Positions 1 to 64,000 are shown, counted from the first letter of the stretch. The stretch is DNA of 64,000 bases from a virus (IMGVR_UViG_3300027754_005427:1-64000), one strand, 5' to 3'. Notes: generated from the letters alone by a model not told the origin. A program made the numbers and translations.

Positions 1-272
1 GTTGTAGTCGTTGTAGTTGGTGCTTCTGTTGTCGTTGTTGTCGTTGTTGTAGTCGTTGTCGTTGGTGCTTCTGTTGTCGTTGTTGTAGTCGTTGTAGTCG
101 TTGTAGTTGGTGCTTCTGTTGTCGTTGTTGTAGTCGTTGTCGTTGGTGCTTCTGTTGTCGTTGTTGTAGTCGTTGTTGTAGTCGTTGTTGTAGTTGTAGT
201 TGGTGCTTCTGTTGTAGAACCACCACTATCAAGAGAAAATATTGTTCTTGTTCTTGTTCTTGTATTTTTCAT
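1..272 (-). CDS. Thr-rich mucin-like repeat protein (partial, runs off window)
   Basis: ATG at 272 gives MKNTRTRTRTIFSLDSGGSTTEAPTTTTTT..., open to position 1 with repeated T(n)EAP units; not in ORF track. Confidence 0.75.
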   Translation of the reverse strand, partial: MKNTRTRTRTIFSLDSGGSTTEAPTTTTTTTTTTTTTTTTEAPTTTTTTTTTEAPTTTTTTTTTTTTEAPTTTTTTTTTTTTEAPTTTTT

Positions 273-376
273 AAATTTACTACTTACTTATTTCCATAAA
301 ATTAATAATTTATATATTATTTATATTTTAATAAATGTTACTTTTATTCATATTAAATTTTACCAATCAAATAAAA

Positions 377-964
377 TCATCTTGGATCATTAGTATGTAT
401 ATTTATTATTTCTTTTGCTTCTAGAAGTAAATCTTCATTTAAATCTTCATCTTTATAAAACATAGCAAAAGAATCAACTTGTTCTTTTTTATTTGCTATT
501 TTTTCAATTTCTTTATAATAATTTCTTCCTGTATTTTCAATTGGATAATCATGTATTAACAAAGTGCAACCAACAGGAGCATTTATATAAGTATGAATAA
601 AACTAGAAACTCTAAATCTGCCATCTATCAAACAAAGATTAAAACTTTTGCCAACACAATATTGTTGATACAAAGACCAATTTTCTATTTTGCTTATGCT
701 TATTGGGTATCCCCAATTATTATCATCTGAATTAATATCGATATAGTCAATTTTAACATCTTTATCAATGAAATTTAAACTTGCATTTACTGTTTCTATA
801 TACATAGGTACTGTTTCAACAGAACGAATAATTTTAATTGATGGTTCTAAAAAAGCAAGTATTGTGCTTTCTCCAATCCCATATTCGAGATATGAAAAAG
901 ATGAACTTAATTTTTTTAAAAAATATTCTTTTTCTATGTTTGTAAAGGTGCTTTGAATTGACAA
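377..964 (-). CDS. class I SAM-methyltransferase-like protein
   Basis: YLEYGIGEST and LCLIDGRFR...LIHDY motifs. Confidence 0.55.
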   Translation of the reverse strand: MSIQSTFTNIEKEYFLKKLSSSFSYLEYGIGESTILAFLEPSIKIIRSVETVPMYIETVNASLNFIDKDVKIDYIDINSDDNNWGYPISISKIENWSLYQQYCVGKSFNLCLIDGRFRVSSFIHTYINAPVGCTLLIHDYPIENTGRNYYKEIEKIANKKEQVDSFAMFYKDEDLNEDLLLEAKEIINIHTNDPR

Positions 965-1083
965 TATTTTACTTTCTTAATTATTAAATAGTTATTTACA
1001 AAATAATTCTTGCTTTTAATAAAAGAATTATTATATTTACTTTGGAATTAAATAAATTGTCATATTTTTTAAAGGAATTTAAC

Positions 1084-1656
1084 ATGGCAAAGAAATCAGA
1101 CTGCACATATAACAAGATTGTAAAAAAGATTATTACATTTAAACATAAAGGCAAGGACTTTTTATACGAATCTCTTGCCCCTGAAAATCTACCAATTAAT
1201 TATAAACGGTATGAAATACTAGAAGGCATTAAAAAAGAAGAAGTAGAAGATTTCAAAGTGCAAGTTATCTATTTTCCACCAGATATTGAAGCTCATTTTC
1301 AAACTTGGTTTTTTAATTCAGATAAATGTAAAAGTTCGATTGGAAAATTGAAAGCAAATAAGAAGCCTGTGCTGAAGAAGCCTGTGCTGAAGAAGCCTGT
1401 GCTGAAGAAGCCTGTGTTGAAGAAGCCTGTGTTGAAAAAGCCTGTGTTGAAAAAGCCTGTGTTAAAAAAGATAATAATAAACAATAAGTACACTTACATG
1501 TGTGATAAGCCAGTAAAGATAGGTAGCGAGGTTAAATTACCAACTCCGCAGTGGATGCGTGAGTTTCAAGATAGTACATGGGTTGGCAAGGTTACTAGTT
1601 TAAAAAGTGATTATAATGGTGTATGTGAAAGTGTAATTGAAGTATTAAAAAAATAG
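1084..1656 (+). CDS. hypothetical basic protein with (KKPVL)7 repeat
   Basis: Start moved to ATG 1084 (AAGGA SD upstream); sigma70-like TTGCTT-N16-TATATT at 1010-1037. Confidence 0.7.
   Translation: MAKKSDCTYNKIVKKIITFKHKGKDFLYESLAPENLPINYKRYEILEGIKKEEVEDFKVQVIYFPPDIEAHFQTWFFNSDKCKSSIGKLKANKKPVLKKPVLKKPVLKKPVLKKPVLKKPVLKKPVLKKIIINNKYTYMCDKPVKIGSEVKLPTPQWMREFQDSTWVGKVTSLKSDYNGVCESVIEVLKK
1360..1464 (+). repeat. 15-bp tandem repeat x7 (AAGAAGCCTGTGCTG, KKPVL)
   Basis: Read directly; synonymous variants change progressively along the array. Confidence 0.95.
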
Positions 1657-1661
1657 TTTAT

Positions 1662-2927
1662 TTATTGTAAAATTTTAAGTCCTATAACAGGAGCTATTTC
1701 TGATAAATATTTAATATTATTTTTGCTTAAAAAAGGCTTATCAGATAAAGCTTCTTCTAATGATTCTTTGATATTTTTCAAGAAGTAATCAAAATGTTCT
1801 TGTAATGCAGACTTAAGTGCTTTTCCATGTTTAACAACTATTTCATAAACATTAATAAGATAATTAAAAATATTATCAGATGTAAACATATCTTCATAGA
1901 ATTCGTTAGCCCAAAAATAACTCTTTAAATAATAAACGGAATCAAGGTTTTGATTTTTTGATAGAATTTCCAATTGTTCTATTTTATCTTGATTATTTAT
2001 TGCTTTAAGAAACGCATCAATAATACTATCTTCTGCATATGAGTTGTTGTTTAATTCAAACAATTTATCTAATGGTAACGCATAATCTTTAGGTACTGCT
2101 TTTGCCCCGAACCATTTATCTGCATTTTTAGATCCTTCTATGTTTATTATTTTTAGTAATTCTTTTTTTAAAAAAGGAGCATTGGTTAAGTATTTATCAA
2201 CATAAAATTTTAATTGAGATACAGCTTTAATATTATTAGCCTTCCAGTCTTCTGAATCTTTTTTACCTTTAGAAGAATAAATTGTTCTGTGGTTTCCGCT
2301 TTTTCTATTAATAATTTCAATAAAGTCTAGCAGATCATTATCTAACAAAGGTTTTGCAGCTTGTTCCATAAAATCTACAAGTTTATTAATTAAAGATGTT
2401 GCATCAATAGTTTCAAAGAATTGTGCCCATGATCCTGTAGCTCTAGAAACAGAAACACTTTTTGTCAATTGATGAGTGGCAGATTGTCCTAGTTCAAAAT
2501 CAGGTAATTCTTGGCCAGTTGTAAAGCCAGTTTTTACTAGATCTACATCAAGTTTTTGTCCTATTTCTTTTTCAGCATTAGAAATATGTTTATCAATGAA
2601 TGTACCTTCTTCTTTATAAGGAATGGGTTTTAATCCATTTTTTTGAATTATTTGTATTAAGTTTTTAATAAACCCATAATCTGCTCCTGAACCAGCATGA
2701 AGGGGAGAATTTCTAATTATGCCTACATGAGTTGACTTAGCACCAATTGAAGAGTAGCCATTTTTTTCAGCTTTAAAAGCAGCTATAAAGTATTCAGAAT
2801 GTCCTTTATCCCATTGATAATAAAAATCAAAAGAAATGACATCTTTAGCAGGAATCAAAACAGCATCATCTTTTTGCCATTTTACGATTATATTTTCAGA
2901 TAGTATTAGCCATTGTTTAAAGTTCAT
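1662..2927 (-). CDS. hypothetical protein with MNFKxWL leader
   Basis: 421 aa ORF, N-term MNFKQWLILSE. Confidence 0.8.
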   Translation of the reverse strand: MNFKQWLILSENIIVKWQKDDAVLIPAKDVISFDFYYQWDKGHSEYFIAAFKAEKNGYSSIGAKSTHVGIIRNSPLHAGSGADYGFIKNLIQIIQKNGLKPIPYKEEGTFIDKHISNAEKEIGQKLDVDLVKTGFTTGQELPDFELGQSATHQLTKSVSVSRATGSWAQFFETIDATSLINKLVDFMEQAAKPLLDNDLLDFIEIINRKSGNHRTIYSSKGKKDSEDWKANNIKAVSQLKFYVDKYLTNAPFLKKELLKIINIEGSKNADKWFGAKAVPKDYALPLDKLFELNNNSYAEDSIIDAFLKAINNQDKIEQLEILSKNQNLDSVYYLKSYFWANEFYEDMFTSDNIFNYLINVYEIVVKHGKALKSALQEHFDYFLKNIKESLEEALSDKPFLSKNNIKYLSEIAPVIGLKILQ

Positions 2928-2953
2928 AGTTTATTTACAATTATTTGTTAAGT

Positions 2954-3943
2954 TTATCTTTGTTTAAGCATCCAATCATCTGGAAGTCCATTTTCTTTAG
3001 CAATTTCAATATCTGAAGGATACCAAACATTGGTTGCATTTTTTGTGTTATTAATGAAGTCTTGGTATGCTGCTCTTCTAGCATTTAAAAAATTCTTAAA
3101 TTCAGGAGGATATTTTCCAAGTTCTTTGTATCTTGTTGCAAGTTCTTTTGTTTGTTTGTTGCTTTTTAATTCAGGTTGAAGCTCAATCCAATCATCTGGA
3201 AGTCCATTTTCTTTGGCAACATCTATGTCTGAAGGATACCAAGTATGTTTTGATTTAATGTTATTAATGAAGTCTTGATATGCCATTCTTTTTTTATTTA
3301 AAAAACTCTTAAATTCAGCAGGATATTTTCCAAGTTCTTTATATCTTATTGCAATTGCTTTTACTTTTTGATTGCTCATTAGTTCATTTTGTCTTTCCAT
3401 CCAATTATCTGGTAGTCCATTTTCTTTGGCAACATCTATGTCTGAAGGATACCAAGTATATCTTGATTTAATGTTATTAATTAAGTCTTGGTATGCGATT
3501 CTTTTTTTATTTAAAAAATTCTTAAATTCAGCAGGATATTCTCCAGTTCCAAGTTCTTTGTATCTTATTGCAAGTTCTATTACTTTTTGGTTACTTGCAA
3601 GTTCACGAGCAAGTTCATGATTAGAATTTTTAGAATCAAACAAGCCAGACATATTGTTTTTATCTAAGATATCTTCATCTGTTGGGAAATAATTAATATT
3701 AATAATTTTAGCAGTTTTTCTGCTTTGCAAGAAGTCTGCTAGCATAACTTCTTCTGAATCAATATTATAAGAAATTTCACCGCTTGTAGTATGAGTACCA
3801 CCAAGTATTGATGTTTTTTTAGAAGGATTTCTGTTGTGGGTTTTTATCCAATCACATAACTTTTGAGTTAATTGATTAGATTCTGCTTCTTTAAAAGGGT
3901 CATGTATACTTTCAGAGATTAATAGCCAGCTTTTAAAGTTCAT
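2954..3943 (-). CDS. leader-bearing protein with three ~70-aa helicase-associated(HA)-like repeats
   Basis: MNFKSWLLISE; 3x SNxxxxxLAxRYKELG..YPxEFKxFLNxxRxAYQD..WYPSDIxxAKENGLPDxW. Confidence 0.75.
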   Translation of the reverse strand: MNFKSWLLISESIHDPFKEAESNQLTQKLCDWIKTHNRNPSKKTSILGGTHTTSGEISYNIDSEEVMLADFLQSRKTAKIININYFPTDEDILDKNNMSGLFDSKNSNHELARELASNQKVIELAIRYKELGTGEYPAEFKNFLNKKRIAYQDLINNIKSRYTWYPSDIDVAKENGLPDNWMERQNELMSNQKVKAIAIRYKELGKYPAEFKSFLNKKRMAYQDFINNIKSKHTWYPSDIDVAKENGLPDDWIELQPELKSNKQTKELATRYKELGKYPPEFKNFLNARRAAYQDFINNTKNATNVWYPSDIEIAKENGLPDDWMLKQR

Positions 3944-3946
3944 AGT

Positions 3947-5659
3947 TTATTTATTTTGTTCTTTTTGTTTTTGTATTAAATAATCTTTAACTGTTTGTGT
4001 TTTTGCATTATTGATAGTAAATGGGAAATCTTTTGGTTGTAGTATAAAACTTTTTTCATCAAAAAAGTATTTTAAAACATCAAGTTCTCCAGAAAGACTT
4101 GCAGATTTTACATCGCCAGATGTGATATTTTTCTTTTTTTCATCAATCAAATATTTTAAACCATTAAGGTTTCCATGCATTGCTGCAATACTAACAGCGT
4201 TATAAGGTATTGAGATATTTTTTTCATCAATTAAGTATCTTACAATATCAATATTATTTTGTCTAAAAGCATCTTCAATATCACTGTGTAGTACATTAAT
4301 ATTTTTTTCTTCAATCAAGTATTTTAAAATATCAAGTTTGCCATATTTTACTGCATACATAATTGGATTAGAAGAATCTAATATAATGCCGTGTTTTACA
4401 AAATATTTTAATAGGTCAAGTCTATCTGCCTTTATTGCGTGACCAGCAGCATAATATGGGACGCTTTGTCCTTTTTCGATCAATTCTGTTACTAGAGAAA
4501 AGTCTTCAATTTGAAGAGCTTTGTGAATTTTTAATTCATCAGTAACATTATAAAATTCTTCTTGTTGTTTTGGTGTAAATAAATTAAATTCTTCTTTAGA
4601 AAGATCTTCATGTTGTCTATCTAATATCAATCTATTATGCAGATAAATATCTTTTAATTCTTTTTTAGCAATAACTTTTTTAAGCTGATAATTTTCAAGT
4701 TTCAAACCAGTTTTAACATATTGTTTTAATAATGAAGCAATATTGTTATCATGTATATAATCAAATTGAGGATCTGAAAGTCTATGTACTCTTCCTATGT
4801 AATTAGATTTTTCTATTGGTGATAGTGCTTTAAACCAATTTAAATTATAATTTGTTTTACCTAATTTTGCCTGTTCAGCTTCTTCTTCTGGTGATTTTGG
4901 TATATTTTTGAATACAGTTGTATCAATTCCTTTTTCTTTTAAATATTTAAAGTATAAATCTGGGTCTGATGTTATTCTTTTTGGTGTAGTTTGATAAGGA
5001 TCTTGCATAGTTTTTGCTGTGTCGTTTTTTCGATCTGTAAGTTCAATACCATGTTCTGTTACATCAACTACAGTAATTGCAAGGTCATCAGTTCTTGTGT
5101 TATCATAAACGAAGTAGAAAGTTGATACTTTAGTATCTCTGTAAGTTTGGAACATATTATGTGGGCCGTGTCTTGATATACAGAAAGATTCACCTTTGCC
5201 GAGTACGATACATTGATTTGCTGAGTTTGCCAGATAAACCTTTATCTTAAGGTCTGGTGAATGTTCGATTACTTCTTGGCCTTCAAGATCGCCTTGTATT
5301 GGTGTATTGATAACTTTGCCTTCATGGGTTAAAACATCAATTATTTCAGTCCAATGGATAAAAGATTTAAAATCGCCATCAACAGTAAGGTCATCTTTTA
5401 CTGTAATGATGTTCATTTTTTGGTTTTTTACAAGATTGGCATAATCTTCCAAGTAGTCTTTTAGAACCACAATTTGTGGCTCTTCTTGGTTGTAGTAGAA
5501 TGCAGCGATGGGAAGTAATTGACCTTGTAATTTTTCTGGTATATTTGTTGGAATGATAGATTTTATTTTTTTAAATAAATCATCGTTGCCGAGAAGTTCT
5601 TTGGCAATGTCGCTTGATTTCTTTGCTTCAGTTATTAATAGCCAGCTTTTAAAGTTCAT
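3947..5659 (-). CDS. leader-bearing protein: conserved FCIS (PcfJ-like?) domain plus C-terminal ankyrin-like repeats
   Basis: MNFKSWLLITE; N-terminal ~350 aa homologous to 24685 and 27130 genes; C-term AVKYGKLDILKYLIEEK / AAMHGNLNGLKYLIDEK repeats. Confidence 0.8.
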   Translation of the reverse strand: MNFKSWLLITEAKKSSDIAKELLGNDDLFKKIKSIIPTNIPEKLQGQLLPIAAFYYNQEEPQIVVLKDYLEDYANLVKNQKMNIITVKDDLTVDGDFKSFIHWTEIIDVLTHEGKVINTPIQGDLEGQEVIEHSPDLKIKVYLANSANQCIVLGKGESFCISRHGPHNMFQTYRDTKVSTFYFVYDNTRTDDLAITVVDVTEHGIELTDRKNDTAKTMQDPYQTTPKRITSDPDLYFKYLKEKGIDTTVFKNIPKSPEEEAEQAKLGKTNYNLNWFKALSPIEKSNYIGRVHRLSDPQFDYIHDNNIASLLKQYVKTGLKLENYQLKKVIAKKELKDIYLHNRLILDRQHEDLSKEEFNLFTPKQQEEFYNVTDELKIHKALQIEDFSLVTELIEKGQSVPYYAAGHAIKADRLDLLKYFVKHGIILDSSNPIMYAVKYGKLDILKYLIEEKNINVLHSDIEDAFRQNNIDIVRYLIDEKNISIPYNAVSIAAMHGNLNGLKYLIDEKKKNITSGDVKSASLSGELDVLKYFFDEKSFILQPKDFPFTINNAKTQTVKDYLIQKQKEQNK

Positions 5660-5849
5660 GTAGGTATTTATGGTAGTAAATTTAACTTTACAAGGTCATT
5701 TTTATTTTACTAATTACAAAGATCAATAAATTTTTTCAAATAATCATTAGCATCTTTAGAATCACAGTCATCTTCAACTAGTGCTTTTTTATTTTTATTT
5801 GTACAAATAAAAGAAACTATTTCTAAAGCTGTTGGATTATTTTTTAAAA

Positions 5850-7751
5850 TTAAGCATCCTCATCTAAAACAGAAAGAAAATTAGTCACACAACTATTTTC
5901 TTCTTCAAATTTTCCATGTAATGCATTGATGTATTTTATTTTATTACTATCAATATGAATATTTTCAAATATTTCTTTTAAACCACCATTTTTACAAAGT
6001 TTGGCTAATGTATTTTTGTCTGAATAATGAATTAAGTTGCTAACACCACTCTCTCCATTGCCATCAATCCCACAAATTAGCATATGCAATAGCACATCTG
6101 GATTTTCAACAATGTCAAAGTTTTCGTTTTCTCCTTTTAACAACTCAAGTATATGATAATTTCCAAATACATTGCTCCAATTGTATTCATTCCATGTATC
6201 TGCAAAAACAAATTCTAATAATTCCAAGAAGTCTTTTTGACTTGGCGACTTTTGGATGAAGTAATAAATATTATCTGCGTCATATGGGGTTATAACTTTT
6301 ATAAATTTTACATATTCTTCTCTGATGCTGTTGTGGAATGACTCAAAAATTGTATTAGCTTCATTAGTAGATGTTTTTTCTATTGTTGAAAACTCAAATT
6401 TACTTAAAAACTCAAAAATTTGTTTTTCACAGTTTTCGTAACAATTTAAAATAATTTTTCTACATATTACTTCTAACGGAAATAGTACTTTTCCATTGCC
6501 ATCTTGAATCTTTGTAATTTTTACAAAAGTAGAAATGCTAATTCCTTTTGGCAATATTTCATTTGCTTGATCTATAAACCAACTATGATTTTTGATTTTA
6601 TCATAATAATTATTTGCTAGATTAAACACAAAGTTATCTTTATCACCATCCCAATATTCAATCATTGGATAAAAGACATCATTTTCCAGAGAAGTCTTTG
6701 TGTTTTCTTCAATATAATTTAAAGTTAAATTTATGATCTCGTTGTGATTTTCTAAATTCATGCTTAAAATATGTTTCAAGTTATATAAAGTTTCCATTGG
6801 ATTTTCTTTTAATTGTTCTTTTATAGATTCTCTTATATTATCAGGCTTAGATTTTAAAAATCTATTAAAAGGCTTTACTTCTTTCCCATCTGAATTATGA
6901 AAAGGAACTTCTTTTGGAATTGATTGTTTTAAAAAATCATATTCAAGAGGTAACAAAAAACTAACTTCATTATCTTTACTGTCTTTAAATTGTACATTTT
7001 TTCTTTCTATTCCTTTTTCATCAATAGTTGGCGGGGAATTTTTGAGAGAAAACTGGTATCTTGGTTTATTATTATATAAAAGAATATAAACTGGTACATA
7101 TTTGTATTCTTTATGATAATCACCAGTTGCTGTAGCTGTACACCAATCTGAGCTTCTACCTAAAGAGCAAAACACTCTGTGTCTTGAATTTATTTCATCT
7201 TCAGTATTATTTACTACAGGTGGAACATAATACAAGGAAAATCCATCATGCTCTGCAACTAGTTTTTTGTACTTAGAATCTGCATCAATCGTAATTCCTT
7301 TTTTTGAAAATAATTTATTTTTTGTATTAGAGATTTTGTTTTCTTCTTGTGATTTTTCAATTATATTATTTTTAGCTAATTTTCCTAATCCAAACCATCC
7401 TATTGAACCAATTGTTCTTTTAGTTATTTTGCCATTTGAAATCATTTCTATAGTAACATCTATAGCTCTTTTTAAATCTTCTAATCTAAAGTCTGGTTTT
7501 GTTTTAAAGAATCCTAAAGAAAACCTAAACCAATTTTTATCTTCCAAAACTTGAGTTCTCCCAGAAATTTTTGGTTCAAGACTTTTTTCGTGAATTGCAT
7601 TAGAAATTAGATTTTTAATCGTATCGTTTATCAATTCATACTGGATTAATTCTTTTTTTGGATCTATATATTTTACAAAATCATCCAACATATGATCGAA
7701 CATGTCATATATTAGCGATTCTTTTAGCAACCATTCTTTAAAATTTTGCAT
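5850..7751 (-). CDS. leader-bearing protein with WCT (PcfJ-like?) domain and helical C-terminus
   Basis: True start likely ATG 7751 (MQNFKEWLLKE); LGRSSDWCTA..Y..Y..VYI..RYQF..QFKDSKDN motif. Confidence 0.7.
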   Translation of the reverse strand: MQNFKEWLLKESLIYDMFDHMLDDFVKYIDPKKELIQYELINDTIKNLISNAIHEKSLEPKISGRTQVLEDKNWFRFSLGFFKTKPDFRLEDLKRAIDVTIEMISNGKITKRTIGSIGWFGLGKLAKNNIIEKSQEENKISNTKNKLFSKKGITIDADSKYKKLVAEHDGFSLYYVPPVVNNTEDEINSRHRVFCSLGRSSDWCTATATGDYHKEYKYVPVYILLYNNKPRYQFSLKNSPPTIDEKGIERKNVQFKDSKDNEVSFLLPLEYDFLKQSIPKEVPFHNSDGKEVKPFNRFLKSKPDNIRESIKEQLKENPMETLYNLKHILSMNLENHNEIINLTLNYIEENTKTSLENDVFYPMIEYWDGDKDNFVFNLANNYYDKIKNHSWFIDQANEILPKGISISTFVKITKIQDGNGKVLFPLEVICRKIILNCYENCEKQIFEFLSKFEFSTIEKTSTNEANTIFESFHNSIREEYVKFIKVITPYDADNIYYFIQKSPSQKDFLELLEFVFADTWNEYNWSNVFGNYHILELLKGENENFDIVENPDVLLHMLICGIDGNGESGVSNLIHYSDKNTLAKLCKNGGLKEIFENIHIDSNKIKYINALHGKFEEENSCVTNFLSVLDEDA

Positions 7752-7783
7752 ATCGGTATATATAAAAAAACTATAATAAAAAT

Positions 7784-7814
7784 GAACTACTGATTTTTTA
7801 TAAATTAGTAGTTT
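7784..7814. repeat. inverted repeat, second copy at 60514-60544
   Basis: GAACTACTGATTT-TTTAT-AAATTAGTAGTTT. Confidence 0.7.
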
Positions 7815-7837
7815 GTCAGCCACTGTTTAAAGTTCAT
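7805..7837 (-). pseudogene. orphan leader-only mini-ORF MNFKQWLTNY*
   Basis: GATAAATACCTAC-ATGAACTTTAAACAGTGGCTGACAAACTACTAA; upstream ATAAATACCTAC identical to that of the 5659 start. Confidence 0.65.
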
Positions 7838-9584
7838 GTAGGTATTTATCTATTAGCTCTTGAATTTCTGGTGTTTTCTTTGTGTGATAGTGATTTAAAA
7901 CTTGTGCCATTTTTTGTTTATCTGGGAATTTATTTATGTATTCATTCGGAAAATCAAGCAGACGATTAATAGAAGTTAATTCGAGCTTGCTTATATTATC
8001 TGTTCCTAACAGCTTTGCTATATTTTCTTTGTTAACTGCATAATAAAGCAAAATATAAACACTCTCATTATCAAAATTTGTTTTATAATCTATGATTATT
8101 TCTGCCAGTTTGTCTTTGTCGATTGCAAAATGGAGCAAATTAGAAATATCAAACTCATAAATATTGCTTATATTATATGCTCCTAATAGTTTCGCTATAC
8201 TTGCTTTACTTTTTGCAAAATGAAGCAAATTATAAACATTGTTACTAGAAAGTTTTGTTTTGTATTTTATGATTATTTCTGCCGTTTTGTCTTTATCTTT
8301 AGAAGATTTAAGAAATTCAGCAACAGTACTATCAAAAAGCTTATTTAAGCTATACGCTCCTAATAGTTTTTCTATGCTTTCTTTATCAATTGCATGATAA
8401 AGTAAGTAATAAATTTTATTATCATTAACAACTTTATTACTTCCATATTCTGTATTTTTCTCAATGATTAATTTTGCTATTTCGTCTTTGTTAGTTACTT
8501 TATCAAGTAAAGTAGAAACATCTTTAGTAGAAATCGTTGGTTTGTTATTTAAAATAATTTTAGCCATATCGTCTTTGTCATGTGCAAATTCAAGTAAATA
8601 AAGAACAATAGCATCAGAAAGTTGTGGGTTCTTTTTAATTATTATTTTTGACATTTCGTATGTGTTTTTTGTATTTTTAAGTAACTGGTGAACATTGTCA
8701 TCGGAAAGATCTTGTTTATTTTTAATAACTAAATTTTCTATTTTTTCTTTGTCTTTTGCTTTATCAAATAGATATTCAATGTCTTCATCAGTAAGATATT
8801 TTATTTTTTCTGGTTTTGAATGATAGTTTACAAAATCTAAATCTGGTTTTAATTTGAGTAGTTCTTCTTTATTACTTAAATCATCTAATGAAAAATTATT
8901 TTTTGGTAAATACCCACCGCCCTTGATGGTTATTATTTTGTCATTTTTAAGTAATTCTATTATTGGTTGATGAAATTTTGGAGATGGTTTTGAATTTTTC
9001 ATACCTTTCATTTCGCCTAATATTCCTTTATTTTCGATAAAAGTAAGATTTGCTATATTTTGCGGATCTCTTAAAGATAGGATGTTATCTCCTTCTATAC
9101 CAGCAGCATTACCACAATGCCCACCACTTTTTGCTTCCATTTCGCACTTATAACGATCTAAGGAAACCCATCGCCAGCCTTTCCATTGAGATCCTAAATG
9201 AGATAAATCTATAAAAGTTTCAGCTTCTCTAGCTGGGATTGCTTGGTTTGCTTCTAATTCTTCGTGCCATTCATCTGATTCTTGTGTTAGTTGTTCAAGT
9301 GTGAAGTTTGGATCGGTTAAATTTAGTTTTTGGTAATTAGCCATTAAATAATCTTTAGTGGAATAAATGTGGGTTTGAAAGTTTGATTCTTTTGAATTAT
9401 AAAAGTTCCAAGTATAAAAGTTAATGAAAGTGGATTTGATGTTTTCTTTTATGTTGTGAGCGAAAGCATTTACAAGTTTTGTTACATTTGATTTAATTTG
9501 TTTTATTATTGGATCATTGGATTGCTTTAATAATTGAGCAATGTTTGTGTTTTCAGATAATAATAGCCAGCTTTTAAAGTTCAT
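7827..9584 (-). CDS. leader-bearing PcfJ-like domain protein with C-terminal ~27-aa helical repeats
   Basis: MNFKSWLLLSE; SDEWHEEL..EAKSGGHCG..LSLRD..EMKGMKNSKP; about ten LSxxxVxxLLxxAxDKxxxAxIII repeats. Confidence 0.75.
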   Translation of the reverse strand: MNFKSWLLLSENTNIAQLLKQSNDPIIKQIKSNVTKLVNAFAHNIKENIKSTFINFYTWNFYNSKESNFQTHIYSTKDYLMANYQKLNLTDPNFTLEQLTQESDEWHEELEANQAIPAREAETFIDLSHLGSQWKGWRWVSLDRYKCEMEAKSGGHCGNAAGIEGDNILSLRDPQNIANLTFIENKGILGEMKGMKNSKPSPKFHQPIIELLKNDKIITIKGGGYLPKNNFSLDDLSNKEELLKLKPDLDFVNYHSKPEKIKYLTDEDIEYLFDKAKDKEKIENLVIKNKQDLSDDNVHQLLKNTKNTYEMSKIIIKKNPQLSDAIVLYLLEFAHDKDDMAKIILNNKPTISTKDVSTLLDKVTNKDEIAKLIIEKNTEYGSNKVVNDNKIYYLLYHAIDKESIEKLLGAYSLNKLFDSTVAEFLKSSKDKDKTAEIIIKYKTKLSSNNVYNLLHFAKSKASIAKLLGAYNISNIYEFDISNLLHFAIDKDKLAEIIIDYKTNFDNESVYILLYYAVNKENIAKLLGTDNISKLELTSINRLLDFPNEYINKFPDKQKMAQVLNHYHTKKTPEIQELIDKYLHEL

Positions 9585-9587
9585 AGT

Positions 9588-11255
9588 TTATATATTTATA
9601 AAGTTTTTATTAATTAAAAATTGTTCAAATGTTTTTGTAGGTTCAACTAATTCTGTTGGGTTTGATTCTGCTAAATATTTAGCATACATTTTATCGTGAT
9701 ATTTTTTTCTATCATCTGGTACATCTGGATTTGCAAACAAATCGTCAAATTCATCATCGTGTCTTATAAAATTCAAAATTATATCTTCAAAGTTATTTTC
9801 ATTTTTCCAATATGGAATTACAAGTAATGGAAAACTTTTATTTAAACAATAATTATATTTTTTACGATCATTTTTTTGAATATATAAAAATTGTTTAAGA
9901 GCATCTTTTGCTATTTCTTGTTTTGTTTTACCTTCTCTTGATCCAAAGTATACTGGATAATAATGTTGTTCTCCATGATACTCCACGAAATATTCTTGAT
10001 CATCGTACTCGAATGAATAATCAAATCTAAAACATTGTCCAGTTGTGATATTGCATTCTTTATCTATATATTCAGAATCTACATCATCAAAATATTTATT
10101 TAATATTTTTCCTACTAATTTAGCAGGTTTTGAAATGCCTTTTTTATCAACAGGTAAATACCAACCTTTTGGCAATCCTGCTTCTTCACCAACTTTTTTA
10201 TCTGTTTTGTACCATTTACTACTAGTGTAATTTGTTTTATTTTTAAGGTCTTGATATGCTTTTCTTTTCTGATATAGAAAGTCACTGAGTGGATTGTTTG
10301 GTAGCGGATCTTCTTTGTCAGGATTTTTTTTATCATTAAAATGAATACCTAAATTTTTTAAGTTCTGATCATTTTTTATTTGGTTATTCAGAGAAGCTTT
10401 TGCAATTGCACAATCAGGACAATTACTACCGTTTGTTCTATTGTAAAGCGGTGCTTTCCATGTGTGTGTTTTATTTTCAAGGCATTTCCAACTTATCATT
10501 TTGTTACTTTTTGGCATTACATCACTAGGAGTAAGCTGCTCTCCGTCATCTTTTTTATTTTTAAATCCAAATTCATCTTTCCCATAATCCCATTCAGATA
10601 CCAATCTTTTATATCTAGCTTTATCAGGATTTGATTCATTTTCAGATAAGCCCTGTAAACTATTGTCTTTATTAATTCTTTTGTTTGTAATTGAACAATC
10701 AGGACAATTTTTACCATTTTTTCTATTGTCAATTCTTGCTTCCCATATGTGTCCTTCTTTACATTTCCAATTTATCATTTTGCTAGACGAGGTGGTTACA
10801 TCAGCAGGAGTAAGCTGTTCTCCGTCATCTTTTTTATTTTTAAATCCAAATTCATCTTTCTCATAATCCCATTCAGATACCAATCTTTTGTATCTAGCTT
10901 TTAAAACAGGATTTGATTCAGTTTCAGATAAAGCCTGTAAACTATTATCATCGCCAATTCTTTTGTTTGCACAAGTAGGACAATTTCTACCATTTGTTCT
11001 ATTGTTAAGCGGTGCTGGCCATGTGTGTTCTTTTTCACATTTCCAATTTATAATTTTCCTACTTCCTGGCGTTACATCACTAGGAGTTAATGTATTATTT
11101 TTTTTATCCCATTCAGATACCAGTCTTTTATATCTAGCTTTTAAATCAGATTCTGGTAAATTTTCAGATAAAGCCTGTAAACTATTTGTTTCAAGATATT
11201 TAGGTGAAAAGGACTTTGCCATTTCAGAGATTACTAGCCAGCTTTTAAAGTTCAT
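9588..11255 (-). CDS. leader-bearing protein: 3 Zn-ribbon (DUF4379-like) repeats, HA-like module, C-terminal Vsr/PD-(D/E)xK-like endonuclease
   Basis: 3x EWD..N..LTPxDV..S.K.I.WKC..H.W.A....R.NG.NCPxC; RFDY..VEYHGEQHY..KYNYC..PLLVIPYW. Confidence 0.75.
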   Translation of the reverse strand: MNFKSWLVISEMAKSFSPKYLETNSLQALSENLPESDLKARYKRLVSEWDKKNNTLTPSDVTPGSRKIINWKCEKEHTWPAPLNNRTNGRNCPTCANKRIGDDNSLQALSETESNPVLKARYKRLVSEWDYEKDEFGFKNKKDDGEQLTPADVTTSSSKMINWKCKEGHIWEARIDNRKNGKNCPDCSITNKRINKDNSLQGLSENESNPDKARYKRLVSEWDYGKDEFGFKNKKDDGEQLTPSDVMPKSNKMISWKCLENKTHTWKAPLYNRTNGSNCPDCAIAKASLNNQIKNDQNLKNLGIHFNDKKNPDKEDPLPNNPLSDFLYQKRKAYQDLKNKTNYTSSKWYKTDKKVGEEAGLPKGWYLPVDKKGISKPAKLVGKILNKYFDDVDSEYIDKECNITTGQCFRFDYSFEYDDQEYFVEYHGEQHYYPVYFGSREGKTKQEIAKDALKQFLYIQKNDRKKYNYCLNKSFPLLVIPYWKNENNFEDIILNFIRHDDEFDDLFANPDVPDDRKKYHDKMYAKYLAESNPTELVEPTKTFEQFLINKNFINI

Positions 11256-11259
11256 AGTT

Positions 11260-11267
11260 TATTTATA
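11260..11267 (-). promoter_or_regulatory. T4 late-promoter-like TATAAATA, 4 nt upstream of ATG (representative of ~20 sites)
   Basis: Exact TATAAATA-N4-ATG also at 17886-17893(-), 22689-22696(-), 23392-23399(-), 23421-23428(+), 46248-46255(+). Confidence 0.65.
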
Positions 11268-11270
11268 GTT

Positions 11271-12521
11271 TTAAAGAATTTTATTAATTAAAAATTGTTC
11301 AAATGTTTTTGTAGGGTAAACTAATTCTGTTGGGTTTAATTCTGCTGGTTTTGATTTTGCTAAAAAATTTTCATATATTTTATCATGTTTAACTTTATAA
11401 TCTGATGGTACATTTGGAATTGCAAAAGTTTCGTTAAATTCATTTGTTTCCAAGAATTGTTTAATTCTACTTTTAATAATATCTGGGGTTTCATATAACC
11501 AATATGGAATTACTAAAAATGGAAGATTTTCTTTTACACAATGATCGTATTTTATTTTATCATTTCCTTGGATATATTCAAATTTATCAAGAGCATGTTT
11601 TGCTATTTCTTGGTCTGTCTTTTCTTCTGTTGAGCCAAAGTATACTGGATAATAATGTTGTCCACCATGAAATTCTAAATATTTTTTTCCATTATGTGTA
11701 ATCGAAAAATCAAATGGCAAACATATCTTGTTTTTACAAGCGTCATCTCTATGTTCTGTGTCATTTTCAATTTCAAGTTCTTTTAATATATTTGCTACTA
11801 ATTTTTCTCCAAGGGATTTTTCACCTGCTGGTTTTATTTCACGCCAATTACCTGGAAGTTCGTAAGGAAAATCTTCTTTATTCCAATTTTTAGATAATGC
11901 AACCATATCTGCCCAAGTTATATCATCTGATTCTTCATGTGGGTTTGGATTTCTTTTCTTATTAATTAGCCATAAGGCAAGACTTTTATCTTTTTTATCA
12001 GAGGTATGTTTCGAAGGACTTGCTCCATTTTTCCCATAATAGATTGCAAGTTCTTCTAATCTATCATTACTTTTTTGTTCATTTTTACTTTTTATTATTT
12101 CTATTTGAGAATCCATCCAATTGTTTGGCAGTCCATTTTTTTCAGCTACTTCTATGTCTGAAGGATACCAAGCAGAGTCTGAATTTTTTGTACCATCAGC
12201 CTTCTTGTAGCCTTTGTATGCTTTTCTTTTGTTATGTAAAAAATTCTTAAATTCAATAGGTAATTTAGCAAATCCTTTAGCTTTAATGTATTCGATTGCA
12301 AGTGCTTTTACTTTTTGGTTACTTGCAAGTTCAAGCTTATAAATTTTAGTATTAGTCAAATTTGGATTAGATAAATTTGCATTTAATGGAGGAATAGTTG
12401 TAGTCAACTTTGGATTAGATACACTTGTATTCAATGGAGGAATAGTAGAAGTCAAATTAGGATTAGATAGATTTATATCTTTTTCTTCTTCTTCAGATAA
12501 TAGCCAGCTTTTAAAGTTCAT
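11271..12521 (-). CDS. leader-bearing protein: HA-like modules plus Vsr/PD-(D/E)xK-like endonuclease
   Basis: Start moved to ATG 12521 (MNFKSWLLSEEE); LPFDF..LEFHGGQHYYPVYFG paralogous to 9588 gene. Confidence 0.75.
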   Translation of the reverse strand: MNFKSWLLSEEEEKDINLSNPNLTSTIPPLNTSVSNPKLTTTIPPLNANLSNPNLTNTKIYKLELASNQKVKALAIEYIKAKGFAKLPIEFKNFLHNKRKAYKGYKKADGTKNSDSAWYPSDIEVAEKNGLPNNWMDSQIEIIKSKNEQKSNDRLEELAIYYGKNGASPSKHTSDKKDKSLALWLINKKRNPNPHEESDDITWADMVALSKNWNKEDFPYELPGNWREIKPAGEKSLGEKLVANILKELEIENDTEHRDDACKNKICLPFDFSITHNGKKYLEFHGGQHYYPVYFGSTEEKTDQEIAKHALDKFEYIQGNDKIKYDHCVKENLPFLVIPYWLYETPDIIKSRIKQFLETNEFNETFAIPNVPSDYKVKHDKIYENFLAKSKPAELNPTELVYPTKTFEQFLINKIL

Positions 12522-12568
12522 AGAGGTATTTATCTTTATAAATTTAAATTTAAACACATAAATATATT

Positions 12569-13231
12569 ATGTTAAAATTTAGAAATTGGCTCATGAGATT
12601 TGAATCTACAGAGATTGATTTAAACAATCCTCAACCATTACCAGTTATGTCTCTGAAATCATTATCTGATATTAAAGGAACAAAAGAGGAACGATTTTTA
12701 AAAGTAGCGAAAAGTGTTTCAGAAAAGTATAATCTTGCAAAACCAACAAGTTATTTAGACGGTGGATTTTATGCTAAAGTATATAATACAGAAGATCGTA
12801 ATTTAGTAATAAGGGTGGCGAGGAATGAAGAGTCTGAATGCGAAAAGAAGATAAATGAAAAAGAAATACAAGAAACAGGAGGTGTGGTTAAGGTATACCA
12901 TCAATATGAAGAAGATTACTATGACGAAGATTACGGTGAAGAAAATTACATTATAAGCTACAAAGAAAAAGTTGATACTAACTGGCTAGGGTATTTAAAA
13001 AAACAATATAATGAAATTTCAGAAGAATATAAAGTTTTAATAGATGTTATACAATGGAAATTATCATCTCAATCAGAATTTTACGCAAAACAAGGTCTTG
13101 AAATATTAAAAAAATACAAAGAAACTGATAATCTTGTGAATGCAGTAGAAGCTGGTATAAGTAGTGATGATTTGCATAAAGATAATATAGGCGTAAACAA
13201 GAGTGGCAATATAGTTGTTATTGATTGTTAA
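12569..13231 (+). CDS. leader-bearing protein-kinase-like (PKL fold) protein
   Basis: MLKFRNWLMRFE; LDGGFYAKVY Gly-loop, VIRV, DLHKDNIG catalytic loop, VVID. Confidence 0.65.
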   Translation: MLKFRNWLMRFESTEIDLNNPQPLPVMSLKSLSDIKGTKEERFLKVAKSVSEKYNLAKPTSYLDGGFYAKVYNTEDRNLVIRVARNEESECEKKINEKEIQETGGVVKVYHQYEEDYYDEDYGEENYIISYKEKVDTNWLGYLKKQYNEISEEYKVLIDVIQWKLSSQSEFYAKQGLEILKKYKETDNLVNAVEAGISSDDLHKDNIGVNKSGNIVVIDC

Positions 13232-14231
13232 TCAAGCATAAGAATTCTTCATGTTTGTAACCTAAAAATTCTTCAACATATTTTATGTTAACTTTAATTG
13301 AACTGTCTAATTTATCTTGAACTAATTTAATTAATTCAATTTCTCTATCATTTAAAGGATTAGCTATTATATGTAATTCTAATTGATCTATTGATACTTG
13401 TATTGCCTTATATCTTTTAATACCAAACTTATCGAATTCTAAACTTCCAATCAAAGGCCATTTTTTATCACCGTTTGGCATTATAAACATATTCCTTGTT
13501 CTACCTTGTATTGTTTTTATAGTTTGCAATGATCTACCACAATGACAAGTGCCTAATTCAATATGATCTCCATGTTTATATCTTCTTATATATTTGTTTG
13601 AAAGAGTTGATATTATTAATCCTCCATCAGTATCAACTTCAACGATATGGTTTTCCATTACATGATATACATTTTTATTATCTGGGCATGTAATTGCTAT
13701 TGTTCCACATTCTTCACTTGAATAATTTGTACCACCTTTTTCTCCAGTTCCTTTGCTATCTATAAAATTACTAATTTTAGATAAATCTAATTGCTTTAAT
13801 ATAGAAGGCAAACAACTAATGTAATGTGGGTTCTTTTCTTCTAACCACTTCTGTATTACTGAAATTGGTTGATAATTCATGCAATATACATTACCTTGAT
13901 TTTTTGCTTGAAGCCCCCAAGAATTCATATCGCAAATATTAATATTAGGTTTAATTGTTGCCATGTTTTTAGAGACATCCCATTTTCTCCAGATGATCTC
14001 TCTTAAATTACTAGCAGCAAACCACACAGAATCATAATATGACTTTTCAACTGAAACTGGTTCACCTGTTGATCCAGAACTTTTACAAGTGGAATATCCT
14101 TTTTCCATTTTTAAATCTTGTAAATCTGATCTTGTCATAATTTTAAAATCTTTAATGAAATTAAAATCTGGTTTGAAACTCCATTGTGACTTTTCCAAAT
14201 TATTTATTAATTTTAAAACATCTGCGTTCAT
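13218..14231 (-). CDS. phenylacetate-CoA ligase/CapK-like adenylate-forming enzyme
   Basis: SSGSTGEP, YSSEECG, RYKHGD..CHCGR..IQGR; ATGA overlap with upstream gene at 14228-14231. Confidence 0.75.
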   Translation of the reverse strand: MNADVLKLINNLEKSQWSFKPDFNFIKDFKIMTRSDLQDLKMEKGYSTCKSSGSTGEPVSVEKSYYDSVWFAASNLREIIWRKWDVSKNMATIKPNINICDMNSWGLQAKNQGNVYCMNYQPISVIQKWLEEKNPHYISCLPSILKQLDLSKISNFIDSKGTGEKGGTNYSSEECGTIAITCPDNKNVYHVMENHIVEVDTDGGLIISTLSNKYIRRYKHGDHIELGTCHCGRSLQTIKTIQGRTRNMFIMPNGDKKWPLIGSLEFDKFGIKRYKAIQVSIDQLELHIIANPLNDREIELIKLVQDKLDSSIKVNIKYVEEFLGYKHEEFLCLINNQ

Positions 14232-14683
14232 GAAATAAAATTCCAAATGTAAAAAGAATATTTATCGAATTTTATTGTTTGTTTAGGTTTTATATTAAAA
14301 TCATTTTCGGTTGGGAAGAAATTAGCTATCTTCATTTCTGGTAACTTCTCATTAAATGATCTTGCTACGAATATTTTACTATGATTAGCACACATTAATA
14401 ATAAATTATCAGTTGCTTCTTTGGTAAAATTTAAAACTCCATCTCCTATAATATTCGTGTAAGATTTTCTATTTGTTGTCCATTCTTGTACTATAACATT
14501 TGAACCTTGATACCAAGGATCTATATCCATTTGACAATCACTTAAAGTTATTAACTTATGTGTACAGCCTAAAAGCAATACACTTCCTTTTAATAAGTTA
14601 TCGCTGTAAATTTTTACATCTTCTTCATTAGGTGACAAAGGATGAATTAATTCATTCATCCAATAATTTTTATTAATTTCCAT
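14228..14683 (-). CDS. truncated class I methyltransferase-like protein
   Basis: VLLLGCT and NIIGDG motifs; coupled to ligase gene. Confidence 0.45.
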   Translation of the reverse strand: MEINKNYWMNELIHPLSPNEEDVKIYSDNLLKGSVLLLGCTHKLITLSDCQMDIDPWYQGSNVIVQEWTTNRKSYTNIIGDGVLNFTKEATDNLLLMCANHSKIFVARSFNEKLPEMKIANFFPTENDFNIKPKQTIKFDKYSFYIWNFIS

Positions 14684-14708
14684 GTGCTTTATATAAGTGT
14701 GAAAATAA

Positions 14709-14744
14709 AAAAACTCTTCTTCAAATTAATGAAAAAGAGTTTTT
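14709..14744 (-). terminator. intrinsic terminator after Gly-rich gene
   Basis: AAAAACTCTT-CTTCA..TGAAA-AAGAGTTTTT stem with T-run on minus strand. Confidence 0.6.
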
Positions 14745-14765
14745 GGTTATTTAAAATTAAAAAAT

Positions 14766-15797
14766 TTAAGAAACGGTAACTGTTCTCCATGTGCCACCGA
14801 CAAATACTTCCATGTTTCCTGATGCTGTGTTATAACAAAAGAAACCATTGGTTCCACCACCAGAAGCATTATTTCTTGCAGTAGCATCAGCATATACTGG
14901 CATTCTTGTCATAGAGGAAAAATAAATTTGACCTTCTCTACCAGCACCACTATTAGTGCCTGCTGTAATGTAAACATCACCACCCCTATCTGTTCCAGCA
15001 CTATTGCCAGCAACCAAGTTAACATCACCACCACGACCATTTACTGAGCCAAGACCTGCTTGAAGATTAATATCTCCACCAATTACAGTTTTACTGGAAT
15101 AGGAATTACCAGCATATATTTGTACATTTCCAGCAACAGTACCATCATTAGAAACACTACCAGCAACTATTTCTACATATCCAGCAGCTTGCGAGAAATC
15201 GCCATCATAATCGCCAGCATTAAGTGAAATACTGCCACCATTACCACCATCTCCTCTTCCTTCACCAGCATATACAGTAAAGTCACCGCCATTACCACCG
15301 CCACTAGCTCCACGACCAGCTGCCATGTAGATTTGACCGCCATTACCAAAAATTCCGCTGTCAAAACTTCCTGGCCCACCATAAATATAAACATCACCAC
15401 CATCAACCTCATCATCAGCACCATAACCACCTTCAATGGTTACCTCTCCGCTATAAGATGAAGTTGGGCCACCTTCACCACCAGCGATATAAACATCACC
15501 ACCTTCACCATTTCCATTACCAACGCCACCAATAATTTCAATATTACCACCATCGTTGTCGCCAGTTGAATTACCAGTTCCACCATATAAATTCAAGTTT
15601 TGTGCATTATCACTTGGGCCTCCATCACTTGGCCCTGATATAATAGTTAAAGCATTGGTATCGCTACCAACAATGCTTAATATGCCAGTAAAACCTGAAG
15701 AAACAAGATTTTCTGATTTTACAACATCATTTAAAATTCTTGGATAAATATTTGTTACTGAACCTTGACCTACGCCCTCGTTTGAAGTTGCTCCCAT
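14766..15797 (-). CDS. Gly-rich beta-solenoid repeat protein, probable virion fibre
   Basis: Many GGxVxIxAGxG repeats; C-term ATARN..YNT..MEVFVGGTW fibre-like tip; AAGGAG SD. Confidence 0.6.
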   Translation of the reverse strand: MGATSNEGVGQGSVTNIYPRILNDVVKSENLVSSGFTGILSIVGSDTNALTIISGPSDGGPSDNAQNLNLYGGTGNSTGDNDGGNIEIIGGVGNGNGEGGDVYIAGGEGGPTSSYSGEVTIEGGYGADDEVDGGDVYIYGGPGSFDSGIFGNGGQIYMAAGRGASGGGNGGDFTVYAGEGRGDGGNGGSISLNAGDYDGDFSQAAGYVEIVAGSVSNDGTVAGNVQIYAGNSYSSKTVIGGDINLQAGLGSVNGRGGDVNLVAGNSAGTDRGGDVYITAGTNSGAGREGQIYFSSMTRMPVYADATARNNASGGGTNGFFCYNTASGNMEVFVGGTWRTVTVS

Positions 15798-15946
15798 AGT
15801 ATTCTCCTTAGTAGTTAAAAATAATCTTACTTTATATATTGTTTTTTTTAAAAAAATTTTTATAAAAATACATCAATTAATGTGAAGGATTTATGAAGTA
15901 TTGGCAACTTTGATAATTAAATAATTTATTCATATAGATAGGTAAT

Positions 15947-16261
15947 ATGACAACAACAAAAAACATTGCTTTTTGGTTTTTATTCACAATGATATTATCA
16001 ATAAGTGCGGTAGATTTATATCTTATAATAAGATTTCAAAATGTATTGATATATGAAGAAAAGAATTTATTAGGTGTTTGGCTAATAAAGTTAGACTCTG
16101 GATCGGTTGCTTTATTTTCAGCGTTAAAGATGTTTGGAACATGTTTAAGCTTGATGATTTGGAAAAAGATATTGATAAGCAATCACAAGTATGGATTTAC
16201 CATTGGGATTGTAATTTTATTATTTCAAATATTTTTATTTTGTTGGCTATTGTTTTTTTAA
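15947..16261 (+). CDS. small membrane protein (DUF5658-like)
   Basis: 3 hydrophobic segments, D-L-Y-L..EEKN motif. Confidence 0.5.
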   Translation: MTTTKNIAFWFLFTMILSISAVDLYLIIRFQNVLIYEEKNLLGVWLIKLDSGSVALFSALKMFGTCLSLMIWKKILISNHKYGFTIGIVILLFQIFLFCWLLFF

Positions 16262-17229
16262 TTAAAAATCAAATTATTCAAAAAATTATCAGTAGCGATA
16301 CTCCAACTATATTGTTCAGCATGTTCTCTACATGCTTGAACATCTAAATTAGAAAATGCATTTAATATAGCTATATCTAATATTTCATTACAGAATACTG
16401 TTTTTTCATCTTGTAGATCTAAAGCACCATTAATTGGATAAGCAGCAACAGGCAGACCACAAGATAAGGCTTCAAGCATAACTAGTCCGTAGGTATCTGT
16501 TTTAGAAGGGAATACAAAGACATCGGCATTGTGATATGCCTTGATTAGTTCATCTCCAGTTTTTTTGCCTAAGAAATAAACATCTTTATATTTTTGTTTA
16601 TAGTAAGGAAGAAGAGGCCCATCACCTACCACAATTTTTTGTATAGCTAGAGTAGATTGGCAAAATGCATCTAAGTTTTTTTCTTTTGATATTCTGCCGA
16701 CATAGAGTGCAGTATTATTATTTGCAAGATCACTTTTACATTTAAATAAATCAAGGCTTACGCCTTTTGGAGATACTTTCATATTATTATGATTTAGCCA
16801 AGATAGTTTATTGATAAGGTCGTTAGTGCAGCAAAGTACTTTAGATGATCGACTATGGAACCATTTAAAGTAAGCTCTTGTGATGAATAGTGGAATGCTG
16901 GTATAAGATTTTATATATTCTGGAAACATAGTAAGATAAGATGTGGTAAATTTAATATCATTTTGCAAGCAGAAGTTTCTTGTTAAAAGTCCTAGCGTAC
17001 CTTCTGTAAAAATATGCACAGCGAAGTTACCAGTGAATAGATCTTTGTCAAATTCGACATCATAAGCAAGTTTAACATCATTAGAGAAAGGGCAGTTGAA
17101 AGACTTGAAATCATGACTTGACAAAAGATGACATGATTCTTTTATATTAGATTGGTAGTTATACATGGTAGTAGCAACACCATTTACATCAGGATAAGAT
17201 GTATCAGATATTAGTATAATTTTCTTCAT
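16258..17229 (-). CDS. GT4 glycosyltransferase, Agt-like diacylglycerol glycosyltransferase
   Basis: SDTSYPDVNGV, HIFTEGTLG, FTTSYLTMFPEY, YVGRISKEKN, VVGDGP, ADVFVFPSKTDTYGLVMLEA; start at ATG 17229. Confidence 0.85.
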   Translation of the reverse strand: MKKIILISDTSYPDVNGVATTMYNYQSNIKESCHLLSSHDFKSFNCPFSNDVKLAYDVEFDKDLFTGNFAVHIFTEGTLGLLTRNFCLQNDIKFTTSYLTMFPEYIKSYTSIPLFITRAYFKWFHSRSSKVLCCTNDLINKLSWLNHNNMKVSPKGVSLDLFKCKSDLANNNTALYVGRISKEKNLDAFCQSTLAIQKIVVGDGPLLPYYKQKYKDVYFLGKKTGDELIKAYHNADVFVFPSKTDTYGLVMLEALSCGLPVAAYPINGALDLQDEKTVFCNEILDIAILNAFSNLDVQACREHAEQYSWSIATDNFLNNLIFN

Positions 17230-17881
17230 ATTTCTCCAAGGTAATAGTGCCATCGTTCACTAATAAGAAGGTAGAATCTTTTTCAGTCCAGCATCCAGAG
17301 TTAAAATAGATTCCATCATTTGCTTCTGGACAATGTGTATGCCCAACGCAAATCAAGTCACATTTCATTTTATCTTTATATTTAATTGCTTTTTTTTTAA
17401 CTTTTTCAATACATTTCAAAAAGGTTTTGCTGCTCATTTTAGCTAATTTAGCCCAATAGAAATCGTTGTCGAGTTTTTGTAGAAAGTTATATAGATAATC
17501 AGCTACTCTTACAGTTAAAGGGTAGTCTGCTATAAAGTCATCAAATTTATCGCCATGAGTGCAGATAATTTTCTTATCACCTGAAACAAAGATATATTCT
17601 TCATGTACATTAGATCCTAGTAAATGAGATACTATTTCACTAGGGCCATCATGATTTCCATGAATCCAGATAACATCAATTAGAGTAGACAGATGTCTTA
17701 ATTTTGCTAATATTTTGAAGTGGCTACTTTTAAGTCTTCTGAAGTCCCAAGAGTCAAAAACATCACCATTTAGTATGAGTCTTTTGGTAAGTGGTAAATT
17801 ATCGAGAAAGTGGTTTAGATCTTTAGCTTGGCAATTATCGCTGCCTAGATGAATATCTGATATAATGATGGCATCTTTCAT
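17204..17881 (-). CDS. metallophosphoesterase, PlcP/LpxH2-like phospholipase C
   Basis: ISDIHLG, NGDVFDSW, GNHD, HGDKFD, GHTH, NSGCWTE. Confidence 0.8.
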   Translation of the reverse strand: MKDAIIISDIHLGSDNCQAKDLNHFLDNLPLTKRLILNGDVFDSWDFRRLKSSHFKILAKLRHLSTLIDVIWIHGNHDGPSEIVSHLLGSNVHEEYIFVSGDKKIICTHGDKFDDFIADYPLTVRVADYLYNFLQKLDNDFYWAKLAKMSSKTFLKCIEKVKKKAIKYKDKMKCDLICVGHTHCPEANDGIYFNSGCWTEKDSTFLLVNDGTITLEKYEENYTNI

Positions 17882-17969
17882 GTGATATTTATAGCACATT
17901 AATTAGAATATGTTATATTGTTGTGCATTATTCAAAATATCTTCACAATTGGGTCAGATATTTTCTAAA

Positions 17970-19688
17970 TTAATAAAATTTATATTTATTTGATCTACCA
18001 GTACCATTTTCAATAGAATCTATAACATATTCATATTTTTCTTTCATATATTTATTATCTTTAGATTCTTGTAATTTTTGTTGTAAAAATGGCAAAAATT
18101 GTTTCCCATTTTCTCCTAATCGAGCCAATGCAGTTCCTAATCCATCCATAAATAAATCATCGTTAAAATATGGTAATAAACGACTGTAAAATTTTATGAC
18201 AGTAGGTGTATCTGCATCTCCATTGCTTAAAAAACCAAGGATATGCTTGATGATTCCAAATGGCCCTCCCCAACTTTTATCTTTTTCAGCTTCATATATT
18301 TTTAAAAAGTATTCTGAAATTTCAACTAATTTACGAATTAAAGGTTCTGTTAATTTGCCTGTACCAGAAAAATCTAAAACAATATCAGTAATTTGACTGT
18401 AAGCTTCTGGTCTACCATATTCAGGATTGTTTATTTTTAAAGATGGATTGCTTGGGTCAAAAGATAAGATTGCATTAGTTGCTAAGTCTTTTTGAAGTTC
18501 TTTAAATTTTGGATTATCTCTAGCTAATTTTTCTCGATCATAAGTTCTTAAATTAGAAAATTCTTGGTTATTTAAAAGTTCGGGATATTTTAAAAATAAT
18601 TTTCTTTTGAAATCAGCAGCATAAAGATTGTATACAAAAGTATTGATAGTCCATTCAGAGTTTATTAAATTAATAAGCTTAGCTTTATTTTCTTCATCAA
18701 GGACTAAATTTGGATCAAGTAACTTTTGTAATATGTCTCTTGCAATTTCTGGTTCTCTTTTTTTTTCTAACATCTTAAACAGACCATCAGCTGTTTGGGG
18801 ATAAAATATTTTTGTCATATCTATGCGTTGTTTTCTAGCACTATCATCAGGGTCAGCAGTTCCAAATGTATCTGAATGCCAGCCACCTTTGCGAATATAT
18901 TTAGCTGGTTTTATTTTACCTTGTTTTGAATCAATCCATTTTTGAACTTGTTGTTCGAATCCATCTAAAGAATTTCCATAAACACTTTCTTCTAATACTG
19001 CTATTGATTTACCTGCTTTATTATCAAATCTACGGATAAGCACTCTTGCTAATGGTTTTTCAATATTTTTATCATCTTTAAGACAAAGATAAGCTATAAA
19101 TCCACCATTTTTTATTTCACAAAATACGCTTTCTCTGTTTGCTCCACCTTGAAGATTCATACATGATGTCCAATTACGATTAGTAGACATTGCAGCAATA
19201 TCTTCAGGAATGCTACTGAAGACTATCATATATGGTGATGTAGATTTAACTCCAACTCTATACTTAGACGAAGTGAATGTAGATAAAAGGCCTTTATAGT
19301 ATTCCTTGTTCCATTTTAATTCATCTTGATATTTTAAGTCTGAAATTTGTTTGTTTTCATAAGATGATTTTATTTTATTTTCTTCTTTTTTAGCTTCCAT
19401 TTCTAATATTTTTCCAATTTTCATTGGTCTTTTTGAAATTTTATCAGCAGCTAATCCTTTAGGATAATCTAATATTTCATACTTTTCATGGTCTTTAAAA
19501 TAGTTTTCTATATCTTTGTCAATTTTTGAATCTTCTGATTCTTCTGATTCAAATGGAATATAAACTCTGCCTTCTGTAGGAAACCAATTTTCAAATGCAA
19601 AAGATCTACTGTAAGAAGAAGATTTTATTTCATTTTCCCAGTTCTTAACATCTGTTTCAATTAACAATAGCCATTTTTTAAACTTCAT
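17970..19688 (-). CDS. leader-bearing protein with WTSCM (PcfJ-like?) domain and helical/HEAT-like C-terminus
   Basis: MKFKKWLLLIE; MKIGKIL..DIAAMSTNRNWTSCMNL..IAYL..PLARVLI..VYG. Confidence 0.7.
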   Translation of the reverse strand: MKFKKWLLLIETDVKNWENEIKSSSYSRSFAFENWFPTEGRVYIPFESEESEDSKIDKDIENYFKDHEKYEILDYPKGLAADKISKRPMKIGKILEMEAKKEENKIKSSYENKQISDLKYQDELKWNKEYYKGLLSTFTSSKYRVGVKSTSPYMIVFSSIPEDIAAMSTNRNWTSCMNLQGGANRESVFCEIKNGGFIAYLCLKDDKNIEKPLARVLIRRFDNKAGKSIAVLEESVYGNSLDGFEQQVQKWIDSKQGKIKPAKYIRKGGWHSDTFGTADPDDSARKQRIDMTKIFYPQTADGLFKMLEKKREPEIARDILQKLLDPNLVLDEENKAKLINLINSEWTINTFVYNLYAADFKRKLFLKYPELLNNQEFSNLRTYDREKLARDNPKFKELQKDLATNAILSFDPSNPSLKINNPEYGRPEAYSQITDIVLDFSGTGKLTEPLIRKLVEISEYFLKIYEAEKDKSWGGPFGIIKHILGFLSNGDADTPTVIKFYSRLLPYFNDDLFMDGLGTALARLGENGKQFLPFLQQKLQESKDNKYMKEKYEYVIDSIENGTGRSNKYKFY

Positions 19689-19908
19689 AGATTTATATAT
19701 TAATTAAGATTAATAAAATGGTTACATTCACTTGCTTTTAGGCATGTGCAAGTAATTATTACATGAATAATATATTTTGACAATTATATTAATATATACA
19801 GGTAAGACATAGGATTGTTTTACTTTATTTTTGATAATTAAGAATACATTAATCTTTATGATTTTCAAAAAAATTAAAGATAATGAGTCTAACAGAAAGG
19901 AAAGTTGT

Positions 19909-20661
19909 ATGATAATAATATCAAAAGAAAAAAGTTTAGTGCCTTTAATATTTGCACACATACCCAAGACAGCAGGTGGATCTATAAAAGATTACTTTGA
20001 TAAAACTTCAAGTAAACTTAAGAAAATTAACAAAATATCTTTTGGTCACAATAACTTATTATTCATAAAAAATAAAATTTGCAATGACAAACATTTGAGT
20101 AAAAAACTTCCTTTTAAAGATTATTTTAAATTTACAATATTTAGAAATCCTTGGGAAAGAATATTATCAGAATTCACTTTCAGAAGCAGAGATAATATTT
20201 TAAAGAAGGCTAACAAGACATCGGCTAAAAGAAAGTATTGGATTAATGTAAAAGAAAAGAATTATAATTTCAAAGAGTGGATTTCTTATATTACCGAAAC
20301 AGAAAACATAAATGATTTAATGAAAAAATACAGTTATTATAATTTTGTAGAGTTAGATGGAAAAATAGGAGTTGATTATATAATAAATTTTCACAATTTA
20401 AATGAAGACTTTGAGTTAATAAAAAAAATAAGTAATAAAAACCATGGAAGCTTAACCAAAGAAGGAATGCATGTCCATGACAGTAATCATAAATTTTTCA
20501 AAAATTATTATGATGATAAAACCATAGAGTTAGTAGCTAATATATACAAAAAAGATATAGAATTATTTAAATTTAGTTTTGATGATTACGAATACATTTA
20601 TCTTGATGAATTTCAAAATAAAGAAAAAATAAAAAATCTATTGGAAAGGAAAACTATATGA
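19909..20661 (+). CDS. sulfotransferase family 2 protein
   Basis: FAHIPKTAGGSI, FRNPWERILS; start ATG 19909 with GAAAGGA SD. Confidence 0.8.
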   Translation: MIIISKEKSLVPLIFAHIPKTAGGSIKDYFDKTSSKLKKINKISFGHNNLLFIKNKICNDKHLSKKLPFKDYFKFTIFRNPWERILSEFTFRSRDNILKKANKTSAKRKYWINVKEKNYNFKEWISYITETENINDLMKKYSYYNFVELDGKIGVDYIINFHNLNEDFELIKKISNKNHGSLTKEGMHVHDSNHKFFKNYYDDKTIELVANIYKKDIELFKFSFDDYEYIYLDEFQNKEKIKNLLERKTI

Positions 20662-21338
20662 TAATAACATCAAAGAAAAAAGTATTAATTCCATTAATAT
20701 TTGTACATATACCGAAAACAGCAGGAGGATCTGTAAAACATTACTTTGATTATTCAGATAAATTTAAAACAGGTCATAAAACTATAGGCGAAATAAAAGA
20801 ATTAATTTCAGATAGAGTAAATTTTAGAGATTATTTTAAATTTGTAATTTTTAGAAATCCTTGGGATAGGATGCTATCAAATTTCAATTATAGATTAAGC
20901 ATGGTTGATCAAACCAATGACCCTTACTGGAAAAGTATAAAAAATAAAAACTTTTCTTTTAATGATTGGGTTAAAAAGGTAACAGATGAAGTTGGAATAA
21001 AGAAGTTAAAAAAGCATAATTCATATTTCAGTTACATAAATATTAATAGTAATATTGTAGTTGATTATATAATAAACTTTCACAATTTAAATGAAGATTT
21101 TAAAGTAATAAAAAAAATAAGCAACATAAAAATTAGGAAGAAATTAGAATCTAATCATGGAAATTCACATAAAGCAAAGCATAAGAATTTCAAGCATTAT
21201 TACAATTCTAAATCTATAGATTTAGTAGAAAAAATACATAAAAAAGATATAGAATTATTTAAATTTAGTTTTGATGATTACAAAAGTGCAAATTTAAAAA
21301 AATATTGCAATTTAAATAAACTTAAAGGGATAATCTAA
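20658..21338 (+). CDS. sulfotransferase family 2 protein (tandem paralog)
   Basis: FVHIPKTAGGSV, FRNPWDRMLS; ATGA overlap. Confidence 0.8.
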   Translation: MIITSKKKVLIPLIFVHIPKTAGGSVKHYFDYSDKFKTGHKTIGEIKELISDRVNFRDYFKFVIFRNPWDRMLSNFNYRLSMVDQTNDPYWKSIKNKNFSFNDWVKKVTDEVGIKKLKKHNSYFSYININSNIVVDYIINFHNLNEDFKVIKKISNIKIRKKLESNHGNSHKAKHKNFKHYYNSKSIDLVEKIHKKDIELFKFSFDDYKSANLKKYCNLNKLKGII

Positions 21339-21340
21339 CA

Positions 21341-21805
21341 TTATTTGCCTTGATTTAATTTTTCTTCTATTGCTTGTTTTTCTTCAGCTGTAAAATAATT
21401 GCTTTTTTTAAGATAATTTTTAAGTGAAATATATAAATTCTTTAATGCATTTGCACTTATTACACCTAAGTATTGTAATACTTTAAGCAATATTTTACCA
21501 GCAGATCTAAGAATATAAGAAATTGATTTATATGAAAATTTAAGAAAAAGTAGAGCACCAGCGACTGCAAGTGTTCCCATTTCTTTAATTGCACTTTGAA
21601 TAAATTTCTCAAACAAGCCATCGCCATCAGAAACAAATATCTTCCTTGGGTTTGTATTTTTTCTTCCTGCGAATGTTCTTGAATATGCTGGCCCATCTTT
21701 TGGTGCTAGATCAAATCCTAAAAACTCACAAAATAATTGATTTCTTTTTAAGTTATAGGTTCTTAAAAAATCTTCTTCAATCATGTAAATTTCAAATGTT
21801 TTCAT
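21341..21805 (-). CDS. hypothetical protein with leader-like MKTFEIYMIEE
   Basis: 154 aa ORF with SD; one hydrophobic segment. Confidence 0.6.
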   Translation of the reverse strand: MKTFEIYMIEEDFLRTYNLKRNQLFCEFLGFDLAPKDGPAYSRTFAGRKNTNPRKIFVSDGDGLFEKFIQSAIKEMGTLAVAGALLFLKFSYKSISYILRSAGKILLKVLQYLGVISANALKNLYISLKNYLKKSNYFTAEEKQAIEEKLNQGK

Positions 21806-21971
21806 TTTTATCCCTAGAATTTAAATATATTATTGCACAGTATTTATAATTTAATTTTTCACAGTTGCATTCTGGGCAATTAATTGGATCTCCTTGCCCT
21901 TTCCAATAGCTACCAGAATGGAACTTTATTTTACAAAAACAACATTCATAGCAATCAACCATTTCTTGCAT
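21792..21971 (-). CDS. small Zn-ribbon protein
   Basis: MQEMVDCYECCFC...CPECNC; TATATA-N5-ATG. Confidence 0.5.
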   Translation of the reverse strand: MQEMVDCYECCFCKIKFHSGSYWKGQGDPINCPECNCEKLNYKYCAIIYLNSRDKNENI

Positions 21972-22006
21972 GTTAATATATATAATTATTATTAAATTAA
22001 AATTAT

Positions 22007-22684
22007 TTAATAGAATGGAATGTTTTGAACAGTAGTGTAACCACAAGTGTTTTTCTCATAGCAAACATTATTAATAGCTCCAAATATTTTTATTTTTTTT
22101 ATGTTATTTGACATAAAAGCATCAACTTGAATTTCAATTTTATCATGTAATTCTAAAAGTTTTTTTGCTCCAAATTTACTTAATAAATAAGCATAAGTAC
22201 CAAAAAACTTTTCAGGTATTACTAAATCTTCGTTAAATGGTAAAGGCTCACCAGCACGAAGCCATCCAAGTAAAATCATTCCCCATTTAGTATTCATTTT
22301 TTTAACAAGATTATCATTAGTTTTTATTAAGTTTTTTGGTACTGATGAATCATCTTCTAATATTAAACAATAATCTTCTTTTGATGTAGATTCACTTAAA
22401 AATCTTTTCCAACATTTTAAATGACTTAAGTAACAACCAACTGCACCTTCTGTAAGAGATGAATTTGTTTTTCTTTCTTTTTTTACTATAGTTTCTTTTA
22501 GTTCTTGTACTGCTTTTTTTGAAATTTTATGTTCGTAATTTAACCACATGCGATTTCTAGTATCGATAGCTTTTATAATATTGATTCTATAGTCAATATT
22601 ATTCCATTCCTTGATAAATTGTTTTTTTCTATTGCCACATTCCTCTAGATTAATTACATATGCACCAGTATATTTTGTAAACAT
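22007..22684 (-). CDS. GT25 glycosyltransferase
   Basis: YVINL, GAVGCYLSH..W, ILEDD, YAYLLS..GA..LL, QVD; start ATG 22684. Confidence 0.8.
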   Translation of the reverse strand: MFTKYTGAYVINLEECGNRKKQFIKEWNNIDYRINIIKAIDTRNRMWLNYEHKISKKAVQELKETIVKKERKTNSSLTEGAVGCYLSHLKCWKRFLSESTSKEDYCLILEDDSSVPKNLIKTNDNLVKKMNTKWGMILLGWLRAGEPLPFNEDLVIPEKFFGTYAYLLSKFGAKKLLELHDKIEIQVDAFMSNNIKKIKIFGAINNVCYEKNTCGYTTVQNIPFY

Positions 22685-22700
22685 GACATATTTATAAAGT

Positions 22701-23387
22701 TTATTTTTTTTTAGCAGTTTTAAGATTTTGAATATCAGTATAACCACAACCATTTTTTTGAATGCAAATATTATCAACAACTCCAAATATTTTAACTTCT
22801 TTTATATTGTTCGACATAAAAGCATCAACTTGAACTTCGACTTTATGATGTAATTCTAAAAGTTTTCTTGCTCCAAAATTACTTAATAAATAAGCATGAG
22901 TGAACCAAAATTTATTAGGTATCAATAAATCTTCATTGAAATCAAAATATTCATTAATAGCTTGCCATCCAAGTAAAATCATTCCCCATTTAGTATTAAT
23001 CTTATTAACTATATTACTAGTAGTTTCAAATAGATCTTTTGGTATTGTTGAATCATCTTCAAATATTAAGCAATAATCATTTTCTGATTTAGATTCTTTG
23101 ATAAATCTTCTCCAACACTTTAAATGACTTAGGTAACAACCAACTGCACCTTCTGTAAGAGATGAATTTGTTTTTCTTTCTTTTTTTGCTATAGCTTCTT
23201 TTAATTCTTCTACTGCTTTTTTTGACATTTTATGTTCGTAATTTAACCACATACCATTTGTCGTATCGACAGCTTTTATAATATTGATTCTATCATCAAT
23301 ATTATTCCATTCCTTAAGAAATTTTATTTTTCTATCACTGTTTTTATCAAGGTTAATTACATACGCACCAGTGTATTTTGTAAACAT
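22701..23387 (-). CDS. GT25 glycosyltransferase (tandem duplicate including upstream promoter)
   Basis: Same motifs; upstream ~25 bp identical to that of the 22684 gene. Confidence 0.8.
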   Translation of the reverse strand: MFTKYTGAYVINLDKNSDRKIKFLKEWNNIDDRINIIKAVDTTNGMWLNYEHKMSKKAVEELKEAIAKKERKTNSSLTEGAVGCYLSHLKCWRRFIKESKSENDYCLIFEDDSTIPKDLFETTSNIVNKINTKWGMILLGWQAINEYFDFNEDLLIPNKFWFTHAYLLSNFGARKLLELHHKVEVQVDAFMSNNIKEVKIFGVVDNICIQKNGCGYTDIQNLKTAKKK

Positions 23388-23432
23388 GACATATTTATAA
23401 AGTTTATTTTTTTTTTCTCTTATAAATATAGA

Positions 23433-24122
23433 ATGATTGATGGAAATACAAAATTAGTTCATTTTGGCAATGATTGTGCCTCTGGTATCATAATAAATGA
23501 TATTCTTAATATTAAAGAAAAACAGTTATTTCAACTTGGATTTTACAGCTTCAATGATATATTAGAATATTTAAAAGAATCAAAATACGAAGAAATATAC
23601 GATAAATCACATTTGTTTTTTGATAATATTAAAATAACTGAATTTTATAGTGATTTTAATGAATACAAACTTGGGCCGAGTATACTTAATAAAAAATATA
23701 ATTTTAATTTAAATCATGATTATTTTATGCAAGACTATAAAATTATGAATTATGAATTCATAGTTAATAGCTTCAACACTAAAATAAAAAACTTCAAAGA
23801 ATGTTTGGAATTAGAAAACAAAATTATATTCATTACATTCACTAATGTTGATATAAAATTATTAGAAATGATAAAGTTACTTAAAGAAAAAACCAATAAT
23901 TGGTTTAAGTTAATAATATTCACCAACAATAAAAATTTAAATTACTGCTTTGAGCAGGTAGAATTAATTTATTTGAACAATGAATATGATATTTGGTATT
24001 TAAGACCTTTAAAAGATAGACTTGTTCTCTACAAAGAAATTTACAGTAAATTTTATGAAATTACAATAAAACATATTAAACTGCCATGTTTTGAAGATAC
24101 ATTTTATTACAAAAACTTATAA
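23433..24122 (+). CDS. hypothetical protein, possibly DUF1796 papain-like
   Basis: HFGNDC near N-term, NHDY; weak. Confidence 0.4.
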   Translation: MIDGNTKLVHFGNDCASGIIINDILNIKEKQLFQLGFYSFNDILEYLKESKYEEIYDKSHLFFDNIKITEFYSDFNEYKLGPSILNKKYNFNLNHDYFMQDYKIMNYEFIVNSFNTKIKNFKECLELENKIIFITFTNVDIKLLEMIKLLKEKTNNWFKLIIFTNNKNLNYCFEQVELIYLNNEYDIWYLRPLKDRLVLYKEIYSKFYEITIKHIKLPCFEDTFYYKNL

Positions 24123-24138
24123 TTTTAAAAAATATGTA

Positions 24139-24167
24139 TTGCATAATACAACTAACCTTTTTATAAT
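24139..24167 (+). promoter_or_regulatory. sigma70-type (early) promoter
   Basis: TTGCAT-N17-TATAAT followed by AAGGA SD and ATG 24194. Confidence 0.65.
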
Positions 24168-24193
24168 GCTAAAAATTGAAAGGATTTACATTT

Positions 24194-24481
24194 ATGAATT
24201 ATATGATTGCTGGATTTAGTTTTTTAATTGGCATTTACTCATTGCCTTTTATGTTTAATGTTTTTGAATCAAAACATGATATATCAAATTTAAAACTATA
24301 CAATAAAATTGTTTATGTTTTTTCTTTGTTCTTGTTTGTTACCTTTCCTTTTGTTAATTTTTCTAATTGCTTAGATATATTATATTTTAAATATTATATT
24401 TTTTCATATGTATCAGGAGTTTATGGAATTGCATTTCTGTTATTTTCTTCTTTAGATTTTATCAATATTAAAAAATCTTAA
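24194..24481 (+). CDS. membrane protein
   Basis: 3 hydrophobic segments; SD AAGGA. Confidence 0.6.
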   Translation: MNYMIAGFSFLIGIYSLPFMFNVFESKHDISNLKLYNKIVYVFSLFLFVTFPFVNFSNCLDILYFKYYIFSYVSGVYGIAFLLFSSLDFINIKKS

Positions 24482-24497
24482 TTTAAGAGAACTAAAC

Positions 24498-24644
24498 ATG
24501 AAAGAAAATGATGAATTAGATAAATTAAACCATGTTGATTGGTTCATAGTAGTAATACTAATACCTATTATGATAATAATTTCATTTTCTTTTATGATTA
24601 TAAGGGATATTATTAATATTTTATTTGGAATAAAAATTTCTTAA
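24498..24644 (+). CDS. small single-TM protein (48 aa)
   Basis: MKENDELDKLNHVDWFIVVILIPIMIIISFSFMIIRD...; below ORF-track cutoff. Confidence 0.5.
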   Translation: MKENDELDKLNHVDWFIVVILIPIMIIISFSFMIIRDIINILFGIKIS

Positions 24645-24684
24645 TAATACAACAATAATTTAAAGTTAATTGATTATATAATCT

Positions 24685-27126
24685 ATGAACTTTAATTTTC
24701 AAGAATGGCTGTTGATATTAGAAGAATTAAAACCAAAAGCTTTGGCTTTTAAAATACTTGGTAATACAGTAGATAAAACTGGCAAGCCTGTTCTTAGTAC
24801 TGATCCTAACATTATAAAAACAACAAATGAATTCAATAAGATATTTACCGCTTCTGGTATTCCTGAAGCACAACAAAAAAACATTTATCCAACGGCAGCT
24901 TATGTGTACAAAACAAACCCATCAGTTAGCGAAGGAGAATTCTCTCAAGATTTAAAAGATTATTATAAATTTGTAATAGCCAACCAACTTCCTGTTTTAT
25001 CATTTAATGATGATGGAAATGTAACTGGTAATAATATTATAGGAAAATCTAAAAGTGAAGGAAATCCATATTTGCATTATGCTGATTGGGCAACTATTAT
25101 ACATACTAAAAATAGCGAAAGTGAAGATGAAGTAAAAAAGAAATTCCACCAAACTTTATACAAATCTACAGGTGATGTAAGCGATCAAGAACTAGTTGCA
25201 AAATCACCAGATGAAAAGATAAAGGTTTATAAATCTAATGCAGTTGACAAGTGTATTATTCTTGGTAGAGGTCAAAAGTTTTGCATATCTCAACCTGGCA
25301 ATTCAATGTTTCAATCTTACAGGAATACCAAAGATTCAACTTTCTACTTTGTTTATGATAATACAAGAAACGATGATCTTAAAGTAGTTGTAGTTGATGC
25401 CACAATAAGTAAAATTGAAATTACTGATAGCTCAAATAGAACAGATAAATTCATGCAAGATCCATATGTAACCGATAAAGTAACAGAAATAACCTCAAAT
25501 TCAAAATTATACTTAAAATATTTAAAAGAAAAAGGCGTTGATATAACTGTATTTAAAAACGAGCAAAGAACAGCAAAAGAAAATGAAGAACATGAAAAAT
25601 TAGGTAAGGAAAATAAAGACTTAGCATGGTTTAAATCTTTAACATATGAAGAAAAGAAAAACTATGTTGGCAGAGGACACAGACTTTCAAGTGAACAATT
25701 TAATTGGCTAGTTTCAATTAACTCTGAACCACTTTTAAAACAACATTTATCACTTGGTATAGTTTTGTATGGTAAGCAGTTGAACCTTGTTCTTAATGAT
25801 CCTTATTTTAAAGATTTAAAATTAAATTATCTTAACGCAAGAATGAATGGTCTTCCAGAAAGACAGCTAGCAATAAAAGAATATTTAGCCATGCCACCAA
25901 AATACAAACAAGAGTTGGCAGAAAAATATGGAGATAAACTTAAAGATTATATTAATGTTAATAAGCTTCATGTTTTAGAATATATTAATCTTAAAGAAGA
26001 AGAAAAAACAGAAATTGAAAGATTGTTTAATTATGGTGACAATCTTGTCAAAAATATTCAGAGAAAATTAGGCATTGAATATTATATTGATCTTCCAGAA
26101 GATAAAAAAATAGAAGTGCGAAAAATATATGGAGCACAACTTCTAGAAGAAATTGAAAATTTTAACCTTGAATACTATCTTGATCTTTCAGAGGATAAAA
26201 AAACAGAATTGAAAAAATTATTTTTATACACTGATGCTAATAATGGCTCTAGACTACTTCAAAACAAAATTCAAAGATTTGACATTCAAACTTATCTTGA
26301 TCTACCAGAAGATAAAAAAATAGAAACAAAAAAGTTATTTGGAAAATATATTAAAAACCAGATATCTCCATACTCTTATGGTGGATTGTTTGCAAAGTAT
26401 ATACATAACCCAACTTTAGAATTTACTGATGAAGAAAAAGAATTGATTAATTGTGGAACACAAACTTTCTTAATCGATATTTTAGACCAACCAAACAAAA
26501 ACAATGTTAAATTTATGACTAAAATGCTTGAAACATGTCCAAACGCAGTAGATTTTCAGTATTTAAATGACAGACACGCATTAACTACCATATTTCAAGA
26601 ACTCAAGGGTGAAAAAGTTAAATTTATAAATTTACTGCATCTTTTAAGTAATTATTCAAATCAAATGCGATTGGATAATATAGATATTATATTTAATTAC
26701 ATGATTAACATTCTTGGTAATGTTTCTAAATACATATTTATGTTTAGAAAATTCTTTGAAAAGTTTGCTTCAGATTTAAGCAGTGCCAGCAGTCACGATA
26801 GATACGAAGGTTCGCAACATCATTCTAAAGTAGAGAAGAATTTCTTTAATGAAAATAAAACTCTTAAGTTGTTTAGAAAAATATTTGATGGAAATCCATA
26901 TCATATGGAAAAATATAGTACAAATGATTTAATTTCAACTATGAAATTTATTGTAGATACAATTGGAAAAGAAAAGTTTCCAAGAACTACAAGAGATTTA
27001 ATAAAAGAAAAAGCTGGAGAAGAAGGTTATAAATCTATATTCCCAGAAGAAGAAACAGAAACATCTCCAGCAGATTACGATAAAGCATACACAAGAGATT
27101 CTACTAGAGAAGCAAGGATTATATAA
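24685..27126 (+). CDS. leader-bearing FCIS-domain protein with degenerate ~32-aa repeats
   Basis: MNFNFQEWLLILEE; paralog of 3947 and 27130 genes; IEYYIDLPEDKKIE-type repeats. Confidence 0.85.
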   Translation: MNFNFQEWLLILEELKPKALAFKILGNTVDKTGKPVLSTDPNIIKTTNEFNKIFTASGIPEAQQKNIYPTAAYVYKTNPSVSEGEFSQDLKDYYKFVIANQLPVLSFNDDGNVTGNNIIGKSKSEGNPYLHYADWATIIHTKNSESEDEVKKKFHQTLYKSTGDVSDQELVAKSPDEKIKVYKSNAVDKCIILGRGQKFCISQPGNSMFQSYRNTKDSTFYFVYDNTRNDDLKVVVVDATISKIEITDSSNRTDKFMQDPYVTDKVTEITSNSKLYLKYLKEKGVDITVFKNEQRTAKENEEHEKLGKENKDLAWFKSLTYEEKKNYVGRGHRLSSEQFNWLVSINSEPLLKQHLSLGIVLYGKQLNLVLNDPYFKDLKLNYLNARMNGLPERQLAIKEYLAMPPKYKQELAEKYGDKLKDYINVNKLHVLEYINLKEEEKTEIERLFNYGDNLVKNIQRKLGIEYYIDLPEDKKIEVRKIYGAQLLEEIENFNLEYYLDLSEDKKTELKKLFLYTDANNGSRLLQNKIQRFDIQTYLDLPEDKKIETKKLFGKYIKNQISPYSYGGLFAKYIHNPTLEFTDEEKELINCGTQTFLIDILDQPNKNNVKFMTKMLETCPNAVDFQYLNDRHALTTIFQELKGEKVKFINLLHLLSNYSNQMRLDNIDIIFNYMINILGNVSKYIFMFRKFFEKFASDLSSASSHDRYEGSQHHSKVEKNFFNENKTLKLFRKIFDGNPYHMEKYSTNDLISTMKFIVDTIGKEKFPRTTRDLIKEKAGEEGYKSIFPEEETETSPADYDKAYTRDSTREARII

Positions 27127-27129
27127 TCT

Positions 27130-29886
27130 ATGAACTTTAATTTTCAAGAATGGCTGTTAATATTAGAAGAATTAAAACCAAAGGCTTTGGCTTTTAAAAT
27201 ACTTGGCAATACAGTAGATAATGCTGGCAAGCCTGTACTTAGTACTGATCCTAATATTATAAAAACAACAAATGAATTCAATAAGATATTTTCTGCTTCA
27301 ATTCCTGAAGCACAACAAAAAAACATTTATCCAACAGCAGCTTATGTGTATAAAACAAATCCATCAGTTGGCGAAGCAGAATTCTCTCAAGATTTAAAAG
27401 ATTATTATAAATTTGTAATAGCCAACCAACTTCCTGTTTTATCATTTAATGATGATGGAAATGTAACTGGGAACTATATTATAGGAAAGCCAAAAGATAC
27501 AGGAAATCCATATTCACATTATATTCATTGGGCATCTGCTGTACATTCTAAAAATAGCGAAAATGAAGATGAAGAAAAAAAGAAATTTCACCAAAGCTTA
27601 CAAAAATCTACAGGTGATGTAAGTGATCAAGAATTAGTTGCAAAATCACCAGATGAAAAGATAAAGGTTTATAAAGCTAACGCAGTAGACAAGTGTATTA
27701 TTCTTGGTAGAGGTCAAAAGTTTTGCATATCTCAACCTGGTAATTCACAATTTCATGGTTACAGGAATACCAAAGATTCAACTTTCTACTTTGTTTATGA
27801 TAATACAAGAAATGATGATCTTAAAGTAGTTGTAGTTGATGCCACAAGAAGAGGTATTGAAATTACTGATGGAAAAAACGACACAGCAAAAACTATGCAA
27901 GATCCATATGAAACTACACCAAAAATAATAACATCAAATTCAGATTTATACTTAAAATATTTAAAAGAAAAAGGTGTTGATACAACTGTCTTTAAAAATG
28001 AACGAAAAACACCAAAGGAAGAAGCAGAAAACGAAAAATTAGGTAAGGGTAATCTTGAATTAGCATGGTTTAGATCTTTAACATATGAAGAAAGAAAGAA
28101 CTATATTGGAAGAGGACATACTCTTTCAGATGAACAATTTAATTTTCTATTTACAACTAGATCTGAGCCACTTTTAAAAATATATGTATCAACTGGTATA
28201 ATTTTGTATAGTGAGCAGTTGAACCTTGTTCTTAACAATCCTTATTTTAAAGATTTAAAATTAAATTATCTTAATGCAAGAATGCATAATTTTCCAAATA
28301 AACATCTGTTTGCAGAAGAATATTTAGCCATGCCACCAAAACAAAAACAAGAATTAGTAGAAAAATATGGAGATAAACTTAAAGATTATATAGAAATTAA
28401 AAATATTAAAATTAAATATTATGTTAATTTACCAGAAGATAAAAAAACTGAAATTAAAAACTTATTTGGAAATGATTTTTTTAATTCAATGTTAAATAAT
28501 TCTAGGTATTCTCTTAAGATTGAAGATTATCTTAATTTACCAGAAGATAAAAAGACCGAAATTAAAAATTTATCTAAAGATAATGTTTATCATTTATTTG
28601 GATATCAGTCTACTAAAGTTGAAGATTATCTTAGTTTACCAGAAGATAAAAGAACCGAACTCGAAAACTTACTTGGAGATAATTATAAAAGATTAATAAT
28701 ATTTAATTCAATTAACATTGAAGATTATCTTAATTTCCCAGAAAATAAAAAAGCTGAAATTAAAAACTTACTTGGAAATGATTCTAAAGATTTAATAAAA
28801 TATCAGTCTATTAAAATTGAAGATTATCTTAATTTCCCAGAAGATAAAAAAACTGAAATTAAAAACTTTCTTGGGTATAATTATAGAGATTTAATAATGT
28901 ATAGGTCTATTAAAATTGAAGATTATCTTAATTTCCCAGAAAATAAAAAAGCAGAAATTAAAAAATTATTTGGAGATAGTTTCAAAAGTTATCTAATTTC
29001 AGATCATAGTGGTAGTTATATTAAAGCCGAAGATTATCTTAATTTACCAGAAGATAAAAAAACTGAAATTAAAAACTTTCTTGGAGATAGTTTCAAAGAT
29101 TATGTATCAAATTTTTATGATTTATTTAGAAAATATGAAAAAAATCCAAGTTTGGAATTTAATGATGAAATAAAAAATTTAATTACTTGTAAAAATGCTG
29201 ATTTTGTATCTGAAATTTTAAGACAACCAAACAAAAACAATGTTAAGTTTTTGACTGATTTTTTAAGATCAAGTTGTAAAGGTTTAATAGATGATATATT
29301 AAGTAGCGGTGATAGTATTAGGGATACATTTGATGAATTTTACGATAAAAAATTTAAAAGTATAGACAAAGTTAAAGTTATAAATTTATTGCATCTTTTA
29401 AGTACTTATTCAAATCAAATGCCAATGAGAAATATATCAAATTTAATTAGCAATATTAGAGCTTATCTTGGTAGTAGTTCTAAATACATTGTTATGTTCA
29501 GAAAATTCTTCCAGAATTTTGCTTCAAAATTACAAGATGCCAAAGAAGTTAATCGTGATCAAGAAGACATGCATCATTCTGATGTAAGTAAAAATCATGA
29601 AAACACTAGTATAAAATTATTTGCAGATATCTTAAGTTCTTTTGGAAAAATATTAGATAAAGATGCAATTTCAACTATTAAATTCATTGTAGATACAATT
29701 GGAAACGAAAAGATCCCAAGAACTACAAGGGATTTAATAAAAGAAAAAGCTGGAGAAGAAGGTTATAAATCTATATTCCCAGAACAACAGCAACAACAAC
29801 AAGCATCTCCAGAAGATTACGATAAAGCATACAGAGGAGATTCTACTAGAGAAGGAAGAGATTATAAGATGAATCGCTTAAGATAA
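27130..29886 (+). CDS. leader-bearing FCIS-domain protein with expanded ~31-aa repeats
   Basis: Tandem paralog of 24685 gene; about seven IEDYLN(L/F)PE(D/N)KK(T/A)EIKNLLG repeats at ~28400-29100. Confidence 0.85.
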   Translation: MNFNFQEWLLILEELKPKALAFKILGNTVDNAGKPVLSTDPNIIKTTNEFNKIFSASIPEAQQKNIYPTAAYVYKTNPSVGEAEFSQDLKDYYKFVIANQLPVLSFNDDGNVTGNYIIGKPKDTGNPYSHYIHWASAVHSKNSENEDEEKKKFHQSLQKSTGDVSDQELVAKSPDEKIKVYKANAVDKCIILGRGQKFCISQPGNSQFHGYRNTKDSTFYFVYDNTRNDDLKVVVVDATRRGIEITDGKNDTAKTMQDPYETTPKIITSNSDLYLKYLKEKGVDTTVFKNERKTPKEEAENEKLGKGNLELAWFRSLTYEERKNYIGRGHTLSDEQFNFLFTTRSEPLLKIYVSTGIILYSEQLNLVLNNPYFKDLKLNYLNARMHNFPNKHLFAEEYLAMPPKQKQELVEKYGDKLKDYIEIKNIKIKYYVNLPEDKKTEIKNLFGNDFFNSMLNNSRYSLKIEDYLNLPEDKKTEIKNLSKDNVYHLFGYQSTKVEDYLSLPEDKRTELENLLGDNYKRLIIFNSINIEDYLNFPENKKAEIKNLLGNDSKDLIKYQSIKIEDYLNFPEDKKTEIKNFLGYNYRDLIMYRSIKIEDYLNFPENKKAEIKKLFGDSFKSYLISDHSGSYIKAEDYLNLPEDKKTEIKNFLGDSFKDYVSNFYDLFRKYEKNPSLEFNDEIKNLITCKNADFVSEILRQPNKNNVKFLTDFLRSSCKGLIDDILSSGDSIRDTFDEFYDKKFKSIDKVKVINLLHLLSTYSNQMPMRNISNLISNIRAYLGSSSKYIVMFRKFFQNFASKLQDAKEVNRDQEDMHHSDVSKNHENTSIKLFADILSSFGKILDKDAISTIKFIVDTIGNEKIPRTTRDLIKEKAGEEGYKSIFPEQQQQQQASPEDYDKAYRGDSTREGRDYKMNRLR

Positions 29887-29891
29887 TAACC

Positions 29892-30713
29892 TTATTTTTT
29901 CTTTACTTCTGTTTGATTTAAAATTTCTTTATAATCTTCAATATTATTGAATGCTATTAAAAATCCGCTATTGTGACAAAAATTAGCTTTTTCATTAGGT
30001 GAAAATTTAACTATATCAACATTGTTACTTACCATTCTGTATCCACCTTTTTTATTTCTACTATCTATAGTTAATATAACATCAACTTCAATTTTCCTGT
30101 CTTTGCAATACTTTTTAGTTGGAAGATTTTCAATTTTAAATCCATCTTTTATTTTGCAATTAGTTAAATCTAATATTTTAATATTATTAAACAAAAAATG
30201 CTTTACACCATCTTCTATAATTTGCATAAATTCTTTATTGTTTTCAATTTCTTCACAAATAGATTTTCCAATTTCTTTCATTAGTGAATATATTGGATCA
30301 GTAATTTCCCCAGTAATTTTAGAAAAAACTGATAAGATAGAGTTCCTAATAGGACTGAATATTATATTTAAACTTTCTTCAGATACATTGGCAAACTTTG
30401 CTGCTGCTTTTTGTCCATAACTATCATATATTTCAACAAATTTAAGTTGCGGAAAATCTTCTCTGTAATCTTTTCCATAAAGATAATCAAGAACCATAGT
30501 AAAGCCACAAATTTGTTCCTTTATGTGATGATGATCAAAATTATGTAACTCTGGATTAAAAGATAATCCTTGATCAACAACCCAATATAAAGCACTTTCT
30601 AAATGTTCTGTAGTAGCTTTTGTTCTTAATGCTCTTTGATTTGTTTTATATATTAATACACAAGTAGCTAAGAAATCATCTTCATGTGCTCTTCCATCAT
30701 GTACAATTATCAT
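29892..30713 (-). CDS. MYG1-family (DHH-like) exonuclease
   Basis: HDGRAHEDD, VVDQG..FDHH, FCHNSGF. Confidence 0.75.
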   Translation of the reverse strand: MIIVHDGRAHEDDFLATCVLIYKTNQRALRTKATTEHLESALYWVVDQGLSFNPELHNFDHHHIKEQICGFTMVLDYLYGKDYREDFPQLKFVEIYDSYGQKAAAKFANVSEESLNIIFSPIRNSILSVFSKITGEITDPIYSLMKEIGKSICEEIENNKEFMQIIEDGVKHFLFNNIKILDLTNCKIKDGFKIENLPTKKYCKDRKIEVDVILTIDSRNKKGGYRMVSNNVDIVKFSPNEKANFCHNSGFLIAFNNIEDYKEILNQTEVKKK

Positions 30714-30862
30714 AATTGAACCTTTTATTAAAAAATTAAATTTATTATATTTAATTTATAAGATAAGACTAATTATGTCAAGTTTAATAAAAATATACTT
30801 GCAATTATTAAATGTTAATATTAATATGCTTAATAACAATATTTAAAAACTTAAGGATATTT

Positions 30863-31531
30863 ATGAATATTATTGATTTTACAAATGACCTTGATAAAAC
30901 TAATTTAACCTTTAGGGAAGTTGAAGAGCAGATAAAAAACTTCACATTAGATTTTACAGGTACAAAAAATGAAGAATCAGAATATAGAATAAGTTTTCCA
31001 AGATACATTACGCCTTTTTACGAATATGTTTTCAACAAACAAATTGTTCCAACTCAAATTCATTATGTTAATTATCTTTACATATCAAAAAACATTGAAT
31101 GGCTTAATGAACAAAAATTCTCAGATAAAATCATGAGAGGCTTGGAATTTAGACTAAAACAAACTTATCCATCTTTAGTAAGAGATTTACACTTTTGTTT
31201 ATTTTTAAAAGAGAAAAGCAATTTTGATAATATTATTTACAATATAGATTTAGACTTTAAACATGGAATAGATATTTTAATTAAAAAAGAAAATAAAAAT
31301 TTTGGTGTCAATCTTTATACTAGTACTAGAAGAGGAATGGAATTTAGAGAGAAGAAAAGTAAGAGGCACACATATTTTGATGATGTTTCAAACATAGAGT
31401 TACCAGTAGATTTTCACGGAAGTAGAATATGCGGTAATTTCTTTTTATATGGTGACAGAGAAATGAATTTATTATCAAAAATAATTGATAGTAAATTACA
31501 ATTAGAAAAAGAAATATCTTACAATCTATGA
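30863..31531 (+). CDS. restriction endonuclease-like (PD-(D/E)xK, possibly TaqI-like) protein
   Basis: YPSLVRDLHF..DLDFKHGIDILI..FGVNL; SD AAGGA; TTGCAA-N17-TAATAT upstream. Confidence 0.45.
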   Translation: MNIIDFTNDLDKTNLTFREVEEQIKNFTLDFTGTKNEESEYRISFPRYITPFYEYVFNKQIVPTQIHYVNYLYISKNIEWLNEQKFSDKIMRGLEFRLKQTYPSLVRDLHFCLFLKEKSNFDNIIYNIDLDFKHGIDILIKKENKNFGVNLYTSTRRGMEFREKKSKRHTYFDDVSNIELPVDFHGSRICGNFFLYGDREMNLLSKIIDSKLQLEKEISYNL

Positions 31532-31728
31532 GCTTTTTTTATATTCTTTAAAATTCCGTTGGCTAATTTAACAATTAAATCAGAGATTTCTATATCTCTA
31601 TTAGAAATTTTGTTTTCAACAATATCATTGTAAATAATTTGAGATGCTTTTTTCAAAGCATCTATTTGATTTAATACTTCAATTTTATTTTCAATAATAA
31701 TACCCACGGCTTTATTAACATTAATCAT
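31519..31728 (-). CDS. hypothetical protein
   Basis: 69 aa, overlaps upstream gene stop. Confidence 0.5.
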   Translation of the reverse strand: MINVNKAVGIIIENKIEVLNQIDALKKASQIIYNDIVENKISNRDIEISDLIVKLANGILKNIKKAHRL

Positions 31729-32233
31729 TTTGACAAGTATTATAAAGTTTAAATATTTCGTTATCTAAGGTTTGTAATTTAGAAGGTTCTTTTTCCGATA
31801 AAAAACATTCATCGTCAAAGTATTCTGGTTTATTATTTAATAAGTATCTGCCATCAAACATTACTATGAGTTGATCATTATATTTACCAACAAAATCATC
31901 AATTGATTGCACTTCTTCTTTTATAGAATTGTATTTTGAAGTTTCAGCAACCATAAAAACAATTTGATTGTATTCAACTTTATTATCTTTATTTTTTCTA
32001 AGGACTGTGAATCCACTTTTTGAAGTTCCAATATATTCAATTATATTAGAAGCAATGTATTCAATTGATTCTTCGATTGTAGTTCCGTTACCAAAATCAA
32101 TTAAGCTATTTGCATTTTCAATTACGCTATATCTAAATGGATAATTTTGATAATTCTGATCTAGCCACTTTCTGGTGTCTGAAATTAATTCTGTTATATT
32201 TTTATAGTTTTTAACTTCATGCATTTGGCACAT
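31721..32233 (-). CDS. hypothetical protein
   Basis: 170 aa ORF; TTGCTT-N16-TATAAT at 32292-32265 upstream. Confidence 0.65.
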   Translation of the reverse strand: MCQMHEVKNYKNITELISDTRKWLDQNYQNYPFRYSVIENANSLIDFGNGTTIEESIEYIASNIIEYIGTSKSGFTVLRKNKDNKVEYNQIVFMVAETSKYNSIKEEVQSIDDFVGKYNDQLIVMFDGRYLLNNKPEYFDDECFLSEKEPSKLQTLDNEIFKLYNTCQND

Positions 32234-32320
32234 CCTTTTGTTTTTAGAATTCGACTACATGTTTATTATATAAAAAATGTAATCAAAAGCAATTTTAGTT
32301 ATTAAGTTTTATTTAAAAAG

Positions 32321-32833
32321 CTAAAATGTTTTTTTCTTAACAAACCAAGCATATGGAGATATTCCGCATAGTTTAGAAGTACCGCATGCTTCACAATATC
32401 CTTTGTGATATTGTAAATAATACTGTGCAAAAATATCTTTGTTGTACCATGTATGTTGACCATATATGTCATTTATACAAAATAAACTTTCTTCAGTCAT
32501 TTCACTTATTATGAAAAAATGGCCTTCTATTTTTTTAAAATCAAACATAAATGTTGATTTCATTATTATTATGTGATTTGAATTTAGAGCATCTTCTATT
32601 TCTTTTATAGTTGGTAAGTTTTTACATTTTACATCGATGCCACTAATACTATTTAAACTTTTTTCAAAATATGGTTGATGTGTTCCTTCTTTTGTACACT
32701 TGCATTTTCTTTTATATTTAGAATAATCTTTATTATAATTAATTTCTATTTCAAGCCATTTCAATACATTTAATATAGCAACTGGACCGCATGATGATTT
32801 GTTTTTTTGTGCAATCCATCTTGTTGTTGTCAT
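32321..32833 (-). CDS. C39-like cysteine peptidase
   Basis: QKNKSSCGPVAILNVL ... GHFF; GAGGTG SD. Confidence 0.65.
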   Translation of the reverse strand: MTTTRWIAQKNKSSCGPVAILNVLKWLEIEINYNKDYSKYKRKCKCTKEGTHQPYFEKSLNSISGIDVKCKNLPTIKEIEDALNSNHIIIMKSTFMFDFKKIEGHFFIISEMTEESLFCINDIYGQHTWYNKDIFAQYYLQYHKGYCEACGTSKLCGISPYAWFVKKKTF

Positions 32834-32887
32834 ATTACACCTCGTATTAAGAATTGTAATTTATTTATTCATAATTAATCAAATAAA

Positions 32888-33043
32888 TTATGTGCTTTCT
32901 TCTAAATTTATAGTTTCTTCATGTAATCCATAAGGACAATTTTTGCAGCCACTTTTGCAACATTTGCCTCTTTTTAATAGAAATTCCTTAGTAAACACCA
33001 TTAATCCATTTTCATCGTAATAAAAGTCTATGTTTTCTTGCAT
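32888..33043 (-). CDS. small Cys-rich DUF5522-like protein (51 aa)
   Basis: MQENIDFYYDENGLMVFTKEFLLKRGKCCKSGCKNCPYG...; below ORF-track cutoff. Confidence 0.7.
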   Translation of the reverse strand: MQENIDFYYDENGLMVFTKEFLLKRGKCCKSGCKNCPYGLHEETINLEEST

Positions 33044-33176
33044 TTTTATTAAATTTCACTTATTTTATATTAAAAATTAATAATATTATTCATCTTTTTA
33101 AAAGTTAAAGGCAATTTTCAATGTTTTCTCTTATTTTTTACCAAACAATATTACTTTTATTAATTAATACTATCAA

Positions 33177-33857
33177 TTAATTGTTTTTATCTAAACTGGT
33201 TAATTCAGCCAATACATTTGCATTTAAATTTTCTTCAACGAATTTTATATCATCTTCATCAAAATATTTCATGTATTGTTTTTTTGAATAAAAATTTTCA
33301 TCTTTGTATTGCATACTATTAACTTGTCTGATTTCTGCTGCTTTACCTGGGTTTATATTTTCTGATGGAAACACTATGGTAGGAGATTTAAGTTTCATGT
33401 TAAATTTTTCAGCTATTTTTTTCAAAACATCTTCAGTTTGTAACAGTAAAGAATCATATTTTATAAATATTTTTTTACCTGCTGTGTCGCAAAATAACCA
33501 TGATTCATTCATTTTATTCCAAAGAAATATAGGGTTTAATTCTTCGAATTGAGGAATTTTACTTGATCTATCTTTATATACGAATTTACTTCTAATGAAT
33601 TTTTTAAAATCAAAACCTTTCGTTGCAGGAAATATATTAATTTTATTTTTTCTATTTGAATAAGTATAAATCGAATAAAGCCAAGAAAAAGGTTCTTTGA
33701 AAACAATGATTGTATTAGCTTCTAAATCTTTTTTTATATGACCGTGTTTCCAAGCGTGTTGGTTAACTAATGGAATTACATCAAAATTTCTTAATATTAA
33801 AAATTCTAAAAAATTTGTTCCGCTTCTCATTAATCCGTGTATTTTTACAGAAGTCAT
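33177..33857 (-). CDS. sulfotransferase-like protein
   Basis: HGLMRSGTNFL, WKHG, KEPFSWLYS, IKYDSL. Confidence 0.7.
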   Translation of the reverse strand: MTSVKIHGLMRSGTNFLEFLILRNFDVIPLVNQHAWKHGHIKKDLEANTIIVFKEPFSWLYSIYTYSNRKNKINIFPATKGFDFKKFIRSKFVYKDRSSKIPQFEELNPIFLWNKMNESWLFCDTAGKKIFIKYDSLLLQTEDVLKKIAEKFNMKLKSPTIVFPSENINPGKAAEIRQVNSMQYKDENFYSKKQYMKYFDEDDIKFVEENLNANVLAELTSLDKNN

Positions 33858-34642
33858 ATGCCATTTCCGCCATTGTTAAAGCCACCACCAAATTGACCAC
33901 CACTAAATTGACCAAATCCCATATTGCCACGCATATTTTGACCGCCCATATTACCACCACCGCCACTCTGAAATGCTAAACCACCAACCCCAGACATAAT
34001 ACCCTGCATCGCCATAGAATAAAAGGGATTATTCATACCAATTGCTTGAACACCGCCACCTTGATTGAATCCACCACCTTGATTGAATCCACCACCTTGA
34101 TTGAATCCACCACCTATTAAACTGCCACTTTGATTGAATCCACCACCTTGATTGAATCCACCACCTTGATTGAATCCACCACCTTGATTGAATCCACCAC
34201 CTTGATTGAATCCACCACCTTGATTGAATCCACCACCTTGATTGAATCCACCACCTTGATTGAATCCACCACCTTGATTGAATCCACCACCTTGATTGAA
34301 TCCACCACCTTGATTGAATCCACCACCTTGATTGAATCCACCACCTGTAGAAAGTGGAATTTGATAAAGCTTCGAGATTTGGATGCCTGGAGTATTATTT
34401 TGTGTGTATTGTGCAGTGCCTTGAATGCCTCCTGTATTTTGTTGAAAACCGCCAAAACCGCCAACGCCACTAGAACTGCTTCCAGTATTAAAATTAATGT
34501 TTTGATTTGCTATTTGAGGCTGTACTGTATTATTTAAAGCAGGAGGAAATGAAGGACTTAGTGGTAAAATACTTCTATATTTTTGAGCTTGAGAAGTAGA
34601 AGCTATTATCAAAAACAAAAAAATTACAATTGTTTTTTTCAT
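33854..34642 (-). CDS. secreted Gly/Gln/Phe/Asn low-complexity repeat protein
   Basis: Signal peptide MKKTIVIFLFLIIASTSQA; (GGGFNQ)12+3. Confidence 0.7.
   Translation of the reverse strand: MKKTIVIFLFLIIASTSQAQKYRSILPLSPSFPPALNNTVQPQIANQNINFNTGSSSSGVGGFGGFQQNTGGIQGTAQYTQNNTPGIQISKLYQIPLSTGGGFNQGGGFNQGGGFNQGGGFNQGGGFNQGGGFNQGGGFNQGGGFNQGGGFNQGGGFNQGGGFNQGGGFNQSGSLIGGGFNQGGGFNQGGGFNQGGGVQAIGMNNPFYSMAMQGIMSGVGGLAFQSGGGGNMGGQNMRGNMGFGQFSGGQFGGGFNNGGNGI
34061..34345 (-). repeat. 18-bp tandem repeat (12+3 copies) encoding GGGFNQ
   Basis: TTGATTGAATCCACCACC units at 34130-34345 and 34061-34114. Confidence 0.95.
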
Positions 34643-34649
34643 GATTTAT

Positions 34650-35027
34650 TCAACCAATTTCTTCAATCGTACCAGACAATTCAATGATTGGTATTGCCTC
34701 CCAGTTAGTTAAATTATTGCTAAAAGATGGTTTACCATGATTTTTATAATTAACTGCTATAGTGATATGTTTTATTTTGTTTTCTGAGAGCATATCTGTA
34801 ATTACTCCAACCGCTATTACTTGCTCGTCAAAAGCAAGTGTAACTGCTTCTATTTCAACCTTTTGTCCTATCATATTTTTTATATTTTCATTTATAGTTT
34901 TAGAAGCTTTGCCTTTATTAATAGTCATATGATGACAAACTATTTTCCAATCCTCATTAAAAAAAGGGGAAAATTTATCTTTAAGTTTGTTTTTAGATTT
35001 TTCGTCTAAGACTATTGCTGTGTACAT
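34650..35027 (-). CDS. 2H phosphoesterase (RNA-repair cyclic phosphodiesterase-like)
   Basis: Two HxT motifs: HHMTI and KHITI. Confidence 0.7.
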   Translation of the reverse strand: MYTAIVLDEKSKNKLKDKFSPFFNEDWKIVCHHMTINKGKASKTINENIKNMIGQKVEIEAVTLAFDEQVIAVGVITDMLSENKIKHITIAVNYKNHGKPSFSNNLTNWEAIPIIELSGTIEEIG

Positions 35028-35053
35028 GAATTATATATTAAATAAAATCATAA

Positions 35054-35422
35054 TTAATTATCATAATTTTTATTTTTAATAATTTCATAGTTTCCAATTG
35101 AAATTACATCATATTTAGAAAATATTTTAGGAATCTGAACTTTATTTAAAATTTTATCTTTACTCCATATTAAAGCATAAACATCACTAGGTAAATTTTC
35201 AATTAAATAATTAAATGTAAATTTACCTAAGCCTTTATTTCTATAAGATTCACAAATATGAAAATTAATTAAATTATAATAATAAGCAGAAAATCTTTGA
35301 AGCGTATAATTTGTTTTTTCAAATAATAAATATCCTATTTTTTCATGATTATGAAATAAATTTATATATTTGTTTTCTTCTAAAGTTATTTCGTAGCCTT
35401 CTTGATAAAAATCGATTACCAT
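35054..35422 (-). CDS. GNAT acetyltransferase-like
   Basis: FHICESYRNKGLGK acetyl-CoA motif. Confidence 0.6.
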   Translation of the reverse strand: MVIDFYQEGYEITLEENKYINLFHNHEKIGYLLFEKTNYTLQRFSAYYYNLINFHICESYRNKGLGKFTFNYLIENLPSDVYALIWSKDKILNKVQIPKIFSKYDVISIGNYEIIKNKNYDN

Positions 35423-35529
35423 ATGTAAATATATATTACTAAAAATATTTTATTTTTTTACATATAAGTATTTTTACTTATATGTTATATTAAATTAATT
35501 AGCATTTTAAATTTTAAAAGGATAAAGCC

Positions 35530-35880
35530 ATGGCAATTTCAATTACAAACAGAGCTAAGAACGAATTCATTCATATTATTGAAGAGCAAAAATCACAAGA
35601 TCCAGAGTTTGCAAACAAGAAACAATACTTAAGGATTAGAGTTGTTGGAGGTGGTTGTTCTGGATTTCAATACAAGCTTACAGTTGATGATCAAGTAAAT
35701 GAAAACTTAGATGATTGTCAAACAATTAATGAAGTAGAGGTTGTAATTGACAAAAGAAGCATAATGTATATTTCTGAAGCAAAAATTGATTATTTAGATG
35801 ATTTGAATGAAAGAGGATTCAAAATTGAAAATCCTGATACTAAAACAACTTGTGGATGTGGCAAAAGCTTTTCTTTTTAA
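35530..35880 (+). CDS. iscA: A-type Fe-S cluster carrier (IscA/ErpA/HesB family)
   Basis: LRIRVVGGGCSGFQY, IDY..GF.IENP, CGCGKSF. Confidence 0.9.
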   Translation: MAISITNRAKNEFIHIIEEQKSQDPEFANKKQYLRIRVVGGGCSGFQYKLTVDDQVNENLDDCQTINEVEVVIDKRSIMYISEAKIDYLDDLNERGFKIENPDTKTTCGCGKSFSF

Positions 35881-35903
35881 ATAATGTTTCAACAGGAGAA
35901 AAA

Positions 35904-36353
35904 ATGAGTCCAGATAAAGAAAAAAGACTTTATGATAATTATCCCGAGTTATTTTATTCAATGAATGATAAAAATCCAGAATTAACATTAATGTGGGGAA
36001 TTGAATGTGAAGATGGTTGGTATGATATTATTGATTGTTTATGTTATGAAATTATTAAAAAATCAAGAAAGGAAAGGTCTGTAGAAAGGTCTTTAGAAGA
36101 ATACGAAGAAGCAATGAAAAAATTTGAAAGAATTCCTTCTGTAATTCAAATTAAAGAAAAATTTGGATTGTTAACAGTTTGTATTAATAATATTAATAAG
36201 GAGCATAAAGCTTTAATTGATTTTGCCGAGAGATTAAGTTCTAAAACATGTGAATTTTGTGGTACATCTAAAGATGTAAAATTAACATCTGTTGGGTGGA
36301 TAAAAACACTTTGTCCAGAACATACTGATTTATTTAATGGTAGAAAGGTATAA
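35904..36353 (+). CDS. conserved phage hypothetical Zn-finger protein
   Basis: ECEDGWYDII..QIKEKFG..TCEFCG..GWIKTLC..H; AGGAG SD. Confidence 0.7.
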   Translation: MSPDKEKRLYDNYPELFYSMNDKNPELTLMWGIECEDGWYDIIDCLCYEIIKKSRKERSVERSLEEYEEAMKKFERIPSVIQIKEKFGLLTVCINNINKEHKALIDFAERLSSKTCEFCGTSKDVKLTSVGWIKTLCPEHTDLFNGRKV

Positions 36354-36636
36354 TTTAAAAAATATGAATGTTAACAATGTAAAAATAACTGTGGATATTG
36401 GAGATGGAACTTTATGGACATATGAAAATATTTGTAGTTTCGTTACAAAAGAAAGGTTGTTAAATGAAAATGACGACAGTACAAAAATTTATAGTATGAA
36501 CATAGATTCTTTAAATGTAAAAATAGAAAAAAAAGAAATGCTAGATACATTACAGGAAATATCAAAAAAATTAGATATTTTAATTAACAAAGAAGATAAA
36601 AAGCCAGCGTGTAGAAAATCTAAATCAAATAACTAG
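36337..36636 (+). CDS. hypothetical protein
   Basis: 99 aa ORF in operon. Confidence 0.5.
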   Translation: MVERYNLKNMNVNNVKITVDIGDGTLWTYENICSFVTKERLLNENDDSTKIYSMNIDSLNVKIEKKEMLDTLQEISKKLDILINKEDKKPACRKSKSNN

Positions 36637-36669
36637 CTTGTTTAATTTATAACAATATACTATAATTAA

Positions 36670-36730
36670 TTAGGGCTGGGGATGGTATAATGGTGGTTAT
36701 ACGGGGAAATAGGTGGTATCCCCAGCCTAA
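36670..36730. other. GC-rich intergenic stem-loop
   Basis: GGCTGGGGAT...ATCCCCAGCC outer stem, inner GTATAAT-GGTG-GTTATAC hairpin. Confidence 0.6.
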
Positions 36731-36769
36731 TATAATTATAATATTTAAATAAAAAAACATATATAACGC

Positions 36770-37516
36770 ATGAGCAAAATAAATTTATCATATTGTACAA
36801 CATGTTGTAATAGACTATGGCAATTAGCTTTAACTCTACAAGATAATTTAGAAAATTTAAATAAAAAAGAAGAACTCATATTAGTAAATTATGGGAGTAC
36901 TGATAATTTAAACCGCTACATAAAATCAAGTTATTGGTGTCAAAAATTAATGGATGATAATAGATTTAAATATATAGATGTTTTAGATGTAAGCAATTAT
37001 AATTGCTCAAAAGCAAAAAATATAGCACATAGATTTGCCAGCGGTAAATTTCTAGTTAATCTTGATGCTGACAATACTAATTATCTAATTAATAAAAGAG
37101 TTTTAAATACTGATAATAGAGATGAAGTTTTGATTCATTTATGGAATAAAATCATGGGTGGAACTTTTGGAAAAATATGTATACCTAAAGATATTTTTTA
37201 TAAATTAGGAGGATATGATGAGTCTTTTCTTCCAATTGCATACCAAGATAACGATATAATGAACAGAGCAAAAGCTATGAATATTAAAGTTGTTGAAAAT
37301 CTAATATCCATAGGTGTAATAACAAATACCATAGAAGAAAAAGTAAATCAAACAGGATTAAAAAGTTGGTGGTCATGCTTACAAACTAATAAAACCACAT
37401 CAGAATTTAATATTTCAAACAATAAATTAATAGCAAACAAAGATACTGGGTGGGGATATGCAAAAGTAAAAATAAATTTTGGAAAAACACAAGAATTTAA
37501 AGAAATATTTCCATAA
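36770..37516 (+). CDS. GT2-like glycosyltransferase
   Basis: LVNYGSTD, KAKNIA, NLDAD, LGGYDESF..QDND. Confidence 0.75.
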   Translation: MSKINLSYCTTCCNRLWQLALTLQDNLENLNKKEELILVNYGSTDNLNRYIKSSYWCQKLMDDNRFKYIDVLDVSNYNCSKAKNIAHRFASGKFLVNLDADNTNYLINKRVLNTDNRDEVLIHLWNKIMGGTFGKICIPKDIFYKLGGYDESFLPIAYQDNDIMNRAKAMNIKVVENLISIGVITNTIEEKVNQTGLKSWWSCLQTNKTTSEFNISNNKLIANKDTGWGYAKVKINFGKTQEFKEIFP

Positions 37517-37609
37517 GCAAAATAATAATTATCATTGACTTATTTAAACAATATATTATATTTACATTGCGTACATTTGCCTTATATATTTAATAAAATA
37601 GAAATTATT

Positions 37610-38515
37610 ATGAATTTATCACTTTGTTGCATTTCTAATGTTTTATCTAATGAAGGCACTAGATTCAGAAGAATTACTTATAAAAGTTTTTCTAGTGTAA
37701 GTAAAAATGAAGCAATTAATAAAATAGGACTTATTGCTTTACATAATCTAGAAGTTTGCTTAAAAACAATTAAACAATGTGTAAACATTGGTATTTCTGG
37801 CTATAGAATTAGCAGCGATTTATTTCCTTTGCTAAATCATCCTGATATATGTATGGAAATTGATGATTTGCCAAATATAAAAGATATAAGTTTTTTATTA
37901 AATCAAATCAAATGCTTTGTTAAATCAAATGGAATAAGAATTTCTGCCCACCCAAGCGAGTATATAAGTCTTACTTCTGAAAACCCAAATACAATTTCTA
38001 ATTCAATTAATGACCTTGAACTACATGCTGATATATTTAATAGACTTGAATTACCTCTGAATTATCTATCGCCACTAAATATACACATTAGAAAAGATGG
38101 TAATGAAGAAGAGCTATCTAAAGTATTCATGAAAAATTTTCAAAGACTATCTGATGGTGTTAAAAAAAGATTAGTATTAGAAAATAATGATAATGTTAAA
38201 GGTGTTTGGAGTACTAAAAAACTAGTTGAAATATTTTACCAGAGACATAACATTCCTATTACTTTTGATTGTTTACATCATAAATTTCTTGCTGATAATT
38301 TATCAGAAAAAGAAGCATTTGATTTAGCTTACAAAACTTGGGATTGCCAACCACTTTTTCACTATAGTGAATCAAAAGACGGTACTAAAGCACATGCAGA
38401 TATGGCAAAAGAAATACCAAATTCTTATGAAAAAAATGTTATGTTCGATGTAGAATTAAAAGGCAAAGACTTAGCTATATTAGATTTAATTAAAAGAATT
38501 AATTTAAAAAAGTAA
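37610..38515 (+). CDS. uvsE: UV DNA damage endonuclease
   Basis: YRISSDLFP, RISAHP, NIH, RLVLENND, ITFDCLHH, HYSES..AHAD, VELKGKD. Confidence 0.9.
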   Translation: MNLSLCCISNVLSNEGTRFRRITYKSFSSVSKNEAINKIGLIALHNLEVCLKTIKQCVNIGISGYRISSDLFPLLNHPDICMEIDDLPNIKDISFLLNQIKCFVKSNGIRISAHPSEYISLTSENPNTISNSINDLELHADIFNRLELPLNYLSPLNIHIRKDGNEEELSKVFMKNFQRLSDGVKKRLVLENNDNVKGVWSTKKLVEIFYQRHNIPITFDCLHHKFLADNLSEKEAFDLAYKTWDCQPLFHYSESKDGTKAHADMAKEIPNSYEKNVMFDVELKGKDLAILDLIKRINLKK

Positions 38516-38951
38516 AAATAGAATATTCAGAATAATGATCTTTAGATATTAATTTTAAAATTTTTGGTAATTTTGGAAAAAAAACATCTGCTTCATAACA
38601 CCCATTAATCAAAGTTAAGAACAAGAAATTTAAATTCTGGTGATTTATTGCTTCTTCATAAATAGAGGCTCCTCCAATAATAAAAGGAGTTTGTTTTTTA
38701 AGCCAACAATAATCTAATGCTTTTTGAAGAGAATTAAACTTTAGATCTTTAGAAATTATTATATTTTCTCTATTTGGAAGAGGTTTTACTGGTAATGATT
38801 CCCAAGTTTTTCTTCCCATTATTAATGGACTTGTATTAGTTATTTCTTTAAAAAACTTCAAATCACCTTTTATATCCCAAGGTAATTTTCCTTTATAACC
38901 GATGCCATGATTTAAGTCCATAGCAGCAATAATATTAAATTTATTTGTCAT
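38499..38951 (-). CDS. folA: dihydrofolate reductase
   Basis: IGYKGKLPW..DLKFFK, IMGRKTWES..PLPNR, IIGGASIY, DVFFP; ATGA overlap with thyA. Confidence 0.9.
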   Translation of the reverse strand: MTNKFNIIAAMDLNHGIGYKGKLPWDIKGDLKFFKEITNTSPLIMGRKTWESLPVKPLPNRENIIISKDLKFNSLQKALDYCWLKKQTPFIIGGASIYEEAINHQNLNFLFLTLINGCYEADVFFPKLPKILKLISKDHYSEYSIFTFLN

Positions 38952-39799
38952 ACTGCAACTTGACCTTTTATGAAATCGTGTGAGTTGTAATTTTTCAATA
39001 CAGAGTCTACACAAGACCAATCAAAAATATTATTAAATTTAGTAGTTTCAATAGAAGGAAAAGACAAAGGAGTTCTTTTTAATTGAGTCTTTACTGCATC
39101 TATGTGATTTACATACAAATGAACATTATCTAAATAACCAGTTACCAATCCAGCTTCAAAATTGCTTTCTTTTGCTAATAAATGTAACAATAAAGCATAT
39201 GAAGCGATATTAAATGGTAAGCCAAGAAATGTATCAACACTACGCATGTGAAATGCTAAATGAATTTTATTATCTATCTTGGTTACAGTCCAAACAAAAT
39301 GACATGGTGGTAATGCCATAGAATCAAGTTGCGAAGGATTCCAAGCAGAACAAACCATTCTTCTATCATCTGGATTGCTTTTTAAGGTATCGACTATTTT
39401 TTTAAATTGATCATAGCCTTCTCCATTAAAATTACGCCATTGAACACCATAAATTGGGCCAAGTTCATTTTCTTTTAACTGATATTCTTTCTTATGTTCT
39501 TCGCTTAATCCTTGTGGAATAAGTTTTGGTGAACACCATTCATTCCAAATATTGCATTTGCGATCTTTTAGCCATTGTTTATCATGCAAGCCTTTTATGA
39601 AGAATTCCAACTCAACTTTTATTGAATTAAAGTTCATTTTTTTAGTTGTTAAAAGAGGAAATCCTTGATTCATATCATGCTGAAATAAAACATGAGGTAT
39701 AGCAATGGTATCTATGCCAGTTCTATTTTTGCAAATAATTCCATCTTTTAATATATTTCTTAATATTCCTAAATATAATTCTTCTGATGAATTTTTCAT
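38948..39799 (-). CDS. thyA: thymidylate synthase
   Basis: RTGIDT, FPLLTTK, LGPIYGVQWR, DRRM..AWNP..MALPPCH, RSVD.FLGLPFN, HLYVNH. Confidence 0.95.
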   Translation of the reverse strand: MKNSSEELYLGILRNILKDGIICKNRTGIDTIAIPHVLFQHDMNQGFPLLTTKKMNFNSIKVELEFFIKGLHDKQWLKDRKCNIWNEWCSPKLIPQGLSEEHKKEYQLKENELGPIYGVQWRNFNGEGYDQFKKIVDTLKSNPDDRRMVCSAWNPSQLDSMALPPCHFVWTVTKIDNKIHLAFHMRSVDTFLGLPFNIASYALLLHLLAKESNFEAGLVTGYLDNVHLYVNHIDAVKTQLKRTPLSFPSIETTKFNNIFDWSCVDSVLKNYNSHDFIKGQVAV

Positions 39800-39832
39800 T
39801 TTGTCCTCAATCTATAACATTCAACATTTATT

Positions 39833-39861
39833 ATTTTACTAAATAGTTAAAATTACGGCAA
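39833..39861 (-). promoter_or_regulatory. sigma70-type promoter for thyA-folA
   Basis: TTGCCG-N17-TAAAAT, GAGGA SD. Confidence 0.55.
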
Positions 39862-39970
39862 TGAAATTTAAAACAATAAAACTAAATAATTAGCACATGA
39901 AAAATTTAATATTAAAAAAATAATTTAATGAAGAAAAATACAGGTTTAAAAAGGAAATTATAAAAATATT

Positions 39971-40723
39971 ATGGTAGAAAAAATTAAAACATGCATTTGT
40001 GAAAATTTTCCATTAAGTTTAAACAATCAACTTTATGAATTTATAAAAGAAGAAAAAAGAATTAACAATGCATCAATTGCAGCAAGAACAGTCAATCTCT
40101 GGAAAGCTGGAAGAAAAATAAAGGTTTACTTTTCAATATTTAATGAAAATCCAAAAATTATTGATGAAATTCTTTTCGTAGCAAATGAATGGAGCAAGCA
40201 CTGTTCAATTCATTTTGTTTTTGAAAAACAAAAAGAAGCTTCTGATATTTATGTTTCGCTTAAAATTGGGAATGGATTTTATTCTGCTATTGGTTTGCAA
40301 TCAAAAGTATATATTTCAAAAGATAAACCATCAATGAATCTTGATCCATCTTGGGGATTAAAGTTTGGATTTAGTAAAAGAAAAGAATTAAGATTTAAGT
40401 ATTGCAAGTCCTTAGTATTGCATGAATTTGGACACTCATTAGGATTAATACATGAACATCAAAGAAGCAACAGGCCTTTTACTTGGGACAAAAGATATAT
40501 TAAAGAAAATTATTTAAAACTTGGTATGCCAACATTTAAAAGTGCTAAAGGAAATATTTTAAAAGTTTGTAATGTAAATGATATTGTAAAATCTAGATTT
40601 GATTATAAGTCAATTATGATTTATCCTTTTGATAAAAAAATGGTTAAAGAAAGGTTTGGAATTAAAATACCTTTAGGATTATCAAAAAATGATAAAATAA
40701 AAATATCAAAAATTTATCCATAA
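39971..40723 (+). CDS. astacin-like (M12) zinc metalloprotease
   Basis: HEFGHSLGLIHEHQR and SIMIY Met-turn. Confidence 0.85.
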   Translation: MVEKIKTCICENFPLSLNNQLYEFIKEEKRINNASIAARTVNLWKAGRKIKVYFSIFNENPKIIDEILFVANEWSKHCSIHFVFEKQKEASDIYVSLKIGNGFYSAIGLQSKVYISKDKPSMNLDPSWGLKFGFSKRKELRFKYCKSLVLHEFGHSLGLIHEHQRSNRPFTWDKRYIKENYLKLGMPTFKSAKGNILKVCNVNDIVKSRFDYKSIMIYPFDKKMVKERFGIKIPLGLSKNDKIKISKIYP

Positions 40724-40739
40724 TTAATATAATAATTAA

Positions 40740-41396
40740 ATGAATAATAAAAAATCAAAAATTAACATTAAAAAAAATAATTTAATTAAACAAAATGAAC
40801 ATCTAAAGGAAATGATAAAGAAGTTAAATTTAGAATTAAAAATTGTTAAAGAAAAAAATAATTTACAATTAAACGATGTTAAAGAAGCAGAAAAAACCCA
40901 AAATAATAAAGGAATTATAATACATGGAATTAATAAATTACATGACAATTGCTTTAATCTTCCTTGTATTTTTATAAGATTTCATGAAAGAAATATAAAA
41001 CTAAAAATAAACCGTAAAAGATCTTTTGGAACAACTTATACATATTCTGGATTTTTTGATAATTACAATATAGGTTTGAATAGTAAAAAAATAATCAATA
41101 AAAAATATAAGAAATTTAATTTAAATATTTTCTTTTATTTTAATAAGAAAGACAATCATTTGTATGTAAGTTCAGAAGGAAGTATAAGAAAAGAAAAAAA
41201 TATTATTGAATATATATTTTTCACAGAAAATAATAAAAAGCATTTTAAAAAATATAAATATGTAGAAGAAGAAACATTTAATTGGCCAATAATTCATAAT
41301 TTAAAAATTAAAGATATTAATTCAAATGAAGAAGAAGAAGTTAAAATTAAAATAATGAAATCTAATCAAATACATAAAAAAAACCCTAAAAGTTAA
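40740..41396 (+). CDS. hypothetical basic protein
   Basis: 218 aa ORF, N-terminal coiled coil. Confidence 0.55.
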   Translation: MNNKKSKINIKKNNLIKQNEHLKEMIKKLNLELKIVKEKNNLQLNDVKEAEKTQNNKGIIIHGINKLHDNCFNLPCIFIRFHERNIKLKINRKRSFGTTYTYSGFFDNYNIGLNSKKIINKKYKKFNLNIFFYFNKKDNHLYVSSEGSIRKEKNIIEYIFFTENNKKHFKKYKYVEEETFNWPIIHNLKIKDINSNEEEEVKIKIMKSNQIHKKNPKS

Positions 41397-41409
41397 TAAA
41401 TATATAACA

Positions 41410-41706
41410 ATGAATAAAGATATAGCTAATTTACTTTTTAAGACAGTACCAAAAATTACTTTCAAGGTAAACACAATTGATTACTCTGAGATATTTGAAA
41501 ATCTTTTACCTGATAATAATTTTGAAAATATAGAAAAACAACTTAAAGATAAGACAGTTTACATACCTTATGTTGATTACCCTTTAAAACATGGTGATGA
41601 ATTCGTACTTACAGGAATTCAAGCAACTAAAGTAAAAAACATGTATATTAATAAAAAGCCCAAAATACTTGAAATATTAAAAATTGAAAGCATTTTTGCT
41701 AATTAA
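41410..41706 (+). CDS. stand-alone copy of N-terminal domain of the RCC1 protein (49154-50533)
   Basis: PKITFKV.TI.Y.E....L.PD.NF.NI...LK..TVYI..VDY.LK.GDEF.L.G shared. Confidence 0.75.
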   Translation: MNKDIANLLFKTVPKITFKVNTIDYSEIFENLLPDNNFENIEKQLKDKTVYIPYVDYPLKHGDEFVLTGIQATKVKNMYINKKPKILEILKIESIFAN

Positions 41707-41722
41707 AAACAGGAGTAAATAA

Positions 41723-42694
41723 ATGAATTTTTTACTAGCACCAGGAATAGGAGATGTAACTTGGGCATTTTTTAAAATTCAATCTGTAGCAAAAAAATAC
41801 AACAGTGATATAAATGTAAAAATTGCTTGTGAAGAGATTAATCTTATTGCAAAAAGATCATTAGATTTCATTAAAAGATTTGATTTTATCAATAGTGTTG
41901 AATTGCAAGTCTTTCCAACAAATAATTCTAAGCATAGTGTAATTTTAAAACCAAATGAAAAAACAAACAAGAATGGAATATACAGATACATCAATAACGG
42001 AGAAACTAATAAATATAAAGATATTGATTTTGTTTTAATTGCAAACGGCTCTTTAGAGAGAGGAATTGCATTAGATAATTGGTTTCCTGAATATAAAATA
42101 AATTGGAATATTATGGAAGACCATTATAGTTTTACAAAAGAAGAATTAAATACAGCTAACGAATTAAAAAATGAAATAGGTGAATATGTAGTTTTTTATC
42201 TTGGCCCTTTGACAGGTAATTCAAAATGTGGAGCCAATAAAGATGCTCTTTGGAAACCAGAAGATTGGGAAAGACTAGGTGAATATATTTACAAAAAACA
42301 TGGCTACAAAATAGTATTAGTTGGTGCAAGCTATGATTTGACTTATTACAACAAATATTTAAAAAAACATATTAAAAATAAAAAGCATTGGGTTATAAAA
42401 ATTGGTTCATATGAAATAAATCAAACTTTTGCAATTTGCAAGAAAAGTAAGTTTGTAATTTCATATCCTTCAGGAATAGGAATTGTTTCGCATTATTTAA
42501 ATGTTCCCACTTGTATATTCAATAGGCCAAAGGGTAATTCTTGGCACAATAGCTATTATGTATCATTTAAAGAAAGCATGGCAGATGCTTGGGCATATCC
42601 AAACAGCAGTAAAAATAAAAGATTTTTATCTGCCATCTATACAAAAGACACAGCAGAAAGTATTTTTAATTTTGTTGATAATAATTGGTGTTAG
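41723..42694 (+). CDS. GT9 (heptosyltransferase)-like glycosyltransferase
   Basis: APGIGD, W..E.W..L, IVLVGA, VISYPSG..VPT. Confidence 0.65.
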   Translation: MNFLLAPGIGDVTWAFFKIQSVAKKYNSDINVKIACEEINLIAKRSLDFIKRFDFINSVELQVFPTNNSKHSVILKPNEKTNKNGIYRYINNGETNKYKDIDFVLIANGSLERGIALDNWFPEYKINWNIMEDHYSFTKEELNTANELKNEIGEYVVFYLGPLTGNSKCGANKDALWKPEDWERLGEYIYKKHGYKIVLVGASYDLTYYNKYLKKHIKNKKHWVIKIGSYEINQTFAICKKSKFVISYPSGIGIVSHYLNVPTCIFNRPKGNSWHNSYYVSFKESMADAWAYPNSSKNKRFLSAIYTKDTAESIFNFVDNNWC

Positions 42695-42703
42695 GTAAAA
42701 AAA

Positions 42704-43516
42704 ATGAACAATGATATATGCTTTAAAAAGATTTTAATTACAGGTGGAGTTGGAGATTTTTTAGCAATAGATTCTTTTTTAAGTTATAATCAAAAAAGAA
42801 ACATAGAAAAAATAATACTAGCAACAAGAGCATCTAATGAAATAAAATCATTGTTTAATGTAAAAAATACATATTACTCAAAATTAAAAAAAATTCAAAT
42901 ATTAAAATATAATTTTTTAGATAATCCTGCTTTTAACAGCAAAGAAATGGCAAAAGAATTTATTCCAATAAATGGATCTTTTTGGAATAATATTTATGAT
43001 GGTAGTATATCAAATATGTTTAAATTAATAAGATCTAAAGATTTAAAATTTCATGAATCTTCATTTTTAAATTTAAATATCAATATTAAAAAATTTAAAT
43101 TACCCGAAAAGTTTTTATTAATTTTGCCTTTTTCAAAAAATAAAGTAAATGAAAATCGTGATTTTAATGATGATGATTGGGAAAATTTAGAATCTTATTT
43201 AAGTAATAACAAAAAAAAAGGAGTTTGTATTGGAATAGAAAATAAAAAAATACCACAAAGTAAAAATTTAATAAACTTAATTAATCAAACAACAATGTTA
43301 GAAAGTATAGAAATTTTAAAAAAATCAACAGGATACATTGGAATTGATTCATGGATTAGTGTACTTGCACCAAAAGCTTTAAACAGAAAAAATATTTATA
43401 TAAAAACAATCAGCAAACACTGCTTTAGATTTTCTTCAATTTATTTTAAACCTTTTGTTACTAAAAATTTTATTTTTAGTAACTTGAAAGAAATAAATAA
43501 TTTTCAACAAAAATAA
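42704..43516 (+). CDS. GT9-like glycosyltransferase
   Basis: GGVGD, NLINLINQTT..ESIEIL..YIGIDS. Confidence 0.65.
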   Translation: MNNDICFKKILITGGVGDFLAIDSFLSYNQKRNIEKIILATRASNEIKSLFNVKNTYYSKLKKIQILKYNFLDNPAFNSKEMAKEFIPINGSFWNNIYDGSISNMFKLIRSKDLKFHESSFLNLNINIKKFKLPEKFLLILPFSKNKVNENRDFNDDDWENLESYLSNNKKKGVCIGIENKKIPQSKNLINLINQTTMLESIEILKKSTGYIGIDSWISVLAPKALNRKNIYIKTISKHCFRFSSIYFKPFVTKNFIFSNLKEINNFQQK

Positions 43517-43578
43517 CACAATATTATATTTGTAATATGTAAATACATTCAAGTATTAAATATTGCAAAAGGAATAAA

Positions 43579-44187
43579 ATGAAAGATGAAAAAATAATTA
43601 AAAGAATTAAAACTTTGTATAAAAATTTTAATCCTTACTGTTTAGAAGAAAACGATACATATTTTTCTAAAAATATAGAAAAAAACAAAGACTTAGTTCC
43701 TACCTATGGAGAAATATTACCAAAAGCAGTATCTAAATTAATAGTAAATTTAAACATAAAAGAAAACGATGTGTTTGTTGATCTTGGATGTGGAAATGGA
43801 AAAGTTGTCTTACAGTTTTATTTGCAAACGCAAGTTAAACATTCTTTAGGAATTGAATTTTCAACAACAAGATTTAAACAAGCAGCTGAAGTAAAAAACA
43901 AAATTATTTTAACTCCAAATAAAAAAATAGAATTTATAAGAGGAAATTTCTTAAATAAAGAAATAAATTTATCACATGGTACTATTTTTTATATTGCATC
44001 AACCTGCTTCTCAGATAAAACCATGATTAAAATATGGAATAAAATAATTAAAAACAAAAATTTAAAAGCAATAATGGTTTTAAAGGAATTTCCTAATGAA
44101 TGTGATTTTTCAAAAGTAAAAAGTATTAAGGATATAGCAGTTGGATGTTCTTGGGCGATAAGCCAAACAAAATTATACTATTTTTAA
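43579..44187 (+). CDS. DOT1-like lysine methyltransferase
   Basis: TYGEI..LNIKENDVFVDLGCGNGKVVLQ..L.T...SLGIE..R...A. Confidence 0.7.
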   Translation: MKDEKIIKRIKTLYKNFNPYCLEENDTYFSKNIEKNKDLVPTYGEILPKAVSKLIVNLNIKENDVFVDLGCGNGKVVLQFYLQTQVKHSLGIEFSTTRFKQAAEVKNKIILTPNKKIEFIRGNFLNKEINLSHGTIFYIASTCFSDKTMIKIWNKIIKNKNLKAIMVLKEFPNECDFSKVKSIKDIAVGCSWAISQTKLYYF

Positions 44188-44934
44188 CTATTTTAAAGCA
44201 AATGTATTTTGTTTTGAAATAGTTAACTCATCACCACTGTTTATTTTAACATTAGAAACAAAATAAACCTTTTCATTTTTTATAAAATAATTAATATTAG
44301 AATCTTCATTTACTTTGTAAATATTTGCAAAACCTAAAGGAATTAAAAAATTATTTTCCTTATTATAAAAAAACAATTTACTTAAACTGTGATTTTCACT
44401 TAAATAAAAAACATTTTTAAAATCAATAGTGTGAGATATTTCAACTGTTTCATTCTTTGCAATTTTTTCACTTGCATAAACACCATTTTTTTTAATTTCA
44501 ATTTTTCTACTTACAAAAACAGGTTTTTCTTTTTTTTTATTTGCATAAATTATTTTATTCATTATTTTTAAATTCTTATTTTTAAACCATTCATTGCCAT
44601 AATCTATGGTAATTTGCTGATTCTTTTCGATGGCTTTAACTGTTTTATAAATAATTTTATTTTTTAAAACAGTAAAAGATAAATTGTTAATTCCAGCAGA
44701 TGCATGATTATAAATAGATCCAAATCCAAAAGCTAAAGAATTTTTTTTACCATCGTAATGATAAGTATAATCGTTTGTTAATTTTAAATCTTCACATATT
44801 TCATTGTTATAAACATGCTTTGAAATTGCAACTTCAATAATTGTTTCTTTTGGAATATACTCTGATGTGAATATTCCATATCCAATATTTTTAACTTTAG
44901 AAACAAACAATCTTTTGTCTATAAATATTTTCAT
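44188..44934 (-). CDS. tandem SET-domain protein (second copy degenerate)
   Basis: GYGIF..IPKETIIE..GFGSIYNH..NL..QITIDYG; second GVYA..GFANIY..GDELTI. Confidence 0.75.
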   Translation of the reverse strand: MKIFIDKRLFVSKVKNIGYGIFTSEYIPKETIIEVAISKHVYNNEICEDLKLTNDYTYHYDGKKNSLAFGFGSIYNHASAGINNLSFTVLKNKIIYKTVKAIEKNQQITIDYGNEWFKNKNLKIMNKIIYANKKKEKPVFVSRKIEIKKNGVYASEKIAKNETVEISHTIDFKNVFYLSENHSLSKLFFYNKENNFLIPLGFANIYKVNEDSNINYFIKNEKVYFVSNVKINSGDELTISKQNTFALK

Positions 44935-44997
44935 TTAAACATTGTAATTGTTATTATTAAATAAATCAAGAAATTAAAATAAAACATTTAGTGTTTT

Positions 44998-45948
44998 TTA
45001 AAAATCATTAATGATTTCGCCATTTGCCCTTGTAACCAACGCAGCAAATGTATTAATTAATATATTGCTATTAATTGTCCTTACAGATCCATCTCCCATT
45101 AATGCATTCATAACATTAGTGTGAAATGAATAAGGTTGACCAGTACCTTCAGTTCCAAATGGAACCATATTATAAGATGTATAATCAAAACCATTTGTAC
45201 AATTAAAAGCACAATTGCCAGGGTAAGTTGTTCCAGTAGGATCAGAAGATATTAAATCTAAATCTGATGCAGGTCTACACCAACCTCCGCCATTTACTTT
45301 AACTGCTGGTATAGATCCAATTTTAACGCCTTTTCTATATAAATAAGGGCGACCAGCAGATTCTACAATAGCTAATGTGTTAGACAGACCATCCATTACA
45401 GATGCTATTTTTACTGTTTTATTCTTTTCAATAATTCCAGGTATTGCAAATCCTGTAGTATTTACATTTGTAGCAAGTGGACTTACTCCTGTAATTGCTG
45501 CATAATCTGTTATAGCAACAATATCCCATACTCCAGTTTGAGGATCACCATCTAATCGTTCTAAGCTAGAAGGACATTGAAATATTTTAATTGGTTGTTT
45601 TGCAATTGGTAAATTAGCTACGGAACTCCAAGTTGTTTTTAAATCATAAGATTTAACTAAATTACCTTGCTCTAAGAATGGCAAAACTGCAACTGCCCAG
45701 CTTATTCTTGGTAATGTTGTAACTCCGTTTGGCCTTGTACTAGTTGGAAAAGTTTCATTGTTTGCTGAAACATAAGAATGGATAGAAAGTCCAATTTGTT
45801 TTAAGTTATTTGCACATTGCATTTTGGCAGCAGAATCTCTAACCTTTTGTACTGCTGGTAGCAATAAACCAATTAAAATTGCAATTATTGCAATTACAAC
45901 TAAAAGTTCAATTAGTGTAAATCCTTTGTGGCTATTTTTAACAAACAT
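44998..45948 (-). CDS. DUF1559 prepilin-type protein with H-X9-DG motif (Planctomycetota-type)
   Basis: [52 protein letters not shown]...[18 protein letters not shown]. Confidence 0.92.
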
Positions 45949-45968
45949 AATTTAAACTACCTTTCGTT

Positions 45969-46211
45969 TTATAATTCCTGATCTTTATGCCAATGTATTT
46001 TATGGTCGCCTCTAGTATGTTTTTTATGGTGAATAATACTTTTTTTTATAGGCATATGGCCTCTATTGCTGAAAAGTGTATCTGGCTGCACTTCACCTAA
46101 TTTGATTATAATTTTATCGCCTTTTGGAGCTTTAGGATTATCTAAATTAAACATTTTTTTCTTTTTGTTTTCGCTCATAATCAACCAGTTTTTAAAAGTT
46201 TGGCCAAGCAT
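45969..46211 (-). CDS. small basic protein with leader-like MLGQTFKNWLIMSE
   Basis: 80 aa ORF. Confidence 0.6.
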   Translation of the reverse strand: MLGQTFKNWLIMSENKKKKMFNLDNPKAPKGDKIIIKLGEVQPDTLFSNRGHMPIKKSIIHHKKHTRGDHKIHWHKDQEL

Positions 46212-46259
46212 TTAATAAACCTTTTTTAAAAAAACAACTATTATATCTATAAATAACTT

Positions 46260-46655
46260 ATGAAAAAAATATTTAATATTTTCTTAGATCAAATTAATAA
46301 TTTAATTACATTTATTTGGAATTTATTATCATCTAAAAAGATGATAAAGTTTAACATGGCTGAAGCCAAAACTATTCTTTCTATAAGAAGTGGCAAGTGG
46401 CGTTCAGTTAGGAATAATTTTTTAGAAGAAAATCCATGTTGTAAAGTATGTGGAAGTAAAGAAAACTTAGTTGTTCATCACATAATTCCTTTTCATGTAG
46501 ATAAAAGTAAAGAATTAGATACGAATAACCTTATACCATTGTGCCAAAACAAAACAATGAACTGTCATTTTATATTTGGACATTTATTAAACTGGACAAA
46601 AAACAATCCAAATATTATTGAAGATTCTAAAATATGGAACGACAAGCTAAAATAA
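46260..46655 (+). CDS. HNH endonuclease
   Basis: CKVCG..LVVHHIIP..NLIPLC..CH..GH. Confidence 0.8.
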   Translation: MKKIFNIFLDQINNLITFIWNLLSSKKMIKFNMAEAKTILSIRSGKWRSVRNNFLEENPCCKVCGSKENLVVHHIIPFHVDKSKELDTNNLIPLCQNKTMNCHFIFGHLLNWTKNNPNIIEDSKIWNDKLK

Positions 46656-46770
46656 TATCATATTTTTAAATTTATATTAATATATAATTATAAGATTTAT
46701 TTTAAATAGATAAATCCTAACCTTGGTTAACAAAGGTTAAATTAAACTGTTTATAAACAAAGGAGAAATT

Positions 46771-46998
46771 ATGGCTAGTTTTCAAGTAAAGCTTGTTCCA
46801 GATGAAATTAATATCGGAAGCGAAGGTTATTTAGATACTTCTGTTTCTAATGGACTTTCTAAACAACGCACTGTTAATGTTATTAACACTGTTACTAGTG
46901 GTGGTGTTAGTGTAATGCATGTAGCATTAGCTGATGGCATGTATTTCAATGATACACCAGAAACATTATCAAATGTTCCTGGCATTATTTTAGATTAA
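46771..46998 (+). CDS. small hypothetical, possible virion decoration protein
   Basis: Strong AAGGAG SD, own terminator; FQVKL..QRTV..LADG.F motif loosely like the 41410 domain. Confidence 0.65.
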   Translation: MASFQVKLVPDEINIGSEGYLDTSVSNGLSKQRTVNVINTVTSGGVSVMHVALADGMYFNDTPETLSNVPGIILD

Positions 46999-47012
46999 AT
47001 TATTAAAGATTT

Positions 47013-47043
47013 GAAAAAGGCCTCTTATTTAGAGGCCTTTTTC
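47013..47043. terminator. bidirectional intrinsic terminator
   Basis: GAAAAAGGCCTCT-TATTT-AGAGGCCTTTTTC between convergent genes. Confidence 0.85.
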
Positions 47044-47051
47044 TATTTGTA

Positions 47052-48131
47052 CTATCGTTTCCGAGTAATTAAATCTAAGTCAATTAACTTTTGATTTATC
47101 TTAACACCTCTACCTGTTCCTTCATGGCTTATGCAATCTTTATCGAAAATATGAAAGCTAAATATTCCATCATTGCCACGAATTCTACCATACCAATCCC
47201 TGCCAGAATCAAATTTATTAACATGATCATTTGTATTTTCGTGACATTTCATACAGCTTTTTGAATCTACATTAATAAATGCACCATCATAATTTTTAGG
47301 AACTATATGAAAATCTTCTTTTGTACTAGGAGCAGCAGAAGGATTTTTAGTAGTTCTCCAAAATTTATCTACGCAAGATTTAAAAGTTGTATTTTTAAGT
47401 AAGAAAACTACATTTTCATCGTTAATTTTAGGTAAGTAATCTATGTCTGCTATTGAAGAAAAGACTTTATTAGGTTGATCATCTTCTAATTTAAGAGTGA
47501 CTACAGAATCATTGTTTTTAAGGTGATCAATTAATTTTTTCAAATCTTCAAACTCAGAATAATTTGGCCAACGACTTTTAATAGTATCAATCAAGTCATC
47601 TACAGTTGGAAATGGTCTAAAAACATTTGGCCTCCATTTTCCATCTATCTTCCTTCTAGTTCTAATTTCAAATACAATTGGTTCATCATTAAGCTTAACA
47701 AATAAAACTTCACCAATTAAAGTATCTTCTGGAAATTCCCAATTATAACTTCCATCATTATTTCTTTCATATTCAATTTTTTTATTATTAGGTAAATTAA
47801 TAAATTTTAATTCTGAAAAGTTTTTTACCCTATGCATTCCAGCAGGTTTACCCCAAGGGAATTCAACATTGCCATTTCCAAAAGGTTCACTGTAATTAGC
47901 AGAAATATTGTAAGAAGGGCTATGAATGCCTCGCAAAGCTCCTTCAAAATCTTGATATGCCTTTGGCATAGTTTTATCGGAATAAAAATAAACAGAATCA
48001 GATCTGATTCTAGAATTTATAATTTGATCTTGAATCTTCGGAAGAATTGAAATAACTTCATTTTTTTGTTCCTCATCTAAAAATGTATCCATTCCAATTG
48101 TTAAACTTAAAAACATAAATATAGCTTGCAT
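47052..48131 (-). CDS. putative exported protein with single CxxCH heme-binding motif
   Basis: Hydrophobic N-term; SCMKCHE near C-term; AAGGAG SD. Confidence 0.6.
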   Translation of the reverse strand: MQAIFMFLSLTIGMDTFLDEEQKNEVISILPKIQDQIINSRIRSDSVYFYSDKTMPKAYQDFEGALRGIHSPSYNISANYSEPFGNGNVEFPWGKPAGMHRVKNFSELKFINLPNNKKIEYERNNDGSYNWEFPEDTLIGEVLFVKLNDEPIVFEIRTRRKIDGKWRPNVFRPFPTVDDLIDTIKSRWPNYSEFEDLKKLIDHLKNNDSVVTLKLEDDQPNKVFSSIADIDYLPKINDENVVFLLKNTTFKSCVDKFWRTTKNPSAAPSTKEDFHIVPKNYDGAFINVDSKSCMKCHENTNDHVNKFDSGRDWYGRIRGNDGIFSFHIFDKDCISHEGTGRGVKINQKLIDLDLITRKR

Positions 48132-48275
48132 AGCATAGTCTCCTTTACACTAAGATAATAAGTACTAAACTTTTTATATCATAAAAAATTTACTTAACAA
48201 TAGTAAAACATATTTTATTTGTTTTTTATTTTAAAAAATGATAAAATATAATTATAAATTTATTAAGAAGGAATT

Positions 48276-49157
48276 ATGTCAAAAATAAAATTAACTATTG
48301 GTTGGGCTTGTCATGATGATGCAGAAGGTAGCTTTTGGACTGCTAGTGCTTTGAGACTTTATCATTTAGGTAATTCAAGAATAAGAAGCGATATTCAAAT
48401 ACTAGTAATAGATGATTATCCAAAAAAAACAGAAGGCTTAAATAATTTAGTTAATATTGTTGGAGGCAAATATGTTCATCAGCCTAAAGGAAAAGGCCCA
48501 GCACATGCTAAAAATTCTGTTTTTGAACATGCAGATGGTGAATATGTTTTATTGTTAGATAGCCATGTTATTCTTCAAAATGGTGCTATAGATTATATCT
48601 CAAAGGGAATTAATAATAATACAATTAAAAAAGATATGTGGTGTGGCCCACTTTTAAATGAAAACAAAGATGTTATTGCAACTCATATGGAAGCAAAGTG
48701 GCGTGGAGATTTCTTTGGTGTTTGGAGAATTAGAAATCCTTTGCAAAAAGTTTTTGAAATTCCAATGCATGGCACTGCAATGTTTTTAATGAAAAAAGAA
48801 TATTGGCCAAAGTTTAGTAATAACTTTAGCGGATTTGCTGGTGAAGAAGGTTATATCCATGAAAAAGTAAGAAATAACGGTGGGAAAGTATATTGTCATT
48901 CAGCTTTAGGATGGATACACAGATTTTTAAGAAGCAAGCCTATTACTTACACATGTACTTTAGAAGATAAAATTTACAATTACTTAATTGCTTTTTATGA
49001 AACAGGTAAAAATCCACAAGCAGTAATTAATTTCTTTTCTAAAACACAACCAGAACCAGTAATAAATACGGCTAGGAACCAAGCCCTAGCCGTTTATTCA
49101 GATTTATTAAAAAAGTTTTCTAGTCTTACTGATGTCCCAGATATAGAACCAGATTAA
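48276..49157 (+). CDS. GT2-like glycosyltransferase
   Basis: ILVIDD, GPAHAKN, YVLLLDSH, GFAGEEGYIHEK. Confidence 0.75.
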   Translation: MSKIKLTIGWACHDDAEGSFWTASALRLYHLGNSRIRSDIQILVIDDYPKKTEGLNNLVNIVGGKYVHQPKGKGPAHAKNSVFEHADGEYVLLLDSHVILQNGAIDYISKGINNNTIKKDMWCGPLLNENKDVIATHMEAKWRGDFFGVWRIRNPLQKVFEIPMHGTAMFLMKKEYWPKFSNNFSGFAGEEGYIHEKVRNNGGKVYCHSALGWIHRFLRSKPITYTCTLEDKIYNYLIAFYETGKNPQAVINFFSKTQPEPVINTARNQALAVYSDLLKKFSSLTDVPDIEPD

Positions 49158-50533
49158 GCCTTCCTGATTCCAAAGGTAGTCTCATATCCAGCGGAAACAT
49201 ATATCCAGTTGGTGTCTGCCATAATTGTTTGAACTGGGGATGATCTATTGTCGGCATCATCTACTCCCAATCGACCACTGCCATTGTCGCCCCAAACCCA
49301 ACATGTTCCGTCATTCTTGATCGCAGCGGAATGCTCCTGTCCTCCGTCAACCTGCTTCCAATCAGTACCATATGTAACCGTTTGAATTGGTGAAGATTTA
49401 TCGTCTGTTGTTTCATCGCCCAATTGACCATTACCGTTACTTCCCCAAGTCCAGCATGTTCCGTCATTCTTGATCGCAATCATGTGATTGTCGCCACATG
49501 AAATTTGCTTCCAGTCAGTTCCTCCAGCTATGGTTTGAATTGGTGAAGATTTATCGTCTGTTGTTTCATCGCCCAATTGACCATAAGCGTTTTCGCCCCA
49601 AGTCCAACATGTTCCATTGTTCTTTATTGCTGCGGTAAATTTTTCTCCACAAGAAACGGATTTCCAGTCAGTTCCGCCACAAACTGTTTGAACTGGTGAT
49701 GATTTATTTATAATTGTGTTGTCGCCAATTTGACCCTTACCATTCCTACCCCACATCCAAAGAGTTCCATTGTTTTTTATTGCTGCCGTGTGATTACCAC
49801 CAGAAGCAATCTGCTTCCATTCAGTTCCACCGCATACTGTTTGAACTGGTGATGATTTATCATCAGTTGTTTCATCACCGATTTCTCCATATTCGTTATA
49901 ACCCCAAAGCCATAATGTTCCATCAGTCTTTATTGCAGCACAATGTTCGTAGTAGGTTCCAACCACCATTGTTTTCCAATCAGTTCCACCAGCAATTGTT
50001 TGTACTGGAGAAGATCTATAAACAGTTGTGTTATCTCCCAAACCACCATCGCTATTCTCACCCCAAGTCCAAAGTGTTCCATCATCTTTCAAACCAGCGA
50101 TGTTGTAGTAGCCACAATTGATTTCAACCCAATTGCTACCACCGCAAATAGTTTGAACTGGAGATGATCTGTTATCTGTTGTATTGTCGCCAAGTTCACC
50201 ATTATCATTTGATCCAACACCCCATACTGTTCCAACGATTGGTGTGACAGGAGTTACAGGAGGTGTTGGAGGCCCAAAATATATTATTTCTAAATTTATA
50301 TTTGGTTGCACTTGATTAGCAACATAAAGGTTATAAACATACATAGCCTCTTTGCCATATAATGTAAATTCATCTCCATCTTTTAAAGAATAATCAACAC
50401 CTTCAATATAAACAGTTTGATTTTTTAAATTATTCAAAATGTTATTGAAATTTTGATCAGGAACAAGCGTACTGTAAAGTTCCTCGTAATTAATTGTTTT
50501 TACTTTGAATGTGATTTTTGGTTGTAGTTGCAT
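49154..50533 (-). CDS. RCC1-repeat beta-propeller fused to small N-terminal domain
   Basis: ~7x AAIKxDGTxWxWGxNxxGQLGDxTTxxxSSPVQTxxGGTDWKQ; Pro/Thr linker. Confidence 0.9.
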   Translation of the reverse strand: MQLQPKITFKVKTINYEELYSTLVPDQNFNNILNNLKNQTVYIEGVDYSLKDGDEFTLYGKEAMYVYNLYVANQVQPNINLEIIYFGPPTPPVTPVTPIVGTVWGVGSNDNGELGDNTTDNRSSPVQTICGGSNWVEINCGYYNIAGLKDDGTLWTWGENSDGGLGDNTTVYRSSPVQTIAGGTDWKTMVVGTYYEHCAAIKTDGTLWLWGYNEYGEIGDETTDDKSSPVQTVCGGTEWKQIASGGNHTAAIKNNGTLWMWGRNGKGQIGDNTIINKSSPVQTVCGGTDWKSVSCGEKFTAAIKNNGTCWTWGENAYGQLGDETTDDKSSPIQTIAGGTDWKQISCGDNHMIAIKNDGTCWTWGSNGNGQLGDETTDDKSSPIQTVTYGTDWKQVDGGQEHSAAIKNDGTCWVWGDNGSGRLGVDDADNRSSPVQTIMADTNWIYVSAGYETTFGIRKA

Positions 50534-50602
50534 ATTTTTCCTTTAATAGAAATAGGTTATAATATTATTTATTAAAAATAGTCATTATTATTTATTAAAA
50601 TA

Positions 50603-51502
50603 ATGACTATAATAAATCAAATGGGTAAAATAGCTTTAAAAAGACCAGGTGCATTAGGTGATATTATAATGAGTTTTAACTTTATTGAAAAGTTAAAAGA
50701 AAATCATGAAGTTTATTATTTTTGTCACACTAGTAGTTTTAATGTTTTAAATAATTTTGTGACAAAAAATAAAATTGTTAATTTCCATGTTCTTGAAGAT
50801 TATAAAGAAGAAGAATATGATGAAACAATAAATTTAATTGGATATCCACTTCATGAAGGTTATCCACATGAAAAAATGAAAAAACATTTACTTCAATATT
50901 TATCAAATGAAATGGGAACTAATTTTTCATTTGATCAATTCGTATTAGATTTACCAAGTTTTCCTAAAAAGATTAAAAACAGAAATAGTCCTAGATATAT
51001 TACTTTTCAAACTAAGACTGGTTGGTCTACATACAAAGAATGGTGGGGATGGCAAGATTTAATTAACTTAATAAAATATAAAAGACCAGATATTGAAATT
51101 TATCAAATAGGTGGATCTAAAGATCCACAAATAGAAAATACAGATGGTAGTTTTTGCGGTGATTCATTTGAAGAAAATATTGCTGCTCAAGCATGGTCGA
51201 ATATTCATATCGGATTAGACTCTGTATTTAATCATACTACCAATATAAATTGGCGTAACAAAGGTAAAATAAAAAGCATTATACTTTTTGGATCTACACA
51301 AGCAGAAGCAAGCGGGTATCCACACAATGAAAATATATCACTGGGATTATCTTGCCAACCATGCTTCAAAGAAGATCCAAGAATAAGCAGAGTTCCATTG
51401 GGATTATGTGACAATCCTCCAAATCAAACTTATGAAAATCCACAACATGCTTGTATGAAAGGCATTAAACCAGAAATGGTTTTTGATAAAATTAAATTAT
51501 GA
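50603..51502 (+). CDS. GT9-like glycosyltransferase
   Basis: RPGALGDII, HIGLDS, LFGST, CQPC..CMKGIKPE. Confidence 0.75.
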   Translation: MTIINQMGKIALKRPGALGDIIMSFNFIEKLKENHEVYYFCHTSSFNVLNNFVTKNKIVNFHVLEDYKEEEYDETINLIGYPLHEGYPHEKMKKHLLQYLSNEMGTNFSFDQFVLDLPSFPKKIKNRNSPRYITFQTKTGWSTYKEWWGWQDLINLIKYKRPDIEIYQIGGSKDPQIENTDGSFCGDSFEENIAAQAWSNIHIGLDSVFNHTTNINWRNKGKIKSIILFGSTQAEASGYPHNENISLGLSCQPCFKEDPRISRVPLGLCDNPPNQTYENPQHACMKGIKPEMVFDKIKL

Positions 51503-53907
51503 AAGAAACATCTAAGTGTCAAGAAGGAAGAAAAAAAGCAGGTCATTTTGATCTATATTTAAAAGGAAAAGGAATTGACATTGGCTGTGGCGATGACAAG
51601 TTAATAGTAGAACAAGGTACTGTAGATTGTTGGGATTTAAACAATGGTGATGCAATGTTAATGGAAAGCATTGCAAATGATACTTATGATTTTGTTTATT
51701 CTTCACATTGCTTAGAACATTTAAAAAATGTTGAAATAAGTCTTTATAATTGGTTTAGAATACTTAAAAAAAATGGACATCTATACTTCATAGTTCCAGA
51801 ATATATTCTTTACGAAAAAATGACATTTCCATCTATATTCAATAAAGATCACAAACAAACATTTTCATATTACATCACAAAAGAACAAGTAAAAAGAAAA
51901 AATCATTATCATTATACAGATATAATTAAAATAATTGAAAATCTAAACATGGAAGTTGAAGTTTCAAAACTAGAAGATGATAACTACGATTACAGTAAAG
52001 GAACCGCTGGAGATCAAACTTTAGACGATGCATCGGCACAAATTTTATTTGTCGCAAGGAAAAAAGAAAAAACTCCAGTTAGTCAAATGAGAGCAGATGA
52101 TTGGGTTTTAACTCGTCATAAAAAAGGATATTTTGTTGATGCTGGCTGTTGTGACGGTGAAAATATAAGCAATACTTACAAGCTTGAAAAATTAGGTTGG
52201 AATGGAATATGCATAGATGTTTTTCCAAAGAATTTTGAAAGAAGACCCAATTCTAAAGTTGTTAATGCTGCACTTTATGGAATAAAAGATTTAGAGTTAG
52301 ATTTTACAATATCAAAATCTCCAGAAATAAGTGGCATCACTGATTATCTTGGAAAGCAAGGAACAGCAGCTTATACTGGGTGGAAGCCATATGTAGACAA
52401 AACCATTAAAGTAAAAACTCAATTATTACATGAAATATTAGATGCAAACAATGCACCTAACTTTATTGAATATTTAAGCATTGATATTGAAGGAGTAGAA
52501 TTAGAAGTATTACAAACTTTTCCTTTTGATAAATATAAATTTGGTTGTATTTCTTTAGAACATAATTATGATGAGCAAAAAAGAAATTTAATAAAAGAAC
52601 TTTTAGCAAGAAACAATTATAAATTTTTCAAACAAGAAAAAGCAGATGATTGGTTTTACTATGATGAAGATAAAAATACAACTATAGTTGAAGATAAAAA
52701 TCCTACTATAGTTGAAGATAAAAAACCAGCTATAGTTGAAGATAAAAAACCAGCTAATGATGCAAGAGAATTAACTTTTGAATTTGTAAAAAGTAAAAAA
52801 ATTGGTTTATGCATGATCGTCAAAAACGAAAGCAAAATAATTGAAAGATGCTTAAATAGTGTAAAGCCATTAATTGATTATGTTTGTATTACAGATACTG
52901 GATCAACAGACAATACAATTCAAATTATTAATGATTGGTGTAAAAATAATAATATTGCTGGTGAAGTTACATGTGATCCTTGGATTAATTTTGCACATAA
53001 TAGAAGTTTAGCATTAGAAAAAATTAGAAAAATACAAGATATTGATTATGCTTTAATGATTGATGCAGATGAAATTTTAATGTACGAAGAAAATGTAAAT
53101 TTTTCAAAAATAAAAGAAAGTTTAAACTGTGATCTTTATAATATAACTTGTAAACTTGGAAGTGTAGAATATGCAAGAACATCAATTACAAAAAATGATA
53201 TGCCTTATTTTTACAAAGGTGTTGTTCATGAATATTTAGAGTGCAAAGAACACATTAAAACTAGAGAAACAATAAAAGGAATTTATAACATTCCTTTTCA
53301 AGATTCTGCTAGAAATCAAAACATAGAAAAATATCAACATGATGCCAAAATTCTAGAAGATGCTCTTAAGACAGAAACAGATCCTTTTTTAATTTCAAGA
53401 TACACATTTTATCTTGCTCAATCTTATCGTGATTCACTTGAAAAAGAAAAAGCAATTTATTGGTATAATAAAAGATCTAAATTGAAATTTTGGGATCAAG
53501 AAATTTACATTTCATTATATAAAGTAGCAAAGTTAAAAGAAGAACTTGAATATCCAGAAGATGACATCATCCAAAGCTACATGATGGCACATGAAGTAAG
53601 CCCAGAAAGAATCGAAGCCATTCACGGAGCAGTTAGTTTTTGCAGAAGACATGGAAGAAACCATCAAGCGTACACACTGGCTAAACACGCCATATCAATG
53701 CCTGTCAACAAAACAGGTCTATTTTCAGAAAATTGGATATGGGATTACGGAATACATGATGAATTTACAATTTCATGTTATTGGTCTGGTCATTACAAAG
53801 AAGGTTTAGAAGTATCCGAAAAACTTCTAGATAAAATTCCAGAAGAACAAAAAGAAAGAATTTTAAAAAATACAGGATATCTAAAAGAAAAATTAAATTC
53901 TAAATAA
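51499..53907 (+). CDS. multidomain methyltransferase + FkbM methyltransferase + GT2 + TPR protein
   Basis: GIDIGCG..YSSHCLEH; FVDAG..SNT..YLSIDIEG.E; LCMIVKNE..DTGSTD..IDADE; RYTFYLAQSY TPR; VEDK linker repeats. Confidence 0.85.
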   Translation: MKETSKCQEGRKKAGHFDLYLKGKGIDIGCGDDKLIVEQGTVDCWDLNNGDAMLMESIANDTYDFVYSSHCLEHLKNVEISLYNWFRILKKNGHLYFIVPEYILYEKMTFPSIFNKDHKQTFSYYITKEQVKRKNHYHYTDIIKIIENLNMEVEVSKLEDDNYDYSKGTAGDQTLDDASAQILFVARKKEKTPVSQMRADDWVLTRHKKGYFVDAGCCDGENISNTYKLEKLGWNGICIDVFPKNFERRPNSKVVNAALYGIKDLELDFTISKSPEISGITDYLGKQGTAAYTGWKPYVDKTIKVKTQLLHEILDANNAPNFIEYLSIDIEGVELEVLQTFPFDKYKFGCISLEHNYDEQKRNLIKELLARNNYKFFKQEKADDWFYYDEDKNTTIVEDKNPTIVEDKKPAIVEDKKPANDARELTFEFVKSKKIGLCMIVKNESKIIERCLNSVKPLIDYVCITDTGSTDNTIQIINDWCKNNNIAGEVTCDPWINFAHNRSLALEKIRKIQDIDYALMIDADEILMYEENVNFSKIKESLNCDLYNITCKLGSVEYARTSITKNDMPYFYKGVVHEYLECKEHIKTRETIKGIYNIPFQDSARNQNIEKYQHDAKILEDALKTETDPFLISRYTFYLAQSYRDSLEKEKAIYWYNKRSKLKFWDQEIYISLYKVAKLKEELEYPEDDIIQSYMMAHEVSPERIEAIHGAVSFCRRHGRNHQAYTLAKHAISMPVNKTGLFSENWIWDYGIHDEFTISCYWSGHYKEGLEVSEKLLDKIPEEQKERILKNTGYLKEKLNSK

Positions 53908-53912
53908 TTAGA

Positions 53913-54632
53913 TTATCTATTATAATTTATAATGTAATCATTTTGATTTTTAAAATTAATATTTGCTGTGTTTATATTCTGGACATGGGTTTTCATTTTT
54001 GAATTTTGAAAACATATGACTTTAATCAATCCAAGTATAATTATTTCTTTAGAATAATCTGACATAAATGCATCAACTTGTTTTTCTATTTTATTATGTA
54101 GCCTCAAAAGAGTTTCAGCACCATGGTTACTAAGTAAATACGCATGTGTTAAAAAAAATCTATCCACTATAGCTAAATTATTATTTAAAATTTGATATGG
54201 AGTCGTACTAGCCCATCCTAAATTTATCATCCCCCATTTAATTTTTACTTCATTTACAACTTTGTTTATTTTTGAAAAAATATCTTCTGGTATTGTCGAA
54301 TCATCTTCTAAAATCAAACAATAATCGCCATCTTTATTTTTTAAGCACTCCTCCCAACACTTCATATGACTCAAATAACAACCAACTGCACCTTCTGTCA
54401 AAGACTCATGAAATTTTCTTTTTTTATTTTTAATCGCACTAATTAATTCTGTAGTGGCATCTATAGAAATTTTATTTTCACAAGCAAATTTATGCCACAA
54501 ATCTCCTCTGCTATCAACTGCTTCTATGAATTCCAATTTCCAATCATTATTCCATTGCTTAAGAAATTCATTTTTTCTCATGGAATCATCCTTGAGATTT
54601 ATGACAAACGCACCTTTATAATTATAAAACAC
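53913..54632 (-). CDS. GT25 glycosyltransferase (third paralog)
   Basis: FVINL, LTEGAVGCYLSH, ILEDDS, THAYLLS..GA; GTG start. Confidence 0.8.
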   Translation of the reverse strand: MFYNYKGAFVINLKDDSMRKNEFLKQWNNDWKLEFIEAVDSRGDLWHKFACENKISIDATTELISAIKNKKRKFHESLTEGAVGCYLSHMKCWEECLKNKDGDYCLILEDDSTIPEDIFSKINKVVNEVKIKWGMINLGWASTTPYQILNNNLAIVDRFFLTHAYLLSNHGAETLLRLHNKIEKQVDAFMSDYSKEIIILGLIKVICFQNSKMKTHVQNINTANINFKNQNDYIINYNR

Positions 54633-54683
54633 ATTAACCTTTCACTATGTAAAACTGGAATATCTTAAGTTAAAATTAATACA

Positions 54684-55076
54684 CTAAACAATAGCCAAGT
54701 TTGTATCAATTGCCATTAATTCTTCTAGCACTATAGCAGTTTGAATTGCTTTTCTTTTAGTTGCAAATGAACTTGCCAACATTGATCTTGCATTACCATA
54801 GTTCAACATCAATGATGTCATTTTTTCTAAAGAATTAAAAGTTATTATAGAATCATCAATTGCAATTATTTTTGGCAAAGGCAATCCTAAACTAGAAGCT
54901 TCTTTTGCCAATGCATAAGCTCCAGATAATAACGCAATATCATTTGCAGATATACCAATGCTAAAACCTTGGCCAGAATTCCATCCAGAATTTAATAGTT
55001 TTTTCCATTGATTGTTAAGTTCTATTAATTTTTTAATTCTAATAAAATATAATCGGAAGCTTTCTACAATACTCAT
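54684..55076 (-). CDS. DUF4376-like tail-assembly-type protein
   Basis: Start ATG 55076; I.D.....F...M..L...Y....KAI..A...EEL.AI pattern. Confidence 0.45.
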   Translation of the reverse strand: MSIVESFRLYFIRIKKLIELNNQWKKLLNSGWNSGQGFSIGISANDIALLSGAYALAKEASSLGLPLPKIIAIDDSIITFNSLEKMTSLMLNYGNARSMLASSFATKRKAIQTAIVLEELMAIDTNLAIV

Positions 55077-55086
55077 TTTTAAACCT

Positions 55087-55881
55087 TTAAACATTAATGT
55101 TAAATTTATCATAATAATTTGTTAAATATTCTCCCAAAATTTCCTTTGGGCTTGTACTTGTCTTTTCTAATTTACTTCTGATTGCATGAAGATTATCTAA
55201 TCCCCATGCTTTATCTTTAGTCTCTGCACAAACATTATCGATGTTATTAAAATTGTAATTTTTATATTCATCTAAACCAATAAAATCATATATCTTTTTC
55301 ATTGTTTCAACTGGGGCTTGAACTAAATCATCATAATTAACTAAATGCAAACATTCTAAATGATTTTTTATTCCATGCACAGTACTTTGATATGGATCAG
55401 AAATATATTCTTCCCATAATACTTTAGCTCTATTTTCTGTGCTAATGTGTAATCTTTTACTTCTCAATGTGTTGTCAACAAAATTATCTTCTTGCTTGTT
55501 ATTTATAATCAATTTTATATATGATGTTATAACTTCACTAATTGGTCTAACAGTGCAAATTATCTTAGGATTAGAACTTACAAACATTTTTGCTGGAATT
55601 ATATTTCTTGGCCAGCCTCTATGCTTATCAAATACTACATCTGTTTTAAATTGATTGTAATAGGAATCAATTATAGCCTTGTAAACACCATTAGACAAGC
55701 CTTCTGCATCAAAAGTGTAGTTGGAGTTTAATTTAGAAAAAGCCTCGTTATTTAAGCATAACAAGTCCAGCAAAGGACTTGTTGGTGTAACTTTTATTTT
55801 TGAATTTTGACCTAAAATAGAACCAAGCAGCGTTGATCCACTTCTTGGTAATCCACTAAGGAAAAATATAGATTTTTTCAT
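55087..55881 (-). CDS. sulfotransferase family protein
   Basis: SGLPRSGSTLL, DKHRGW, RPISEVITS, YDDLV..P. Confidence 0.85.
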   Translation of the reverse strand: MKKSIFFLSGLPRSGSTLLGSILGQNSKIKVTPTSPLLDLLCLNNEAFSKLNSNYTFDAEGLSNGVYKAIIDSYYNQFKTDVVFDKHRGWPRNIIPAKMFVSSNPKIICTVRPISEVITSYIKLIINNKQEDNFVDNTLRSKRLHISTENRAKVLWEEYISDPYQSTVHGIKNHLECLHLVNYDDLVQAPVETMKKIYDFIGLDEYKNYNFNNIDNVCAETKDKAWGLDNLHAIRSKLEKTSTSPKEILGEYLTNYYDKFNINV

Positions 55882-56330
55882 GTTTTCACCATGTAAACTG
55901 CATTTAAACCATAATAATCAATAGTTTTCTGATTTTGAAATCCAAACTTATTCCAAAAGTTTTCAGATTCAAGAACAGACATAAGAACTTTTGGATTTGA
56001 CTTTATTCTTAATACTTGATCGACCAAAGCAATTCCATATCCCTTACCTCGATGTGATTTTTCAACACAAAGATCATGAATGTAATGACAATCAGGACCT
56101 TCAACTTTTTTATAATTCTCATTTATTGGGTAATATTCCCACAAAGTGTAAGGAAAAGAAATAATATATCCTACTATTTCCTTATTAATCTCACAAACGA
56201 AACAACCTTCTGGGTATCCTAATATCTTGGAACGAAAAGATTCACTACCCTCATAGTAATTATCAGGATAACTACTTGTTCCAATGTGATCTATGAAATC
56301 AAAATCTTCTTTTTTTGCATATCTAATCAT
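55878..56330 (-). CDS. GNAT acetyltransferase
   Basis: MIRYAKKED, YIHDLCV..HRGKGYG, FWNKFGF. Confidence 0.8.
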   Translation of the reverse strand: MIRYAKKEDFDFIDHIGTSSYPDNYYEGSESFRSKILGYPEGCFVCEINKEIVGYIISFPYTLWEYYPINENYKKVEGPDCHYIHDLCVEKSHRGKGYGIALVDQVLRIKSNPKVLMSVLESENFWNKFGFQNQKTIDYYGLNAVYMVKT

Positions 56331-56390
56331 AGTTTTATTATAGCGTTTGATATATATATTGATATGCAAAATTAATAGGGAGTAATTGTC

Positions 56391-57350
56391 ATGAAATCAT
56401 TTATGGAATATGTACAACTGAAAAACGAAGGCTACTTTGATTTTTTCAAACCGAAAAAACCTGCTCCTGCTGGTGCTTCAACTGCTCCTACTGGTGCTTC
56501 AACTGCTCCTACTGGTGCTTCTGACAGAGAGAAAAAAAGAAAGCCTTTAGGTACTTATGATCCTTACACTGCCAAATATAGTCCTCTAACGAAAGATGGA
56601 CCAAGCTATGTAAATGATAAGCGTATGTCGCCTGATAAAGCAGCAGCAGCCGAAGATCAATATGATAAAAACAGTGCGACTGCATATCCTATAGAAAAAC
56701 AAGATCCTGGCATGAAAGCATTAATAGACCAGGGCAATGCTGTGGATAAATTTAAAAAATTAGAAGACGATATTAAATATGGAAGATTTTCGTACGATAC
56801 AAGCAATGTTCCAAAAATGATGCTTTTTATGTTGAATAATCATATGGATGGCAGCTATATGCCATTTTTCGGTTCTTTGGTAAAAAACAATGCGGTTAAA
56901 ATGATTCCATATGATCTCGCTTTGAGAACTATGGAATTAAACTTTGGAAATAACTCAAGTACGATGGCACTTAAATCTTTTCTCGCAAGACATCTTATGG
57001 AAAAAACTCCAAGTAAAATACAAGGTTTAGAATCATTGGAGTTAATCAGACAAAGTTTAGTATCAACTGATAAATGGGCAAAAAGAATTTTACATACACC
57101 TGATTTCTTACAACACATAAAAGAAGAAGATATAAAAGACATTTTGTTGAAATTCTTTGAAAGAAGACCAGACTTGGCGAAGAAATATTACGAAGAAAAT
57201 GGCGAAAGAATGCGACTTAATCAAAAGTACAAACAAGCAAATGACTCAAGATATCAGAAACCAAATGATATGGAAAATTTAATCTATTCCATGTTTGGCG
57301 GAAAAAACGAATCATTCAAGACACATAAAAAATCACTATTCGAATGGTAA
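56391..57350 (+). CDS. hypothetical protein with leader-like MKSFMEYVQLKNE
   Basis: GGGAG SD; short APTGAST repeats. Confidence 0.7.
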   Translation: MKSFMEYVQLKNEGYFDFFKPKKPAPAGASTAPTGASTAPTGASDREKKRKPLGTYDPYTAKYSPLTKDGPSYVNDKRMSPDKAAAAEDQYDKNSATAYPIEKQDPGMKALIDQGNAVDKFKKLEDDIKYGRFSYDTSNVPKMMLFMLNNHMDGSYMPFFGSLVKNNAVKMIPYDLALRTMELNFGNNSSTMALKSFLARHLMEKTPSKIQGLESLELIRQSLVSTDKWAKRILHTPDFLQHIKEEDIKDILLKFFERRPDLAKKYYEENGERMRLNQKYKQANDSRYQKPNDMENLIYSMFGGKNESFKTHKKSLFEW

Positions 57351-57353
57351 ACT

Positions 57354-57677
57354 ATGAACTTTAAAGAATGGCTACAAAATCGTGATCCCGAAATGTTGAA
57401 TGAAGGCAAAAAACCATTCAAAAATTTCAACAAAGAAAAAAACCATCCAGAAGGTGGACTTAAACCATCATATGCCAAAAAATTAGGTATTCACGCAGGT
57501 ATTGAAACTAAGCGTGAAGCCGAAAGAAAAGGCGGTGTTGATAAAATGTCTAAAAAAACAAAAGCTAGAAGAAAATCATTTTGTGCAAGAATGTGTAAAG
57601 CAGGAACAGAAAAAAGTAGAAATGATCCTGAAAGCAAACAAAGAGCAGCTTTGAGAGTTTGGAAGTGCAGATGCTAG
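57354..57677 (+). CDS. leader-bearing basic protein, DUF6321-like (T4-like phage family)
   Basis: MNFKEWLQNRDPEMLNE; ARRKSFCARM..DPES..ALRVWKC. Confidence 0.7.
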   Translation: MNFKEWLQNRDPEMLNEGKKPFKNFNKEKNHPEGGLKPSYAKKLGIHAGIETKREAERKGGVDKMSKKTKARRKSFCARMCKAGTEKSRNDPESKQRAALRVWKCRC

Positions 57678-57694
57678 TTTTTAAGGATAATTAA

Positions 57695-58306
57695 ATGAAT
57701 ATAATAAAAACTTGGCAAGAATACATAGAAAAAAACTTACTTGATTTAATTAATGATCCTCTTGAGGGTAACCTTTACTCTAGTCATTTAAAAAGAACAA
57801 AAGAACCTGCAATGTTTTATAAACAAAAAAACATTGTAAATCTTATAGAATTACTTAAACCTAAAAATATATTAGAAATAGGATTCAATGCTGGTTTCTC
57901 GACATTGCTAATGAAAATAATTGATCCAGAAATAAACATGACTTGTATAGACATAAATAGTCACTCTTATGTAATACCATGTTACAAGCAAATATGCAAG
58001 GATTACAAAAATATAAAACTTATATTAAAAAACTCAATAATAGCATTGCCAGAATTAATTGAAATGAAATTAAAATTCGATATAATCCATATAGATGGAG
58101 ATCACAATGTAAAACAAGCAGAAAAAGATTTGAATTTTTGCTTAAGCTTATGCACTTCAAAAAGTGTAATTATTATAGATGATACAAACTTACAAAGTAT
58201 AAATGATTTGTGTGAAAAATACATACATAAAAAAGTTGTAAAAGAATGCACTCTATGTAAAGTAGAATGTGAAAAATACAAACATAAATTTTTAGAAGTA
58301 TTATGA
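57695..58306 (+). CDS. class I SAM methyltransferase (Methyltransf_24-like)
   Basis: ILEIGFNAGFS, FDIIHIDGDH, IIDD. Confidence 0.8.
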   Translation: MNIIKTWQEYIEKNLLDLINDPLEGNLYSSHLKRTKEPAMFYKQKNIVNLIELLKPKNILEIGFNAGFSTLLMKIIDPEINMTCIDINSHSYVIPCYKQICKDYKNIKLILKNSIIALPELIEMKLKFDIIHIDGDHNVKQAEKDLNFCLSLCTSKSVIIIDDTNLQSINDLCEKYIHKKVVKECTLCKVECEKYKHKFLEVL

Positions 58307-59064
58307 AAATATACATATCTTTAACCAGTATATTTCAAAATCAAAATATTCTTTTGAAAACATTGAAAAGTATAAAAGAACAAACACTAAAGCCAAACGA
58401 ATGCATAATTTACTTGTCTGAAAAACCTTATCTTTTAGATGCTGGATTTAAAGGTAGAATACTTAACAACGACTTAAGTATTTTCTTAAAAGAAAATGAA
58501 CTTTTTAAAATCAAATGGTGTAAAAATACAGGGCCGTATAGAAAACTTTTGCCTTTATTGAAAAAAAAACTAGAAGAAGATTGTTTAATTATAGCAATAG
58601 ATGACGATACTGAATATCATCCTTCATTAATAGAAAATTATGTTAATGATTATAAAGATAAAAACTGTTGTATATCTTACAGAGGATTTACAATGATGAA
58701 AAATAATGAAAATAAAATAGATTATGATGTAAGAGGAAAATTTATAAATAATAATCTATTTAATTTTCATGTGGGAAAAGCAGGTGTCTTATATCATCCT
58801 AAATTTTTCAGTAAAACAAAAGATATAATTTTCAAAAGAAAAATTTACACAGAGTGTTGCGAAACTGGTGATGATATTTGGTTTAACTTTATGCGTATAG
58901 CAAATGGAATAAATTGTTATATTGATCAAAAACCATATATGACAAATGATTTTACTAATCCAATTACTGCTTTGTGGTTTAATTTTAATAGTGTCAATAA
59001 ATTAGATACAATTAATATTAATAAAACAATTGAAAAATTAATTAAATTAAATGTTTTAAGTTAA
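58303..59064 (+). CDS. GT-A fold glycosyltransferase
   Basis: ISLTS, GPYRKLLP, IDDD..Y, GVLYHP, DDIWF. Confidence 0.7.
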   Translation: MKIYISLTSIFQNQNILLKTLKSIKEQTLKPNECIIYLSEKPYLLDAGFKGRILNNDLSIFLKENELFKIKWCKNTGPYRKLLPLLKKKLEEDCLIIAIDDDTEYHPSLIENYVNDYKDKNCCISYRGFTMMKNNENKIDYDVRGKFINNNLFNFHVGKAGVLYHPKFFSKTKDIIFKRKIYTECCETGDDIWFNFMRIANGINCYIDQKPYMTNDFTNPITALWFNFNSVNKLDTININKTIEKLIKLNVLS

Positions 59065-59150
59065 TTAATCTTACAAACATAAAAATTAATATCATCTGAC
59101 AAATAATAATTTCTTATTAAATATTTAATAGTAACTAATTTTATCAAATG

Positions 59151-59897
59151 CTAATTTTTAGAGTTGTTTAATTCAAATATTTCTTTCAACTCTGGAAAAA
59201 GTTCAAATAATTTTTTAACCAAGATTGTCCTGTGCTCGTAATGTCCTTTTCTTTGCCAAATAGCATTTCCTGTAAAAATCTCTTTGAATCTTAAATTATA
59301 TCTTTTGTTGAATTTTTTTGTTTGTAAAATTGAAACAATGCTTAGGAAAATATCTTCTCCATTCCATATTGGATTACATTCTTGAACATAAGGTTCTATT
59401 AAACATGACATTTCAATTGCTTTTTTTACAATAAACCTAGAAGTCATTGCAAATTGTGTTAAAATTACTGGGACATTTTCAGATAATGCATCCTTTCTAA
59501 TATATGAATCTTCTGTTATATACCTTCCTCTAAAACCATGAATTAAGTTTTTTTCGTTTAACCATTTTTCATGACAAAAAATTATCGAGTCGTTGTCAAT
59601 CAAAAAATCATCATCCTGAAAAACAATGCAATTTGTATTTGTATTTGTATTTGTATTTGTATTTGTATTTTCGGAAGCTAAAAACCTACAATAAAGACCA
59701 ACTTTTTTATTTTCCTCAAAATGCTTTAAATGTAAAACCTTTTCATCATTTGAATAATTTTCAAAATAAGTTTCTTCTAATGCATGAGATATTATTATCT
59801 TTTCAGTTAACTTGTTTTCTAATAAACTTGGTATAATATGTTCAATTAAGTTTTTTGGTCTTTTATAATTTAAAATAACAAATGATATTTTTTCCAC
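59151..59897 (-). CDS. GT64/EXTL2-like glycosyltransferase
   Basis: VILNYKRP.NL, CRF, QDDD, NGEDI; in-frame (ATTTGT)6 microsatellite at 59631-59670. Confidence 0.6.
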   Translation of the reverse strand: MEKISFVILNYKRPKNLIEHIIPSLLENKLTEKIIISHALEETYFENYSNDEKVLHLKHFEENKKVGLYCRFLASENTNTNTNTNTNTNCIVFQDDDFLIDNDSIIFCHEKWLNEKNLIHGFRGRYITEDSYIRKDALSENVPVILTQFAMTSRFIVKKAIEMSCLIEPYVQECNPIWNGEDIFLSIVSILQTKKFNKRYNLRFKEIFTGNAIWQRKGHYEHRTILVKKLFELFPELKEIFELNNSKN

Positions 59898-59911
59898 TAT
59901 TAAACCTCTTT

Positions 59912-60490
59912 TTAAATTTTATAAGCGTAAACAGTAAGATCATTTGGTAAATAATCATTCCTTATTACATATTCACTAGTAACTGATTTCATCAAAAATA
60001 AAACATCATCTGTTGTACAATGTTTCATATCAACATCTTTGTTCTCGCAAGAATCAGAAAGCAAATTGAAAGCAATTCCTTTTTTGCATAAGTTAAACAT
60101 TTTCTGAATTGTATTTTGTGTTATTTCTTCCCAATTATCTTTAAACGCAAAAATTCCAGATGCAAAACACCAATCAAATTCTCCTTCAGTCTCAAATACA
60201 GATTGATTCAAGAAATTACCTTGAAATAAACCCTTCCATTTATCCTCATACTTTTGCTTAGCGGTAATGATGGCAGAATTTCGCAAATCAATTCCAAGAT
60301 AATCATCAAAATGATAGCTCAAATCACCATGACCACAACCAACATCCAAAACACTATCCGTAATCTCCAATCCAGATATTTCCATCAATACCTTGAATCT
60401 TATTTTTTGGGTGTGTTCGTTGCTCCATCCTAATGACCTAACACCAACTTCTTTTCCAAACTTTTCTTGATATGTTTTTTCCAAATCCAC
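59912..60490 (-). CDS. class I SAM methyltransferase
   Basis: SLGW..Q..RF, VLDVGCGHG, YLGID, FASGIF, IAFN. Confidence 0.8.
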   Translation of the reverse strand: MDLEKTYQEKFGKEVGVRSLGWSNEHTQKIRFKVLMEISGLEITDSVLDVGCGHGDLSYHFDDYLGIDLRNSAIITAKQKYEDKWKGLFQGNFLNQSVFETEGEFDWCFASGIFAFKDNWEEITQNTIQKMFNLCKKGIAFNLLSDSCENKDVDMKHCTTDDVLFLMKSVTSEYVIRNDYLPNDLTVYAYKI

Positions 60491-60513
60491 TATGTTTTCC
60501 TATGAATTATGAA

Positions 60514-60544
60514 GAACTACTAATTTAAAAAAAATTAGTAGTTC
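60514..60544. repeat. perfect 13-bp inverted repeat, related to 7784-7814
   Basis: GAACTACTAATTT-(A)n-AAATTAGTAGTTC. Confidence 0.75.
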
Positions 60545-60612
60545 GTTGTAAATTACCCCGATTATATCTGAAAAACAACGGAATTCGACCATTTCACCAT
60601 ATAATCGGGTAG

Positions 60613-60685
60613 TACCCCTAGCAGGATTCGCACCTGCGACCAATAAATTAGAAATTTATTGCTCTATCTCCTGAGCTATAGGGGC
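60613..60685 (-). tRNA. tRNA-Arg(UCU)
   Basis: GCCCCTA acceptor/TAGGGGT, GCTC D-stem, ATAAA-TTTCTAA-TTTAT anticodon arm, GCAGG-TGCGAAT-CCTGC T arm; no encoded CCA. Confidence 0.9.
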
Positions 60686-60704
60686 AAAAAATTATTATAA
60701 TCAA

Positions 60705-61482
60705 AAAATAATTATTTTTCCACTACAAACATATAAACTAAATTAAGTGTCTAAATTTAATTTTTTATTTTTTTCTAATTCTTGTGTGTAAGTTATAGGT
60801 GAAGGAAGACCACTTTGCTTAGTTGAAACAAGTTTTAAGTTAAACCTTTGAGCTATTTGTTCAAAATTAGGTATTTTTTTTCCTATTTCTGGCGAATAAT
60901 AAAGTGTATCCCATATAATTTCTTTTCCAAAAACAAGTGCTTCATCGTAATGAGAGCGAGTAGGATTGAGTGGAGTAATTGGAAGTGATTCTGTAGAATT
61001 GTCGTCTAAAAGATTTGTAGATACATCTTTTGCATAGTAATATTCAATTCGCCCAATACCAGAAATAACAAGTTCTGTATTCCACACACCTTTAGCTTTT
61101 TCGCCAATAGAAACAGAAATTTGTTTGATGCTATTTATTATATTGTATATTCTTTCTTCAAAGTCATCTAACGCAATCGTTTTGTAAACTTTAACTTTAT
61201 TATTATACTTCTTATTGATTATCGCAGCCCTGCCTCTTGCTTTTTGCTCCATTTCCTTGGCTTGTTTTGGATTTTTGTAGGCATGGTCAGGATTAGAATT
61301 CCAAGAAATAATTTTTTCTTTATCTTTTTTAGAATTAGGAACTTGCGGAGTCCTATTGAAAAGATCTTCTTTTATTTGAAAACTTTCCATCCATTTCACA
61401 AATGATTTCATGCATTATTTATGAAGCCATTTATGAATTCATAATATTTTATTTCAAAATAATTATTTTTCCACTACAAACA
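60705..61482. repeat. 27-bp perfect direct repeat flanking gene 60743-61411
   Basis: AAAATAATTATTTTTCCACTACAAACA at 60705-60731 and 61456-61482. Confidence 0.85.
60743..61411 (-). CDS. hypothetical protein with leader-like MKSFVKWMESFQIKE
   Basis: CATAAATA-N4-ATG, no SD. Confidence 0.7.
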   Translation of the reverse strand: MKSFVKWMESFQIKEDLFNRTPQVPNSKKDKEKIISWNSNPDHAYKNPKQAKEMEQKARGRAAIINKKYNNKVKVYKTIALDDFEERIYNIINSIKQISVSIGEKAKGVWNTELVISGIGRIEYYYAKDVSTNLLDDNSTESLPITPLNPTRSHYDEALVFGKEIIWDTLYYSPEIGKKIPNFEQIAQRFNLKLVSTKQSGLPSPITYTQELEKNKKLNLDT

Positions 61483-61610
61483 GGCAATATCCTGTCCCGT
61501 ATAAATAGAAGAAAATTTATTTTAAGAAAATATTCATTTTTAATTGAATATTTCCCAACTTGAAACGAACAAGATAGTAGGAAGATAACTTTAACCCACG
61601 GAGAATCAAA

Positions 61611-62045
61611 ATGATTCGAGAAGATGAAGAAAACATTCTTAATTGTAATTGCAGCAGGTATTACATCGTACCAATGGACAAAATGGCTGATTTAATGGGA
61701 ATACCATTAACTTTAGATGAGTTTGGAATGGATGAAAGAGATTATGATGTTACACACAAAGTATTTGAGGCTGGTGGTGATTTTGTTAACCTTGAAACTG
61801 GCGAAATGGAAGCAGAACCAGTCAAAATAGTCAAGAAATACAAACTTGATGCAGATGGCAATAATGAAGTAATAATCGAAATTAGAGCAATTAAATCGAC
61901 TGCCCATAGGTTTCTAATGAAAGGAGAACTAACAAGGAACGAGTATGTCTTGAAAAGAACAAAAGAACTAGGATTAAATGGTATTGACCTGATCAATAAC
62001 ATTGAAAAGCTTTACGAAGAATACAAACAACTAACAGCCAGCTAA
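61611..62045 (+). CDS. hypothetical protein
   Basis: GGAG SD, 144 aa. Confidence 0.65.
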   Translation: MIREDEENILNCNCSRYYIVPMDKMADLMGIPLTLDEFGMDERDYDVTHKVFEAGGDFVNLETGEMEAEPVKIVKKYKLDADGNNEVIIEIRAIKSTAHRFLMKGELTRNEYVLKRTKELGLNGIDLINNIEKLYEEYKQLTAS

Positions 62046-62056
62046 GGAGAATTACA

Positions 62057-62485
62057 ATGGAAAGAGAATGCGAAGATTGCGGAATTACATTTACAGACAA
62101 TAGGTACTTTAAAGGAGAACTTCCTAAAAACGCTTTTTGCCCACTTTGTTGTTTAGAGAGATTTTTTGCAGATGTAGACCATGGAAATAAAATTCTCAAA
62201 GAAGAAACTTGGAATTTTAGATCAAATTGGAAAGCAAAAGTTTGGAATAGCTCATCCCTATACGAAGAAGGCTCTGATTTTATTCATATAGATATAAAAC
62301 AAGAAAAACTTGAATTACAATTAGCCATTAAAAAAAGAGAAGGTTCTACTGATGAATTCCTTGTTTGGATTGGAGACAAGCAGTTTATATGTAAAGCAGA
62401 ACCAATAGATGAAGAAGCAAGGCATGAACAAGGTAAAATATTAAGTGAACATAGTCCTTTAGAGATATTGGACAAAGAAATATGA
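62057..62485 (+). CDS. hypothetical protein with N-terminal Zn finger
   Basis: CEDC...CPLC; AAGGAG SD. Confidence 0.65.
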   Translation: MERECEDCGITFTDNRYFKGELPKNAFCPLCCLERFFADVDHGNKILKEETWNFRSNWKAKVWNSSSLYEEGSDFIHIDIKQEKLELQLAIKKREGSTDEFLVWIGDKQFICKAEPIDEEARHEQGKILSEHSPLEILDKEI

Positions 62486-62538
62486 TCTCTTAGTTCACTT
62501 TGCTGGACTAAAGAAGCTCCTTAGTTCACGCAAACCGC

Positions 62539-62575
62539 TTTCCCTTAACTAAGGACATTCTTTAGTTAAGGGAAA
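62539..62575. terminator. bidirectional terminator-like hairpin
   Basis: TTTCCCTTAACTAAGGA-CAT-TCTTTAGTTAAGGGAAA between convergent genes. Confidence 0.75.
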
Positions 62576-62580
62576 TTAAC

Positions 62581-62931
62581 TTAACCATTCCAATATTTGA
62601 CTGGAATTAGTCTTTTGGGAAAATGTTTCAAAGCTATGGCAATACGATGATGTCCATCAGTTAAAGTTTGATTTTCATCCTTATCAACATGAATTTCAAT
62701 TGGAGTCTTAATTCCATCTTTTAAAATCTTATCAAGTAAACCTGTTTTTTTGGCATTATCATATTTAAAATCCAACAGCTTTTTGTCATCACCATTAGCA
62801 AAATCAAATCTTCCACGAAGATCATCGTGATCTTCAAAACTAACCGAACCAATTATTTCTTTGGCAGACAAAGATTTTGGCAAATGTTCAAATTGCGTAT
62901 TTTTGTTTTCTAAAAATTCTTTAAATCTCAT
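62581..62931 (-). CDS. leader-bearing ParB/Srx-like domain protein
   Basis: Start ATG 62931 (MRFKEFLE); ILKDGIKTPIEI..LTDGHHRIA..IPV. Confidence 0.7.
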   Translation of the reverse strand: MRFKEFLENKNTQFEHLPKSLSAKEIIGSVSFEDHDDLRGRFDFANGDDKKLLDFKYDNAKKTGLLDKILKDGIKTPIEIHVDKDENQTLTDGHHRIAIALKHFPKRLIPVKYWNG

Positions 62932-63046
62932 GTAATTATTTATCATAAAAATATCAAGAAAATCTTAAAATAATCTAATATATATTAAATAATTTTTAGT
63001 TAAAAGAATTTTAATATTATTTTTAATATAAACAATAAATAATATT

Positions 63047-63499
63047 ATGAAATTTAAAGATTATGTTGAAAAAAGAGATCTGCTTGAAGCTAACTGGTGG
63101 GAAGACGATAAAGAAACTCTTGGAAAAATCAAAGAAATAATAGCAGGTGTAGTAATGAAGTCTGGTAAAACTCCAGATGAATACAAAAAGATAACAGAAT
63201 CATTGTATGAACTTTTATATTCTTTTTATAGATCAATAAAAATTATAAAAGAAAAAGAATCTAAGGATAGTAGCTTTTCTACTTTGAAAAAAAATGGTTT
63301 ACTTGATATGACTAAAGATATTGAAAATAATAAAAATATAAAAAAAGCTATTATGAATAAATTAAACAATGATGGTATTGTGTCTAAAATTGAAAAAGAA
63401 ATAGTAACAGCAGTAGAAAAAGAAATAGAAAATGAAAATATGTCAGACGCAAAAAGATATGCAGATGGCAAAGATCAATCTAATAACGCTTTTAGATAA
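63047..63499 (+). CDS. hypothetical protein with leader-like MKFKDYVEKRDLLE
   Basis: AATAAATA-N5-ATG, no SD. Confidence 0.65.
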   Translation: MKFKDYVEKRDLLEANWWEDDKETLGKIKEIIAGVVMKSGKTPDEYKKITESLYELLYSFYRSIKIIKEKESKDSSFSTLKKNGLLDMTKDIENNKNIKKAIMNKLNNDGIVSKIEKEIVTAVEKEIENENMSDAKRYADGKDQSNNAFR

Positions 63500-63503
63500 T
63501 TAC

Positions 63504-64000
63504 TTATAAAATCTTATTATTAATCCTCATAAGTCTAGGATCTTTTTTCTTGTCATCTTTTTCTGGTGATGTGCTAACTCCATCTGCCTGATCATAAGCA
63601 AATATTCCAAATTGTAATATTGTATAAATATCACTTCTAAGCATTACATCAATTGATGTTGTAATACCATTTTTAACAATGCTAGACAAAAGTCTTTTTG
63701 CCATCACTGGGTCAATAGAATAAGAATGTGTTCTTAAACAAAATCTATAATTGCAATTCAACTGACCATGAATTGGGATACTGCCCCAATAATTATTTTG
63801 AAGCTGCTCAATACTTCCTAAATATATAATCGCATTAAATGCTGGATGATGTGTAAAGTTTTGTAAAACAATTGCATCATGCTCCAAAGCAATAATTGGT
63901 CTATCTATTTCAACACAATGTGCCCAAAGTGCAACATGACTTAAAACATTACAAATTTCAGTAAAAGCTAAAGCTTCATTTACAACTTTAACCCATTTTA
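63504..64000 (-). CDS. GT25-like glycosyltransferase (5' end outside window)
   Basis: Frame open to window end: ..LSHVALWAHCVEIDRPIIALEHDA..THSYSIDP..AKRLL..IDV. Confidence 0.65.
   Translation of the reverse strand, partial: KWVKVVNEALAFTEICNVLSHVALWAHCVEIDRPIIALEHDAIVLQNFTHHPAFNAIIYLGSIEQLQNNYWGSIPIHGQLNCNYRFCLRTHSYSIDPVMAKRLLSSIVKNGITTSIDVMLRSDIYTILQFGIFAYDQADGVSTSPEKDDKKKDPRLMRINNKIL

Follow-up and report, generated by a model that had tools for sequence, protein, structure and literature searches.

The internal proteins IPI, IPII and IPIII of phage T4 were reportedly shown by Mullaney and Black in 1996 to carry a capsid targeting sequence that is removed by the prohead protease gp21. At least ten internal proteins are known among the T-even phages, and their N-terminal packaging leader is described as the sole part they have in common (PMC12373910; PMC3012670); according to the same sources Ip1-3 each block a different GmrSD enzyme, and PMC12373910 presents the leader-bearing internal proteins of T4 as dispensable anti-restriction factors. 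The S77-type proteases of T4, phiKZ and SPN3US are all reported to cut after Glu (PMC5694885). As a principle, leader-directed internal proteins are established for T-even phages (PMC12373910, PMC3012670).

The DNA considered here, a 64-kb stretch referred to as the window, comes from a huge, uncultured freshwater phage. CheckV places its 86.9-kb contig at ~24% of a genome, and the genome is therefore estimated at ~360 kb. A sequence-only reading of the window had listed 18 proteins with a shared N-terminal leader, 13 as strong and 5 as looser matches, and all 18 N-termini are found at the starts assigned there, for two of which the long ORF has to be started at an internal ATG (7751, not 7823, and 12521, not 12557). 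The leader is 10-17 residues long with the form M-x(0-4)-[FY]-x-x-[WFY]-[LIVM]-x(0-3)-E, and here mostly reads MNFK(S/E/Q)WL(L/I)xSE. Together these genes take up 21,594 nt, or 34% of the window, and their products span 80-918 aa, the size range given at the outset. The likeness to T4, also pointed out there, agrees with the T4 record (AF158101), in which IPII and IPIII start MKTYQEFIAE and IPI starts MKTFKEF...ITE; the window-derived pattern retrieves IPII and IPIII from 69 ORFs of a 40-kb T4 locus, with one spurious match. This shows a similarity of form, which need not mean common descent.

Over all six frames of the 86,926-bp contig the core F[KR]xW[LM] occurs 13 times, 12 of them directly behind an ATG and 11 of these at the start of real ORFs of 80-633 aa; 100 mononucleotide shuffles average 1.33 occurrences and reach 7 at most. 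The remaining two matches are a truncated leader remnant at 7837 on the minus strand and an occurrence at 32663 that is not N-terminal; the MNFNFQEWL genes at 24685 and 27130 fall outside the core, and the strong set becomes 13 with them. The looser pattern is seen at 21 of 109 called ORF N-termini against one of 318 internal Met residues (Fisher p = 1e-12, a value qualified by a pattern composed after viewing the data and by paralogues that are not independent), and 18 of the 21 are those listed originally. Matches at 24176 and 46260, which are hydrophobic and without Glu, and at 32888, an internal Met, were rejected as leaders. Scanning the contig and related genomes with the leader pattern, along the lines that the sequence-only reading had proposed, shows N-terminal enrichment on the contig and further leaders in related genomes. 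A potential [LIVM]-x-E cleavage site lies within the first 17 residues of 15 of the 18 leaders, compared with 20 of 86 other N-termini of the contig, and is missing from three. Across nine genomes, Glu lies 0-4 residues from the aromatic-aliphatic pair in 130 of 172 leaders and 521 of 1904 controls.

Outside paralogue groups similarity had been noted to end after the leader Glu, and this is what is seen. When the 18 proteins are compared by BLASTP without their first 16 residues (E<=1e-3), only two trios are related (trio A, 2954/9588/11271; trio B, 3947/24685/27130), and the other 12 proteins have no match. The statement that metabolic genes lack the leader likewise holds: 30 non-leader proteins were scanned against Pfam, and none of the 17 with a family above the curated cut-off starts with one. 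These families include glycosyl-, sulfo- and methyltransferases, metallophosphoesterase, UvdE, DHFR, thymidylate synthase, DUF1559 pilin, RCC1 and C39 peptidase, among others.

The leader genes are diverse. On the minus strand, gene 1662..2927 (421 aa, MNFKQWLILSE) has a body without a Pfam or PHROG match, a 99.5% identical ortholog in the close relative G004, and a 704-aa homolog starting MNFKEWLLLSE in the complete 511-kb phage G030. Gene 2954..3943 (minus strand, 329 aa, MNFKSWLLISE) is a trio A member with internal repeats and only sub-threshold Pfam matches, and gene 3947..5659 (minus strand, 570 aa, MNFKSWLLITE) joins the trio B N-terminal domain to ankyrin repeats (Ank_2, E = 2.4e-15). 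The start of gene 7827..9584 (minus strand, 585 aa, MNFKSWLLLSE) is confirmed, and it has a 97% ortholog in G004 and a 50% homolog in the related genome G001 that starts ...KFSEWLLLIE. The other trio A genes, 9588..11255 (minus strand, 555 aa, MNFKSWLVISE) and 11271..12521 (minus strand, 416 aa, MNFKSWLLSE), both encode a nuclease-like C-terminal part; the first also has three treble-clef zinc fingers (DUF4379, E = 2.1e-42 over three stretches) and matches phrog_559 'HNH endonuclease' (E = 1.1e-22), and the second matches phrog_559 (E = 2.6e-13) and phrog_9084 (E = 2.4e-11). Gene 12569..13231 (plus strand, 220 aa, MLKFRNWLMRFE) is without an [LIVM]-x-E site and has a weak kinase-like match (phrog_18305 'kinase', E = 3.6e-5). 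Gene 17970..19688 (minus strand, 572 aa, MKFKKWLLLIE), with its start confirmed, has a G001 homolog (28126-30081) that starts MNFKNWLE. Trio B is completed by genes 24685..27126 (plus strand, 813 aa, MNFNFQEWLLILEE) and 27130..29886 (plus strand, 918 aa, MNFNFQEWLLILEE), the latter found only with unnamed viral clusters in the atlas.

Further genes encode smaller proteins. Gene 45969..46211 (minus strand, 80 aa, MLGQTFKNWLIMSE) has a G004 ortholog that starts MDNINFKDWLIMKE, and its leader Ser codon is AGC, whereas that of the array is TCT. The start of gene 57354..57677 (plus strand, 107 aa, MNFKEWLQNRDPEMLNE) is confirmed, and a homolog 82% identical to its G004 ortholog is encoded on contig L289, where a T4-type capsid gene lies 5.3 kb away. 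Among the looser matches, gene 21341..21805 (minus strand, 154 aa, MKTFEIYMIEE) has the form nearest to the T4 leader; gene 56391..57350 (plus strand, 319 aa, MKSFMEYVQLKNE) is without [LIVM]-x-E in its first 17 residues and has an 87.5% ortholog with the same start in G044. Genes 60743..61411 (minus strand, 222 aa, MKSFVKWMESFQIKE) and 62581..62931 (minus strand, 116 aa, MRFKEFLE) are without a G004 homolog. Gene 63047..63499 (plus strand, 150 aa, MKFKDYVEKRDLLE), with its start confirmed, has a G004 counterpart that is only 33% identical, whereas the flanking genes are 94-99% identical.

The functional labels attached to this cargo fared unequally. Repeat-bearing and Cys-domain proteins are solid in Pfam (ankyrin repeats and treble-clef zinc fingers), nucleases are found for two proteins and a kinase for one (E = 3.6e-5) through PHROGs only, and the ParB-like label is unsupported, with no match in Pfam or PHROGs. 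If a nuclease is packaged, the phage's own DNA would have to be protected from cutting.

A signal is also seen at the DNA level. A conserved ATAAATA(A/C)CT box lies 3-5 nt before the leader-gene ATG, with no Shine-Dalgarno sequence, and either ATAAATA or TATAAAT occurs within 25 nt upstream of 9 of the 18 leader genes compared with 5 of 86 others; similar T4-late-promoter-like boxes precede protease or capsid genes in G001 and G020. A ~2.2-kb cassette (5660..7848, minus strand) consisting of one leader gene and a spacer is present here and missing in G004. Its gene, 5850..7751 (minus strand, 633 aa, MQNFKEWLLKE), has a G001 homolog (86535-88400) at a leader-pattern match. At the cassette edges the upstream box and the initial leader codons recur as direct repeats, and the left breakpoint is marked by the truncated leader remnant (7805..7837, minus strand), which reads MNFKQWLTNY followed by a stop and has its own upstream box ATAAATACCTAC; identity to G004 runs through the box and first leader codons of the remnant and stops after TGGCT. 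Cassette variation is also seen in populations: runs X4 and X12 both contain the contig joint 2934->7842, and run X8 has the joint 9596->13226 (depth 99) together with depth steps. The leader DNA with its T4-late-promoter-like box is the breakpoint of whole-gene gain and loss. Four of the 18 leader genes have no G004 homolog, and a comparison of G000 with G004 shows no more than a tendency for leader genes to turn over faster (median 45 vs 79, one-sided Mann-Whitney p = 0.14; 12 of 18 leader genes and 33 of 76 others below 70%, p = 0.11).

The sequence-only reading had named a prohead protease and a gp23 homolog as genes to be looked for. There is no match to S77 or Gp23 in the window's own 86.9-kb contig (~24% of the genome), nor to S77 in G004 (101 kb) or G044 (165 kb), which are its nearest relatives, all three being fragments 24-34% complete; both genes are found in related genomes. 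Of 46 tag-matched records searched, most of them fragments less than 40% complete, 13 contain Peptidase_S77 (G001, G002, G030 and ten more). In G001 (323 kb) the S77 (E = 1.9e-27) and Gp23 (E = 1.5e-89) genes are flanked by small ORFs starting MKSYKEYLLSE, MKSFQEYL, MKTFNEFIE and MKSFNEWLNE, and a 317-aa ORF without a family match occupies the scaffold position. The gene order of this head module recurs in G020, G029, L289 and L316, as judged by similarity to G001, the only one scanned with Pfam. Homologs of 21 of the 109 window-contig proteins are found in G001, including three leader-bearing ones, and of 8 in G030, a similarly modest kinship; G030 encodes S77 and ~20 credible leaders. Window genes 13218-14683 have homologs in G029, at a distance of ~3 kb from the capsid gene there. 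Immediately ahead of the Gp23 domain, the clade's capsid proteins share a conserved ...RLINE/VSTD... that is similar to leader ends like WLINE. The capsid comparison with the phage database gave no cultured relative: the best match comes from a metagenomic record of 595 kb that is unannotated, and those after it are at most 36% identical. Plausible leaders also occur in two S77-negative records, G022 (78% complete, two matches) and G042 (100% complete, one match, a 97-aa ORF). Five phage records that have in common a 148-aa tail-module protein (~72% identity), two of them 92% and 100% complete, are without the tag pattern, S77 and Gp23; in 586 kb of such phages, 5 of 392 ORFs fit the loose pattern, none convincingly. 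T4 tail and baseplate proteins have no match in G000, G004, G044 or G001, and 'T4-like' is therefore valid for the head genes only.

A tag with the form and cut site of T4 leaders is thus present on unrelated bodies and co-occurs with S77 and T4-type capsid genes in relatives; the proposal of capsid targeting is supported in part, as to the tag, its T4 form, the cut site and the co-occurrence, with no support for ParB-like cargo. We consider it likely that this is a T4-style capsid-cargo tag that an uncultured clade of huge phages has expanded well past what T4 has, and the diversity of the bodies suggests a large swappable protein set delivered into the host with the phage DNA. Core binding, cleavage, packaging, ejection and an anti-defence role are what we infer from the sequences. 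In a plausible scenario the tag would attach a new protein to the scaffolding core while the prohead assembles; after shell closure a gp21-type serine protease (Peptidase_S77) would cut behind the Glu of hydrophobic-x-Glu, and the clipped tag would leave the head. The mature proteins would remain inside with the DNA, be expelled into the host at infection and act there early, the candidate domains being those of two nuclease-like, one kinase-like and one ankyrin-repeat protein.

An alternative, which we regard as unlikely, accepts that the tag sends proteins to the prohead and is clipped, but takes the cargo to be internal head components (core, inner-body or DNA-organising proteins) instead of host effectors. 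Most of the bodies have no domain recognisable as an enzyme in Pfam or PHROGs, tag-bearing small ORFs in relatives adjoin head modules right beside portal genes, and many protease-processed head proteins of phiKZ and SPN3US are given as structural or without known role (PMC5694885). However, the set is highly variable among near-identical phages, with cassettes present or absent and 4 of 18 genes without a G004 homolog, which suits accessory genes more than structural genes; scaffold parts, moreover, do not typically contain nuclease-like, kinase-like or ankyrin domains, and the T4 counterparts are dispensable anti-restriction factors (PMC12373910).

The N-terminus could also be a tag for a machine other than the capsid, such as a modifying enzyme, another protease (C39-like), a chaperone or a different sorting route, although this is decidedly improbable. 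The window does encode a Peptidase_C39-like protein (32321-32833; 23.4 bits, cut-off 22), and copies 93-94% identical to it are found elsewhere at ~2 kb from capsid genes. Cleavage by C39 peptidases follows Gly-Gly, however, and no leader contains this pair; Radical_SAM has no match in five genomes (G000, G004, G044, G001 and the complete G030), with a control matched in 14 of 14, and the tag is shaped like the T4 leader, with the Glu site typical of S77 proteases at its end.

There is only a slim chance that the conserved element acts solely as DNA or RNA, as promoter and translation start of leaderless late mRNAs and as a recombination patch, with the peptide as a by-product. The first 21-mer is identical in five array genes, the box sits 3-5 nt before the ATG without a Shine-Dalgarno sequence, cassette breakpoints fall inside the leader DNA, and 28 of 61 strict leaders use CTA for the Leu that follows Trp, compared with a CTA share of 8-14% genome-wide. 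Yet the amino-acid motif outlasts codon changes (Ser as TCT or AGC), in-frame length variants (MNF, MQNF, MLKF, MLGQTF) and genomes of 30-39% GC, with the F-K/R-x-W-L codons of the 61 leaders from nine genomes in 17 DNA versions; Glu is conserved beyond the stretch of identical DNA, and the T4 leader has the same form in different DNA. Both readings are compatible, because the DNA can serve recombination and the peptide targeting. Chance Met-Asn-Phe-Lys starts in AT-rich genomes have a negligible probability as the leader's origin. Some single IMG/VR matches are spurious (7-aa ORFs in G018, G031 and G047, for example), but the shuffle, internal-Met and control-phage counts given above refute this origin, and in 102 of 145 IMG/VR matches the ORF is 40 aa or longer and has Glu 0-4 residues past WL.

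Beyond the capsid-cargo tag itself, it is possible, if somewhat doubtful, that a ~33-nt module of late-promoter-like box plus leader codons would serve this clade of uncultured freshwater phages of 0.3-0.5 Mb at once as the start of a leaderless late mRNA, as the address for prohead entry, clipping and delivery, and as a homology patch for cargo swapping. If true, this would be an integron-like exchange system for injected proteins, with cargo genes swapped whole between phages; a single phage would bring dozens of large enzymes into its host (nucleases, kinase-like and ankyrin proteins, up to ~100 kDa), and the injected proteome of uncultured phages would be readable from sequence.

Compared with T4, the locus is alike in having a short N-terminal leader on otherwise unrelated proteins (reviews PMC3012670, PMC5694885), in its order (Met, 1-3 residues, aromatic, two polar, aromatic, aliphatic, 0-3 residues, Glu), in the hydrophobic-x-Glu end, in T4-late-promoter-like boxes, and in an S77 protease and Gp23-type capsid protein, here encoded by relatives. 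It differs in that the internal proteins of T4 are three in number and small (95-193 aa), whereas the window has 13-18 of 80-918 aa with multi-domain bodies and related genomes have ~20-30 leaders; the core is F-K-x-W-L and not Y-Q-E-F-I, and head genes are all that this lineage shares with T4. The T-even ip loci are similarly a diverse accessory set with the leader as sole recognition mark, differing among close relatives and grouped in hotspots (PMC12373910). No body here resembles Ip1-3, and up to 7-10 cassettes are consecutive here with breakpoints within leader DNA, an arrangement that we did not find among the T-even ip loci as described in PMC12373910. Like phiKZ, 201phi2-1 and SPN3US, this is a giant phage with many candidate head-loaded proteins and, in relatives, an S77-family protease, which in those phages cuts after Glu, and SPN3US gp53 and gp54 have conserved N-termini on diverged paralogues; their propeptides are reported as mostly longer than 100 residues with A/S/G-x-E sites, and as lacking a common short tag across unrelated proteins (PMC5694885). 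The tag here is 10-17 residues long and common to at least nine BLAST-unrelated families. Integron gene cassettes are unrelated genes arranged head-to-tail and gained or lost at a short conserved boundary, and the cassette arrays described here are likewise gained and lost at such a boundary, a functional analogy only and not membership. Unlike integrons, these arrays have neither integrase nor attC; their boundary is a coding one made of the promoter-like box and the leader codons, and genes would be exchanged via homologous recombination.

The N-terminal tag is real and strongly non-random. The sequence-only reading had listed 18 proteins with a short T4-like leader, mostly MNFK(S/E/Q)WL(L/I)xSE, and had proposed that it targets otherwise unrelated effectors to the capsid for injection; all 18 N-termini are present at the positions it gave. 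A six-frame scan of the contig finds 13 copies of the strict core F[KR]xW[LM], compared with an average of 1.33 in shuffled sequences. Eleven of these copies head ORFs (80-633 amino acids) directly after the ATG, and of the remaining two, the one at 7837 on the reverse strand is a truncated remnant and the other is unrelated; two more genes, outside the strict core, start with MNFNFQEWL. A looser pattern matches 21 of the 109 ORF N-termini but only 1 of 318 internal Met residues, although all of the leader-pattern statistics are post hoc, and the paralogues and the contigs fetched via the DNA pattern are not independent. Three of the 21 matches were dismissed, and the other 18 are the proteins listed. 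Five control records, of which two are 92-100% complete, share with the contig a tail-module protein (about 72% identity) and lack the tag pattern, the gp21-type prohead protease (Peptidase_S77) and the T4-type major capsid protein (Gp23), and the loose pattern is seen in just 5 of their 392 ORFs, none convincing. Taken with the figures for shuffled sequences and internal Met residues, this excludes the tag as a product of chance.

The 18 leader genes take up 34% of the window. Once the first 16 residues are removed, the proteins resolve into two paralogue trios (2954, 9588 and 11271; 3947, 24685 and 27130) and 12 singletons (E<=1e-3), and the bodies are mostly unrelated, as had been proposed. 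Enzyme genes also lack the leader as claimed, in that 17 of the 30 non-leader proteins scanned score above the Pfam curated cut-off and none is leader-bearing; their families are mainly glycosyl-, sulfo- and methyltransferases, together with ThyA, DHFR, UvdE, DUF1559 pilin, RCC1 and a C39-like peptidase. Among the leader-bearing bodies, 3947-5659 contains ankyrin repeats and 9588-11255 contains three treble-clef zinc fingers. The cargo functions suggested earlier stand only in part: the nucleases correspond to nuclease-like C-terminal parts of 9588-11255 and 11271-12521 (PHROGs), the kinase to a weak PHROGs match in 12569-13231, and the ParB-like protein to no match in Pfam or PHROGs at E<=0.01. 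Neither PcfJ nor any further family beyond those named was found in the leader bodies in the same databases at that threshold. A protein atlas returned nothing usable for 1662-2927 (its model has a pLDDT of 0.35), its matches to the domain of the second trio are all viral clusters without a name, and most leader proteins have no known fold.

The leader is probably a T4-style capsid-cargo tag, one that an uncultured clade of huge phages has extended to dozens of proteins, many of them large. In the T4 record, the internal proteins IPII and IPIII start with MKTYQEFIAE and IPI with MKTFKEF...ITE, and a pattern derived from the window retrieves IPII and IPIII from among the 69 ORFs of the T4 locus, with one spurious match. 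The T4 prohead-protease site is L/I-x-E, and 15 of the 18 leaders, compared with 20 of 86 other proteins, have [LIVM]-x-E within their N-terminal 17 residues. Across nine genomes, a Glu is positioned 0-4 residues after an aromatic-aliphatic pair in 130 of 172 unique leader-like starts, a set containing some false positives, compared with 521 of 1904 controls. The S77-family proteases of T4, phiKZ and SPN3US all cleave after Glu (PMC5694885). On this reading, the leader proteins would be packaged, clipped and injected, and may have an anti-defence role.

There is no match to Peptidase_S77 or Gp23 in the window's own contig (24% of the genome), and none to Peptidase_S77 in its close relative G004 or in G044, a syntenic relative of 165 kb that was reached via a 473-aa protein and has no head module; all three are 24-34% fragments. 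Scanning IMG/VR by DNA pattern gave 110 stretches with 145 matches, 102 of which head an ORF of at least 40 amino acids with a Glu 0-4 residues past the WL. Peptidase_S77 is present in 13 of the 46 tag-matched records searched, the majority of the 46 being fragments less than 40% complete. One of the 13, G030, is a complete genome of 511 kb, has terminal repeats and bears some 20 credible leaders; it alone gives matches, all weak, to T4 tail, baseplate and neck proteins in phmmer searches of the window's contig and its relatives. The 323 kb G001 has 21 of the 109 proteins of the window's contig in common, and carries leader-bearing homologs of 5850-7751, 7827-9584 and 17970-19688; its S77 (E = 1.9e-27) and Gp23 (E = 1.5e-89) genes lie in a block ordered portal, protease, putative scaffold and capsid, which is flanked on either side by small leader genes. 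Judged by similarity to this module, two further records (G020 and G029) and two loci (L289 and L316) have the same head gene order. The S77-bearing fragments G015, G016, G020 and G029 have only 3-7 proteins in common with the window's contig, G004 or G044, because they cover other parts of the genome. Capsid-gene loci searched for ties to the window's contig gave two indirect links only; the leader protein at 57354-57677 has a homolog, 82% identical to the G004 ortholog, 5.3 kb from a capsid gene on a contig from the G004 sample. Counter to strict co-occurrence, no S77 match was found in G022 (78% complete) or G042 (100%), each of which has one or two plausible leaders.

The capsid proteins of the clade have the N-terminus MN(I/A)NAKFLNEAKELE... 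in common (L137:10950-12374 in G001, L250:16509-17939 in G020, and others), and a conserved ...LLENQRLINE/VSTDTGDVAQFKR right before the Gp23 domain. The RLINE/VSTD stretch, similar in form to leader ends such as WLINE, would be a plausible candidate for a maturation site. The nearest database relative of the capsid gene is an unannotated 595-kb metagenomic phage (75% identity), with cultured phages at 36% or less; LR756511.1 (595 kb) has no exact match to the DNA pattern, and only three starts in its head region loosely resemble the leader.

Two other enzymes could account for a conserved leader. That it is a recognition tag for a radical-SAM enzyme is not supported, as matches to such enzymes were found in none of five genomes while the control was positive in 14 of 14. 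Processing by a C39-like peptidase of the phage has in its favor a Peptidase_C39-like protein at 32321-32833 on the reverse strand (23.4 bits against a cut-off of 22), but Gly-Gly is absent from the leaders. A third alternative, that the leader is conserved for a purely nucleic-acid role, is compatible as a second function, and the conservation signal is present at the peptide and nucleotide levels alike. The 61 strict leaders in nine genomes (30-39% G+C) have 17 DNA versions, and the Leu after the leader Trp is CTA in 28 of them (for example at 2907-2909, 3923-3925 and 5639-5641), whereas genome-wide CTA makes up only 8-14% of Leu codons, a count biased by contigs found partly through the DNA pattern. 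An identical 21-mer begins five array genes. The CTA preference may reflect gene conversion or a nucleotide-level constraint. However, the motif is kept through in-frame length variants (MNF, MQNF, MLKF, MLGQTF) and with Ser encoded by either TCT or AGC, and a purely nucleic-acid role leaves the conserved Glu and this codon-independent motif unaccounted for.

In leader genes a T4-late-promoter-like box, (C/T)ATAAATA(A/C)CT, precedes the ATG by 3-5 nt in the absence of a Shine-Dalgarno sequence (2928-2945, 3944-3960, 5660-5675, 9585-9600, 11256-11270, 12522-12568, 61412-61425, 62932-62946 and 63030-63046). The box is within 25 nt upstream in 9 of 18 leader genes compared with 5 of 86 others, and the head genes of the relatives instead have GGAG-type ribosome sites. 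This arrangement suggests a group of genes whose late mRNAs may be leaderless or nearly so.

The putative cargo tag is also tied to cassette exchange at the tag DNA, as seen in genome comparisons. G004 has matches for 79 of the 109 contig proteins, and most of these are syntenic with 75-99% identity. Relative to G004, gene 5850-7751 is inserted, and the left breakpoint is within the leader, identity ending after TGGCT; a leader remnant is left stranded, and the upstream box and first codons are duplicated on either side. Breakpoints that fall in leader DNA would explain why array genes have identical leader DNA. Further deletions ending at gene starts are seen in metagenome contigs, at 2934->7842 (two runs) and 9596->13226 (depth 99), although these joints are read from short contigs and need caution. 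Within 1000-14300, adjacent cassettes are about 10-20-fold apart in contig depth in a metagenome run from one lake, with 1662-2927, 3947-5659 and 7827-9584 at about 100, and 2954-3943, 5850-7751 and 9880-12987 at about 5-12; strains with differing cassette sets appear to coexist there. Leader arrays are widespread in the clade, and IMGVR_UViG_3300009161_000023 has ten leaders in 13 kb. A homolog of the first trio in G004 (81165-83606, 813 aa) has no leader, and since this body is found with and without it, the tag is modular. Leader genes show a trend towards faster turnover than other genes between the window's contig and G004, which is not significant.

The source record is a linear IMG/VR virus contig of 86,926 bp (about 30% G+C) that CheckV places at 24% complete, and the genome is therefore roughly 360 kb. 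Beyond the window it encodes tail-fibre, tail-collar and RCC1-propeller proteins, and it is therefore from a tailed phage. Many studies (2017-2025) have recovered the DNA in metagenomes of freshwater, lakes and sediment. Sugar-tailoring enzymes are numerous (GT1/GT4, GT2, GT25, two kinds of sulfotransferase, and FkbM and O-methyltransferases), and these, with a metallophosphoesterase, ThyA, DHFR and UvdE, are located by Pfam at 16258-23387, 36770-37516 and 48276-59064. A type IV pilin-like protein at 44998-45948 on the reverse strand has an N-terminal methylation motif and a DUF1559 domain (E = 1.8e-39). The DUF1559 pilin family is typical of Planctomycetota, and the gene hints that the host is possibly a member of this phylum. 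Past the window, a 148-aa tail-region protein (contig positions 83488-83934; L002:488-934) has about 72-74% identity to a separate phage group, which includes a complete 142-kb genome and one of 190 kb and is without the tag, S77 or Gp23; the tail module has been swapped between unrelated phage lineages. We also note that T4-type capsid genes on other contigs are followed, about 2 kb further downstream, by copies of the C39-like protein that are 93-94% identical (L316:11552-12112, L308:6148-6708), an unusually high conservation for so mosaic a clade.

If the tag works as in T4, the N-terminal pattern would reveal the virion-delivered proteome of an entire uncultured huge-phage clade, amounting to some 20-30 proteins in each genome and, in the window, to a third of the coding sequence. 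Since delivered proteins act ahead of any phage gene expression, these would be prime candidates for new anti-defence or host-takeover functions, and the route by which such arsenals are exchanged would be visible in the cassette arrays, whose breakpoints fall in the tag. A short tag that loads proteins of about 100 kDa could also be of use in phage-capsid engineering. The packaging-leader principle has been known in T4 for 30 years. In the literature searched, a short tag shared by proteins of huge phages is not described, and the SPN3US paper is the only one found to connect a capsid targeting sequence with phages of the huge, jumbo or mega class; the terms 'leader', 'internal protein' and 'prohead protease' are absent from the text of a comparative jumbo-phage paper (PMC7824862). 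The T-even internal proteins, of which at least ten are known, have only the N-terminal packaging leader in common, with Ip1-3 each blocking one GmrSD enzyme (PMC12373910; PMC3012670). Giant phages of the SPN3US type differ in having propeptides much longer than the short tag of the window (PMC5694885). With T4, the clade would share the packaging-leader principle but differs in scale, lineage and cassette architecture, and it is these three that are new here.
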